A DNA stretch of 32,000 nt, from assembly GCA_965231145.1 (NCBI GenBank), contig OZ246420.1:630001-662000 (forward strand), in the 5' to 3' direction. A model generated the notes under the pieces. That model worked only from the letters and a program-made list of their open reading frames with translations. It was not told the origin of the DNA and made no database searches. How positions within the stretch are numbered: the first letter of the stretch is position 1; every line of letters starts with the position of its first letter. Positions 1-32,000 of the stretch are shown piece by piece. The position numbers were made by a program, and so were the translations under genes. This DNA is from Candidatus Saccharimonadota bacterium. Its GTDB lineage: Bacteria; Patescibacteriota; Gracilibacteria; Absconditabacterales; Absconditicoccaceae.

Positions 1-1006
1 TTTTAGATCGATCAAGTACTTTGATAATTATATTATACAACTTGTTTCTATCCTCAAGTTTATATTCAAGAATGTTTTTAATCCCTAAAAACCTATATAT
101 AAGTCTAGAGGCGAATTCTTGTTTCCATTTCCAGTCTGGTTTCTTTTGCAACCCTATACCTATAAGAGTTATCATGAGTGTATTCTGGAACAAATGGAAT
201 ATAGTATTTTGTTTATCAATATAGTCTTTCGGATCTTTCAATGTTCCAATAAATCATTTTCTATATATAGGGAATAAGTATGATGATTGGAGTGCTAAAT
301 ATCGGTAATAAGTGGCAAAGTCAGAAAGAATAGGATTATATCAAACCGTAGCAGCATCAAAGAAGCATATACTTTGATAATTTCAATTCTTAATCTTTAT
401 TGCATAATTCCAATCATGTATATCTCAATGATTTAAGGAGAATAGAGTTTCATTTATATCATATTCCATAAGTTCTAATATTTGCTTTTTATAGTTTGAA
501 CTTACTTCTTTCATATCATTCAATAGACCTTCAAAATTTTCACCATAAAAACTATATAATCTTCAATTATCCTTCCTTGTTTCGTAAAGGACTCTTAAAG
601 GGTAATTTTCAGATGAATTAAGATGGATTGAAGATTGGTGACCCTCTTTTAACTTGTCAAAAATCTGAGAATATACTTGCTCTACATATTCTACTGAAAA
701 TGTAGGATTAGCTATAAATTCAGCTCAGGTTATTCGTCACTCATCTTTTCTCTTATATTCATAAACTAACAATACTTTACCTTCCATATGGAATTGTGCC
801 TCAAGTTGAGGTAAATCAATCTTAGTTTTTGCATTATCTAAATTAACAGCTTCACTCTTTGCCTCCTCAGGAGAGAGCAATTTAAAAAAAACATCCTTTA
901 GATGAAATTGTCATTTTCAGTAAATACTATTACTTGAATATACAATTTCCTCAATCTTTATGGAAGTAGCATTCTCTATGATTTCTTTAAGATATTCACT
1001 ATTCAT
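1..1006 (-). CDS. APH/choline-kinase-family phosphotransferase (TGA=Gly translation); 3' end lies outside the window
   Basis: The minus-strand frame is open from ATG (1006-1004) to position 1 only if TGA is sense. It contains LNH-G(TGA, tca 425-427)-DIHDWN, matching the HGDxxxxN kinase catalytic loop, followed by FFDAATVGYNPILSDFA (Mg-binding Asp region). The start overlaps the stop of the upstream gene. Confidence 0.6.
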
Positions 1007-2102
1007 ATAATGTAATAAATTCTTTAAATGCATCTTTTACCATCTCTTCTTCACAATTTCTTTCGATTCAGTGTACTCCTAATCTTTTAAGTAGAATGAA
1101 GCTTAATTCTCAATTAGCACTTATTTTATCTTGTTGTAAAACATTCTTAATAGTTTCCCAACTAAGCGCTATGCGCTTATGTTGATTTGGATTTAATCAA
1201 TAAAGCCATTTTTTAACGAACTCTAATTCGGAATTCTGATAAATTTTTACAGACAAATCTAGAGACATTAATATTCCTGTCATAACCGCATCACCATGCC
1301 TTAATTTATAAACTAATGTTTCTAGTACATTTGCAAATGTGTGGCCTAACGAGAGTCCCTTATGGAGTCCAGTATTATCAAATAAATCTGGTGCAACAAA
1401 TGAATACTTCACTTCTAAAGATTCTTTAATCATACTACACCATTGTTCAAAGTTGTCGTCGTTAACTCCATCTTGAATCAAATTAAAATATTTAGTTCCT
1501 TTTTTTATAATAAAATCTGAATCTTCATATTTAATTAATAAATGTTTTATAATTTCTGAAAATCAAAGGATACGCTCAGTCAAAGGCAAATTCTTTATAT
1601 AATTAATGTTACAAAATATTACTTCAGGAGAGCGAAACAAACCAATCACATTCTTATAACTACCTAAATTTACACCAACTTTTCATATAACTGCATCACA
1701 CTGAGACATTACTGTACTCGGAACTTGATAGAATCATATTCATCTCATATACATACCTGTAGCCACCCCGACAAGGTCTCCAACATAACCTCCTCACATT
1801 GCTAAAACACAACTTTTTCTATTAAGTCCAACTGAATGAAAATATTCCAAAAGAAAATGCACAGATAATAAGTTTTTAGTTGTTGTATGAGCATCAAGTA
1901 TCATTTCTCATGCAAATTTTTCTTTTAATTCACTAGAAAATATGCTAGATATTTCTGCTCAGTTACTTGATCGAAATTGTTTATCTACTACCAATAAGAC
2001 TCTGTTATATTTAGAGTTCAATTCTGTAAGAATTTCCTTTCGTGATTCATCATTTCATATATAAATTGTCTGTTCTCAAAGCGCTATTTTTTGATTATTC
2101 AT
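999..2102 (-). CDS. 3-dehydroquinate-synthase-like sugar phosphate cyclase (367 aa with TGA=Gly)
   Basis: MNNQKIAL-G-EQTIYI-G-NDE..., VLAM-G-GGYVGDLVGVATGMYMR-G-I-G-FYQVPSTVMSQCDAVI-G-KVGVN, KNVIGLFRSPEVIF, LGHTFANVLE and LRHGDAVMTGI match the DHQS GGGxxGD / RGI / GGK / KNxxGxFxxP / GHT...HGEAV blocks. There are 12 in-frame TGA and no TAA/TAG until 999-1001. The ATG (2102-2100) overlaps the carbamoyltransferase stop. Confidence 0.75.
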
Positions 2103-3741
2103 CTCTAGTTACTATATAATTATGTAAAACCAAAACATCTATGTTTCCACAACATAAGTGTTTTAATGCATCAGCTGGATTTTCTACAATTGGCTCTTCA
2201 TTATCATTAAATGATGTATTTAATACTATTGGATATCCACATTCTTTCTCAATATTTGCTAATAGATTATAATAAAGATTATTATCATTTGCTGTGACAG
2301 TTTGTAATCTACAAGTACCGTCTACATGAATAACAGGAGAAAACAAATCCTTATATTGTTGTCTTACTTGATGTATAAACATCATAAATGGGCTATCCAT
2401 AAACACTTCGAAAAAATCTATTGCCTTGTTTGCCTGCATAGAAGCAGCAAAAGGTCTAAAACTTTCTCTATGCTTTACTTTTTCATTTATATAATCTTTC
2501 ATATGAGGAGCTAAAGGATTAGCTAATATACTCCTATATCACAATGCTCTTGCCCCACATTCAGCTCAGCTCTGAAACCGACCCACAATTTTATTTTCTG
2601 CCAAGTAAGAAGCCACTTTTGAAAGCATTTCATCTTCATTATATTTTATATATTTAATAGCTTTCTTCTTAGTAATATAAGGCAATGTAAAAATATCCTG
2701 TTTTTTATTTAAAACATCCAATATTTCCTTCTCTGAATAATCCCTTCAATAATTAACCGAAGAAACCTTTTCTCTCATATATATATCATTTTGTGCCAAA
2801 GCAGCTAGAGTATTTCATATACATTGTCATGTATCACATGTGGTAGAAGGAACATAGATCTCATCTACAATTCATTCTTGTATAAGTCTATTATTTATTA
2901 GACCGTTCAACGCAACTCCTCAAGCTAAACACAGTTTTCTGATACTAGTCTTTTTAACTAAAGCAGAAATCATTCATATAAATGCTTCTTCACACTGGAA
3001 TTGTATGTAAGACGCAAGATTAATAGCATTGTTTTTAGTTCATTTTTCAGAAATTAAATTATCATATCATAAATCTTTTAGATATGACTCAACCCCATGC
3101 TCATATTTTTCAGTTATTTTTGAGGTAATTACTCCATTCTCATCAATTGAGAATAATTCTCAACTACTTCAAAAGAAATTACCATATGCTGCTAATCACA
3201 TTGTCTTACCAGCAGATCTTGAATCTCGACCTATATAATTTGTAAAACTTTCATATGCCCTACCAATTCACATACCATTTGTAGATGAAGGATTTCATCA
3301 TATTTTCTCAATATTATTTCAGTATCAAATATAATAACTTTCTGTATCTGTACCGTTTCCAAGACCATCTACAACTACTATCAAAGCTTTTTCAAATCAT
3401 GAAAAATAATATGTATTATATGCATGAGATAAGTGATGATCTATATTCACGACATTATCTTTTTGTCATAAGAAGACAGAAAGTTTGCCCTGATATTTAT
3501 TGGGTAATGATTTATGATAGCTACTAAAGGCAAAAACATCTACATCATTTAAACTCTTATCTAATGCTTTAAGACAATATTCTAAGGCGTATAAATATCA
3601 TTCACTATGCTTTTTTCTATTTAATCTTTCCTCTGATATTGCTACACACTTATCGCCATAAATAGCACAACATCCTCAGTCATGCCCTGTATTTAACCCT
3701 ACTACTAGTTTTGGAGACGAAACTGTTTCGAATTTTAGCAT
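2095..3741 (-). CDS. carbamoyltransferase (NodU/CmcH/TobZ family), 548 aa with TGA=Gly
   Basis: The standard-code ORF 2095-2502 carries the C-terminal HVDGTCRLQTV and NTSFN..EPIV motifs. I walked the frame triplet by triplet up to ATG 3741 and found no TAA/TAG, only TGA. The N-terminus reads VVGLNTGHD-G-GCCAIYGDKCVAISEERLNRKKH, and RAL-G(TGA)-YRSILANP matches the conserved ALGNRSIL block. Confidence 0.8.
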
Positions 3742-3761
3742 AAGAATGTCTTAGTTATGAC

Positions 3762-5663
3762 TTAAATAGATTTCTCCAAGAGAATTGAAAGGAATTCAAC
3801 CATCTTTACTTTCAATATTTGAGGTCTTTTTCATACAAATTCATTCATGGCAACAATTCAATACTCTGACAAATCTATACTTGAAATCTTGGGAAAATAA
3901 CTAAACAATTTATCATATCCTTCAACATTATATCATAAAGATGCAAGATATATTTTCATGCAAGTAAAAAGGTGTTTATAAGACTCTATATCTATATAAG
4001 GATCACCATTTTTTAATTCTTCAATAGTTTGTTTATAATATAATTTTCATTTTTCCACTCTAATATTCTTTAAATCATCTTCCTTTATAGCAGGGAAAAA
4101 TATTCAGCTATTATAAATCTCTTTAATATTTCCTAAATGCACTGATCTACTTATATACGCAGTTTTTTGCTTTAGATTATCTGATACTAATTCATCTTCA
4201 TTAAGCAATGTTAATCATATTTTTACACCTTTGATGTTTCATATATCATTACGAATGAAGGATTGTATATTTTTTTTGTCAGCTAGTGTAGACGCAACTA
4301 AAACAAGATCTATATCGCTTATTTCTTGTTTAAGATCATTTCTTCCCACGCTTCATCATACTCAGATGTACTTAATATCAATTCACTGATAAGATAATAT
4401 CTTATAGCTAAGCTCCTCTATTATTTGAATATATTTATTAGGCAATCATAAATTTATTAAATTTATGGGTCAGAATATGGCATTATTAACAGATTCATAG
4501 AGATCTTCTTTAGATCCATTGTTAACAATTATGGAATCTGCAATTTCTCTTATACCATTAGTATTGAGGAGCGCTTTATCGGCATCTTTTTGCATTATTT
4601 CTTCTGTTGCCTTATCCAGTGATATATTCTTTTCTAAAGCTGTTCTTGAGATAGCATTTTGCCTATCCGTTTCAACATATAACATATGAAATCTGTCTCC
4701 TAAAAGGATTTTCATAAATCCAAAAACCTTAGGATCACGAATACTCTCAATAGAAATTTGATCTATATGGTTATGTGCTTTAGAAAATTTATGCAATTCA
4801 AGCATCAGGCGAGTCGCAAATTCTTCAGGGCTAAGCTCATCTGCATTAGGAATTAATTCATTAATTAGTTCGGCAAAATATTTGACTTTGGTCCTTACAA
4901 AACCATTGTCATGCAAATACTCTCAAACTGTACTTTTCCCCGATTCACTCATTCCTCCAATTCATACTAGTCTCTTTATATTTTCTCCTATAGGCATAAA
5001 TCTTTCCATTCCGTTATCACATAATATCCCTCTAATATCATTCTGAATATCAACTATTGGCCTAGTAACATAAATTTTATTATTTGCTGAGTTAGCAAGT
5101 TGTTTATTAATTTGATTATTAAGTATCTTCTGATATTCAATATAACGCAACCTTTCCTGAGCATTTTCCCAATTTTCAGATCTGCTTAACGTAGTGTGAA
5201 TTTGTTCATCGATATTAGTTGAGCATTGAAGGATGACCTTAATATCTTCTACATCTGAAAATTGACAATCCAATCAGCGATTACTTAACCAATTTTTAAA
5301 GTACTCTTCAGCATTTGTTTCATCTACACCTAACTTAATAGCTAGCGTACTAATAATGGTAGCAATAAAAGCTTGTAATCCTCTATCAACAATAGTCAAA
5401 TCATAGCTTTGTTTAGATAAAGCTATATCTTCATTTCTTTTTAAAACTGAATATACAAGTGTCTCTAGAAATTGATTCTCATTACCTGCTCTAAACCATT
5501 CATTTGAGTCATTTAGATTAAATTTTTTTCGCCCTGGATGATATCCTTTCAAAGACTTTAAAACATTGATCTTATAAGAGTGACCAAAAGACAAGAGTCA
5601 TATTTGACTCGTCTTCCCCATATTATCAACTCAGCTAATTGACAATGCTTTTCAGTTTTTCAT
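3762..5663 (-). CDS. three-domain fusion: thymidylate-kinase-like P-loop + second P-loop kinase + Pol-beta-type nucleotidyltransferase (633 aa with TGA=Gly)
   Basis: Standard-code ORFs 5274-5594, 4962-5273 and 4470-4916 plus the 3762-4469 segment share one frame and are separated only by TGA. Walker A 1 is ISGVDNMGKTSQ, with TIVDRG (TMK DR motif). Walker A 2 is V-G-IGGMSESGKSTV-G-EYL. The NTase motif is I-G-V-G-GSVGRND...SDIDLVLV. The ATG at 5663 overlaps the Nudix stop (TAATG). Confidence 0.6.
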
Positions 5664-6127
5664 TAAGGCGTTATTCTGACCTTATCTAAAAGCATTTGTT
5701 TTACTTGTTCTGGAGCAATTTCTTTATCCTTAATTTCATTTAAAGGTATCTCTTCTACCCTATATATGTTATCCTCATTGGTACGATCTTGTTCTGGTCA
5801 GAAAACAGGTCAAATATCTCCACTTTGGTATTCAGTTAAATATACTTTTACTTGCTCTTTAACTCCTCCGAAATCATCATTCCATTCATCAAGCTTTCTA
5901 ATTACCTTAACTTTCATTCCAGACTCCTCAGTTACTTCTCTTTCTAAAGTATCAATATCTGTTTCACCATCTTCTTGTCCTCCTCAAAGCGTAACATAAT
6001 ATTCTCTACCTTTCTTTTTTCTATACATCAAAAGTGTAGAAAATAGCTCTCCACTTACTTTTTTCACAATTATTGCACGGATGGTAACTCTGTCTGGTTT
6101 TTCAGAAATATTTTCAATCTTATCCAT
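5663..6127 (-). CDS. Nudix hydrolase (154 aa with TGA=Gly)
   Basis: The Nudix box L-G(TGA, tca 5984-5986)-GGQEDGETDIDTLEREVTEESGM matches GX5EX7REUXEEXGU. The frame is open from ATG 6127 to TAA 5665-5663. Confidence 0.8.
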
Positions 6128-6209
6128 ATTGGTGAAATAATATAGAATAAATCTCATATATCATAGATATATGAAAAGAAAAGTCAACTCTTTAAACAAG
6201 ATACGCAAA

Positions 6210-6237
6210 TTGACATGTCTTTCAACAACTATAATAT
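6210..6237 (+). promoter_or_regulatory. sigma70-like promoter candidate (TTGACA-N16-TAATAT) in the divergent intergenic region
   Basis: TTGACA lies at 6210-6215 and TAATAT at 6232-6237 (a TATAAT also sits at 6230-6235), about 45 nt upstream of the 6280 start. This is a pattern match only. Confidence 0.25.
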
Positions 6238-6279
6238 ACAGAAACAGCTACCCTATTTATAAAATATCCTATAATTTTA

Positions 6280-6954
6280 ATGATGGATGATAATAATTTA
6301 ACAGAACAAGAGTTATCATATATAGATGTAATTGTTAAGTGGATTAAAGAACAAGGTAAATTAGATAATGACAATCTGATGCTTTTGCGTGATTGAATTT
6401 CTGCCTTAAAGGCAAATTTATTTTTTTCTGCAGCATCAGTTTTCTTAGTCCATTTAGAGAAGCACTTAAGGACTACCCTAGTTATGATTTTAATGAAAAA
6501 GAAAGATCAGCCTCTAGAAAGGTTTATGAATATATTAGAGGAAACGGAAGAACAAATTGAGAATGAAACTGATGGCAAAAAGTATAGATTTAATAATCTA
6601 TGTAAGGAATTATTTAATTTATGATATATTGGAGAGCAAACAAAAAATAAATTACTGCATATGTATGAACATTTTAGAAATCCTGTTCAACACTGAATTT
6701 ATTGAAGATTAATGAAATATAATTATTGAAATGTTCAAATACCGATGGTAGCAGGAGATCTTTGAGAGAATGCCACCGCAGAAGACTTGAAAAACATGCT
6801 AGAAGCAATAGTTACAGCCATTCCAAATTCAACTTCATGAATACATAATCCAATAATAAGAATATTTAAGTTGCCTCAATTAATGAAAGACATCTCTTTT
6901 GACTTATTAACTTTAACAAAAGAGGTTATTGAGGAAATAAATATTAAGTTATAA
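6280..6954 (+). CDS. hypothetical protein with HEPN-like Rx4H motif (224 aa with TGA=Gly)
   Basis: The frame runs ATG 6280 to TAA 6952-6954 with 7 in-frame TGA. The motif MYEHF-RNPVQH-G (Gly encoded by TGA) resembles the RNxxxHG signature of HEPN ribonuclease families. Confidence 0.5.
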
Positions 6955-6986
6955 TGTATTAAGTTTTTGTCTTTTAAAGCTCAAAA

Positions 6987-8312
6987 ATGGGATTTAAACA
7001 AGAAATAATAGATGCTGTTTGAGAAGGTGTATATAATAAATTAAATGATTTGGCATGAAGCGAGGTAGGTGCAGCGATGCAAATGCCATTAATTGTTGAT
7101 CATAGGGATAATTATTATACTCCTAAATATCTTGTCCCATCCCTTTTGAAAGAATTTGAGTTATTTGAAAAGAAATGATTAAAGGTTGTGCCTACTGATA
7201 TAATAGAGATTTTATTCAAGTGTAGATTACTATTTGCAGTACAAAATCATATTGAATACAGGCAAAGAGCTGGCAGCATGGGATCAATTCACGATGAAAA
7301 TGGGTTCATCATATTACGAGAAAAAAAGGCTTTAGGCTTAGATGCACTCGTTGAGGAATATTTAGATAGATTAAAAGGCTTTCAGAAGGAAAGAACCCTA
7401 ATTGCTCCTATCAATTCTTTTAGGGATAGAGAATGAGGTGTTCAAGCTTTGCTTGATATACTATTCGAGCAATTAAATCTACCTTTTAAAGCATATATAC
7501 AAGAAGACAGATTAATAGAGGTATATAAGTCATTTTACCAAACAGATGAGAATCCAAGCAAAGAAAATCTTGAAAGATTTTGTAACTTCCCAGCGATTTG
7601 ATACACGGAAACATGAAGTTATATGTATTGTTATTGGCAAGGGATAACATATTTGAGAACTTTTATAAATTTATTAAAAATTGCAGGATTTTTAAATCCC
7701 GCACAAATAGAATTTGATATAAATGATATTCAGATAGCAGCACCTACTTGACCTGTATTTCTAGGCTCTAATTCGCGTTGATGATATGCCTGGTCAGAAG
7801 ATATAAAAAACACTTGGCAGAAGATCCCCGATGGATGCTTATGGAGATCCTTTGGTTATAGATGAATCTCTAAGCTACGATTAGATGGAAGAAACTACAG
7901 TAAAATAGAAAAGTTTTTTATGGAAAATAAGTGGATATTCGATTTAATTAAAAACCCTCGAAATAAACATCATTTGCAAGAAATTGCACCAACCTTAGAC
8001 ATTTTAAGTTCATCAACTCATACCCAAGATCAGTGAGCAAAAATTCTATTAATTTATTGCTCCCTTGAGCATTTATTTGTTCCAAAAGGCATAGATACTA
8101 ACAATAAAACTTATATTGTAGGAGGAATTAATGCTTTAAATCCTGATTTACTAGATTGGTTTCGAAAATTATATGAATTAAGGTGCTCTTATGCACATAA
8201 ATGATTTATTCCTTATACGGATCAACTAATTGGCTTGGTTATAAAATCCGTTGGAAATGCAATGTTGTTGCTTTCTAATAAGATTAGCAATAAAAACCTT
8301 AATGATATTTAA
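6987..8312 (+). CDS. hypothetical protein with C-terminal HEPN-like domain (441 aa with TGA=Gly)
   Basis: The frame runs ATG 6987 to TAA 8310-8312 and contains standard-code ORF 7188-7436 in the same frame. The C-terminus reads ILLIYCSLEHLF ... LYEL-RCSYAH-K-G(TGA), i.e. a helix with a conserved Glu plus Rx4H, as in Apea/RiboL-PSP-type HEPN domains. Confidence 0.5.
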
Positions 8313-8329
8313 TATTTCCCTCTATTCTT

Positions 8330-8890
8330 ATGCAATCTCAAACAATATCCTCTTATTTAGAAATTGCATACAGAACTAAAGTTAAATGACTTATTTTAAA
8401 AACACTACATACTGATAATAGGTTATTGAACTTTGCTTATTTTATGCATGAATCTATTATAGAAAGTTTTTATGTAAATCTTGGATCATTGTTTGATAGA
8501 AGATGAGATACTATTGGATTAAACTTTACTTCGCAACATTCTATGCAAGAAGTTCAGTTTTTTACTGATGAATGGGGTCAAACTATCCAAAAGGTTATAA
8601 ATAAAAGAAATAATCTTATAGCACATAGGAATAAAGGAATTTATGAAAATCCTTCTGAAAATGAGCCAGAATATATTAAAGATAATCGCACTACAACTAA
8701 TGAATTACTTGAAATGATTGATGATCTTATTGTAGTATGTGAAGGTATAATGCCTGAACTACATCAAAATAAAGATCAATATGAACAATTATGGTGATAC
8801 CTAGAAAGTCCTTTTCTAGTAAAGCTCTTAGATAATATAAAACACAGTGAAATTGATCTTATTGAAAGCTATTTTAAAAGTATATGATAG
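8330..8890 (+). CDS. hypothetical protein with AbiU2-like HEPN motif (186 aa with TGA=Gly)
   Basis: The frame runs ATG 8330 to TAG 8888-8890 and contains ORF 8543-8797 in frame. The motif is VINK-RNNLIAH-RNKG (Rx4H). Confidence 0.5.
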
Positions 8891-9000
8891 AGAATATTTT
8901 GGTAATTTTCAGAGAGTATTTTGCTACTAATATGCTATTTTTGTGTGATTTTTTTTAAGGATAATATACTATTTATTAAGGATTTTTTTGAGCAAAAAAT

Positions 9001-9028
9001 AAAGATTGGCTTATGATAGCCAATCTTT
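9001..9028. terminator. bidirectional intrinsic terminator between convergent genes
   Basis: An 11-bp perfect stem (aaagattggct / agccaatcttt) with a 6-nt loop is flanked by an A-run on the left and a T-rich run on the right. It sits between the 8330-8890(+) and 9035-9439(-) genes. Confidence 0.6.
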
Positions 9029-9034
9029 TAAAAA

Positions 9035-9439
9035 TTACTGCATTAATTGATTAATTCTTGCTGTATTTAAATCATTTATAGCTTTATCCGAATTTGATTG
9101 AGCTATACTTGTATCAATCGGGCAATTCTGAACTTGTGTTAAATATGTTACTTCTCTGTTATTTTTATCCCTGGTGTCTGTCAGTTGAGACTTCCATTCA
9201 TTATACCCAGAAAGATTAATTTTCTCTTGGTTATAGGCGGTTTTTAAGCCATCCAGTTGGCTATTAATAATAACAATGTTGTTTACTAACTCATTAATCC
9301 TTGCACTGCATTCTTTCTTAGCTTCTGCACTCATTCATAGAGATTTCTCTAAGCCAAGATCACCTCTATATAAATAAATCACTAAGCCCAGCATTGAGAT
9401 ACCAATTACTAATACTAAGATATAAAAAGCTTTTTTCAT
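9035..9439 (-). CDS. N-terminally membrane-anchored Gln/Asn-rich protein (134 aa with TGA=Gly)
   Basis: ATG 9439 gives MKKAFYILVLVIGISMLGLVIYLY (a TM/signal anchor). The frame then passes one TGA into ORF 9035-9334 and ends at TAA. Confidence 0.55.
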
Positions 9440-9499
9440 GGAAAGAAAATGAAATAATAAAAAAGAAGCGTATTCCTACTCTTCAAACCATAAGCTTTA

Positions 9500-9960
9500 T
9501 ATAACTAATAATGGGACGGCTTATGACTCTCGGATTGCTACACCCTTACACCTACACGCCGGTTTAGGACGATAAGTGGAGAAATCACAAACCGCCCCTC
9601 TATTAAACCAGAGGTGTAGAAATTGTAAGAGTGTAGCATGTATAAATTACATATTAGGTCCTATTTTTTCAACCACATATCTTAAATGGAATTTAGCTTG
9701 AAAATCAGTATAATACATATGATTTGTTCTCGCAATAAAACCAAGTAATTTTATATGAAGCAGCCCTCGCGTTAAAGTATAGAGAATAACTAAAGCGTAA
9801 GCTACAAGTCCGCTGGGCAGTAATAGAAGTAACCTATATACATAGGTTCTATTGTTGCTGTCACAAAAGGGCTTACATGAATGATGCTAGATTAGGAAGT
9901 GTTCTCATGCGTATGCTTGAGATACTACTCAAGGGATCGTCGGACGAACCTGATCAAAAA
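9500..9960. ncRNA. candidate structured RNA(s); identity unresolved
   Basis: All six frames are closed by TAA/TAG even when TGA is allowed. The stretch is locally more GC-rich than neighbouring coding DNA. It holds nested helices: 9538-9560 pairs with about 9612-9636, enclosing cggttt/aaaccg and cctct/agagg hairpins. Further perfect hairpins are aacctat/ataggtt (about 9831-9848), cttgag/ctcaag (about 9915-9932) and cgtc/gacg. Confidence 0.25.
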
Positions 9961-10055
9961 GAAGGAGATTAATATCTTCTTCTTTTTATATTTACTTAAA
10001 TGTTCGATCTACTATTATAATTTATAAAACCTTATTTTATTTTCGAACAACAACC

Positions 10056-11818
10056 ATGGAATATATCATATATTGTCGTAAATCAACAGATGAAAGCGCT
10101 GATAGACAGGTTCAATCTATACCTGATCAAATGAAGGAATGCATGGAGTTTGCAGAAAAAAATGGATACATAGTTTCAAAGAAACCCAAAGATTTCTCAT
10201 TTTTTGAAACCCCAGATGAAATTAAAAAACAAAACGAAGATGAGAGTGCATATAGTAGGGAAATTTATAAGAAATACAGATCTTTATTTATTGTAAAAGA
10301 ACAAAAGACTGCAAAAGAGCCATGAGTAAGGAAAAAACGAGCTTTACTAATGAAAATGGTTGTGGATGGTAAAATAAAGTGAATTATTAGTTATCATCCT
10401 GATAGACAAGCAAGAAATATGGAAGATTGATGACATTTAATTACCTTGGTGGACAAATGATTATTAGATTTAAAATATCCTAGATTTCATTTTGAACCCA
10501 CACCAACAGGCAAGATGATGCTTTGATTTTTATTCGTTTTTGCAAAAAACTATACTGACACAACTTCGACACAACTTCAGGAAACGTATTAAGAGGAATG
10601 GAATCTAGTATAGCTAGAGGTAAGGCTATCGGCAAATATAAGTATTGATATATAATCAATGATGAAGGCTATCACGTACCTGATGGCAAGAATTTTGAAC
10701 TTATGAAACAAGCATTTCATATGAAACTTTATGAAGAGAAAACTAATGAAAGTATATGAAAATGGCTCATTTCTAGAGGTTTTGAGAAAGCCAACAAGAA
10801 GAAAATTGATTGGAAAAACTTTTCAAGAATATGGAAAGATCCATTTTATTATGGACTTTATATTAATGGGAATGCAAGTAGTGATCTAAACATAAGCAAT
10901 CCCTACTTCCGCCCTTTGATAAGCGAAGAAGAATATACTATTCTCGTAGAAAGACTTAATAATGATACCAATTGAAAAGCAAAAGACACCAGAAATGAAA
11001 ATGAAGAAGTAAATCCCATTCCAAAAGGACTGATTAAAACGACTGATTGAAAGATCTTATCACATGACTTTCCTAATAAAAACACTAGACATAAGCCAAA
11101 CTTAGATAAACTTAAAAAGACAAATCTTAGTGCAACATATGCTGATGTAGTCCTTCCAAAACATATTTGGTATAAAACCACGAAAGTAAAAGATAGAAAT
11201 TGAAAGCAATTAATAGTAAATTATGCTGATATTGAAAAGTTAATACTTTGATTATTAGAGTCTATGACAATTTCCCCTGATAAGTATGAATTATATCAAA
11301 ATTACATGAAAGATGCCTATGAACAAGAACAACTCTTAAAAGCTGAAAAGATACATGTAATTGAAAATCAAAGACGTTTAATTCAATGAAAGCTTAATGA
11401 ATATGTCAAAAAAAACCTATGAAATGCCAGGTCTGCATTAGAAGAAAAAGTATATCAGACGTGATTAAAGGAAAAGCAGGATAGTATTGACCTATTAGAT
11501 GAAGAATTGCTCAATCTTAAAAATGATGAAAGAAATTATATTGCTGAGTTCACTGTTTTCATGTGAGTGTTCCAAAACATGGCATCCAGATTTAAGAAAC
11601 TCAATTATGTTCGAAAAAGAGAATTTATAAAAATTTTCGTTTCGAACATAGAAATTAGCCGTAGTAGAAAAATCACAATCACGACTTTCCCTTATATTGA
11701 TGCCCTTTTTGAGCGTAAAATTTCAAAAACAAAAAATAACCACCCGAAAGCGGTCATTTTTGGAGCGGACGACGAGACTCGAACTCGCAACCAACTGCTT
11801 GGAAGGCAGTGACTCTAG
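10056..11818 (+). pseudogene. large serine recombinase, frameshifted by an 11-bp tandem duplication (TGA=Gly)
   Basis: The N-terminus MEYIIYCRKSTDESADRQVQSIPDQ is the resolvase catalytic Ser region, followed by HPDRQARN and GKMML-G-FLFVFAKNYTD. The frame then changes (0 to 2) at 10557-10578 and frame 0 stops at TAA 10590-10592. Removing one repeat copy restores ...NYTDTTSGNVLRGMESSIARGKAIGKYKYGY... through to TAG 11816-11818. Confidence 0.75.
10557..10578 (+). repeat. perfect tandem duplication gacacaacttc x2 inside the recombinase gene
   Basis: GACACAACTTC at 10557-10567 is repeated exactly at 10568-10578. The 11-nt gain accounts for the +2 frameshift. Confidence 0.9.
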
Positions 11819-11837
11819 CCAATTGAGTTACATCCGC
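11761..11837 (-). tRNA. tRNA-Gly (anticodon UCC), CCA encoded
   Basis: The sequence folds as a cloverleaf by hand: acceptor GCGGATG/CGTCCGC, anticodon arm ACTGC-CTTCCAA-GCAGT, T arm GCGAG-TTCGAGT-CTCGT. It is 77 nt long. Confidence 0.85.
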
Positions 11838-11924
11838 ATTATTAATGTAGTGATGATATTTCTCCTCTCGGAGTATTTTCCATAATAGAGATTCTCTTTC
11901 GAAAATCAAGTATATTTGGAAAAA

Positions 11925-11942
11925 ATGGTGGGCCTAACTGGA
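11925..11942. repeat. island-distal att repeat: orphan copy of the last 17 nt of tRNA(CAU) plus 1 nt
   Basis: atggtgggcctaactgga is identical to 29182-29199. No tRNA body is attached on this side. Confidence 0.85.
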
Positions 11943-12054
11943 ACCACTATATTATGTTATAGCTCCAATAATAGTCATAATAAGTGTGCGTAACTAGCCT
12001 GATTGACACTTTCAGGATATTCAAACAAGAAAGAAAATCAAGCCATATTCTGTA

Positions 12055-12336
12055 TCAATCAAAACCTTCACTAAAAAACTCTTCTATTGTCATGTCAAAG
12101 GCTTTTATAATTCTGAGAAGGGTTGTGTATTGTATATCCGATGCACCACGTTCATAGCGGCCATATTGTACGCGGCCAATTTTATTTTCGTAGGCAAATA
12201 TTTCATGGCTAGAATGGCTACGTAAGCGTAATTGCCTTAATCTATCTCCCAGTTTCTTTAAGTCGTCTGGTATCTCTTTGCTCTTCGTCTTCTTTCCACT
12301 TTCCTTTTTCATAAAGCGAAAATTATAATGTACCAT
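12055..12336 (-). CDS. XRE-family helix-turn-helix transcriptional regulator
   Basis: This is a 93-aa ORF. LGDRLRQLRLRSHSSHEIFAYENKIGRVQYGRYERGASDIQYTTLLRIIKAFDMTIEEFF is a typical HTH_3/XRE fold pattern. The gene ends in TGA. Confidence 0.7.
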   Translation of the reverse strand: MVHYNFRFMKKESGKKTKSKEIPDDLKKLGDRLRQLRLRSHSSHEIFAYENKIGRVQYGRYERGASDIQYTTLLRIIKAFDMTIEEFFSEGFD

Positions 12337-12349
12337 ACTACTATGGTAC
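12330..12349. promoter_or_regulatory. palindromic operator candidate overlapping the XRE gene start
   Basis: gtaccata-ctac-tatggtac has perfect 8-bp arms and covers the ATG (12336-12334) of the XRE regulator, within the divergent intergenic region. Confidence 0.3.
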
Positions 12350-12437
12350 GTCTATAAAGAAACATCTGAATAGAAACATCTAATTAGGTTCATTATTAAA
12401 AATTATCAGTATTATTGTGGACTAAACATTTTTCGAC

Positions 12438-12923
12438 ATGAGAACCATTTTATCCTTTGCATTTGCGATTGTGTGTATACAAACACACGCACAAAAATTA
12501 TCACAGAGTGAGGTTGGACGGTACGCTAAAAACTTTGCCTATAGGATGTATAATACAGAGCCATGCTATGGAGACAAACACACCGGCTTCAATTTTAATA
12601 TCCTTACATGGAAAGCAATTAGAGGTAATAGTGGCTCATATTTCTACGCTGTAAAAGTTGAAGCGACATGGAAAGAAGGGATGGGCGGCATATGGGGTGA
12701 CTGGAAAGATTATGTGTACAAAGGCATTATGGTCTTCGATGGCTACGGTTGTAACCCTGTATTCTTTATCACAGAGAAAAAAGAGTTTACCATTTTAGGC
12801 GTGAATAAGAGATCTCGTGAACTAGACCCGGGCTTAAAAACTGCCATGATTGAAGGCGACCCTTCTTGGTTTAAAAATATCAAATGGGGTTGGCAACCGA
12901 GCGGCTGCTTAAGTGATAACTAA
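12438..12923 (+). CDS. secreted hypothetical protein
   Basis: This is a 161-aa ORF with the N-terminal signal peptide MRTILSFAFAIVCIQTHAQ. It has no in-frame TGA and a TAA stop. Confidence 0.6.
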   Translation: MRTILSFAFAIVCIQTHAQKLSQSEVGRYAKNFAYRMYNTEPCYGDKHTGFNFNILTWKAIRGNSGSYFYAVKVEATWKEGMGGIWGDWKDYVYKGIMVFDGYGCNPVFFITEKKEFTILGVNKRSRELDPGLKTAMIEGDPSWFKNIKWGWQPSGCLSDN

Positions 12924-12931
12924 AACAAAGG

Positions 12932-13342
12932 ATGATGAAGGGAATTTTACTTTTAGCTGCTGTGCTTATTGCTACCGTTGCCAAAGCTCAACAAGTCACA
13001 TTGAATTATGCTCGTCAGCATGGGTATAAAATCATAAAGCAACCCAATAAAGGGCATTTGGATATAGAGGTAAGCGAAGAATATCATAACCTTATTACCA
13101 TCCATACAAACCGCCTACAAGCTTCATGTGACAGTAATTATGAACTAAAGATGATTACAGGAACTGGCAGGGTGAAGACAAGCAAAAACTGCAGGGATTA
13201 TAGCATGGGAACCATGGTTAATAAAGACTTTCCGGCCACGGTAAAAATTAAGTTTAGAGATAAGGAAGGCGATTGGGTGGAGTTTACTGTGAAACTGCTC
13301 TACGCCGGGTTTAGATATAGGGTTGACTTATTTCGTAATTGA
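12932..13342 (+). CDS. secreted hypothetical protein
   Basis: This is a 136-aa ORF with the signal peptide MMKGILLLAAVLIATVAKAQQ. It starts 9 nt after the previous gene and has a TGA stop. Confidence 0.6.
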   Translation: MMKGILLLAAVLIATVAKAQQVTLNYARQHGYKIIKQPNKGHLDIEVSEEYHNLITIHTNRLQASCDSNYELKMITGTGRVKTSKNCRDYSMGTMVNKDFPATVKIKFRDKEGDWVEFTVKLLYAGFRYRVDLFRN

Positions 13343-13354
13343 GGATATTTCTTT

Positions 13355-14530
13355 TCAATTTCTATCGATAAAGTTTAGCCAATCTATAACTTCATGAATA
13401 GGCAAGTTTATTACCGGCCCGGCCCATCCCGATGCCAAAAAACCCACCGGAAAAGAACCAGGAACGAAGTATAAAAGCAGCATATCTGCTTGTTTCATTT
13501 TAGGAGCCGTTACTGATTTAAATCTGTTCACAAATTCTACATGTTGCTTTTCATCTTTAAATTCTAGGGCTTTTATTTCAATTTTGCTTTTCATGAAATC
13601 TTCTATCGTTTCATGTTGATCTATCTTATCAATGTTAGAGGGGTATCCTTCAAAAAACGATTCTATTATATCGTCCTTCATAACCTCATGATAATGTAAA
13701 TTCGCGATAGTCAGCATATTTGATGTGTAGATGGTCAGCTTATCGAATGTTGTATTTAGTAAAAATTCTCCTCTTATTTGTGATGCAACTTTCGTCCCAG
13801 AGCCTTCAAGTAGAATAATGATAGCCTCACTAACTTTATGCGTATTAATATTTATCCATTTTTCATAATCATCATCAACTAGTGTCGTTGGAAGCATAAG
13901 AATACTATTCTTAACATTGTTAAGATGTTCTCCAAACATACTCGGGACATTATAAAAATATTCGGAGAAATAACTTGTAAATCGAGACGGTTTTGACACT
14001 TTAAAACTGTCAGGCTGCCTAATGAATAATTCAACTACTTTATCGATATTTTGCTTCTCTATTTCCTTCACCAAGCCGTCAAGCACATTCATGTGAAAAA
14101 AGTTTTGTTCGAAAAACGGTTTAAACAACATCGCATAACTACTGTTAGCTTTTGCTAAGTCCTGGCAAGTTTGAAATAGTGCTTCACAATAGATTTTATT
14201 TTTTTCCTCTTGAGACAAGATTTTCTTTGTTTTTTCTTGATGTGTATTTACGGCATCGTTGCATTTACTGTCCGTATGCGAAGTGAGATAAAGCATAGAC
14301 ACTATTCCTTCCAAACTATACGTATCCCCTTCATCTGTAAAAAATGCCTTATAAAGGCTATATGCCTTTGATATATGAAATATGGCATTAGCTTTTTCAA
14401 AAGCTAATATATAGCTGGGTTTTATGTCTGTTTTTAAAGCTAAGTCTTTATAACTCCACCCCCGCTGTTCTCGAGCACGTCGAAACACAATACCGAGACA
14501 AATCGAAAAGACATTTCTAATTTCCTTCAT
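13355..14530 (-). CDS. hypothetical protein with N-terminal XRE-like HTH
   Basis: This is a 391-aa ORF. RRAREQRGWSYKDLALKTDIKPSYILAFEKANA looks like an HTH; the rest is unrecognised. It has a TGA stop. Confidence 0.55.
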   Translation of the reverse strand: MKEIRNVFSICLGIVFRRAREQRGWSYKDLALKTDIKPSYILAFEKANAIFHISKAYSLYKAFFTDEGDTYSLEGIVSMLYLTSHTDSKCNDAVNTHQEKTKKILSQEEKNKIYCEALFQTCQDLAKANSSYAMLFKPFFEQNFFHMNVLDGLVKEIEKQNIDKVVELFIRQPDSFKVSKPSRFTSYFSEYFYNVPSMFGEHLNNVKNSILMLPTTLVDDDYEKWININTHKVSEAIIILLEGSGTKVASQIRGEFLLNTTFDKLTIYTSNMLTIANLHYHEVMKDDIIESFFEGYPSNIDKIDQHETIEDFMKSKIEIKALEFKDEKQHVEFVNRFKSVTAPKMKQADMLLLYFVPGSFPVGFLASGWAGPVINLPIHEVIDWLNFIDRN

Positions 14531-14868
14531 GCAGTAAAATTACACGTATTCGTATTTTTACCCAAATTCATTCGTTATTTATATTTATACACTATAGCCG
14601 TTATTTTTTTTACCTCCTATTTTAAATGTTTTTCTTTTTGTGTTATGTTATCTCTTATCTTTGTTTTACCAAAAAAAACGGATGAAGTAGAATACCCCAC
14701 CCGCTGCATATAAAAGCTACCAACTTTTATATACGGCGCACCCGGAAAAAACGGTTTCCGACTACTTCGCAAAACAGACCCTCAACAAATCTGTCTCACG
14801 CATAAATATTGTAACAATATAAATGTGTAAGTCAAGGTGAGTTGAGGTACAAAACAGAACCTCGACGT

Positions 14869-15087
14869 ATGGAACACCTACACTCAATTGTCGCTCAACT
14901 GAAAGAGCTTGGCTATGGAGCCGACATCTATAAGGTTGAAAATTCATGGTATAATGACGGAGTTCCATTATCTAACCCGCAAGAGGTGTTACATTGTTCG
15001 TGGTATAGTCCAGCCCTAAAAAAGAAAATTTCAGTCTATCGCATTTCCAATGCCACAATAAAAGGAGTTGCAATATCCATAACGTAA
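14869..15087 (+). CDS. small hypothetical protein
   Basis: The ORF track gives 14842-15087. The first ATG is at 14869 (MEHLHSIVAQLKELGYG...), and a strong terminator follows directly. Confidence 0.45.
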   Translation: MEHLHSIVAQLKELGYGADIYKVENSWYNDGVPLSNPQEVLHCSWYSPALKKKISVYRISNATIKGVAISIT

Positions 15088-15114
15088 GAGGGAGCATTTT
15101 AGCTCCCTTTTTTA
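15088..15114 (+). terminator. rho-independent terminator
   Basis: gggagc-atttta-gctccc is followed by tttttt immediately after the 15087 stop. Confidence 0.7.
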
Positions 15115-15250
15115 TTGTCCATACAAAAAGGTTCTTCACAACAAAACACTTGATAATGAGAATAAAGTATGCTGCAAAAACTCGACCACCGCCACACAGA
15201 ATTGTTCACATGCAGAAATATTATTCTCTCCGTATTTAAAACCAAACAAA

Positions 15251-15949
15251 ATGAAAAAACACAATCTACTATTTGCACTAATTATGCTCACGCTTTCATG
15301 CGGCATAGAATCCACACAACACCCAGGTACAGAACAACAGGCGACTACTACGCAAAACAAAACAACCCAAATAGTGTTCATAGCAGACCGTAGTCGGTCC
15401 TTCGTCAAAAAGTACGACCACCCCTCACCGGAACTTTTTAAACCACTCTGTGATAAGATAGTTTCCAGCGGCTGCACACTCGACTTTCGCTATGGTTGTA
15501 TATTCTCCAGCAGCGACCAAGTGCTAGATAGGTACTATGTACCCTACACGCCAGAAGAGAAAAATCAGGGATCGAGCAACCCTTGGCTTGCAAGTGAAAC
15601 GAAGAAGAAAAAAGCCACAGCCCCACTGGCTGACACATGGAGCAATTTTGCGACTTCCGTAAATGAAAAGCTTGCATTGCCCCCATCGAATGGCAGCGAT
15701 ATTAACTCTGCGGTCGGACACGCTCTTTTATCGTTTCAGGAGGGAAAGGCTACCCGCAAAATTCTCTTTCTCTGCACCGATGGAGAAGACAGCAGGGGGC
15801 AACTCCCCTCTATTGGTTCAGACATCGAAGTGATAACCGTGGGACTCTTAGAAGAAAATCACTTAGAGCAGGCTCTCAACACAAACAACGTTAAACACTT
15901 TGAAAACATCCATTCCGCAATTGAATATCTCTATTCGCAAACCTTCTAA
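15251..15949 (+). CDS. von Willebrand factor A (vWA) domain lipoprotein
   Basis: MKKHNLLFALIMLTLSCG is a lipoprotein-type signal with Cys. IVFIADRSRSF is a MIDAS DxSxS motif, and ILFLCTDGEDS is the vWA TDG motif. Confidence 0.6.
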   Translation: MKKHNLLFALIMLTLSCGIESTQHPGTEQQATTTQNKTTQIVFIADRSRSFVKKYDHPSPELFKPLCDKIVSSGCTLDFRYGCIFSSSDQVLDRYYVPYTPEEKNQGSSNPWLASETKKKKATAPLADTWSNFATSVNEKLALPPSNGSDINSAVGHALLSFQEGKATRKILFLCTDGEDSRGQLPSIGSDIEVITVGLLEENHLEQALNTNNVKHFENIHSAIEYLYSQTF

Positions 15950-15959
15950 AATAAATTTT

Positions 15960-16796
15960 ATGACAACAAAGAAACAAACGCTTCAAAGCCACATCATTGA
16001 ACAGATAATAAGCGGTATCGTAAAAATTACAGACAAAATATTTGATCTCTATAGCCAGGCTGCAAAGTGGCACGAAAAAAGCGACATGCTGGAATTTGAA
16101 AACAGGCACACAAATAAAGCAAATACAATGAAAAAAACTGGATGGTTTTTCTTGCTCTTTATTCTAATGCCTCTTATTGCTTGTCTCGACTACACCAGCG
16201 TAGCGTCATTCATAGATTATCTAGCGAAACAAAATGGCGGCATGATTGGCACTTTCATTCAGTTTATAGGGGTCTTTTTCTTCCTATTGATTGAAATCGG
16301 GTTGGGATGGTTCCTCGCTTCTTCTAAAGACAAACCATTGCGTAGGCTATTAGCCATATTGTGCGCAACAATAGTCACCGTGGCACCAAGTGGCTTGGTG
16401 TATGTTACCTACTATATCAACCCGGAAAAAACACAGCTTCTGTTTGTCAAAACACTGGTGCTTATGATTATTTCCATTCTCCTGCATGCACTGATATTTC
16501 TTCTCATTGACGAAATATGGGCTGGCATCCTATTCTATAAGTATCGCCTCAAACGATGGCTACACGATAAAGAGAACCCAGCTAAGCTCATTTCTATAGA
16601 GAAAAGTAAGCTACAAAAAGAGTTCATTGATTTTGATGTGTATGTCGTGGAAGAAAGCGATAACGGAGCACGTCACCTCTACAATAATCGAGCGTGGTAT
16701 TTGAAGGAAAAATTCAAAAAGGGGGACATCGAACACGAAACCGATTTGTCGGACTACAACCCTAATACTTCTTACGCCCCTTCTATTCATTCGTAA
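15960..16796 (+). CDS. multi-pass membrane protein
   Basis: The track ORF 15900-16796 overlaps the previous gene, and an in-frame ATG lies at 15960. Hydrophobic segments include WFFLLFILMPLIACL, GVFFFLLIEIGLGWFLA, LLAILCATIVTVAPSGLVYV and LVLMIISILLHALIFLLI. Confidence 0.55.
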   Translation: MTTKKQTLQSHIIEQIISGIVKITDKIFDLYSQAAKWHEKSDMLEFENRHTNKANTMKKTGWFFLLFILMPLIACLDYTSVASFIDYLAKQNGGMIGTFIQFIGVFFFLLIEIGLGWFLASSKDKPLRRLLAILCATIVTVAPSGLVYVTYYINPEKTQLLFVKTLVLMIISILLHALIFLLIDEIWAGILFYKYRLKRWLHDKENPAKLISIEKSKLQKEFIDFDVYVVEESDNGARHLYNNRAWYLKEKFKKGDIEHETDLSDYNPNTSYAPSIHS

Positions 16797-16806
16797 AAGC
16801 ACACTC

Positions 16807-17163
16807 ATGCTAATCACTCTAACAATCGTAGCACTCGCTTTAGGCCTATTCTTAGGCTATAAGGCGGGTGCATTTTATGAGAAGAAACTCACCTCCACAT
16901 TGGAAGGCAAAATTGAAATACTGGAAAATCAGGTAAGGCTCTTGCAAGAATACTCCGCCCATTGGGCCGCAGAATCCACAAATCGCTATCACCTACTTGG
17001 ACAAGTCACACAGCAGCAAACAACAAATACAACAGCACAAATTCACACAGTCATACAGCTACTGCAAACAATTCAAAAAGAGCAAGGACAAAATCTCAGT
17101 AGAAATGAAAACGAAAAAATCAGTCAGTTAATTAACCAAGCTAAGCAAGTAATCCAAAACTAA
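16807..17163 (+). CDS. small membrane-anchored coiled-coil protein
   Basis: This is a 118-aa ORF with the N-terminal TM segment MLITLTIVALALGLFLGY, followed by heptad-like Gln-rich sequence. Confidence 0.5.
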   Translation: MLITLTIVALALGLFLGYKAGAFYEKKLTSTLEGKIEILENQVRLLQEYSAHWAAESTNRYHLLGQVTQQQTTNTTAQIHTVIQLLQTIQKEQGQNLSRNENEKISQLINQAKQVIQN

Positions 17164-17277
17164 ATTCCCGGAATGGACTGAGTGAGTGCACGGCTATTTA
17201 GTGAACGAGCGAAGGGAAAGGAGGGAATTTATAAGGTTATTGAATGGTAACAATATTCTGTAATGCAGTCGGAGCAA

Positions 17278-17344
17278 GGGTTTTCAGGGTTTTCAAACCG
17301 ACAACCGTGTCGGTCGATTATCGGGTCGGAAGTCGGTTTGAAAA
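17278..17344. promoter_or_regulatory. candidate oriT / recombination-type repeat cluster
   Basis: A tandem gggttttca x2 lies at 17278-17295. A 13-bp perfect inverted repeat is formed by ttttcaaaccgac (17290-17302) and gtcggtttgaaaa (17332-17344). GTCGG occurs three times in between. The cluster sits in the 214-bp gap upstream of the transfer genes. Confidence 0.35.
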
Positions 17345-17377
17345 TCTGCTCTTGCAACAACCCAAAATTTTTATAGT

Positions 17378-17821
17378 ATGCTAACAAGAAACGAATTAGA
17401 ATATTTGATTTATAACACTGTCGATATTGTACCCCAAAGTGCAGACAGTGTTTTTTTAGGTGTCTTTTCTTTGGTGGACAATGTAGAAACGCTCAATCGT
17501 GTTCTCTCTAAAATAACGACATACTATGACAATCTACTTTCAACATTACCGCTATCACTTTCCGAACGTTTAGCCTTACAGGTGCAGCGACCGTTTACAT
17601 TCGAGGAATACAAAGCACTCTTTTCCGTCAGTCAAGAACGACACTTTGCTAACCATGCCATTTTCAGAACGCTATTAATAACCACACGAGCGGAGCAACT
17701 GTTATTTATCAATAACCCCAACCGTGATGACAGTTTTCAGTCGTATAAAAAATTGCTGCAAAACTGGAGCAAGATACATCACCCGCTTATCAACTCACTT
17801 ATATATGGCATTCACGATTAA
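17378..17821 (+). CDS. hypothetical protein (transfer-module associated)
   Basis: This is a 147-aa ORF with no recognisable motif. It overlaps the downstream ATPase gene. Confidence 0.45.
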   Translation: MLTRNELEYLIYNTVDIVPQSADSVFLGVFSLVDNVETLNRVLSKITTYYDNLLSTLPLSLSERLALQVQRPFTFEEYKALFSVSQERHFANHAIFRTLLITTRAEQLLFINNPNRDDSFQSYKKLLQNWSKIHHPLINSLIYGIHD

Positions 17822-19190
17822 CGCACGGGTAACGAAGCAATCATTCCTCAAACACTTTTTGTGTATTGGAGGTAGCGGCAGCGGTAAGACAACCTTACAA
17901 ATGCAACTTCTTTATGATATGATTAGAACGTCAAATAAGGACAAATTTCCTGAAAGTCTTATCATGCTTGAACCGCATGGTGATGCAAGTCTAAGGGCTG
18001 GCTTAATTCGCATTATACCCCGTGAGAGGCTTGTCTTCATGAGTAATGCTATCAATAGGCTTGTCCATAATACAACGGGTGAAAACTACACGTTTACGTT
18101 CAATCCCTTTGAGCATTCAGGAAGTGATGAAGAAAAATACCACTTAACACATGAATTGACTAACGCTTTTACGGAGCTTTTAGAAAGCTCTATGCACTCA
18201 ACGCAAATGGGGCTTAGTGTGCAAATGGCAACAATGCTCTCTCATGCAATAGCAGTTGTAATGGAAAGCGAAGAACCGTCAATCCTTACCCTGCTAAGAA
18301 TGTTCACGCCCGACAATGAAGACCTACTAAGGTTAGGGCAATCTTTTAAGCACCCTTTAGTGCAGCAATTCTATCAGTACCATTTTATGAGTGATAGCTA
18401 TAAACAAACACGCTCCTCTATATATACAAAATTAGCATACTTTGTTTCGGATGCGCAGGTGTATCAGATTTTAGGCACGAAACACAGCACGCTAAAACTC
18501 GATGAATTTATAGAATCAGGCAAAGTTATCATCATCCATACCCCACAGGGAATTTCAACTAACGTGCAGTCTTTTATCGGCAGGCTCATTCTTGCGAGGG
18601 CGTTCAGTTGTGTGTTAAAGAGAGAAGCAATCCCTGTATCAAAAAGGCGCAATGTTTTTGTGTTTGTCGATGAGTTTCAGCAGTACACCACCAAAAGTAT
18701 ATCCCACATTTTGCAGTCAGCAAGAAAATATAACATGGGACTATGCTTGTTCACTCAATCGCTGAAACAAATTTCCGATACAAAGCTGATAAGCTCTATA
18801 CAAACAAATACCAACTGGAAAGCAGTTGGGGTCATTGATGTAGCAAACAGGGAAGCAATGGCAAAGGAAATCGGTTGCACAGCAGAAAGGATTGCTTCCC
18901 TTTTCCCTTTGCAGTTCCTCATCAAACAGGCAGGAAACAACGATTTTTTTCAGTTCACCACAATGCCGTTAGACGATGATTTGTTTTATACCGAAGCCGA
19001 AGCAATACTGCTCTACCAATACCTGATAAAAGACAGCGGGCAGTATGTACCAATAAAGCCTTTCACGTCCACCCCGCCCCCTCCTGCACCTCCCCGTGTT
19101 GAACGTTCTAAAGACATAAAAAACACAGAAAAGAAGACAAAGAAGAACGATGATAACCCATTTAATGAAGGAATTACACCAGCTTTTTAA
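17724..19190 (+). CDS. VirD4/TraG/FtsK-HerA-like P-loop coupling ATPase
   Basis: Walker A is CIGGSGSGKTT and Walker B is NVFVFVDEFQQY. The C-terminus has a PPPPAPP linker and a basic tail. An alternative in-frame start lies at 17805 (MAFTINARV). Confidence 0.6.
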   Translation: MMTVFSRIKNCCKTGARYITRLSTHLYMAFTINARVTKQSFLKHFLCIGGSGSGKTTLQMQLLYDMIRTSNKDKFPESLIMLEPHGDASLRAGLIRIIPRERLVFMSNAINRLVHNTTGENYTFTFNPFEHSGSDEEKYHLTHELTNAFTELLESSMHSTQMGLSVQMATMLSHAIAVVMESEEPSILTLLRMFTPDNEDLLRLGQSFKHPLVQQFYQYHFMSDSYKQTRSSIYTKLAYFVSDAQVYQILGTKHSTLKLDEFIESGKVIIIHTPQGISTNVQSFIGRLILARAFSCVLKREAIPVSKRRNVFVFVDEFQQYTTKSISHILQSARKYNMGLCLFTQSLKQISDTKLISSIQTNTNWKAVGVIDVANREAMAKEIGCTAERIASLFPLQFLIKQAGNNDFFQFTTMPLDDDLFYTEAEAILLYQYLIKDSGQYVPIKPFTSTPPPPAPPRVERSKDIKNTEKKTKKNDDNPFNEGITPAF

Positions 19191-19208
19191 TTTCTAAACT
19201 AACCATGT

Positions 19209-20015
19209 ATGGAACAACTTAATGTACTGCAATGTGAGATTATAGAACATCTTGGAAGGTTTGGCTTTTTGACAGGCTCGCAATTTCAGTTGTTGACGGG
19301 CAAGTCACCAAGTTACATTAGAGAGATGTTAGGCAACCTTAGCAAGAACGGCTATGTGCGTTCATTCCGCAATGCGATAAGCCATGCTATACACACGGAA
19401 AACATGTACGTAAACACGCCACGTTCAGTTGAGTTTTTGATAAGTCACAAAAATATCTTTCCTGATGACATTAAAACAACGACTACGACCGCAGTCGTAA
19501 AAGACTTTTTTCACCGTTACAACACAGTAACGGTATCTATCAAACTATGGCAGTTTCTTACCGCTAACAATATCTCTGTCAATCTTATGTCGACCTACTT
19601 CGATAAAGTAGGCAACCCAAAGAAAGGAACACTGATAGCGAAAACATCAATACCAATCGGTGAGGGGAAAATGCTGATACCCGACATAGTGTTTAAAACA
19701 GGAGCTGCACTATACTTGATTGAAATGTACTGCGATAAGGATACAAAGCGTATCATAAACCAATTGAGCTTACATGCTAAAGCAATAGCATTAGGAACAC
19801 CGGCAAGCAAGTTTGATATACCCAATACAAACCCCTGCATTGTGGCAGTTTTTGAACACTCAGGAATAAAGGAGGCCGTTATGAAGCGTTTAGCAGATAG
19901 CCCAGGCTTTCATCCAATCGCACACCTCTACTTTTTTGCTACGCTTGATGAGGTGAAAAATAATTGCGGTAACGCATGGCATACTATCACAGGCAAAAAG
20001 CTTGTGTTTTCATAA
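19209..20015 (+). CDS. replication-relaxation (Replic_Relax-like) family protein
   Basis: The N-terminal winged-helix pattern LQCEIIEHLGRFGFLTGSQFQLLTGKSPSYIREMLGNLSKNGYVRSF resembles this family. The gene lies immediately downstream of the coupling ATPase. Confidence 0.45.
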   Translation: MEQLNVLQCEIIEHLGRFGFLTGSQFQLLTGKSPSYIREMLGNLSKNGYVRSFRNAISHAIHTENMYVNTPRSVEFLISHKNIFPDDIKTTTTTAVVKDFFHRYNTVTVSIKLWQFLTANNISVNLMSTYFDKVGNPKKGTLIAKTSIPIGEGKMLIPDIVFKTGAALYLIEMYCDKDTKRIINQLSLHAKAIALGTPASKFDIPNTNPCIVAVFEHSGIKEAVMKRLADSPGFHPIAHLYFFATLDEVKNNCGNAWHTITGKKLVFS

Positions 20016-20034
20016 TCCTACTAAATACGAGATC

Positions 20035-20304
20035 ATGCAAGTAGAACTCATCACAAGGCAAGACCTTGAAAACTTTAAAAAGGAGTTACTGGAAGCATTT
20101 GCCACGTTTACAGGCAAGCAAAGCAACACACCAGCAAAGGAATGGCTACGCTCAAAAGAGGTGAAGCAACTACTTAACGTATCTAACGGAACCTTGCAAA
20201 ATTTGCGGATTAAAGGGCTACTCCACCCCACAAAAATCGAGGGGGTGTATTACTATAAGCTATCAGAAATACAAGCATTGCTTAATGCAGGAACAGGTCA
20301 ATAG
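20035..20304 (+). CDS. HTH_17/excisionase-family DNA-binding protein
   Basis: EWLRSKEVKQLLNVSNGTLQNLRIKGLLHPTKIEGVYYYKLSEIQALL is the typical MerR-like excisionase HTH of Bacteroidota mobile elements. The ATG is at 20035, within track ORF 20002-20304. Confidence 0.65.
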   Translation: MQVELITRQDLENFKKELLEAFATFTGKQSNTPAKEWLRSKEVKQLLNVSNGTLQNLRIKGLLHPTKIEGVYYYKLSEIQALLNAGTGQ

Positions 20305-20587
20305 CGATATGTTACAAGCCTTTTTTCGGGCTGTAAGAGAAGATGCACGGCTCTCAATCCCGCATCTATCGCTCTATTTCGTTTTGTATTACCAGTTTGT
20401 CAAAAATGGTAGTCAAAATCCAATTAGCGTGAATAGACGTGTAATCATGGACTTCTGCAAAATTCGATCTACGGCAACCTACCACAAGACGGTAAAAGAC
20501 CTGCACAATTTTGGATATATCAATTACTGTCCCTCATATCATCCAGCTATTGGTAGTCATATTTTCTTATACTTTTCAAATCCATGA
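20285..20587 (+). CDS. mobile-element-associated winged-helix protein (Bacteroidota type)
   Basis: HLSLYFVLYYQF...QNPISVNRRVIMDFCKIRSTATYHKTVKDLHNFGYINYCPSYHP matches a family routinely found beside HTH_17 genes in Bacteroidota transposons (recalled from memory). It has a TGA stop and an alternative ATG at 20309. Confidence 0.55.
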   Translation: MQEQVNSDMLQAFFRAVREDARLSIPHLSLYFVLYYQFVKNGSQNPISVNRRVIMDFCKIRSTATYHKTVKDLHNFGYINYCPSYHPAIGSHIFLYFSNP

Positions 20588-20687
20588 AATGCTTAACTGA
20601 TAAGGGTTTCAGCCAAAATTGTTCTAATTTTATTTTCCTGTCTCACCTCTTTTTCGTACTTTTATACATAGTTCTTTCGCAACTCAG

Positions 20688-20933
20688 TTCAGTGAGTTAT
20701 TCGGTGAGTAAATAAAAAGGCTTGCCAGTTTTCATTGATAGTCAATACATTAGCCGTTGGGTTCGACTCCCGCCGGCTCCACTAAGACACTATCAAAAGA
20801 AGCTAAAAAGCCTTGAAATCATTGATTTTAGGGCTTTTTTGTTTTTTGCCTTTATCAAAGTTTTCATTCTTGCCCAAACTTTCAGTGAGTGATTCAGTGA
20901 GTAAAAAAGTTTAGCAAATTTACTCACTGAAAA
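20688..20933. other. unsplit attP-like recombination region with arm-type repeats
   Basis: An imperfect direct repeat, ttcagtgagt-tattcggtgagtaaa (20688-20719) and ttcagtgagt-gattcagtgagtaaa (20881-20909), is joined by an inverted copy tttactcactgaaaa (20919-20933). These flank a tRNA/tmRNA-3'-end-like core. The region lies between the xis-like genes and the integrase. Confidence 0.5.
20753..20784 (+). other. tRNA/tmRNA 3'-end-like fragment (att core), not a gene
   Basis: gccgttGGGTTCGACTCCCGCCGGCTCCActa contains a T-loop and a 3' acceptor strand resembling the tmRNA/tRNA-Ala terminus (compare E. coli ssrA ...GGGTTCAACTCCCGCCAGCTCCACCA). No 5' half lies upstream. A hairpin with a T-run follows at 20805-20840. 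Confidence 0.6.
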
Positions 20934-21029
20934 CGCTGCAAATCATTGATAATGAACATGTTTAGATACTAAACATCTTGTTTGCGAAAGGCTACAAATT
21001 GAATTTTGTAACCGTAAAAATCAAAGCAT

Positions 21030-22268
21030 ATGTTAGAGCAAACGTTAGGTGTTCTTTTCTATCAGAAAAAACCAAAAGGCTACACTAAAGGCAGTGTGCC
21101 AGTTTACTTGCGAATTACCGTTAATGGTATTCCCAAAGAGATAGCAACAAAGCAAGTGTGTGAACCTGAACGCTGGAACAGCCATGCACAACGAGCAAAG
21201 GGAACAAATGAAGCAAGTAAATCACTCAATGCGTTTTTAGATACGCTTGAAAGGCAAGTACACGAAGCAAGGCGAACACTCATTGAGGGCCAAACGCCAA
21301 TAACCGCAGAAGCATTAAAGAACGTTCTTACTGGGCAAGGTGAACGCCCCCGGATGCTGTTAGAAATCTTTAAGCAGCACAACAAACAATTGAGTGCATT
21401 GGTGAATACCGAATTTGCACCCGCAACCATTAAACGGTATGATACCACCTACGAACATGTACGGGCATTCCTGCTGTTGAAATACAAGGTTACTGACATA
21501 GACATTAAAAGCCTGTCATTTTCTTTTGCCTCTGATTTTGAGTTTTATCTCAAAAGTGAAAAGAAGTGTAACCATAACAGCACTATAAAGTATATCGGCA
21601 ACGTACGCAAAATTGTAAACTACTGCCTTAAAAGTGGATGGCTGCAAAGAGACCCGTTTTTCGGCTTTAAGATGAATAAAAGAGAAGTAGCAAGGGAATA
21701 CCTTAGCCAGGAGGAAATTCAGGCATTAACCGACAAGAAATTCACCATAGACCGATTAAGCCAGGTGCGGGATATATTCCTCTTTAGCTGCTACACAGGA
21801 TTGGCTTTTATAGACGTGTTCCAGCTTACACCTTCACGGATAGCAAAGGGCATTGATGGTAATCAATGGATTTTTACGTTCCGGCAGAAAACGGACACAC
21901 CTACACGCATTCCGCTTTTACCACAGGCACAAGAAATTTTACTCAAATACCAAGCCAATCCTAAGTGTATAAATGAGGGTAAAGTTTTGCCAATCCTAAG
22001 TAATCAGAAAATGAATGCCTATCTGAAAGAGGTTGCTGATTTATGTGGCATTACTAAGCCCCTCACCTTTCACATTGCCCGCCATACGTTCGCTACTACC
22101 GTCACATTAAGCAATGGAGTGCCAATAGAGACGGTAAGTAAGATGCTAGGGCATAAGAGCATTAAGATAACGCAGCATTATGCAAAGATCATAGACAGGA
22201 AAGTAAGTGAGGATATGTTACTGCTACAAACACGGCTACATGGCGCAAAAAAGAGTCCAGCGATTTAG
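21030..22268 (+). CDS. tyrosine site-specific integrase (Bacteroidota type; standard code, no TGA)
   Basis: This is a 412-aa ORF with HIARHTFATTV (HxxR) and LGHKSIKITQHYAKI (catalytic Tyr). The N-terminus VYLRITVNGIPKEIATK is arm-binding-domain-like. It has a TAG stop. Confidence 0.85.
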   Translation: MLEQTLGVLFYQKKPKGYTKGSVPVYLRITVNGIPKEIATKQVCEPERWNSHAQRAKGTNEASKSLNAFLDTLERQVHEARRTLIEGQTPITAEALKNVLTGQGERPRMLLEIFKQHNKQLSALVNTEFAPATIKRYDTTYEHVRAFLLLKYKVTDIDIKSLSFSFASDFEFYLKSEKKCNHNSTIKYIGNVRKIVNYCLKSGWLQRDPFFGFKMNKREVAREYLSQEEIQALTDKKFTIDRLSQVRDIFLFSCYTGLAFIDVFQLTPSRIAKGIDGNQWIFTFRQKTDTPTRIPLLPQAQEILLKYQANPKCINEGKVLPILSNQKMNAYLKEVADLCGITKPLTFHIARHTFATTVTLSNGVPIETVSKMLGHKSIKITQHYAKIIDRKVSEDMLLLQTRLHGAKKSPAI

Positions 22269-22328
22269 CTGGACTTACATAATTTAGTATAGTATAACGA
22301 CATAAGTACAAAATCCTTTTTGTATGAC

Positions 22329-25300
22329 TTATTTCAAGTTTGCTTTAAGAACTTCAATTTTTTTTGACAAGGATTTATTAACTATTTTATCGGCATTTTC
22401 CTTTTCTGTTTGCTTCTTTTTAAATTCTAACAGCATCTTTTTCTGTTCGTCTATTGGAATTATAGGGATATTAAATGCTTCGATGTCTGTTTGATTGATA
22501 CTTGGATAAGATGATTTAGGCATCTTAGCCTCCATTTGTTTCATTAAATCATCAGAAAACATAAAAAGGTAATAGAGAAATTCTGTCAGGTATAATTTAT
22601 CGTCTTTTGATTTAATCAATGCAAATCCGGTAGAGAAAATAGCATCAGTCGGAACATCCTTTAAATAGGCAAAACCTCTTAAATATGGTCTAACGGTTGA
22701 AATAATCACCGTGTCATTTTCTGCTATTCTTCTTGCTCTTGATGGTGCATCAATTCCTTTCACCTTTTTAGCAAAAGAAATTATACCCGTTCCCTTCCCT
22801 ACGCTATCAATATCAATGTAACTAAATTCATCTTCGATGTATTTTTTAGCAGGATCAATTGTTTTATCATTAATTGCAAATAGCTGTCCAATTTTATTTG
22901 ATTTATTGTATTTTATATATGTTTGATTGATTTTACCTTTAATAAATTCAATTGCTTTTGTAGATGCTTCAATTGCTTTTAATTCTTCTTTCTCAATTAG
23001 ATTTATTTCTTTCTGAATTTTAGTTTGTGTCGTCGGTGAAGGTAAAGGAATTTTAATCCTGAGTAAATCGTCAAGATAAACATGAGGCTGTGCTTGACCT
23101 CTTTGTAATGAATATAGCTCAGATTGAATGGCCTTAAGATACAGATATATCAGTTTTGTAGAAATTTTTTTCTCTTCAAGAGACTGAATGGTAGTACAAT
23201 CAGAAGCAAAAATTGGGACTTCAAAATAGTTAGCGAATCCAGCATATGCTCCAGAAGCACTAACAGTAATTACATTGCCTTTTCTGTTTGATACGTTGTG
23301 ATAATATGCTAACTCTTGGCCACCCGCTATAACTGGAACTGAGCCATGAATTGTTTCATCTTGAGTAATTGAAGTGCCTTTTTTGAGCTCAGCTATTTCG
23401 CTTATTGGAGTCAGATTAGTTGTGTTCCAGATTTGCTCAAAGTTCATTTTTTTTTTACTAGAGACCGAAATGCTCTTATCAAATTCAGCCCTATCAAAAG
23501 TCAGCAAATCTATTAAGTTGCTACGGCTAATGTTATGCTGAAGTGATTCTGGTATATCAATATCAAAATCCCCTAAAAAGGCTTTGTAAATGTAAGTGCT
23601 TGCTTTTTCTGGATTCTCAAAAATGTGAGGATCGAAGAGCTTTGTACATTCTTCTATACTTTTTCCCTTTTTAATTGAATGAATGCCTTCACTGCCTCTA
23701 CGAGTACTGAATTCATATCCTAAGAATTGTTTTTCAGCATCCTTCGCCCCTGTCTTCATTAAAACGACTTTCTGCGAATATGCCAAGACAAAGTAAAATA
23801 TCTTATCCTGTTCTAACTCTAAAACCCTATTCCAAAATTCACCGTCAGTCTTGGCTTTTACCTTCTTTCTATACTCTTTATACAGATCATGTGATTTGAT
23901 ATTGTCGTTGGGTTGTTTCTTAAGTAGTGTTACATAATCACTAAATTTAATCCCTTCCCAAGCATGAATCAGGTACTTAGTTATCGGATTTTCGACGTTA
24001 TTGATAGCAATATCCTTGAAATCTGCGACAGCTCTTTTGACTAATTCAAACGTATTTATTGAGTCGTAATTGTTTCTTCTTCTTAAGAATAGAATGACCG
24101 TATTTGTGTCAGTAGCCATAAAAGTATTACTACCTAATTCAACAATACTCACAATATCAAAGTATTGTAGAATAATTTCTCTTGATTTGGTATAAATACC
24201 TCCATTACTTAAAATCGTTTTCGGAAGAATTATAGAGGCTATACCGCCATCTTTTAATAACTGCTTTGTACGTTCTACAAATAAGCATTCAATTTCACTA
24301 CTTTGATCCGTCAATTTATCATACAGCTCAAAGTCATCCTCAGTATAAAATTTTCTTGCATTATTTTTAAATGCCGAAACAGAATAAGGTGGATTTGATG
24401 CTACTATATCAAATTGCTTATTCTCTTTTGGAAAATCCTTATCTGTTTTTTTTAGGAGACCCTTATATTCTTCTGTCTTTGAGAAATTTCCAAGCCCATC
24501 AGTATGTATAATCTGCGCTAGCCCATCTCCATGGAGGTAACAACCTACCTTACCGACTTTAACTAAACGATAATCTTTTTCTATTCCATAAATATACTGG
24601 TAAGCCCAATCAAAGTGATCTGTTTTCCATGTTGAGATCTTTTTTGCGGTACTATCCATTAAGTATGACTTAGAATCTGTATTATCTATTATACTTTGGA
24701 CTACGTGCATACTCTCCGTAATGAAATGACCGCTACCTGCCGCGTAATCAATTATAGTTGGTAATAAATTATCCTTTTCACCTTTATTTAGTTTGTCCGC
24801 AACAATTTTATCTAAGGGAATACTTTTAATTATGAATTGCGCAATAGGGACGGGGGTAAAATACTGTCCCGATTCCTGTTTTAACCCGGTAGTAAGTAGG
24901 AGCTCAAAAAAATCGCTGAGATATTGTTGTTTCTTTGTATAGCGAATTTTAAATCCTTGCAATAATTCAACGACTTCCTTTACTACTTTAGCATTCTCAA
25001 TAAATGAATCATCATTAAAGACTTCCTTAATAGCAAACTCGTTGTTTTTTTTCAATCTAATCTCGGTAAACTCATCTAGTATTTGCTTCTTTGTGATCGC
25101 CGGCAATTGACCATATTTTTTTTCAAAATCCACATCTGAAATATCAGTAACAGATTTATCTAAAAACTCCTTCATGCCCTTTCTATAAAGGTCGGTTAAA
25201 CGCTTTTGGAAAGAGATATTGTCATCAGGTGGATAATCTATACCTTCATATTTATATGAAGTATAAAACCATTGAAAGGCAAGTTCATCATTGGGTTTAG

Positions 25301-26108
25301 TTACTTTTTCATCATATATTTTACAAAGAAAGAGTGTAAATATTTTATTGAAGGCATTGGGCTTATCAGACACTACATTGTGCCTAAGTATTTCTAAAAA
25401 TTGGTTGAAGATAAAACTACTATCTTCCTGTTTAATGTCCTTTAAATTATTAGGAGTTAGTGCCTTGCTTTGAAAATCGTAGGCGTTTACCCAGGCATCA
25501 AACACGCCGTTATTCTTAGGCAGTTTGTTCCAACGATCGTAAAAATCTTTTACATTCCCTGTCTGTCTATAATCATCTTCAACTTTGATAATTTCATTGC
25601 GATACTGCAATTTCCCTTTATCTAAGTATGAGGAATATAACATCAATATATCCGCATTCTTGTCTTGTTGAAAATAAGTGAACAGTTGACCCCCGTCTTT
25701 TAATATTTTCTTAAACTCTTTATCAAATTCTTGCCCGTGCGTTTTACATTCAATCATTAAATATGCTGTACCGTCTTCACGCAATACTAGAACATCAAGT
25801 ATGCCACTAGTTCCATGACCTGTAGCCCACGTTTTTTCAAGATGTATAGATTTGGGCTTGTATCCTTTCGTGAGTAGCCTATCTACACACTCTAAAACAA
25901 CGAAATTTTCGGGATCTTTAAAATTACATGTCGTTTTTCTACCGATAGCTATATCACTACCGTAATCAATTGACTCACTAGCAAAGTCAATTTTTATTTT
26001 ATAGTCTCCGTGATTAGGATATTTCTTAATCCAAGAATCCTGCACTCCGTTTTCGAGAGCGAATCCCAAAGCTTTAAGTAATCCTTTTATGTCGAGATTT
26101 GCTTTCAT
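22329..26108 (-). CDS. single-polypeptide R-M-S restriction-modification enzyme (Type IIB/IIG-like, AloI/CjeI-type architecture)
   Basis: This is a 1259-aa ORF. The N-terminus has a PD-(D/E)xK-like motif, GILDVLVL...AYLMIECK. The gamma-class N6-adenine methyltransferase motifs are IIDYAAGSGHF (I) and IVASNPPYS (IV). The C-terminus has two HsdS-like target-recognition domains (...VPVIAGGQELAYYH... and ...TVIISTVRPYLRGFAYL...) separated by coiled-coil spacers. Confidence 0.75.
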   Translation of the reverse strand: MKANLDIKGLLKALGFALENGVQDSWIKKYPNHGDYKIKIDFASESIDYGSDIAIGRKTTCNFKDPENFVVLECVDRLLTKGYKPKSIHLEKTWATGHGTSGILDVLVLREDGTAYLMIECKTHGQEFDKEFKKILKDGGQLFTYFQQDKNADILMLYSSYLDKGKLQYRNEIIKVEDDYRQTGNVKDFYDRWNKLPKNNGVFDAWVNAYDFQSKALTPNNLKDIKQEDSSFIFNQFLEILRHNVVSDKPNAFNKIFTLFLCKIYDEKVTKPNDELAFQWFYTSYKYEGIDYPPDDNISFQKRLTDLYRKGMKEFLDKSVTDISDVDFEKKYGQLPAITKKQILDEFTEIRLKKNNEFAIKEVFNDDSFIENAKVVKEVVELLQGFKIRYTKKQQYLSDFFELLLTTGLKQESGQYFTPVPIAQFIIKSIPLDKIVADKLNKGEKDNLLPTIIDYAAGSGHFITESMHVVQSIIDNTDSKSYLMDSTAKKISTWKTDHFDWAYQYIYGIEKDYRLVKVGKVGCYLHGDGLAQIIHTDGLGNFSKTEEYKGLLKKTDKDFPKENKQFDIVASNPPYSVSAFKNNARKFYTEDDFELYDKLTDQSSEIECLFVERTKQLLKDGGIASIILPKTILSNGGIYTKSREIILQYFDIVSIVELGSNTFMATDTNTVILFLRRRNNYDSINTFELVKRAVADFKDIAINNVENPITKYLIHAWEGIKFSDYVTLLKKQPNDNIKSHDLYKEYRKKVKAKTDGEFWNRVLELEQDKIFYFVLAYSQKVVLMKTGAKDAEKQFLGYEFSTRRGSEGIHSIKKGKSIEECTKLFDPHIFENPEKASTYIYKAFLGDFDIDIPESLQHNISRSNLIDLLTFDRAEFDKSISVSSKKKMNFEQIWNTTNLTPISEIAELKKGTSITQDETIHGSVPVIAGGQELAYYHNVSNRKGNVITVSASGAYAGFANYFEVPIFASDCTTIQSLEEKKISTKLIYLYLKAIQSELYSLQRGQAQPHVYLDDLLRIKIPLPSPTTQTKIQKEINLIEKEELKAIEASTKAIEFIKGKINQTYIKYNKSNKIGQLFAINDKTIDPAKKYIEDEFSYIDIDSVGKGTGIISFAKKVKGIDAPSRARRIAENDTVIISTVRPYLRGFAYLKDVPTDAIFSTGFALIKSKDDKLYLTEFLYYLFMFSDDLMKQMEAKMPKSSYPSINQTDIEAFNIPIIPIDEQKKMLLEFKKKQTEKENADKIVNKSLSKKIEVLKANLK

Positions 26109-26366
26109 TAGGTTATTACTAGTTAAATGATATAAATATCATTATGAAAAAACGGCAAAAAAGCAATAAATAATTTCTCTTCGCGACAGACCAGAATTAA
26201 GATTAATTTGAAATTTCACGCCCAACACTACACTGTCAGTTTTAAGCATAAATTACTATATTTGCAAACTTTTGCGAAAATATACTTTTTTTTGGTCAGA
26301 AAGACAAATGTGCGATAAGTATTGCTTTTGAATGGGTACAAAAACCCCGATTTTTCTTATAAAACG

Positions 26367-26388
26367 AGCTCCCAGCAAACCGGGAGCT
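26367..26388 (-). terminator. possible terminator hairpin downstream of 26512-26808
   Basis: The stem agctccc / gggagct has an 8-nt loop. On the minus strand it is followed by cgttttat. The T-run is weak. Confidence 0.3.
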
Positions 26389-26511
26389 GTGTGGTGTACG
26401 ACCCTTTCCCCTAAAGTTCCTGTCTGGTGGCATTCCATAAAGACAACTGCCACGTAGAGTTTGTTTGCTTTGCCGAAGGTTATTCGCACCAGTGCGCACT
26501 GTTTACCGTCT

Positions 26512-26808
26512 TTAGTATTCTTCTGCTAAAAGCAAGGTGCAGTAGTTGTATTCTTCTTCAAATTCCCCGCTTGAAATCATTTTCTTGTCAAGCTGGTCTA
26601 TTAAAAACAACTTTCTGCCGTGCTCATCAGTATAGACTTGCAGATAGTCTATGCCATTTTTTTGTTTAGCAAAGGTTTTTACGTCTTGGTAAATCGAGAT
26701 AATCTCCTCGAAATGTAACGTTTCAAAAACGCCCTTTGTCATGTAGAACTTACCAGAAAAGAAATACTCCTGGTCGTTCCGTTCTTGTGGTTGCCTTTCC
26801 CATGCCAT
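26512..26808 (-). CDS. small hypothetical protein
   Basis: This is a 98-aa ORF (alternative ATG at 26742, MTKGVFETLHF...). It has no in-frame TGA and a TAA stop. No family was recognised. Confidence 0.45.
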   Translation of the reverse strand: MAWERQPQERNDQEYFFSGKFYMTKGVFETLHFEEIISIYQDVKTFAKQKNGIDYLQVYTDEHGRKLFLIDQLDKKMISSGEFEEEYNYCTLLLAEEY

Positions 26809-26854
26809 TGTATTTTGTTTTGGTTTCTAATATCCCTCTTTTCAGAGGGTGTGC

Positions 26855-27250
26855 TTATTTTTCGGGTGCAAGCAGTTCGTTTATCGCTTCTCCTATTTTT
26901 TTTCTTACAGCTTCGTTTTTGATTTCGCCTAAAAGCTTACCAAGTCTGTTTATTGAAACAGCGCGAATCTGGCGCAATCTTAGGTAAGAGTTTTGGTAAA
27001 GCTTGTTATCATTATCCTTTAAAAGAATGAGATCGTGCTTATCTTTTAGCTTTTCACCTAATGCAGATGTAAGGGGTATAACGGTAACATCTTCGCCTCC
27101 CATGCTTTCCGGCGTTATGACAAGAGCAGGTCTTATGCCGGTTATCTCGCTACCGATGGTTGACGAAAAATTGACCGTGTAGATCTGTCGTTTCTTTATT
27201 GATTGCTGCTTGACGAGAGGTTTCGTATTTAGTCTTAGTTGCGTAATCAA
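26855..27250 (-). CDS. PemK/MazF-family toxin (possibly extends to ATG 27394 if TGA is read as Gly)
   Basis: RQIYTVNFSSTIGSEITGIRPALVITPE...VTVIPLTS matches the MazF/PemK core. The upstream 32-codon ORF (27394-27299) is in the same frame and separated by a single TGA. Confidence 0.65.
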   Translation of the reverse strand: MITQLRLNTKPLVKQQSIKKRQIYTVNFSSTIGSEITGIRPALVITPESMGGEDVTVIPLTSALGEKLKDKHDLILLKDNDNKLYQNSYLRLRQIRAVSINRLGKLLGEIKNEAVRKKIGEAINELLAPEK

Positions 27251-27452
27251 TCCTTCAACGTGCGCTGTTAGATTGTGTTCCTTGGGATTTTTGTTTCAAA
27301 CAAGTTCATCCCACAATGCTATTTTGTAACTTTTATTAAACACATCTTTGTCTGCTCCTTTTAAGCGCACTTCAATTTCATAATCTCTCAACATGGGCGT
27401 TCCGGTTATAAGGTAAAATAATAGTCGTGCATAGCTTCTGCCCATATCCCGT

Positions 27453-28526
27453 TTATTTTACGTCTTTTATTGTTGTTGAATGATTGCCAAGTAGATAAAG
27501 TAACAGCGTATGTAAAGTGGTGATGGTTGTTTGCTGTTCTTGCTGAGTGATCGGAACACCCTGTAGTAAATCACTTCACAATGCCTGAGTCTTTTGCCTT
27601 ACAAACTCTGAATTTGAATGACTGTATAGGCTGGTTACGGCTAGGTTACTATGTCTCATTTTTCGTTTCACATCATGTATGCTTCGACCATCTTCAAGTA
27701 GGTGTGTACATAAACTATGACGAAACAAATGAGAGTACACATTCTGTAGTATTCATGCGTCTGCTGCTATTTTTTTCAATGCGATGTTCAATTTTTGTTC
27801 GGTTAGTTTTGTGGCTGCTCCTCTTTCATAGAGGGTGAAGATGTACTTGAATTTCGTGTCCGGGAAAATGTTGTTTCTTATTACCAGGTATTCATTGAGT
27901 TTGTCGGCAGCAGTTTCGCTAAAAGTTATTTCTGCCTCTTTGTTACCTTTTCAAACAATCGTTCATTTAAGCTGCGAGATGTTTATATTTTCATAGGTAA
28001 GTCATCTTAGCTCGAAATTACGCAGTCAGGTTGTGTAGAGCATTCGAACTATCGCACGCCGTAGATAGGCAGAGTAAATCGCATGTTTTCTGCCCGACAA
28101 ATTTGCCTCGCTTACGTTTTGCTCCAGTTGTTTCATTAGTAGACTTACTTCGTCTTTTGTCAGATATGCGACCGTTCTTTTAGTTACTTTGCAATTTGGT
28201 ATATCAGCAGGAACGAGTTTATCTAGTTTCGCATTATTACTTAGCCGTTTAATGTAGGCCGTTATGTGTGTCATTATTTTATTGAGATGTGCGTTGCCAA
28301 ATGGCTTTACCTCTCCCTTTCCCGCTTTTTTACTTTTCTTGTTTTGTAGCCGTCTATAAAACACACGCATATCAGTTGCTTTTAGTGCTGTTGTTTCAGT
28401 ATTTCCGTATAGTTCTGAAAAGTATGATAAGGACAAATTGACCTTCCTAAGAGTAGCCTCCTTGTTTCATCTCTCTAGCTTCAGGTAGGCATTGTATTTG
28501 CCTAGCGTGTCAATTACTGTACTCAT
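27453..28526 (-). CDS. tyrosine integrase written in TGA=Gly code (357 aa)
   Basis: The frame runs ATG 28526 to TAA 27455-27453 with 7 in-frame TGA. These restore LYTT-G-LRNFELR-G-L (Arg box), LK-G-TIV-G-KGNKEA and ADA-G-ILQNVYSHLFRHSLCTHLLEDG (HxxR), followed by MRHSNLAVTSLYSH (catalytic Tyr). The N-terminus GKYNAYLKLER-G-NKEATLRKVNLSLSYF is a SAM-like domain. Confidence 0.85.
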
Positions 28527-28870
28527 GCTGGCTCCTCTATTAGAGTGTAAATCTTTACTTCGATTTTCTCTCTTACGTAACTTATTGCCTCCTGTGCTGC
28601 TTGTTCAAGGCGTGGCTTTAAGGCCTTATCAGCCCGCACTGTTGTTATGCAGTTATAGCAAATGTCTAACCCGAACTTCTGCAGTATATGTCCTTCGAGT
28701 TCTTCTTGTGATTCATTTACACAGTCTTGACACATGCTCTCCTTGCAACAGAAACAGATTTGTATTGCTTCTTTTTTAGCCTTGTTAAACTTTTGCTTTT
28801 TACCCCAACGCTGGTGAGCATTTCGGCAAAATGTGCAAACGTCTATCTCTGCTAAAGCTAGCTTAGTCAT
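28514..28870 (-). CDS. Cys-rich (zinc-ribbon-like) small protein upstream of the integrase
   Basis: The 115-aa ORF has multiple CxxC pairs (CTFC, CFCC, CQDC, CYNC). Its TGA at 28525-28523 overlaps the integrase ATG. Read as Gly, the protein ends 3 codons later at TAA 28516-28514. Confidence 0.5.
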
Positions 28871-28961
28871 GGACTACATCATTACAGGGGTAAAATAATG
28901 TAGTCCATTTCTGATATTATTTCTACAGAACGTTCGTTCTATATTCAAGTGAAAATATCAG
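28871..28961. promoter_or_regulatory. nested palindromes in the leader/promoter of the Cys-rich/integrase operon
   Basis: ggactacat (28871-28879) and atgtagtcc (28898-28906) abut the start codon. ctgatattatttc (28911-28923) pairs with gaaaatatcag (28951-28961), and these surround the perfect palindrome gaacgttc (28928-28935). Confidence 0.35.
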
Positions 28962-29181
28962 ATCAGGATTACATTTTATTGCGTTCTGAAACAACACCCC
29001 AACTTATAGTTGACTCGTCTTTTGTTACCCTGACGAAACCGCACCTATTTTCATGCTGCTATGTGCAGTTGTTTACAAGTACGATAAAATTATCTTTCGG
29101 CATAAAAAAAACTTGAGTGTCATTTGACAATCAAGCAGTCTGTACCTTTTATTATGACTAAGTTCACTACGAACAGATTTT

Positions 29182-29199
29182 ATGGTGGGCCTAACTGGA
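29182..29199. repeat. tRNA-proximal att repeat
   Basis: atggtgggcctaactgga is identical to 11925-11942 and forms the 3' terminal 17 nt of the tRNA(CAU) gene. Confidence 0.85.
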
Positions 29200-29259
29200 C
29201 TTGAACCAGTGACCCAGCGATTATGAGTCGCTTGCTCTAACCAACTGAGCTATAGGCCC
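29183..29259 (-). tRNA. tRNA with CAU anticodon, elongator type, probably tRNA-Ile2 (lysidine); Met not excluded. CCA encoded
   Basis: Cloverleaf: GGGCCTA/TAGGCCC acceptor, AGCGA-CTCATAA-TCGCT anticodon arm, ACTGG-TTCAAGT-CCAGT T arm. The anticodon and T arms closely resemble E. coli ileX as I recall it. Confidence 0.8.
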
Positions 29260-29316
29260 TTGTAGCAGAAGATATACACAATCCCCTGCTAAAATCAAGC
29301 ATTTTTCGCTGTCTCC

Positions 29317-30144
29317 TTACTCCAATACGAACTGATCACCTATATTCTCCAATGCTAATCTGATACTCGAATGCTTATCCAAAGCCTTTTTCAGCCTTTC
29401 TCTTGGCTCATGAAAATGAGCCTTATCCAAACGAAATGTCTCAAAATGCACCGGTATAAACCACTTTGCGTTCATATGTTCTGCCATAGTAACAGCCTGC
29501 TCTGGATTACAGTGATTGTCTATCCACGGATCGTATGATCCGATAGGCATGATAGCCACATCCGCGCGATCCGTAAGCTCCCTATAGGCTTCTGTATAGG
29601 CGGTATCTCCCCCGAAAACGATATTTTTTCATTGGTAGGAAATAAGATAACTGTTGTGACCCTTCGCTTTATGGTGTCACTTGGTATAACTTCTATAACG
29701 CTCCCACGGTCAGATAGCTCACCAGTGGTCAGTTTCTCCTGCACGGATATGGAGTCCATCCACGACCACATCTTCACCTCGTTCCACTTCGGTGACGGAT
29801 TTTACTCCTTTGTATGATTTCAAAAGGTGTTTTGTATTTCTTGGACAGATCACATGAAGCTGATCAGGAAATCTCTTAAAAAGTTCCCTGAGCGTCTGTT
29901 TATCCCAATGATCCATATGCGCATGAGAAAGTAATACATAGTCGAGCTGGGGTATTTCCTCTACGCGAAAAGCTGCAGGGGTAATTCTTTTTATCCCAAC
30001 TTTCCACTTCCCGATCAGCACCCCCAACTTTTCAAAAAGTAATGGATCAGTAATGATCCACTTACCGTACATATTGATGAGTACGGTAGAATGACCTGCC
30101 AGCGCGAAACTTATATGATTATCATTCCAATTATATTTATGCAT
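29317..30144 (-). CDS. MBL-fold metallo-hydrolase (275 aa with TGA=Gly)
   Basis: ORFs 29719-30144 and 29317-29559 share a frame and are joined by a TGA-containing segment. Motifs are LLSHAHMDHWD (HxHxDH), GHNSYLISYQ-G-KNIVFGGDTAY and VAIMPIG. Confidence 0.75.
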
Positions 30145-30269
30145 GCATTTGCTCGTGTAATAAATTATGTAATATAATAAGACACCTTTAGTGGATATTA
30201 ATTTGGTATCTTATTGCTATATAAAATTTTACATAAAAAAAAATAACCTTCAGGTTACTTTGTTTTCAA

Positions 30270-30342
30270 TCGGTCCCACGGGGAATTGAACCCCGATTGA
30301 CGGATTGAAAATCCGCTGTCCTAACCATTAGACGATGAGACC
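30270..30342 (-). tRNA. tRNA-Glu (UUC), no encoded CCA
   Basis: GGTCTCA/TGGGACC acceptor, GCGGA-TTTTCAA-TCCGT anticodon arm, CGGGG-TTCAATT-CCCCG T arm. Confidence 0.8.
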
Positions 30343-30343
30343 A

Positions 30344-30420
30344 TGGCGGAATCGACGGGGCTCGAACCCGCGACCTCCCGCGTGACAGGCGGGCGTTCTA
30401 GCCAGCTGAACTACGACTCC
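30344..30420 (-). tRNA. tRNA-Asp (GUC), CCA encoded
   Basis: GGAGTCGTAGTTCAG...CCTGTCACG...GGTTCGAGCCCCGTCGATTCCGCCA. It is close to the canonical bacterial tRNA-Asp. Confidence 0.85.
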
Positions 30421-30461
30421 ACAAAGGCTAATTATCTGTATATCTTGCATTTTTAGTAGAA

Positions 30462-30536
30462 TGGAGCCGGTTGCTGGACTTGAACCTGCGACCCACTGCT
30501 TACAAGGCAGTTGCTCTACCACTGAGCTAAACCGGC
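30462..30536 (-). tRNA. tRNA-Thr (UGU), CCA encoded
   Basis: GCCGGTT/AACCGGC acceptor, ACTGC-CTTGTAA-GCAGT anticodon arm. Confidence 0.85.
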
Positions 30537-30543
30537 ATAATAA

Positions 30544-30620
30544 TGGTGGACGATACTGGACTTGAACCAGTAACCCCCTGCTTGTAAGGCAGATGCTCTC
30601 GCCAATTGAGCTAATCGTCC
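30544..30620 (-). tRNA. tRNA-Val (UAC), CCA encoded
   Basis: GGACGAT/ATCGTCC acceptor, anticodon loop CTTACAA. Confidence 0.85.
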
Positions 30621-30633
30621 ATCAAGAGCAATA

Positions 30634-30900
30634 TTACTTGCTCGAAGATTTATTAATCATTTTTGTCAGTCTTGATTTTTTTCTTGCTGCATTGTTCTTG
30701 TGAACTATATTATGCTTAGCAGCCTTATCAATAAGCTTGTATGCAGAAGTCAAAAGAGCTTGCTTGTCTCCTTCACCCTTTACTGCTGCTTTCTTGAGCG
30801 ACTTGATAGCGTTCTTCATAGCAGTCTTGTGCTGGAGATTTACTTCTCTCAGTTTCTTTGATCTTCTGTCGGCCTTCTTAGCAGCCTGTTTAATTGGCAT
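30634..30900 (-). CDS. rpsT: 30S ribosomal protein S20
   Basis: This 88-aa basic protein, MPIKQAAKKADRRSKKLREVNLQHKTAMKNAIK...AKHNIVHKNNAARKKSRL, has the typical S20 sequence pattern. Confidence 0.85.
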   Translation of the reverse strand: MPIKQAAKKADRRSKKLREVNLQHKTAMKNAIKSLKKAAVKGEGDKQALLTSAYKLIDKAAKHNIVHKNNAARKKSRLTKMINKSSSK

Positions 30901-30967
30901 TTCAATATAATTAATAATAATAAATGTTCTCTATAATTGCTAATGCTTCATGGGTAATTTATTTCTC

Positions 30968-31039
30968 CTCCGGGGGTCGGGTTCGAACCGACGGCCAATT
31001 GGTTAACAGCCAACTGCTCTACCGCTGAGCTACCCCGGA
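30968..31039 (-). tRNA. tRNA-Asn (GUU), no encoded CCA
   Basis: TCCGGGG/CCCCGGA acceptor, GTTGG-CTGTTAA-CCAAT anticodon arm. Confidence 0.8.
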
Positions 31040-31125
31040 ATAACCGAGCAAAACGTAAGGGAATTTATATATATCTACTTATGCATTTCAAGGTTTTATT
31101 TTGCATAAACGATATAGTTGTAGTC

Positions 31126-31206
31126 TACCAGGAACAGGACTTGAACCTGCACGCACGAAGCACTGCGTTCTAAGCGCAGCATGTCTACCAGTTCCATCAT
31201 CCTGGC
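31126..31206 (-). tRNA. tRNA-Leu (UAG), long variable arm, no encoded CCA
   Basis: GCCAGGATGATGGAACTGGTAGAC... has anticodon loop CTTAGAA and a 12-nt variable arm. It has a G1-U72 wobble. Confidence 0.7.
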
Positions 31207-31218
31207 ATGGATGTAATT

Positions 31219-31291
31219 CTCGGGGACTAGGGGTCGAACCTAGGACCTACAGATTCAGAGTCTGTCGCTCTACCAACTAAGCTATCCCCGA
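31219..31291 (-). tRNA. tRNA-Gln (CUG), no encoded CCA
   Basis: TCGGGGA/TCCCCGA acceptor (U1-A72, G73), ACAGA-CTCTGAA-TCTGT anticodon arm. Confidence 0.7.
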
Positions 31292-31345
31292 ATAAACTTA
31301 ATTATATAATGTATGGTTAATGACCTCTCTTCATACTATTTTTAT

Positions 31346-31420
<75 letters not shown>

Positions 31421-31475
31421 TCTACATTGTTATGATTTTGAATTTTGCTCTTTGCATTTTAAATTATTGAGCTCC

Positions 31476-31546
31476 CTGGGGAACTAGGATTCGAACCTAG
31501 ATAGACGGAGTCAAAGTCCGGAGTCCTACCATTAGACGATTCCCCA
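31476..31546 (-). tRNA. tRNA-Gln (UUG), no encoded CCA
   Basis: TGGGGAATCGTCTAATGGTAGGAC... has anticodon loop CTTTGAC and acceptor TGGGGAA/TTCCCCA with G73. Confidence 0.8.
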
Positions 31547-31575
31547 ATAAAAAAAACCCACGTAGCGTGTGGGCT
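31547..31575 (-). terminator. rho-independent terminator of the ferredoxin gene
   Basis: On the minus strand, cccac-acgctac-gtggg is followed by a T-rich tract (tttttttattgg). Confidence 0.6.
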
Positions 31576-31639
31576 TTGTATAGTGATTTGCTTGTCTATT
31601 TCAAGCTCAATATTAGATTTATCCGGCAAATCAAATAAC

Positions 31640-32000
31640 TTACATAAATTTCTGTAATATGATCTCATGTTTTTTTCCATCGGTAAAGCACTCATCCTTT
31701 ACACCTGCGATGCAACACAGTATCTGATCAGGATCCGTATCGATAAGTTGTACCGATATTTTTCCGATATCTATATCTTCCATACCCTGCTGCACTCTTG
31801 CTGCACAGGTGAAACATGCTCATGCCTGACATGAGACGGGTATCTCTACACCGGCATCCTCACCGTTTTCTACGATACTTCCTTTATCTTTTGCAGGAAA
31901 ATAGGAGATCACATCTCATTGATCATCTACTATTTTTATCATTACATTGCTTTCTGGTTCTTCAGGCAAAACTCCGTCTTGCGAAGGAACCAATGGGTCA
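31640..32000 (-). CDS. plant-type 2Fe-2S ferredoxin (TGA=Gly); 5' end lies outside the window
   Basis: The frame ends at TAA 31642-31640. The cluster motif is VSCQA-G(TGA, tca 31820-31822)-ACFTCAARV (CxxGxCxxC), with a later LCC. Confidence 0.7.

Follow-up and report, generated by a model that had tools for sequence, protein, structure and literature searches.

Positions 1-6127 of the stretch of DNA analysed here (32,000 nt in all, below called the window) are filled by overlapping or nearly abutting minus-strand genes, one of which encodes a cyclase resembling 3-dehydroquinate synthase (DHQS), and the others kinases, a nucleotidyltransferase, a carbamoyltransferase and a Nudix hydrolase. Does this cyclase serve the shikimate pathway and, if not, what might such a combination of enzymes produce? 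The question reaches beyond a single genome: the same cassette turns up in many symbiotic bacteria and archaea of ultra-small size. Our literature search found no paper describing it.

Genetic code and operon layout

Translation of positions 1-6127 with table 11 gave short ORF fragments, and reading TGA as a sense codon gave five clean minus-strand ORFs (2..1033, 999..2102, 2095..3741, 3762..5663 and 5663..6127). In alignments with standard-code homologues, the majority residue of the TGA columns was Gly in 19 of 34 cases and Trp in none of the 34, which indicates that TGA encodes glycine (code 25), not tryptophan. One such Gly codon falls inside the NAD motif (GGGxxGD) of the cyclase. The features are as follows (g4, at 3762..5663 on the minus strand, is a 633-aa fusion of two NMP-kinase-fold domains and an ANT-like nucleotidyltransferase).

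1..1033, minus strand: g1, APH/choline-kinase-like small-molecule kinase (protein-kinase-like fold), cut by the left window edge; the full gene encodes 366 aa on contig L090; alternative start at 1006
999..2102, minus strand: g2, cyclase of a new clade, derived from DHQS and resembling sugar phosphate cyclases; Pfam DHQ_synthase and DHQS_C; fingerprint H247/S251/N258
2095..3741, minus strand: g3, TobZ/NodU/CmcH-type O-carbamoyltransferase (Kae1-like and YrdC-like domains); Carbam_trans_N and Carbam_trans_C
3762..4463, minus strand: g4 domain 3 (~aa 401-633), Pol-beta-type nucleotidyltransferase with helical C-domain, AadA/ANT(9)/KNTase-like; GS...SDIDL invariant
4464..4991, minus strand: g4 domain 2, "Kin2" (~aa 225-400), a further P-loop kinase with UPF0200/AdkA-like and dephospho-CoA kinases as relatives
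5019..5663, minus strand: g4 domain 1 (~aa 1-215), TMK-like P-loop kinase of the NMP-kinase fold; P-loop GxDxxGKT and invariant DRG motif
5663..6127, minus strand: g5, MutT/NudG-like Nudix hydrolase (PF00293), first gene of the operon; alternative upstream ATG at 6157
6160..6187, minus strand: TTGACT-16-TATGAT, a promoter-like site ahead of g5 in the intergenic stretch between divergent genes; top minus-strand match (10 of 12 positions)

The first-pass annotation had proposed code 25 and a chain of five minus-strand genes with overlapping or abutting ends, and both proposals held when the junctions were read directly. The g5 stop and g4 start form TAATG (5665-5661), a 20-nt gap separates g4 from g3, and the g3 stop and g2 start overlap by 8 nt (ATGAATAA, 2102-2095). 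The reported overlap of g2 and g1 is also present (g2 stop at 999-1001), but its extent depends on the g1 start: 1006 gives the 8 nt originally described and 1033, where the public annotations of L001 and L090 begin the gene, gives 35 nt.

The suggestion that the operon continues past position 1 was right, albeit modestly so. Positions 1-15663 of the window are 100% identical to the public 46-kb contig L090, on which g1 ends at 366 aa and is followed by a 128-aa Nudix gene and then by opposite-strand genes. The operon consists of six genes, five of them in the window, and the last is this second small Nudix gene just past position 1. The region as a whole shows no excess of promoter-like sites (38 against 43.8 expected), so the one upstream of g5 is a positional hint only.

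A DHQS-like cyclase distinct from AroB

The g2 product has the same fold and Pfam domains as AroB (EC 4.2.3.4), with scores of 96 bits for DHQ_synthase and 65.4 bits for DHQS_C and ~30-35% identity, and its top PDB matches are true DHQS (~1e-35). It retains the NAD motif GGGxxGD, the E, H and H that bind Zn, and K152, N162, K356 and R130 of the phosphate pocket. Throughout its clade, R120, D136, K141, N151, E183, K186, K232, H254, H269 and K326 are shared with canonical DHQS, so that g2 remains plausible as a phospho-lyase or cyclase.

In other respects the protein differs from AroB. Its score against the TIGR01357 aroB equivalog model (206 bits) lies under the cut-off of 305, GGK is shortened to GK by loss of a residue ahead of K152, and the sequence reads GHTFANVLE where canonical DHQS has GHT.GH..E; it was this motif that had led the first-pass annotation to suspect a non-canonical cyclase. 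DHQS residues R264, N268 and H275 are replaced by H, S and N, invariantly across the g2 clade. In DHQS, these three residues contact the carboxylate or phosphate of DAHP and relay the proton. With an HK dipeptide conserved where DHQS has R264, binding of an anionic group is still conceivable, and an ulosonate-like substrate would be compatible with it.

Comparison with reference sugar phosphate cyclases (sequences from PMC4426668; EVS was left out) placed g2 in none of the classes compared, although placement among DOIS, EEVS, DDGS or aminoDHQS had been envisaged. These enzymes likewise belong to the DHQS superfamily, have shifted to non-DAHP substrates by changes at these three positions and occur in tailoring clusters, but the H/S/N fingerprint matches none of them (DHQS and the aminoDHQS RifG, R/N/H; the DOIS BtrC, G/E/H; the EEVS ValA, R/D/P; DDGS, D/A/P). 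In a neighbour-joining tree the g2 clade is monophyletic (bootstrap 97/100) and lies within the bacterial DHQS, away from BtrC, ValA, DDGS and RifG.

The neighbourhoods point in the same direction. We surveyed 27 loci with a g2-clade cyclase, mostly from Patescibacteria/CPR and also from DPANN, against 58 canonical aroB loci; aroK was a neighbour in none of the former and in 16 of the latter, and the clade has Nudix, kinase and nucleotidyltransferase genes as neighbours instead of aro genes. The sub-threshold score, the invariant H/S/N, the separate clade and the absence of aroK from the 27 loci together indicate that g2 is a non-canonical enzyme of the DHQS superfamily and not the AroB of the shikimate pathway.

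Partner enzymes and their recurrence

Domain searches bore out the gene classes assigned earlier. The edge-cut copy of g1 had no Pfam match; its full-length orthologue on L001 (51% identical) scored 23.8 bits against Pfam APH (cut-off 23.2), and K51, E61, D205, N210 and D227 are invariant in the family alignment, giving the kinase catalytic pattern K/E/D..N/D. The carbamoyltransferase g3 is well above the cut-offs for both of its Pfam domains (Carbam_trans_C, 200.3 bits, 2.2e-59; Carbam_trans_N, 113.6 bits, 1.7e-32) but, unlike NodU itself, far under the cut-off of the NodU equivalog model (144.6 bits against 1000). The motifs HHLSH and DG, which we take to be the metal-site motifs of TobZ, are readable in its sequence, and its orthologues lie immediately upstream of the cyclase gene in six related loci (L009, L014, L019, L020, L024 and L032). 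The g5 product matches PF00293 (36 bits, cut-off 21.1) and has a readable Nudix box (G-x5-E-x7-REVxEExG); its family profile matches the MutT/NUDIX structure 3id9 (2e-14) and the CTP pyrophosphohydrolase 2rrk (3e-12).

In g4, the likeness of domain 1 to thymidylate kinases is weak and limited to the P-loop region (E = 0.012); the predicted structure of a homologue (P0023) suggests the NMP-kinase fold, and NDK occupies the position of this domain in type-A loci. The Kin2 profile matches the adenylate-kinase-related protein SSO1041 (PDB 3lw7/3h0k; 1e-11) and dephospho-CoA kinase (8e-6), and Foldseek comparison of a Kin2 model with 3lw7/3h0k gave TM scores of 0.62-0.70. Profile matches of domain 3 include an MNT-like nucleotidyltransferase (6.6e-5) and KNTase (1.2e-3), and in Foldseek a modelled homologue matched AAD(9) (6sxj) and AadA (5lpa/6fzb), with TM ~0.55 over ~270 columns. 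With AadA/ANT(3'')(9), ANT(9) and the KNTase ANT(4') the domain shares the Pol-beta nucleotidyltransferase core, the helical bundle and the GS...DxD motif. Unlike these enzymes, it is joined to a pair of kinase domains or to a Nudix domain, and its sequence scores lie far under the curated cut-offs; against the NCBIfam ANT(4') model g4 scores 18 bits (cut-off 500).

The expectation that the neighbours would co-occur in related genomes was confirmed: a 77%-identical relative has the identical gene order, and distant relatives retain the same partners. Nudix genes accompany the cyclase in 23 of the 27 loci of its clade, the nucleotidyltransferase in 21 and Kin2, as a fusion with either a TMK-like domain or NDK, in 18; TMK-like domains (11), NDK (7), the APH-like kinase (11) and the carbamoyltransferase (only 7) are less frequent. 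Essentially none of these partners was found in the 58 canonical aroB loci. The parts occur in various fusions (Nudix-NTase, Nudix-APH, Nudix-GT2, NDK-Kin2, TMK-Kin2 and TMK-Kin2-NTase), and further partners include HAD phosphatase (L014, L020, L024 and L025), GT2 (type-A loci) and, in two DPANN loci (L026 and L030), a xylose-isomerase-like TIM barrel with Nudix. Such chemistry had been thought unexpected in reduced lineages, a view that the survey does not bear out, the cassette being found mainly in reduced-genome Patescibacteria/CPR and DPANN.

The cassette is rare: the best 150 of 12,245 representatives of the DHQS superfamily contain ~50 clusters of it, formed at 50% identity. It often lies in variable or island-like regions, with HEPN_AbiU2-like, recombinase, STAND, HerA or DUF4365 genes as neighbours. 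Such settings would also suit a role in defence or resistance. PADLOC gave a weak Nudix match to the candidate PDC-S07 and matched no other cassette protein, and the cassette is absent from IMG/VR.

In Actinobacteria, a kinase-kinase-NTase fusion occurs with an APH-like kinase, an SDR and Nudix, without the cyclase, and one such locus also has IMPase-family genes. The kinase/NTase/Nudix core therefore needs no cyclase, and these gene sets, with an SDR in place of the cyclase, fit a polyol taken from the cellular pool.

Proposed pathway and alternative explanations

The explanation towards which we lean, if tentatively, is that the cassette is self-contained and makes a cyclitol or carbasugar, which is then phosphorylated, nucleotidylated and carbamoylated; the chemical steps are those we infer from the enzyme classes. 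The cyclase, by transient NAD+ oxidation and beta-elimination of phosphate, would convert a non-DAHP sugar phosphate into a keto-cyclitol or carbasugar, which the APH-like and P-loop kinases would phosphorylate. By attaching a nucleotide, the nucleotidyltransferase could turn this into an NMP- or NDP-linked cyclitol, a hydroxyl might be O-carbamoylated by g3, and the Nudix enzymes would split a pyrophosphate or NTP-type linkage in turnover, proofreading or release. The product might serve as a secreted effector, in decorating the surface (via GT2, in type-A loci) or as a solute.

An activated cyclitol, one of the options raised by the first-pass annotation, fits because a cyclase, kinases and an AadA-like nucleotidyltransferase occur together, to which relatives add HAD phosphatase, GT2 and the TIM barrel. 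The cyclitol flavour comes from the APH-like kinase and from the nucleotidyltransferase model, which matches spectinomycin/streptomycin adenylyltransferases, whose targets are aminocyclitol or sugar hydroxyls. Nucleotide substrates are indicated at least as strongly, given the two NMP-kinase-fold domains, the type-A NDK and the MutT/NudG-like Nudix. The NDP-valienol branch of acarbose and validamycin biosynthesis comprises a cyclase, C7-cyclitol kinases, a HAD phosphatase, a nucleotidyltransferase and a pseudo-glycosyltransferase. By analogy, the logic of the cassette may parallel this branch, with the same order of enzyme classes (cyclase, at least two kinases, HAD phosphatase, nucleotidyltransferase and, in type-A loci, GT2) but with unrelated families throughout: the kinases are APH-like or NMP-kinase-fold instead of ROK-type, the nucleotidyltransferase Pol-beta/AadA-like instead of GlgC-like, and the glycosyltransferase GT2 instead of GT20-like. 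The cassette also adds Nudix hydrolases and a carbamoyltransferase, and its hosts are CPR/DPANN, not actinomycetes.

A rather unlikely alternative, which nevertheless deserves attention, is that the cassette serves the synthesis or salvage of a non-canonical nucleotide, e.g. an antiviral or antimetabolite analogue (cf. viperin acting together with a kinase). In that case an unusual NMP would be brought to the NTP level by the NMP-kinase-fold domains and NDK, its pool kept in check by the MutT-like Nudix, and the NTP consumed by the nucleotidyltransferase. The sugar moiety, or a precursor of it, would undergo NAD-dependent oxidation and lose phosphate through the DHQS-like enzyme or, in Actinobacteria, the SDR. 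This would agree with the NDK-Kin2 fusion of type-A loci, the match of Kin2 to an AMP-bound adenylate-kinase-related protein and to UMP/CMP and adenylate kinases, the TMK-like domain 1, the proximity of the Nudix to MutT and CTP pyrophosphohydrolase, the patchy distribution in the island-like settings described above, and the weak PDC-S07 match. Yet no locus examined encodes a base-attaching or base-modifying enzyme such as a phosphoribosyltransferase, the cyclase still has a DHQS pocket of a size for DAHP in which most of the binding residues are the same, the GT2, HAD and carbamoyltransferase partners are better suited to sugar or cyclitol chemistry, and the lack of any other PADLOC match and of the cassette in IMG/VR also speaks against it.

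Inactivation of an incoming aminocyclitol- or aminoglycoside-like toxin by the ANT-like nucleotidyltransferase and APH-like kinase, aided by the P-loop kinases, is improbable. The fold match to AadA/ANT(9), the weak ANT(4') match, the APH-family signature and the mobile or patchy gene sets, whose kinase/NTase/APH-like/Nudix core extends to Actinobacteria, would suit such self-protection, but the linked cyclase, carbamoyltransferase, two Nudix genes and HAD and GT2 partners would be left unexplained, and scores against curated resistance models all fall far under their cut-offs. The other option raised initially, an aminoglycoside or aminocyclitol biosynthetic cluster with DOIS- or EEVS-type entry and TobZ-type tailoring, is very improbable and largely refuted by gene content. 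A DHQS-superfamily cyclase does adjoin a TobZ/NodU-type carbamoyltransferase, an APH-like kinase and an ANT-like nucleotidyltransferase; however, no aminotransferase, inosamine dehydrogenase or aminoglycoside-type glycosyltransferase was found in the operon or the related loci examined, and both the fingerprint and the tree set the cyclase apart from DOIS and EEVS. Least credible of all is an ordinary, merely divergent AroB for aromatic amino-acid biosynthesis: the closest solved structures and the retained metal, NAD and phosphate residues would allow it, but the score, the invariant replacement of three DAHP-specific or catalytic residues and the lack of a nearby shikimate gene in all 27 loci argue against it, as do the hosts, which belong to lineages known in general for lacking amino-acid biosynthesis.

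A further parallel to the proposed cyclitol or carbasugar cassette is the ebo cluster (PMC5133447), with a DHQS-like cyclase (EboD), a TIM barrel (EboE) and a nucleotide pyrophosphatase (EboF). The cassette differs in lacking the UbiA prenyltransferase and TatD and in having a Nudix pyrophosphatase instead of one of the alkaline-phosphatase family. The likeness in gene content lies in the combination of a DHQS-like cyclase, a pyrophosphatase and a xylose-isomerase-like TIM barrel, as in L026 and L030.

A six-gene operon and its genetic code

Read with translation table 11, positions 1-6127 of the window give only short broken ORFs. When TGA is treated as a sense codon, the total length in ORFs of at least 100 aa rises from 19.3 kb to 40.1 kb (overlapping frames counted) and five long ORFs extend across this region on the minus strand.

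Operon genes in the window, read with TGA as sense
2..1033, minus strand: g1, APH-like kinase (window copy cut, 344 aa)
999..2102, minus strand: g2, DHQS-like cyclase
2095..3741, minus strand: g3, carbamoyltransferase
3762..5663, minus strand: g4, fusion of a TMK-like domain, a second P-loop kinase (Kin2) and a nucleotidyltransferase (633 aa)
5663..6127, minus strand: g5, Nudix hydrolase

When g2 and g3 were compared with standard-code homologues, glycine was the majority residue in 19 of the 34 columns with an in-frame TGA, and tryptophan in none (0/34); these TGA columns include glycines of GGGxxGD, the NAD motif of g2. TGA is read as glycine; the code is 25 (Gracilibacteria/Absconditabacteria).

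The overlapping five-gene arrangement proposed in the first-pass annotation was confirmed under this reading, with the junctions read directly. The g5/g4 junction is TAATG, g3 and g2 overlap by 8 nt (ATGAATAA), and g2 and g1 overlap by 8 nt if g1 starts at 1006 or by 35 nt if it starts at 1033; a gap of 20 nt lies between g4 and g3. The top minus-strand promoter-like site (6187-6160) is placed directly upstream of g5, in a region without overall enrichment of such sites. It had also been anticipated that the operon continues beyond position 1, and this is the case. A search with g4 retrieved P0020, the same protein with TGA rendered as Trp, encoded by a public 46-kb contig (L090) that is identical (100%) to window positions 1-15663. 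Since L090 shows, beyond the left edge of the window, the end of g1 (366 aa in all), then a 128-aa Nudix gene and then a strand switch, the operon comprises six genes. A relative (L001), whose proteins are 51-77% identical to those of the window, keeps this gene order down to the second Nudix gene.

Public gene calls on code-25 contigs (proteins P0072 and P0001/P0020/P0021) translate TGA as Trp (code 4), and the deposited proteins thus show W at conserved Gly positions (e.g. WWGYVGD, HKWLSLGH). Such calls depress apparent identity (97% for P0020, although the DNA is 100% identical) and could mislead family models derived from them.

The cyclase and its partner enzymes

The cyclase g2 has both DHQS Pfam domains (DHQ_synthase, 1.4e-27; DHQS_C, 7.1e-18), and it keeps GGGxxGD and the metal ligands E183, H254 and H269. 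The solved structures closest to it are genuine DHQS (1e-35), ahead of DOIS, EEVS and DDGS. Its score of 206 bits is below the cut-off of the aroB equivalog TIGR01357 (305 bits). The deviation from the canonical GHT.GH..E motif, which had been noticed at the outset, turned out to be shared by a whole clade: homologues 31-38% identical to g2 all carry HK.LS.GHT.(A/S)N.LE, whereas the canonical enzymes have R..LN.GHT.GH..E. Comparison with reference cyclase sequences (supplement of PMC4426668) revealed the following fingerprints.

Residues at positions 264/268/275 (numbering of A. nidulans DHQS)
DHQS and aminoDHQS: R/N/H
DOIS (BtrC): G/E/H
EEVS (ValA): R/D/P
DDGS: D/A/P
g2 clade: H/S/N (in g2, H247, S251 and N258)

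H/S/N is invariant in 23 clade members, and R, N and H are found at 100% in 29 canonical sequences; H275 of DHQS is the proton-relay residue (PMC7144000). A column-by-column comparison revealed four further clade-specific positions (M132, V142, D242 and A257), as well as those common to the clade and DHQS, i.e. the metal ligands, K152, N162, K197, K250, K356, R130 and D146. This comparison indicates that the redox and phosphate-elimination machinery is retained and that the residues recognising DAHP have been exchanged. g2 does not match DOIS, since it has S251 and N258 instead of Glu at 268 (E243 of BtrC) and His275. Nor does it match the sedoheptulose-7-phosphate cyclases taken for comparison (EEVS and DDGS, leaving EVS aside), as there is no Asp or Ala at 268 and no Pro at 275.

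The phylogenetic placement among DHQS, DOIS, EEVS, DDGS and aminoDHQS proposed in the first-pass annotation was carried out by neighbour-joining (62 sequences). The clade is monophyletic (bootstrap 97/100) and separate, nested among bacterial DHQS and apart from BtrC, ValA/EEVS, DDGS and RifG; EEVS and DDGS form their own branch. It is a small clade: when 1.84 billion representatives were searched with a profile, 12,245 DHQS-superfamily proteins were obtained at E < 1e-30, and only about 50 of the best 150 of these carry the clade motif. On sequence grounds, g2 represents a new clade and not AroB.

Among the partner enzymes, g5 is a Nudix hydrolase (PF00293, 36 bits vs a cut-off of 21.1) with a visible Nudix box (GX5EX7REUXEEXGU), and its family profile is nearest to the MutT and NudG structures. 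The product of g3 is a two-domain TobZ/NodU-type carbamoyltransferase (Carbam_trans_N, 113.6 bits; Carbam_trans_C, 200.3 bits; Pfam cut-offs 24 and 27), scoring below the NodU equivalog (144.6 bits vs a cut-off of 1000). Because Pfam signal is almost absent from g4, its domains were resolved through comparison with relatives.

Domains of g4
Residues 1-215: TMK-like P-loop kinase (P-loop match to thymidylate kinases, invariant DRG motif)
Residues 225-400: Kin2, second P-loop kinase, related to the AMP-binding, adenylate-kinase-related SSO1041 (1e-11) and to dephospho-CoA kinases
Residues 401-633: Pol-beta-type nucleotidyltransferase (GS...SDIDL motif)

In comparison with TMK structures, the P-loop region alone of the first domain gives a match (E = 0.012); a Pfam TMK search found none, and g4 has no Thymidylate_kin signature beyond the P-loop. 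The fold search was performed with the AlphaFold model (pLDDT 82.6) of P0023, a homologue of the same architecture and 25% identical, and not with g4 itself. Foldseek matched the kinase domains of P0023 to SSO1041, UMP/CMP kinases, adenylate kinases, dephospho-CoA kinase and phosphomevalonate kinase, which supports an NMP-kinase fold for the kinase region of g4. The C-terminal part of P0023 matched AAD(9) and AadA, spectinomycin/streptomycin adenylyltransferases (TM about 0.55 over ~270 columns; 6sxj, 5lpa and 6fzb), with a GS...DxD core and a helical C-domain as in ANT(9)/ANT(3'')/ANT(4'); the GS...DxD motif is invariant in the nucleotidyltransferase alignment (A8).

The cut g1 has no Pfam match; a full-length orthologue reaches 23.8 bits for APH (cut-off 23.2), and this model is matched by 3/11 members of the family. 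The K, E, D..N and D kinase catalytic residues are invariant across the family; its profile retrieved nothing significant among PDB sequences, and an AF2 model based on only three input sequences had a pLDDT of 35.8. From these domain and fold assignments, the five gene labels of the first-pass annotation are therefore essentially right, "TMK-like" and "APH-like" being the least secure.

Conservation and distribution of the cassette

Context look-ups and one scan of GTDB species genomes provided 27 clade loci (one pair redundant). Most are from Patescibacteria/CPR (Paceibacterota, Levybacteria, Nomurabacteria, Saccharibacteria, Berkelbacteria and Falkowbacteria among them), and the set also includes two archaea of the DPANN group and, under the label Proteobacteria, a few MAGs. 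The neighbours co-occur with the cyclase in relatives.

Partners encoded within 6 kb of the cyclase (clade loci)
Nudix: 23/27
Nucleotidyltransferase: 21/27
Kin2: 18/27
TMK-like domain: 11/27
APH-like kinase: 11/27
NDK: 7/27
Carbamoyltransferase: 7/27

The TMK-like domain and NDK are joined to Kin2 in most of the loci possessing them. An aroK-like neighbour was found in 0/27 clade loci vs 16/58 canonical aroB loci, and the same scan revealed no cassette partners beside canonical aroB in these 58 loci, except for L032, itself a further cassette locus. Carbamoyltransferase matches near canonical aroB were rejected as TsaD-like proteins of about 340 aa. The fusion of domains in many combinations (Nudix-NTase, Nudix-APH, Nudix-GT2, NDK-Kin2, TMK-Kin2, Nudix-TMK-Kin2 and TMK-Kin2-NTase) argues for the cassette parts forming one functional unit.

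A HAD-type phosphatase is present in a subset of the loci, and those with NDK in the TMK-like position (type A) carry a GT2 glycosyltransferase fused to Nudix. The DPANN loci additionally contain an HPr-kinase-like P-loop protein, a methyltransferase and a xylose-isomerase-like TIM barrel. A scan of IMG/VR with the clade profile detected no viral copy. None of the PADLOC-DB v2 systems was matched by the operon proteins, the sole match being a weak one of Nudix to PDC-S07 (1.8e-7), and we found no published description of the cassette in the literature on this gene combination or on CPR and DHQS.

L032, a 282-kb contig (GC 36%) of a Hadza gut MAG labelled Alphaproteobacteria, carries the cassette at 5168-14457, with genes for Nudix, a 196-aa ORF, carbamoyltransferase, the cyclase and an APH-like kinase, and with the nucleotidyltransferase and Kin2 close by. 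Its cyclase has a variant motif, QKKLSLGHTIAN (pattern QK.LS..GHT.AN). Three MAGs labelled Gammaproteobacteria (L016, L024 and L028) also have the cassette. Because of L032, the cassette may not be confined to CPR/DPANN, as far as MAG labels can indicate.

The TMK-like/Kin2/nucleotidyltransferase fusion also occurs in Actinobacteria (Kitasatospora, Kribbella and others), where the genes after it invariably encode an APH-like kinase belonging to the g1 family, an SDR oxidoreductase and a MutT-like Nudix of the cassette kind. These operons contain neither a DHQS-like cyclase gene nor a carbamoyltransferase.

Actinobacterial operons (Kribbella alba among the hosts)
L091, 10001-14284
L092, 10001-13634
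L093, 8001-12976 (plus two IMPase/CysQ-family genes and a radical SAM enzyme)
L094, 8001-12263

In Actinobacteria the SDR might stand in the cyclase's stead, acting on a polyol already made, such as inositol. Those with the related operon are cultivable and genetically tractable, and could serve as hosts for deciphering the core module.

The metabolism of Patescibacteria/CPR and DPANN is regarded as minimal, and to our knowledge these groups have seldom been credited with specialised small-molecule chemistry. The first-pass annotation considered such chemistry unexpected in reduced lineages; it is in just these lineages that the cassette mostly occurs. The analysis defines a multi-enzyme cassette travelling with its cyclase across phyla and two domains of life, together with a related actinobacterial operon.

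Possible pathway and genomic surroundings

Starting from the demonstrated anatomy and conservation of the cassette and the non-AroB status of its cyclase, we infer a mechanism in which the cyclase would convert a non-DAHP sugar phosphate into a keto-cyclitol or carbasugar. The kinases would phosphorylate this compound, the AadA-like enzyme would join the product to a nucleotide, the TobZ-like enzyme would O-carbamoylate it, and the Nudix enzymes would split a pyrophosphate-type bond. In other lineages HAD and GT2 would round off a route from kinase through phosphatase and nucleotidyltransferase to glycosyltransferase. Of the models in which every part has a use, this cyclitol/carbasugar scheme is the simplest. 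The NDP-valienol branch of acarbose/validamycin shows the same succession of kinase, phosphatase, nucleotidyltransferase and glycosyltransferase; the cassette is similar to it in the order of enzyme classes but not in the protein families, which are all unrelated.

The strongest competing explanation is a modified-nucleotide pathway: the two NMP-kinase-fold domains, NDK and the MutT/NudG-like Nudix all count as nucleotide-type enzymes, and the patchy, island-like distribution would suit a role in defence or as an antimetabolite. The window operon is situated in DNA of 30% GC; upstream of it is a weakly HEPN_AbiU2-like gene, and a serine recombinase abuts a tRNA-Gly. Against this pathway speak the lack of any base-attaching enzyme and a DHQS pocket that is largely intact. 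We consider improbable a further, more novel reading, in which a DHQS-derived phospho-lyase/cyclase of a new class would make a carbocyclic sugar mimic, raised by a kinase/NMP-kinase/NDK cascade and spent by the AadA-like nucleotidyltransferase. Its product would be a nucleotide-like antimetabolite or antiviral, carbocyclic or non-canonical in some other way, for which the MutT-like Nudix would act as a safety valve, in an undescribed pathway of ultra-small episymbionts (CPR/DPANN) with a cyclase-less cousin in Actinobacteria. A 3'-phospho-NDP-X donor in the style of PAPS/MeOPN was retained as a sub-variant only, on the strength of the DPCK-like kinase and the IMPase/CysQ-family genes of a single locus.

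The aminocyclitol/aminoglycoside pathway raised in the first-pass annotation is not supported: no aminotransferase is encoded in the operon or in the related loci mapped, and the fingerprint is neither that of DOIS nor that of EEVS/DDGS, which makes an aminoglycoside biosynthetic cluster unlikely. A resistance cassette, to which the fold of the nucleotidyltransferase might point, is also unlikely; the curated resistance models were missed by a wide margin (ANT(4')-Ia, 18.2 bits vs 500; ANT(4')-I, 15.6 vs 350). An ordinary AroB, despite the intact DHQS domains, is unlikely in view of the bit score, the replacement of R264/N268/H275 and the lack of aroK neighbours in all 27 loci. These features and the separate clade bear out the suspicion of a non-canonical, non-shikimate cyclase. 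The earlier interpretation as a whole stands in part, as regards this cyclase and its co-occurring neighbours, and is not supported as regards aminoglycosides and the oddity of such chemistry in reduced lineages.

Two further ideas were rejected. Salvage of CoA, with a kinase, an adenylyltransferase and a DPCK-like kinase fused in one protein, would account neither for the cyclase, the carbamoyltransferase and the APH-like kinase nor for the occurrence of the fusion in Actinobacteria with CoA synthesis of their own. The idea that the Kin2-cyclase pair descends from aroK-aroB was dropped because, among the Foldseek matches, shikimate kinases come far behind adenylate and UMP/CMP kinases, and because they are absent from the Kin2 profile matches among PDB structures.

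If the product is a cyclitol or carbasugar derivative, a sixth functional class would be added to the DHQS superfamily, which already yields aminoglycosides, acarbose and sunscreens, and a handle would be gained on the dealings of episymbionts with hosts, rivals or phages. The function of the cassette is directly testable, because the enzymes are small and soluble-looking and their expression requires only TGA-to-GGN recoding.

Several other features of the window deserve mention. Ten tRNA genes lie on the minus strand at 29183-31547, tRNA-Met at 29183-29259 and nine more within 30270-31547 (Glu, Asp, Thr, Val, Asn, Leu, two Gln and a second Met); a tRNA with the anticodon UCA, the expected reader of TGA as glycine, was not found within the window. 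Three plus-strand genes (224, 441 and 186 aa; 6280-8890) are divergent from the operon. The third has a weak, below cut-off match to HEPN_AbiU2 (abortive infection; 8.6e-5), the other two have no family, and none of the three was matched by PADLOC. The gene for a large serine recombinase is broken into two ORFs that lie in different frames (Resolvase, 10056-10592; Recombinase, 10598-11818), the latter overlapping with its 3' end a tRNA-Gly(TCC) on the opposite strand (11761-11837). Since this site coincides with a GC shift from about 30% to 36-42%, it looks like an island boundary.

Within 12438-26808 (GC 38-45%) there are 0-1 in-frame TGA codons per ORF and all stops are TAA or TAG, whereas the flanking ORFs on either side use TGA=Gly heavily. 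This stretch encodes a T4SS coupling protein (17727-19190), a Bacteroidota-style tyrosine integrase (21030-22268) and a restriction-modification fusion of 1259 aa (22329-26108). It looks like a mobile element residing in a code-25 genome, either recently acquired from a standard-code donor or avoiding TGA.

What the first reader, a model, noticed from the sequence alone, without database searches (positions are those of the whole stretch)
11925..29199. Standard-code, Bacteroidota-like 17.2-kb island inside a TGA=Gly genome, integrated at tRNA(CAU)
An 18-bp perfect direct repeat (atggtgggcctaactgga) occurs at 11925-11942 and at 29182-29199. The right copy is the 3' end of an intact tRNA(CAU); the left copy is an orphan followed by host-like sequence. 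This is the classic signature of integrase-mediated insertion into a tRNA 3' end.

At exactly these points the DNA becomes visibly more GC-rich, and the coding style flips to long ORFs with no in-frame TGA, including a 1259-codon ORF. The cargo proteins look Bacteroidota-like: the integrase type, the HTH_17 excisionase, the PSYHP winged-helix protein and signal peptides ending in AQ.

Movement of a mobile element across a genetic-code boundary has rarely been documented. The direction seen here (standard code into a TGA-sense host) is the permissive one. It may also point to the organism this presumably host-dependent bacterium lives with.
Basis: partly seen in the sequence, partly recalled or inferred. 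Interest (0 to 1): 0.9.

Follow-up and report, generated by a model that had tools for sequence, protein, structure and literature searches.

The report
Two-code, two-integrase island at tRNA(CAU)
A 17-kb mobile element sits at a tRNA gene in a bacterium that reads TGA as glycine; most of it is ordinary-code Bacteroidota DNA, but its tRNA-side integrase is written in the host's unusual code, and sister copies sit in Bacteroidota genomes, so it appears to move between two phyla with different genetic codes.

Summary
An exact 18-bp direct repeat (11925-11942 and 29182-29199) brackets a 17.2-kb island, and the right copy is the 3' end of an intact tRNA(CAU). Both junctions were assembled independently from a second sequencing run.

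The flanks use code 25: 128 in-frame TGA in 3,748 codons. Genes in 12055-26108 have no internal TGA in 4,181 codons, and 4 of 14 stop at TGA.

The interpretation needs two corrections.
- **The island is not uniformly standard-code.** Its right 2 kb (26855-28870) holds a PemK-like gene, a XerD-like integrase and a small Cys-rich ORF. They are intact only if TGA is read as Gly.
- **The Bacteroidota-type integrase (21030-22268) did not make this insertion.** Its own attP, a 22-nt mimic of a Bacteroidota tmRNA 3' end flanked by arm repeats, lies intact at 20688-20908.

Sister elements (T4CP 88%, Bacteroidota-type integrase 92% identical) sit in standard-code contigs, one labelled Chitinophagaceae. 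There they are integrated at ssrA or tRNA-Asp. They carry the same TGA-containing integrase module under purifying selection, plus an uninterrupted tRNA(CAU)-like attP.

Best reading: a two-integrase, mixed-code integrative mobilizable element that moves between Bacteroidota and a code-25 bacterium. I found no published precedent.

The parts
11761..11837 (-). Host tRNA-Gly(TCC). Before insertion it would have lain 88 nt downstream of tRNA(CAU).
   Evidence: ARAGORN; Rfam
11925..11942 (.). attR core: the orphan copy of the 18-bp repeat, marking the left island boundary.
   Evidence: The junction is re-assembled in ERR4405441 contig L037.
12055..12336 (-). HTH_31/HTH_3 regulator, 93 aa. No internal TGA and a TGA stop; the code-25 host would read on for 35 more codons.
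12438..13342 (+). Two small secreted proteins (161 and 136 aa) with signal peptides ending in AQ. This is variable cargo with no homologue in the sister elements.
13355..14530 (-). 391-aa protein with an N-terminal HTH. TGA stop; variable cargo.
15251..16796 (+). Lipoprotein-like (232 aa) and membrane (278 aa) proteins, both free of TGA. Variable cargo.
16807..17821 (+). Conserved backbone genes cc118 and p147, 55-82% identical to those of the Bacteroidota-resident elements.
17727..19190 (+). Type IV coupling protein (VirD4/TraD-like), 487 aa. The family is very rare: 18 relatives among 5.8 billion proteins.
   Evidence: Pfam TrwB_AAD_bind and TraG-D_C; NCBIfam
19209..20015 (+). p268, a conserved backbone protein. 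A homologue carries a weak Replic_Relax hit, so it is a putative replication-relaxation protein.
20035..20587 (+). HTH_17 excisionase-like protein (89 aa) and a 100-aa protein containing the PSYHP motif.
   Evidence: Pfam HTH_17 1.4e-9
20688..20908 (+). Intact attP of the Bacteroidota-type integrase. The 22-nt core GGTTCGACTCCCGCCGGCTCCA (20760-20781) matches a Bacteroidota tmRNA 3' end. It is flanked by 28-nt arm-type direct repeats at 20688-20715 and 20881-20908.
   Evidence: repeat family D7. The identical core forms attL (inside a tmRNA) and attR in L009.
21030..22268 (+). Bacteroidota-type tyrosine integrase, 412 aa, free of TGA. It is not used for this insertion.
   Evidence: Pfam Arm-DNA-bind_5, Phage_int_SAM_5 and Phage_integrase; Bacteroidales plasmid hits; 92% identical to the Ga0164296 copy
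22329..26108 (-). Single-chain R-M enzyme, 1,259 aa (HSDR_N_2, N6_Mtase/Eco57I and two Methylase_S domains). GC 0.333. It fills the defence-cargo slot, which holds Thoeris genes in L014.
26512..26808 (-). p98, a 98-aa protein always found next to the PemK-like gene. TGA-free in the copies I translated (window, L033, L035). Possible antitoxin (inference).
26855..27445 (-). PemK/MazF-like protein, 196 aa in code 25, with 1 in-frame TGA here and 2-4 in sister copies.
   Evidence: Pfam PemK_toxin 8.2e-17
27453..28526 (-). int25: a XerD-like tyrosine recombinase, 357 aa, with 7 in-frame TGA falling at conserved Gly positions. It is the integrase next to the tRNA junction.
   Evidence: Pfam Phage_integrase 2.5e-25; alignment to XerD 5dcf/1a0p
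28514..28870 (-). Cys-rich ORF, possibly a zinc ribbon: 118 aa in code 25, 115 aa if TGA is a stop. Sister copies carry 2-5 TGA.
28871..29181 (.). P arm of the tRNA(CAU)-type att site. It is collinear with the uninterrupted attP of the Bacteroidota-resident copy (L003 1944-2275, 71% identical).
29182..29199 (.). attL core: the copy of the 18-bp repeat that forms the tRNA 3' end.
   Evidence: The junction is re-assembled in ERR4405441 contig L038.
29183..29259 (-). Intact host tRNA with anticodon CAT. This is the attB.

Best explanation
The island is one integrated copy of a rare family of integrative mobilizable elements that carry two integration modules written in two genetic codes.

**Module A (standard code, TGA-free).** This is a Bacteroidota-type integrase plus an HTH_17 excisionase-like protein. 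Its attP has a core that copies the 3' end of a Bacteroidota tmRNA; in one relative the target is tRNA-Asp instead. In Bacteroidota hosts the element sits at ssrA through this module.

**Module B (code 25).** This is a Cys-rich ORF, a XerD-like integrase (int25) and a PemK-like protein. Next to them is a second attP whose core copies the 3' end of a code-25 bacterium's tRNA(CAU).

**Proposed pathway for the window.**
1. The element excised from a Bacteroidota chromosome, which rebuilt attP(ssrA). *Shown: that attP is intact.*
2. It entered the code-25 cell. *Inferred: the route could be mobilisation through its coupling protein or DNA uptake.*
3. There int25 could be translated, because TGA is read as Gly.
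4. int25 recombined attP(tRNA) with the host tRNA(CAU) gene. *Shown: the 18-bp duplication, and an element opened exactly at that attP. Inferred: that int25 is the catalyst.*

In a standard-code host the genes of module B are cut short by TGA, so module B is silent there. The standard-code genes can be read in both hosts. Four of them gain a 2-35 codon read-through tail in the code-25 host.
For: **Structure of the insertion.**
- Exact 18-bp repeats flank the island, and the tRNA is intact.
- Both flanks are code 25. Read that way they give full-length Pfam matches: DHQ synthase and carbamoyltransferase N and C domains.
- Both junctions are re-assembled from a second run.

**int25 is a code-25 gene.**
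- It is next to the tRNA junction and has 7 in-frame TGA.
- Three of these align to Gly of the E. coli XerD motifs ATGLR, LVGL and IGKGNKE.
- Across five copies, at columns where one copy has TGA the others have Gly 24 times out of 46, against a 5% background. For PemK the figure is 26 of 43.

**Purifying selection on module B.** Non-synonymous differences are 0.21-0.29 per site while synonymous sites are saturated (0.77-0.85). No copy has an in-frame TAA or TAG, whereas the other two frames have 12-28 each.

**Module A is intact but unused here.**
- The window has one copy of the 22-nt core, flanked by arm repeats.
- The identical core is the 3' end of a tmRNA (attL) and recurs 8.8 kb away (attR) in L009.
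- L014 has the order tmRNA, Bacteroidota-type integrase, Thoeris cargo, PemK, int25.
- L013 has the order tRNA-Asp, Bacteroidota-type integrase, PemK, int25.

**Sister copy on a 359-kb standard-code contig (Ga0164296_1000003).**
- Protein identities to the window: Bacteroidota-type integrase 92% (over the 159 aa that the fetched locus covers), T4CP 88%, p268 84%, int25 65%.
- Its neighbouring genes carry T9SS Por_Secre_tail domains.
- It ends in an attR at the tmRNA-like core.
- It holds an uninterrupted attP(tRNA) with the core CTGGTGGGCCTAATTGGA, 2 mismatches from the window's.

**Other.** An int25 homologue (65% identical) lies in a MAG whose record is titled Chitinophagaceae.
Against: - No experiment or read-level data shows that int25 is the catalyst, or that a circular form or an empty site exists.
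- Only one copy integrated in a code-25 genome is known, this one, seen in two runs that are probably from one study.
- The scan of species-representative genomes found no second code-25 host.
- The host phylum of L013 and L014 is inferred, not shown. The Chitinophagaceae copy lies at a contig end of a MAG, so a binning error is possible.
- The code-25 module is less conserved (52-68%) than the standard-code backbone (75-92%). Module swapping by recombination could explain that as well as co-evolution does.
- No canonical relaxase or oriT was identified, so the transfer route is unknown.
Confidence: 0.72

Rival explanations
1. A purely standard-code Bacteroidota island crossed once into the TGA=Gly genome, and its own Bacteroidota-type integrase inserted it at the tRNA 3' end.
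For: About 14 kb is TGA-free and has Bacteroidota-type genes. There is a classic tRNA 3'-end duplication.
Against: - The Bacteroidota-type integrase lies 7 kb from the nearest junction.
- Its attP (tmRNA-type core plus arm repeats) is intact and present once.
- The 18-bp repeat is unrelated to that core.
- The junction-proximal integrase is a different enzyme, written in code 25.
Confidence: 0.05
2. The island is an assembly chimera. A Bacteroidota contig carrying the element was falsely joined to a code-25 genome at a short shared repeat.
For: The data are metagenomic, and I had no read-level data. The element's attP shares about 17 nt with the host tRNA.
Against: - Both flanks are code-25 DNA, and the repeat is duplicated exactly, as integration predicts.
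- Relative to its Bacteroidota-resident sisters, the element is circularly permuted precisely at that att site.
- Both junctions recur at 100% identity in separately assembled contigs from a second run.
- An 18-bp repeat seems too short to cause a false join at usual assembly k-mer sizes (my own reasoning; the assembler settings were not checked).
Confidence: 0.03
3. The island is a nested or composite accident rather than a shuttle. A small native code-25 integrative element (Cys-rich ORF, int25, PemK, p98) once fused with a Bacteroidota mobilizable element. The copies in Bacteroidota carry the code-25 genes as dead passenger DNA, and the window shows a lucky one-off return.
For: - Module B is compact and contiguous, and it diverges more than the backbone.
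- Relatives without it exist (L009, L010).
- Only one copy integrated in a code-25 host is known.
Against: - At least eight diverged copies keep all three reading frames open under code 25. Non-synonymous change is about 0.3 of synonymous change, and TGA and GGN interchange at Gly columns.
- Divergence of module B follows that of the backbone: L014 is the most distant in both.
- The tRNA(CAU)-like attP core is retained in the Bacteroidota-resident copies.
- Untranslated DNA would not behave like this.
Confidence: 0.15
4. The element's native home is the code-25 lineage. The standard-code genes are simply TGA-free by drift or selection, and the Bacteroidota contigs are the dead ends.
For: Standard-code-compatible phages of Gracilibacteria have been proposed (PMC10746230). 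Module B is under selection in code 25.
Against: - Four of 14 TGA-free genes here use TGA as their stop, which only makes sense in the standard code.
- The internal integrase, its tmRNA attP, the AQ signal peptides and the T9SS-bearing neighbours are Bacteroidota traits.
- Island GC (0.39) differs from the host's (0.30).
- Every other copy whose flanking DNA could be read lies in standard-code DNA.
Confidence: 0.05

Closest known systems
Bacteroides mobilizable transposons and integrative mobilizable elements such as NBU1/NBU2 (from my own knowledge)
   Same: A Bacteroidota-type tyrosine integrase targets the 3' end of a small stable RNA gene. There is an attP with core and arm sites, a small HTH excisionase-like gene and mobilisation functions, but no full conjugation machinery.
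   Different: - This element targets ssrA or tRNA-Asp rather than tRNA-Leu or tRNA-Ser.
- It has a coupling protein and a Replic_Relax-like protein instead of a recognised Mob relaxase.
- It carries a second integrase with a second attP, written in another genetic code.
- In the window it is integrated through that second module.
Standard-code-compatible phages predicted to infect Gracilibacteria/Absconditabacteria and also standard-code bacteria (Liu et al. 2023, mBio, PMC10746230)
   Same: Mobile DNA free of in-frame TGA that could be expressed on both sides of the code-11/code-25 boundary. Five of the nine co-targeted Gracilibacteria phages were also targeted by Bacteroidetes spacers.
   Different: - Those are phages linked to hosts only by CRISPR spacers.
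- All prophages found inside code-25 genomes were code 25.
- Here a largely standard-code element is physically integrated in a code-25 genome.
- It is not a phage, and it mixes both codes within one element.
Stop-codon-recoded phages with code-dependent gene sets (Borges et al., bioRxiv 10.1101/2021.08.26.457843)
   Same: One mobile genome holds genes readable in the standard code and genes readable only under a reassigned stop codon. The code therefore acts as an expression switch.
   Different: In those phages, as I recall, the recoded codon is mostly TAG and less often TGA, and the switch is temporal within one host. Here the reassignment is TGA to Gly, no suppressor tRNA is encoded, and the proposed switch is between two hosts.
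XerC/XerD-type tyrosine recombinases (PDB 1a0p, 5dcf)
   Same: The int25 catalytic domain aligns to XerD at E=3e-17, with the conserved R, HxxR and Y motifs and the GKGNKE motif.
   Different: int25 has a distinct N-terminal half. It sits in a mobile element next to a tRNA-type att site, belongs to a very small family (12 relatives among 5.8 billion proteins), and is written in code 25.
Genomic islands integrated at ssrA or at tRNA 3' ends (general class, from my own knowledge)
   Same: Direct-repeat duplication of the RNA gene's 3' end, an integrase at the RNA-proximal end, and variable defence cargo (R-M here, Thoeris in L014).
   Different: I know of no described island with two alternative att/int systems for hosts that use different genetic codes.

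Membership tests
tRNA-targeting tyrosine-integrase genomic island | Direct repeats flank the island, and one copy forms the 3' end of an intact tRNA gene. | tested here: met
   Exact 18-bp repeat present twice; intact tRNA(CAU).
tRNA-targeting tyrosine-integrase genomic island | A tyrosine recombinase gene sits at the tRNA-proximal end. | tested here: met
   int25 at 27453-28526(-), 656 bp from the attL core. Pfam Phage_integrase 2.5e-25; XerD alignment.
tRNA-targeting tyrosine-integrase genomic island | Excision to a circular form, and the existence of an empty attB. | not testable with these tools
   No read data were available, and no island-free allele was found. There is indirect support: sister copies carry this att site uninterrupted.
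Bacteroidota-type integrase elements (Arm-DNA-bind_5 / SAM_5 integrases) | A three-domain integrase architecture. | tested here: met
   PF17293, PF13102 and PF00589 in the protein at 21030-22268. The best plasmid hits are Bacteroidales.
Bacteroidota-type integrase elements (Arm-DNA-bind_5 / SAM_5 integrases) | An attP whose core equals the 3' end of a host tRNA or tmRNA and is flanked by arm-type repeats. | tested here: met
   Core at 20760-20781, identical to the tmRNA 3' end and to attR in L009. Arm repeats are family D7.
Bacteroidota-type integrase elements (Arm-DNA-bind_5 / SAM_5 integrases) | In this locus the element is integrated through that integrase's att site. | tested here: not met
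   The core is present once and attP is contiguous. The island boundaries are a different 18-bp sequence.
Integrative mobilizable/conjugative element | A relaxase and oriT, with or without a coupling protein. | tested here: inconclusive
   A coupling protein was found. p268 has only a weak Replic_Relax hit, and only in a homologue. No Mob relaxase family or oriT was identified.
Genetic code 25 (SR1/Gracilibacteria code) | In-frame TGA falls at positions where homologues have Gly. | tested here: met
   Host flank: TGA and GGN codons together make 6.9% of codons, and Pfam domains are full length only with TGA read as sense. Module B.
Genetic code 25 (SR1/Gracilibacteria code) | That coding style applies to the whole island. 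| tested here: not met
   0 internal TGA in 4,181 codons of 12055-26108, and 4 of 14 genes stop at TGA.
Genetic code 25 (SR1/Gracilibacteria code) | The genome has tRNA-Gly(UCA), lacks RF2, and the organism is placed in Gracilibacteria or Absconditabacteria. | not testable with these tools
   None of these markers lies in the window. The genome was not found among the species-representative genomes.
PemK/MazF type II toxin | A PemK domain with an adjacent antitoxin. | tested here: inconclusive
   The PemK_toxin domain scores 8.2e-17. It carries an 80-aa N-terminal extension. The neighbouring p98 is conserved but matches no family.

The most novel reading that the evidence does not exclude
The element is a true inter-phylum shuttle whose host choice is enforced by the genetic code itself.

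The tRNA(CAU)-specific integrase, the PemK-like protein and, in relatives, a pilin-like and a superinfection-immunity gene are written with TGA=Gly. They are therefore made only inside the code-25 (Gracilibacteria/Absconditabacteria-type) cell. The ssrA-specific integrase, the mobilisation genes and the defence cargo are readable in both hosts.

If so, the element records a physical partnership between an uncultured code-25 bacterium and Chitinophagaceae-like Bacteroidota. It would be the first natural case of a genetic code used as a host-specific expression switch in a non-viral mobile element.
Probability: 0.45. Interest if true: 0.95.

Novelty: new variant of a known kind. Interest (0 to 1): 0.88.

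Why it matters
**Gene flow across a code boundary.** Code 25 is usually seen as a barrier that isolates Gracilibacteria and Absconditabacteria from horizontal gene flow. Here an element is physically integrated on both sides of that barrier, and each side has its own integration machinery.

**A lead on the host.** The hosts or prey of most code-25 bacteria are unknown. This element gives a concrete, testable candidate: Chitinophagaceae-like Bacteroidota in the same habitats.

**The code as a switch.** It shows that a stop-codon reassignment could act as a host-specific expression switch in a non-viral element. That idea is useful for synthetic biocontainment.

**Delivery of working genes.** The element carries defence systems that either host can read: an R-M enzyme here and Thoeris in a relative. 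It therefore brings a ready-made standard-code defence gene into a reduced genome.

**Annotation pitfall.** Under a single-code gene caller the module is fragmented or missed in Bacteroidota contigs.

Tried and rejected
- **Nested or tandem islands with a third repeat copy.** None exists at up to 2 mismatches, and the repeat search found no internal boundary repeats.
- **Does the tRNA-like core at 20760-20781 match a host tRNA?** It does not match any in the window. It proved to be a Bacteroidota tmRNA 3' end.
- **Metagenome scan with the single int25 protein.** It found nothing. An alignment query was needed.
- **Exact look-up of code-25 proteins.** I worked around it with TGA-free neighbours.
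- **Empty-site allele.** None was found. The organism appears only in ERR4405440/1, and the species-representative genome scan gave no close code-25 relative.
- **Viral contig scan.** It gave only weak, unrelated integrase hits.
- **Sample identifiers in the literature.** No match.
- **TGA-stop avoidance in the conserved backbone.** Stops in sister copies were 3 TGA out of 38. This is suggestive, but I had no host background to test it against, so it is not claimed.
- **GC as a boundary marker.** It works only on the left, because the right flank is tRNA-rich and GC-rich.

Full report
**1. The observation.**

The 18-mer ATGGTGGGCCTAACTGGA occurs exactly twice in the window, at 11925-11942 and 29182-29199. 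No further copy exists at up to 2 mismatches, and none appears in shuffled sequence. The right copy is the 3' end, including the encoded CCA, of an intact tRNA with anticodon CAT at 29183-29259 on the minus strand. The left copy is an orphan 88 nt from tRNA-Gly(TCC) at 11761-11837.

Removing the island would place tRNA(CAU) directly upstream of tRNA-Gly, as part of the tRNA array that continues at 30270-31547.

Both junctions are also present, at 100% identity, in contigs assembled from a different run, ERR4405441:
- L037 equals window 11256-13008.
- L038 equals window 26452-29457.

A 34.7-kb contig from ERR4405440 is identical to window 11030-31021. An assembly chimera is therefore very unlikely.

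**2. Genetic codes.**

| Region | In-frame TGA | Note |
|---|---|---|
| Host flank genes | 128 in 3,748 codons | TGA plus GGN together make 6.9% of codons, a normal Gly share |
| Island genes 12055-26108 | 0 internal in 4,181 codons | 4 of 14 genes end in TGA |

Read with TGA=Gly, the flanks give full-length DHQ-synthase and carbamoyltransferase domain matches. The 12055-26108 set is a standard-code gene set. In this host the four TGA-terminated genes would gain tails of 2, 8, 11 and 35 codons.

The right-hand 2 kb of the island is different:
- The frame at 27453-28526(-) has 7 in-frame TGA.
- The frame at 26855-27445(-) has 1.
- The frame at 28514-28870(-) reads through a TGA near its end.

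Translated in code 25 these are a tyrosine recombinase (Phage_integrase, 2.5e-25), a PemK/MazF-like protein (8.2e-17) and a Cys-rich 118-aa protein. In the recombinase, TGA codons align to the glycines of the E. coli XerD motifs ATGLR, LVGL and IGKGNKE.

**3. Two integrases and two att sites.**

It has the Arm-DNA-bind_5, Phage_int_SAM_5 and Phage_integrase domains. Its best plasmid hits are Parabacteroides, Phocaeicola and Bacteroides at about 43%.

Just upstream of it lies a 22-nt sequence, GGTTCGACTCCCGCCGGCTCCA (20760-20781). It looks like the 3' end of a tRNA, matches no tRNA in the window, and occurs only once. It is flanked by 28-nt direct repeats at 20688-20715 and 20881-20908 (family D7).

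In a related element, L009, the identical 22-mer appears twice:
- once as the 3' end of a tmRNA gene (Rfam RF00023, 72.8 bits);
- again 8.8 kb away, at the far end of the element.

The window sequence is collinear with L009's attR on its left side and with L009's attL plus integrase on its right side. The window therefore holds this integrase's attP in its uninterrupted form. The Bacteroidota-type integrase did not make this insertion.

The integrase that sits next to the tRNA junction is the code-25 enzyme, which I call int25.

**4. Sister elements in standard-code genomes.**

The coupling protein (17727-19190) belongs to a tiny family, with 18 relatives among 5.8 billion proteins.

*The closest relative, Ga0164296_1000003 (359 kb).*
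- Its coupling protein is 90% identical to the window's.
- Its neighbouring genes carry T9SS Por_Secre_tail domains, a Bacteroidota hallmark.
- At DNA level, window 17009-20296 matches it at 81%.
- Window 20650-20782 matches it up to exactly the end of the tmRNA-like core, which forms an attR there.
- Window 27716-29199 matches it at 71%, up to exactly the end of the 18-bp repeat.
- It carries CTGGTGGGCCTAATTGGA, 2 mismatches from the window's repeat, at the collinear position and uninterrupted.
- Its int25 homologue has in-frame TGA at conserved Gly positions.
- Protein identities to the window: Bacteroidota-type integrase 92% (over the 159 aa that the fetched locus covers), T4CP 88%, p268 84%, p147 78%, HTH_17 75%, Cys-rich ORF 68%, int25 65%, p98 57%, PemK 52%.

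*Other copies.*
- **L014** is a 1.27-Mb contig whose long frames in the 21-kb locus I read lack in-frame TGA. Its gene order is tmRNA (tag GESNYAMAA), Bacteroidota-type integrase, Thoeris ThsB/ThsA, PemK (4 TGA in the trimmed gene), int25 (6 TGA), T4CP.
- **L013** has the order tRNA-Asp, Bacteroidota-type integrase, PemK, int25.
- **L017** is a contig of a MAG titled Chitinophagaceae bacterium. It has the Cys-rich ORF (5 TGA), int25 (65% identical) and PemK (3 TGA in the trimmed gene) next to chromosome with GC 0.56.
- **Three short contigs** carry the int25, PemK, p98 trio with TGA codons.
- **L009 and L010** lack the code-25 module.

**5. The code-25 module is maintained by selection.**

- In alignments of five copies, at columns where one copy has TGA the others have Gly 24 times out of 46 for int25 (background 5%). 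For PemK it is 26 of 43 (background 6.6%).
- Synonymous sites are saturated (0.77-0.85 differences per site), while non-synonymous sites differ at 0.21-0.29 (int25) and 0.29-0.39 (PemK).
- No copy has an in-frame TAA or TAG, although the two other frames have 12-28 each.
- Divergence of the module follows that of the backbone: L014 is the most distant in both.
- None of the Bacteroidota-resident loci encodes a tRNA that could decode TGA.
- The module's GC (0.37-0.44) resembles the rest of the element. It matches neither the code-25 host (0.30) nor the Chitinophagaceae chromosome (0.56).

These genes are therefore being translated with TGA=Gly often enough to stay intact. That implies regular residence in code-25 cells.

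**6. Most likely mechanism.**

The circular map of the element is: attP(ssrA), Bacteroidota-type integrase, defence cargo, p98, PemK, int25, Cys-rich ORF, attP(tRNA-CAU), variable cargo, cc118, p147, T4CP, p268, HTH_17, PSYHP protein, and back to attP(ssrA).

- In Bacteroidota the circle is opened at attP(ssrA). *Shown in L009 and L014. L013 shows the equivalent junction at tRNA-Asp, and the Ga0164296 contig shows the attR end.*
- In the window it is opened at attP(tRNA-CAU). *Shown.*

Three steps are inferred. First, the element excised from a Bacteroidota chromosome with the standard-code integrase and the HTH_17 protein. Second, it reached the code-25 cell. Third, int25, which can be translated only there, integrated it at tRNA(CAU).

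The transfer route is open. The coupling protein and the Replic_Relax-like p268 suggest mobilisation by a helper conjugation system. DNA uptake by the code-25 cell is an alternative. Whether the code difference is an evolved switch or a historical accident is unresolved.

**7. Comparison with what is known.**

- **Architecture.** The element resembles Bacteroides mobilizable transposons and the general class of ssrA/tRNA islands (my own knowledge).
- **Concept.** The closest reports are two. Liu et al. 2023 (PMC10746230) used CRISPR spacers to predict standard-code-compatible phages of Gracilibacteria, some co-targeted by Bacteroidetes, but found that all prophages inside code-25 genomes were code 25. 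The second is work on stop-codon-recoded phages, where the code may regulate late genes (bioRxiv 10.1101/2021.08.26.457843, listed).
- **Literature search.** Three full-text searches found no description of a non-viral element with two integrases in two codes, or of one element integrated on both sides of the code-25 boundary.

**8. Limits.**

- The organism of the window could not be named. It is absent from the species-representative genomes and was seen only in two runs.
- Its assignment to Gracilibacteria or Absconditabacteria rests only on code 25 being known from those groups.
- No empty site, circular junction or expression data were available.
- The phylum of L013 and L014 is inferred.
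- The Chitinophagaceae copy lies at a MAG contig end.

**9. Verdict.**

It misses the key feature: a conserved, code-25-encoded integration module and a second, unused attP. Together these make the island a mixed-code, two-host element.

Interest is high. The element is a new variant of a known kind, the integrative mobilizable element. It carries one new principle, the genetic code acting as a host-specific gate, and that still has to be tested.

Noticed in passing
window 10056-11760 (+): A code-25 large serine recombinase is split between two frames. The Resolvase domain ends at 10592, and the Recombinase domain runs in another frame from about 10600. It lies directly left of tRNA-Gly, and its open frame runs into the tRNA. 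It could be a frameshifted remnant of another mobile element next to the same tRNA cluster.
   Followed up: partly
window 1-6100 (-): A code-25 gene cluster holds a DHQ-synthase-like enzyme, a carbamoyltransferase (NodU/CmcH type), a 633-aa multi-domain protein with P-loop motifs, and a NUDIX hydrolase. It resembles a sugar or aminocyclitol modification cluster, which is unexpected in a reduced genome.
   Followed up: partly
window 29183-29259 (-): The tRNA with anticodon CAT has an anticodon stem-loop (GCGACTCATAATCGC) that, from my memory of E. coli ileX, looks like tRNA-Ile2 (lysidine-modified) rather than elongator tRNA-Met. A second CAT tRNA lies at 31346-31420.
   Followed up: no
window 30270-31547 (-): A dense array of nine tRNA genes (Glu, Asp, Thr, Val, Asn, Leu, Gln, Met, Gln) lies just right of the insertion site. 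The pre-insertion locus would have been one long tRNA cluster.
   Followed up: no
L012 7541-14880 (Ga0164296_1000003): In this Bacteroidota-resident sister element the code-25 block is larger. It includes a type IV pilin-like protein (N_methyl motif, 4 TGA), a superinfection-immunity/SHOCT protein (6 TGA), and three more TGA-rich ORFs. These are functions that would matter in a code-25 epibiont.
   Followed up: partly
L014 11831-13874; window 22329-26108; L012 15198-20528: The slot between the Bacteroidota-type integrase and p98/PemK holds different defence cargo in each copy. L014 has Thoeris ThsB and ThsA. The window has a single-chain R-M enzyme. L012 has what I read, from the translations alone, as a cytosine methyltransferase (16004-17074), a UvrD-like helicase (17205-19331) and two uncharacterised ORFs; I did not run these against Pfam.
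   Followed up: partly
L009 8999-16552: A second, different element with its own Bacteroidota-type integrase and a primase/VapE-like gene follows directly after attR. This forms a tandem array at ssrA.
   Followed up: no
window 14531-15250 and 26109-26511: Two non-coding gaps of about 720 and 400 bp lie inside the island. I did not examine them, and either could hold an oriT or regulatory RNAs.
   Followed up: no
window 12055-12336 (-): The HTH regulator next to attR ends in TGA and would gain a 35-codon tail in the code-25 host. The public gene call on the same contig lists it as 129 aa. This could alter or disable the regulator in this host only.
   Followed up: no

Follow-up and report, generated by a model that had tools for sequence, protein, structure and literature searches.

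A change of genetic code is commonly viewed as a firewall that blocks gene flow. Among the described systems that come closest to the locus presented here are two kinds of phage. In recoded temperate phages the recoded genes are late and lysis genes, integrases are depleted of recoded stops, and the switch is a phage suppressor tRNA that makes TGA a Trp codon (Borges et al., bioRxiv 10.1101/2021.08.26.457843). A second kind, TGA-free 'code-11-compatible' phages, is targeted by spacers of Gracilibacteria/Absconditabacteria and of Bacteroidetes; these phages are uniformly TGA-free, while all prophages found in code-25 genomes are TGA-dense (Liu et al. 2023, PMC10746230). Our locus is a genomic island in a stretch of 32,000 nucleotides (the window) from a bacterium of the Absconditicoccaceae (contig OZ246420.1). 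We interpret it, with moderate confidence, as a dual-host integrative element whose second integration and toxin module is translatable only in code-25 cells. The same element is found in Bacteroidota, inserted by its other integration system, which points to DNA traffic across the genetic-code border. Features are listed in Table 1; related loci are referred to by L numbers.

Table 1. Features of the island and its surroundings (window coordinates)
Feature	Position	Strand	Evidence or remark
Island, 17.26 kb	11925-29199		between exact 18-nt direct repeats
attR core, left island end, displaced tRNA-Met 3' end ATGGTGGGCCTAACTGGA	11925-11942	.	repeat of 29182-29199
P' arm and variable accessory genes	11943-14530	.	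Pfam HTH_31/HTH_3/HTH_19
Accessory HTH gene	12055-12336	-	
Two small signal-peptide-like ORFs	12438-12923 and 12932-13342	+	
391-aa HTH protein	13355-14530	-	
Conserved backbone block	15251-20587	+	0 in-frame TGA
Backbone block, smaller genes: 232-aa, 278/298-aa membrane protein, 118-aa, 147-aa, 100-aa	within 15251-20587	+	
VirD4/TrwB-like coupling protein	17727-19190	+	Pfam TrwB_AAD_bind, TraG-D_C, T4SS-DNA_transf above cut-offs
HTH_17 excisionase-like gene	20002-20304	+	Pfam HTH_17
Unrecombined Int2 att core, 24-nt Bacteroidota tmRNA (ssrA) 3' end	20759-20782	+	24/24 vs L003
Int2, tyrosine integrase of Bacteroidota type, 412 aa	21030-22268	+	Pfam; no TGA
Type IIG restriction-modification-specificity enzyme, single chain, 1259 aa	22329-26108	-	PADLOC, Pfam; no TGA
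p98, conserved 98-aa protein	26512-26808	-	first TGA-free gene beside the recoded module
MazF*, 196 aa, N-terminal extension and PemK/MazF toxin domain	26855-27445	-	Pfam
Int*, tyrosine integrase	27453-28526	-	7 in-frame TGA=Gly codons
ZnF, 115 aa, four Cys pairs (CxxC/CC motifs)	28523-28870	-	no Pfam match
P arm, attL core (29182-29199) and tRNA-Met(CAT) (29183-29259)	28871-29259	-	ARAGORN, Rfam
Host tRNA-Glu(TTC)	30270-30343	-	3' end = att core of second Int* clade

The host uses code 25, as its flanks on either side of the island contain 110 TGA among 3787 codons (2.9% of all codons and 45% of Gly-type codons); in the host 3-dehydroquinate synthase, TGA is aligned with a Gly of PDB 5eks. 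As expected of a tRNA-targeting island, the right-hand copy of the direct repeat forms the 3' end of an intact tRNA-Met(CAT) gene. The left-hand copy is preceded on the element side by GTGGT. Among Bacteroidota copies, whose attP is unrecombined, the Met-type ones (L007, L008 and L107) have this prefix too, and the att core of L008 matches the window tRNA-Met at 18/18 positions. The window P arm aligns with the stretch that separates ZnF from the att fragment in L007, L008, L107 and L110, and the island junctions recur in independent assemblies. That an assembly or binning error joined code-25 and Bacteroidota DNA might be suspected of sequences that are metagenome-derived throughout, yet its probability is negligible: the island has code-25 flanks on both sides and an att duplication exact over 18 nt, an identical Int2 protein and gene order are found on a 34.7-kb Logan contig, the same Int2 and R-M proteins occur on an NCBI contig of 1.1 Mb, and more than eight independent Bacteroidota assemblies, including a complete chromosome, embed the recoded genes between standard-code genes.

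Int*, the integrase closest to the tRNA, is encoded by a frame of 357 codons running from ATG to TAA, without in-frame TAA or TAG. A preliminary description of this DNA had read seven TGA codons of this frame as Gly and proposed that they restore the Arg box, the GKGNK turn and the A-G-I motif. Exactly seven are present (codons 20, 167, 175, 188, 192, 258 and 317), and alignment with distant standard-code XerC/D relatives bears out the restoration, codons 20, 167, 192 and 258 being Gly in those proteins (LERG, TGLR, GKGNK and AGI). Read in this way, Int* scores 89.7 bits against Pfam Phage_integrase (PF00589; cut-off 27.1) and retains R169, K193, H266, R269, H292 and Y301 (R-K-H-R-H-Y), which are (near-)invariant across the alignment. 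It is not a Xer orthologue, as the NCBIfam XerA, XerD and XerC models match it only below their equivalog cut-offs. Across the 11 members of the Int* family, the residue opposite a TGA is Gly in 40% of cases against a background of 3.6%, Trp being essentially absent. A code-4 reading (TGA=Trp) was rejected because both this alignment and the host 3-dehydroquinate synthase give Gly; homologues in protein databases do have W at the TGA positions, but this is because their genes were called in code 4, and the DNA underlying two of the entries (P0001 and P0006) does not translate to the query. A decayed pseudogene, the alternative named in the preliminary description, was likewise rejected: the only stops are TGA, at Gly positions of which most are conserved, and selection between copies is strongly purifying (pN 0.14-0.28 versus pS 0.69-0.87). 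Gene callers using the standard code fragment ZnF, Int* and MazF*, and since its genes are shredded in this way the Int* family is nearly invisible in protein databases. A profile scan of metagenome contigs with the Int* alignment gave, among the matches listed, only generic XerC/D proteins of at most 32% identity.

Int* shares its recoding with the genes on either side. The TGA stop of ZnF overlaps the Int* start (ATGA), and code 25 adds two codons to ZnF, which lies upstream of Int* in 9/9 other copies with sequence at that position; its family has 13 TGA against 30 GGN codons. MazF* matches Pfam PemK_toxin with 61.8 bits over residues 85-190, preceded by an N-terminal extension of 85 aa that is conserved. 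Its window copy has one in-frame TGA; the family (11 copies) has 35 TGA against 96 GGN codons, the TGA being aligned to Gly. The TGA share of Gly-type codons is thus much the same in the three genes (0.28, 0.27 and 0.30), which we will call the cassette. The share drops to nothing in p98, whose eight copies contain 0 TGA among 47 Gly-type codons versus 28% next door (P=2e-7), and a recombination breakpoint (26832-26855) falls at the same place: p98 is 87% identical to its L012 copy, while Int* there is only 43% identical. Profile searches and PADLOC gave no antitoxin family match for p98 or ZnF, and no recognisable antitoxin gene lies upstream of MazF*. The p98 family is a small family of ~100-aa proteins (191 representative clusters). 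Members are also present on other Rep3/SprT-bearing elements, and are found without the toxin too.

Beyond p98 the island is written in another manner. Fifteen ORFs (Int2, the type IIG R-M gene and 13 more) contain no TGA in 4279 codons, where host usage predicts ~124 (P about 2e-55). The second integrase and the 1259-codon R-M-S gene are therefore free of TGA, as had been proposed, but the extension of this claim to all other cargo, true of the 15 ORFs, fails for the MazF-like gene with its one in-frame TGA. It was also correctly noticed that the code-25 module has the GC content of the cargo (0.385-0.41, against ~0.30 in the host). TGA is used as a stop codon by 1/36 backbone genes versus 8/48, a difference that is not significant (p=0.07), and avoidance of TGA as a stop by backbone genes is only suggestive. 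The four accessory genes have no in-frame TGA, three of them end in TGA, and the HTH gene has a homologue in L122.

Several of these genes have clear relatives in Bacteroidota. Int2 has the Pfam domains Arm-DNA-bind_5, Phage_int_SAM_5 and Phage_integrase; a homologue search returned at least 8000 candidates, all with E<=1e-20, of which the best listed are 59-84% identical and the named ones belong to Bacteroidota, and the protein is 82-84% identical to Bacteroidota copies. The R-M gene (PADLOC REase_MTase_IIG, 778.8 bits; Pfam N6_Mtase, Eco57I and Methylase_S) shares 77% protein identity with L006 and 86% DNA identity over 3146 nt, a match on an ENA contig that carries T9SS genes. The similarities of Int2 and of the R-M gene support a Bacteroidota origin for the TGA-free part of the island. 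Synteny of the backbone block extends to L008, L107 and L122, where its proteins are 33-56% identical. Within the backbone block, a 268-aa gene has a weak Replic_Relax match (E=0.013, below cut-off), and profile searches of the island identified no mating-pair (T4SS) genes and no relaxase. Pfam found no phage genes in the window, nor was the tRNA(UCA) suppressor of a recoded phage detected there; there are no relatives of Int* or p98 in the viral contigs of IMG/VR, which argues against a phage. In viral contigs, exact matches to the att cores fell in phage tRNA arrays; five matches to the 18-mer look coincidental and were rejected as att sites.

The Int2 att site also has its counterpart in Bacteroidota. 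Rfam and ARAGORN detect no tmRNA in the window; what is present is the 3' fragment of 24 nt that forms the core. Arm-like repeated motifs surround it (20688-20950, repeats D3 and D5) and are kept in L003, L006 and L122. In L003, the sole Bacteroidota contig showing the Int2 junction, an intact tmRNA gene (9389-9756, Rfam 134.6 bits) is followed at 10001 by an Int2 homologue (84% identical). The integrase domains in the window and this junction are those of a Bacteroidota island targeting tmRNA (ssrA).

The Int* family carries in-frame TGA at conserved Gly, and it is not confined to code-25 genomes. The closest genomic relatives of Int* are in six Bacteroidota/Chitinophagaceae genomes (Chitinophagaceae, Bacteroidetes, Flavipsychrobacter), one of them a complete 3.3-Mb chromosome. 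Their neighbouring genes include table-11 ORFs of up to 1767 aa, and T9SS sorting domains are encoded at L009, L010 and L012. The Bacteroidota copies of ZnF, Int* and MazF* have 1-9 TGA each and no other stops or frameshifts, and selection on these three genes is strongly purifying. A single TGA is present in L012, which is full-length, and in L111, for which a partial ORF was recovered, so that leaky read-through is conceivable for some copies; neither the window nor 12 relatives (searched within 10 kb) showed a tRNA(UCA) suppressor. The one Int* copy seen in a code-25 genome is that of the window itself; GTDB representative genomes yielded no other, with scan patterns that cannot match TGA at Gly and few code-25 genomes to scan.

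In Bacteroidota the backbone comprises Int2, defence cargo, p98, the MazF-like gene, Int* and ZnF, sometimes with the coupling-protein block. Both integrases, p98, the MazF-like gene and ZnF occur together in contigs L003 and L122 as well, and the genes of L008, L107 and L122 follow the order of the window island once this is circularly permuted. Since their pairing recurs in L003 and L122, the two integrases are both backbone of one element family, and the mosaic of codes is older than the arrival of the element in the host of the window. The preliminary description had seen a chimera of codes, a dedicated carrier of recoded bacteria having captured foreign DNA. Its observation of a TGA=Gly module beside TGA-free genes stands, but not its division into carrier and cargo, nor a carrier belonging to recoded bacteria, as the closest relatives of Int* lie in Bacteroidota among standard-code genes. 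For a resident code-25 carrier to have taken up Bacteroidota DNA and a second integrase inside the recoded host would fit the mosaic of code and GC within the window; we find it highly unlikely, since the same mosaic, partners and order in Bacteroidota genomes (L003, L008, L107 and L122) contradict it, the GC of the Int* cassette is element-like rather than host-like, and the Int2 attP is intact and adjoins backbone genes.

The att states of the two systems are reciprocal. In the window, Int* is beside an intact tRNA-Met and the Int2 core is unrecombined; in L003, Int2 is beside an intact tmRNA. In other Bacteroidota copies it is the Int* attP that is unrecombined: a tRNA gene is absent from L007-L012, L107 and L122, where a tRNA 3' fragment alone precedes ZnF by ~280 nt. 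A second clade of Int* modules, which resides in Bacteroidota, has a core of tRNA-Glu type: the 3' end of the window tRNA-Glu (GGTTCAATTCCCCGTGGGACCG) is matched at 22/22 positions in L010, L011 and L012, 21/22 in L009 and 18/18 in L122, although the cores were compared with the window's own tRNAs and Chitinophagaceae tRNAs may share them, which would weaken the argument for a code-25-specific target. ARAGORN found few tRNA-Glu or tRNA-Met genes over all loci, and PLSDB searches with these two tRNAs returned no Bacteroidota records. No second tRNA-Glu core was found downstream of the window tRNA-Glu, so nothing points to an earlier Glu-type insertion at that site.

These states are what would be expected of an integrative element, probably mobilizable and equipped with defence genes, that would reside mainly in standard-code Bacteroidota (Chitinophagaceae and relatives). 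One system, Int2 with an attP mimicking the 3' end of the Bacteroidota tmRNA, is TGA-free and would serve in Bacteroidota. The other would be a swappable cassette made up of attP*, ZnF, Int* and MazF*, its three genes having TGA at glycine positions and its attP* core apparently mimicking a code-25 tRNA at its 3' end (tRNA-Met in the window, tRNA-Glu in the sister clade). In a standard-code cell translation should halt at the first TGA, leaving the cassette presumably silent in Bacteroidota, while a cell of the Gracilibacteria/Absconditabacteria type, reading TGA as Gly, would produce all three proteins, and Int* would then integrate the element in the tRNA gene. The window would represent this second state. 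The pattern of TGA could then reflect the host in which each gene serves: those needed in Bacteroidota (p98, the cargo, Int2 and the coupling-protein block) would remain TGA-free, and those selected only in code-25 hosts would put up with TGA or exploit it for gating. Transfer into the code-25 cell probably took place when an episymbiont or predator took up DNA of its Bacteroidota host. ZnF may be an excision or directionality factor, and MazF* and p98 may act in addiction or growth control.

The cassette could instead be a non-functional passenger in Bacteroidota, derived from code-25 bacteria by occasional one-way spill-overs that have not yet decayed, with neither a two-way life cycle nor adaptive gating. 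Its being untranslatable in the standard code, the small number of known copies with a single code-25 integration, and the ease with which it is swapped relative to the backbone would all agree with this. We nevertheless judge it unlikely, because TAA, TAG and frameshifts are absent from at least 12 copies whose context is standard-code or unknown, Bacteroidota-resident copies too show a pN far below pS when compared with one another, the attP cores are intact and exact, and in both host types the cassette has p98, Int2 and the coupling-protein block as its partners. Having the same partners in both, cassette and standard-code backbone travel together and must stay readable in both codes.

Going further, the genetic code itself might be the host-recognition switch of the dual-host element, TGA silencing the second integrase, its helper and the toxin until they enter a patescibacterium with TGA=Gly that is an epibiont or a predator of the Bacteroidota host; we put this forward tentatively. 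A gate of a different kind would be a sensor of suppression in Bacteroidota, with toxin and integrase silent until a TGA-suppressor tRNA arrives, for instance from a recoded phage, the outcome being abortive infection or escape of the element, and code-25 integration a side effect. The cassette does lie in defence islands (SMODS/AAA_13, radical SAM, Abi_C, R-M) and includes a MazF-type toxin, and Bacteroidetes are hosts to recoded phages that carry suppressor tRNAs (Borges et al., bioRxiv 10.1101/2021.08.26.457843). Such a sensor is nonetheless very improbable, as the TGA alternate with GGN and align to catalytic-core Gly rather than Trp, the amino acid inserted by the known TGA-recoded gut phages (bioRxiv 10.1101/2021.08.26.457843); it leaves no role for an integrase whose tRNA-type attP matches, and is used in, a code-25 genome, and a suppressor tRNA was not found within 10 kb.

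If the dual-host reading is right, the element records regular DNA traffic across a genetic-code boundary usually held to be a barrier, being apparently built for both sides, with some genes readable in every code and others in code 25 alone. Stop-codon recoding would here, for the first time outside phages, partition gene expression, and would do so without need of a suppressor tRNA. The cassettes and their tRNA-mimicking att cores would be natural tags linking uncultured Gracilibacteria/Absconditabacteria to their hosts, allowing code-25 Patescibacteria to be paired with Bacteroidota partners from sequence only, and the element would be a path by which defence systems such as type IIG R-M enter these reduced genomes.

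The island resembles known systems in some respects and departs from them in others. Like tRNA- and tmRNA-targeting islands (P4-type; Bacteroides NBU-type), it has an integrase beside an intact RNA gene with a distal repeat of the 3' end, an HTH_17 excisionase-like gene, a coupling-protein gene and defence/R-M cargo. It differs in having two integrases and two attP sites, used alternately in two phyla, in the TGA=Gly codons of one integrase and its neighbours, and in that relaxase or mating-pair genes were not identified. As in island-stabilising MazF/PemK modules, a PemK_toxin gene is directly beside the integrase; unlike in these, the toxin has an 85-aa N-terminal extension and no recognisable antitoxin upstream, and its gene is interrupted by TGA while the neighbouring p98 is not. 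The backbone and cargo avoid in-frame TGA and are readable in both codes, as are the code-11-compatible phages (PMC10746230), but here this TGA-free backbone is joined to a three-gene TGA cassette in an integrated, non-phage element, for which both integrated states are documented. Finally, as in recoded temperate phages (bioRxiv 10.1101/2021.08.26.457843), a subset of genes has in-frame stops while the element resides in a standard-code genome, and the code difference is proposed to gate expression. Whereas the integrases of those phages avoid recoded stops, here it is the integrase itself that is recoded, with TGA=Gly, no phage genes and a change of host as the proposed switch, so that the element is their mirror image.

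The tRNA-proximal tyrosine integrase of the island contains seven in-frame TGA codons (codons 20, 167, 175, 188, 192, 258 and 317) and no other internal stop. When TGA is read as glycine (code 25), the product matches the Pfam family Phage_integrase with 89.7 bits (cut-off 27.1) and retains the catalytic residues R169, K193, H266, R269, H292 and Y301, and four of the seven TGA codons stand opposite glycines of distant standard-code XerC/D-like proteins (LERG, TGLR, GKGNK and AGI). Judged from its sequence, this is a functional TGA=Gly gene, as the preliminary description had proposed for the tRNA-proximal integrase. The surrounding genome also uses code 25: ORFs on both flanks are long only if TGA is read through, TGA makes up 110 of 3787 codons (45% of Gly-type codons), and in the host 3-dehydroquinate synthase it falls opposite glycines of PDB 5eks (e.g. 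LALGGG).

The island is delimited by an 18-nt exact direct repeat, one copy of which is the 3' end of tRNA-Met(CAT). The repeat at both ends therefore gives a size of 17.26 kb and places the recoded integrase proximal to the intact tRNA, the canonical layout. The tRNA itself looks more like tRNA-Ile2 (lysidine-modified CAU) than like elongator Met, and its assignment to Met is tentative; its PLSDB matches, on Mesomycoplasma, Serratia and E. coli records, reach 88% identity. An assembly artefact is hardly credible as an explanation, because an identical Int2 protein (the second, TGA-free tyrosine integrase) with its surrounding gene order recurs on a 34.7-kb contig of Logan assembly ERR4405440 and in ERR4405441, and the Int2 and restriction-modification (R-M) proteins are also found on an NCBI contig of 1,107,293 bp. 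This contig and the genetic code are the grounds for regarding the host as Gracilibacteria/Absconditabacteria-like.

Features of the island and its immediate neighbourhood (window coordinates)
Feature	Position	Strand	Remarks
Large serine recombinase	10056-11760	+	frames 10056-10592 and 10523-11760, overlapping
tRNA-Gly(TCC)	11761-11837	-	
Direct repeat, left copy	11925-11942		
HTH regulator genes, small ORFs	12.0-14.5 kb		
Conserved block	15251-20587		232-, 278-, 118- and 147-aa genes, VirD4/TrwB-like coupling protein, 268-aa gene (weak Replic_Relax match), HTH_17 gene, 100-aa gene
tmRNA 3' fragment	20759-20782		24 nt, about 250 nt upstream of Int2
Int2	21030-22268	+	412 aa; Arm-DNA-bind_5, SAM_5 and catalytic domains
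Type IIG R-M enzyme			1259 aa; between Int2 and p98; PADLOC 778.8 bits
p98	26512-26808	-	98 aa; between R-M and MazF-like genes
MazF-like gene	26855-27445	-	N-terminal extension and PemK domain
Recoded integrase	27453-28526	-	357 codons, ATG to TAA
ZnF	28523-28870	-	115 aa; four Cys pairs (CxxC/CC motifs); after the integrase in window order
Direct repeat, right copy	29182-29199		
tRNA-Met(CAT)	29183-29259	-	
Metallo-beta-lactamase-fold gene	29317-30144	-	between tRNA-Met and tRNA-Glu
tRNA-Glu	30270-30343		

Fifteen other island ORFs, including Int2 and the R-M gene, contain no in-frame TGA in 4279 codons, where about 124 would be expected at host usage. The earlier claim that all other cargo genes are TGA-free holds for these ORFs and fails for the MazF-like gene, which has a TGA and, on this evidence, belongs with the recoded integrase rather than with the TGA-free cargo. 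Four of the fifteen ORFs have TGA as their terminal stop (at 12055-12057, 13340-13342, 13355-13357 and 20585-20587) and would be lengthened in a code-25 host by approximately 36, 12, 9 and 3 codons, which points to a recent arrival. Among the conserved backbone genes (window 15251-22268 and 26512-26808, with homologues at L003, L006, L008-L012, L107, L110, L112, L122, L124 and L125, loci on other contigs or genomes), mostly TAA-terminated, only 1/36 ends in TGA versus 8/48 flanking standard-code ORFs, a difference that fits dual-code readability and is not significant (Fisher p=0.07). Over 23038-26179, the DNA of the R-M gene shares 86% identity with L006, and its unaligned 3' part (22.3-23.0 kb; 22232-23038) is probably, by sequence comparison, an exchanged target-recognition domain.

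Only eight close homologues of the recoded integrase were found in protein databases (38-62% identity in alignment). Their tryptophans, exactly at the conserved glycine positions, result from gene calling in code 4; the DNA loci of two of them, P0001 and P0006, do not give the protein when translated with table 11. Among GTDB species, each represented by one genome, a scan yielded six members of the family, all in Chitinophagaceae, Bacteroidetes or Flavipsychrobacter records and one of them on a complete 3.3-Mb chromosome (CP075895); a scan of metagenome contigs was dominated by generic recombinases. The neighbours of these six copies are ordinary standard-code genes with ORFs of up to 1767 aa, among them T9SS Por_Secre_tail proteins (L009, L010, L012), a cytochrome oxidase (L010) and, in several, defence genes. 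Each of the six integrases nevertheless has 1-9 in-frame TGA codons, as do the ZnF gene upstream and the MazF-like gene downstream, and the same pattern recurs in additional standard-code metagenome contigs (L003, L107, L122). That the cassette acts as a suppressor-sensing defence switch inside Bacteroidota is improbable. Downstream of the cassette in L008, a 219-codon open frame with 13 in-frame TGA (15620-16279, +) is a candidate recoded gene or an off-frame artefact.

The foreign origin proposed for the standard-code remainder of the island is borne out, the source being Bacteroidota. The companion proposal of a resident carrier that captured this cargo in a recoded host is contradicted and very improbable, since the complete mosaic already exists in Bacteroidota.

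In 25 alignment columns containing TGA (11 integrase sequences), the opposite residues are glycine in 40% of cases against a background of 3.6%, tryptophan being negligible. TGA and GGN alternate likewise in the MazF-like and ZnF genes (e.g. STLGDD versus STL(TGA)DD). Twelve, 11 and 10 copies of the integrase, MazF-like and ZnF genes hold 51, 35 and 13 TGA codons, respectively, and not one internal TAA or TAG or frameshift; between-copy pN is 0.14-0.28 and pS is saturated (0.69-0.87), also among Bacteroidota-resident copies. The possibility that these are decaying standard-code pseudogenes is therefore ruled out, the TGA codons lying on glycine positions and pN, far under pS, indicating purifying selection. 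TGA accounts for 0.28, 0.27 and 0.30 of Gly-type codons in the three cassette genes versus 0/47 in the adjoining downstream p98 (P=2e-7). A recombination breakpoint falls at this code boundary between p98 and the MazF-like gene: L012 shares 82% DNA identity with window 26369-26832 (p98 protein 87%), and its integrase is only 43% identical to the one in the window. The integrase attachment site, ZnF, the integrase and the MazF-like gene thus form a discrete, swappable cassette. In L009 (Bacteroidetes UBA6221), a second, partial copy of the p98 region (17598-17887), which follows the first at a distance of some 5.5 kb downstream, could be what is left of a tandem or earlier element. At L124 and L125, p98 homologues occur in other standard-code elements with Rep3 and SprT-like genes (L124 additionally with CBASS and RVT_1 genes) and no TGA cassette, so that p98 is part of a wider mobile-element gene pool.

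In all Bacteroidota copies open to examination, the site approximately 280 nt upstream of ZnF contains a tRNA 3' fragment alone, with no tRNA gene. The fragment is identical to the window att core in L008 (18/18), with close variants in L007 and L107; in L010, L011 and L012 it is GGTTCAATTCCCCGTGGGACCG, the 3' end of the window tRNA-Glu (22/22; L009 21/22, L122 18/18). The Met-type core is preceded by GTGG(T/C) in L007 and L008 and by TTGGC in L107, an aligned TGG being common to all three; the attR of the window has GTGGT at this position, which is absent from tRNA-Met itself. Sequence 3' of the core can be aligned with the window P arm. In L008, L107 and L122 the site directly follows the coupling-protein block, a circular permutation of the island. 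The attP of the recoded integrase has therefore undergone recombination in the window and is still unrecombined in Bacteroidota.

Int2 shows the converse. In L003, an intact tmRNA gene (Rfam RF00023, 134.6 bits, 9389-9756) followed by host genes has the 24-nt sequence upstream of Int2 as its 3' end; in the window this sequence is a fragment (24/24 identical) contiguous with backbone genes, no tmRNA gene being found there, and the L122 contig ends exactly with it. A large serine recombinase of 441 aa that adjoins tRNA-Arg(CCT) takes the place of Int2 in L008 (1325-2684; Chitinophagaceae UBA2793), and the standard-code integration module thus appears, from its sequence, to be exchangeable.

The best-supported model, which we consider probable, is that of a dual-host integrative element. 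In Bacteroidota, the element would reside in ssrA via Int2, or elsewhere via the serine recombinase, with the cassette untranslatable; its silence there, the routes of transfer and return, and the roles of ZnF, the MazF-like gene and p98 are what we infer. In a code-25 cell the cassette would become readable, and its integrase would insert the element into tRNA-Met or, in the sister clade, into tRNA-Glu. The TGA pattern would then be a record of where each gene is under selection. The window is the one documented integration in a code-25 genome; a non-functional passenger, with one-way spill-over only, is unlikely.

Two further genes lie beside the island. The serine recombinase just outside its left end, next to tRNA-Gly, is host-coded (GC 0.31, 17 in-frame TGA) with a faint match to Pfam 'Recombinase'; possibly it is a gene, frameshifted or in two parts, from a different mobile element that is code-25 throughout. 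The metallo-beta-lactamase-fold gene (GC 0.42 and GC3 0.42 versus host values of about 0.30 and 0.22; TGA in 4/18 Gly-type codons) has the appearance of an older acquisition with partial amelioration; a search next to it gave no repeat of the tRNA-Glu core.

Full-text literature searches gave no account of a TGA=Gly integrase cassette carried by a non-phage element in standard-code genomes, nor of att states paired between the two codes. Bacteroidota are reported to be frequent gene donors to Patescibacteria (PMC12455944). Spacers of both Gracilibacteria and Bacteroidetes target TGA-free phages, and all prophages that the same study found in code-25 genomes are TGA-dense (Liu et al. 2023, PMC10746230). 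Recoded temperate phages occur in standard-code hosts, with a suppressor tRNA as the switch and integrases depleted of recoded stops; TGA encodes tryptophan in recoded phages except for a few code-25 phages, which are assigned to code-25 hosts (Borges et al., bioRxiv 10.1101/2021.08.26.457843).
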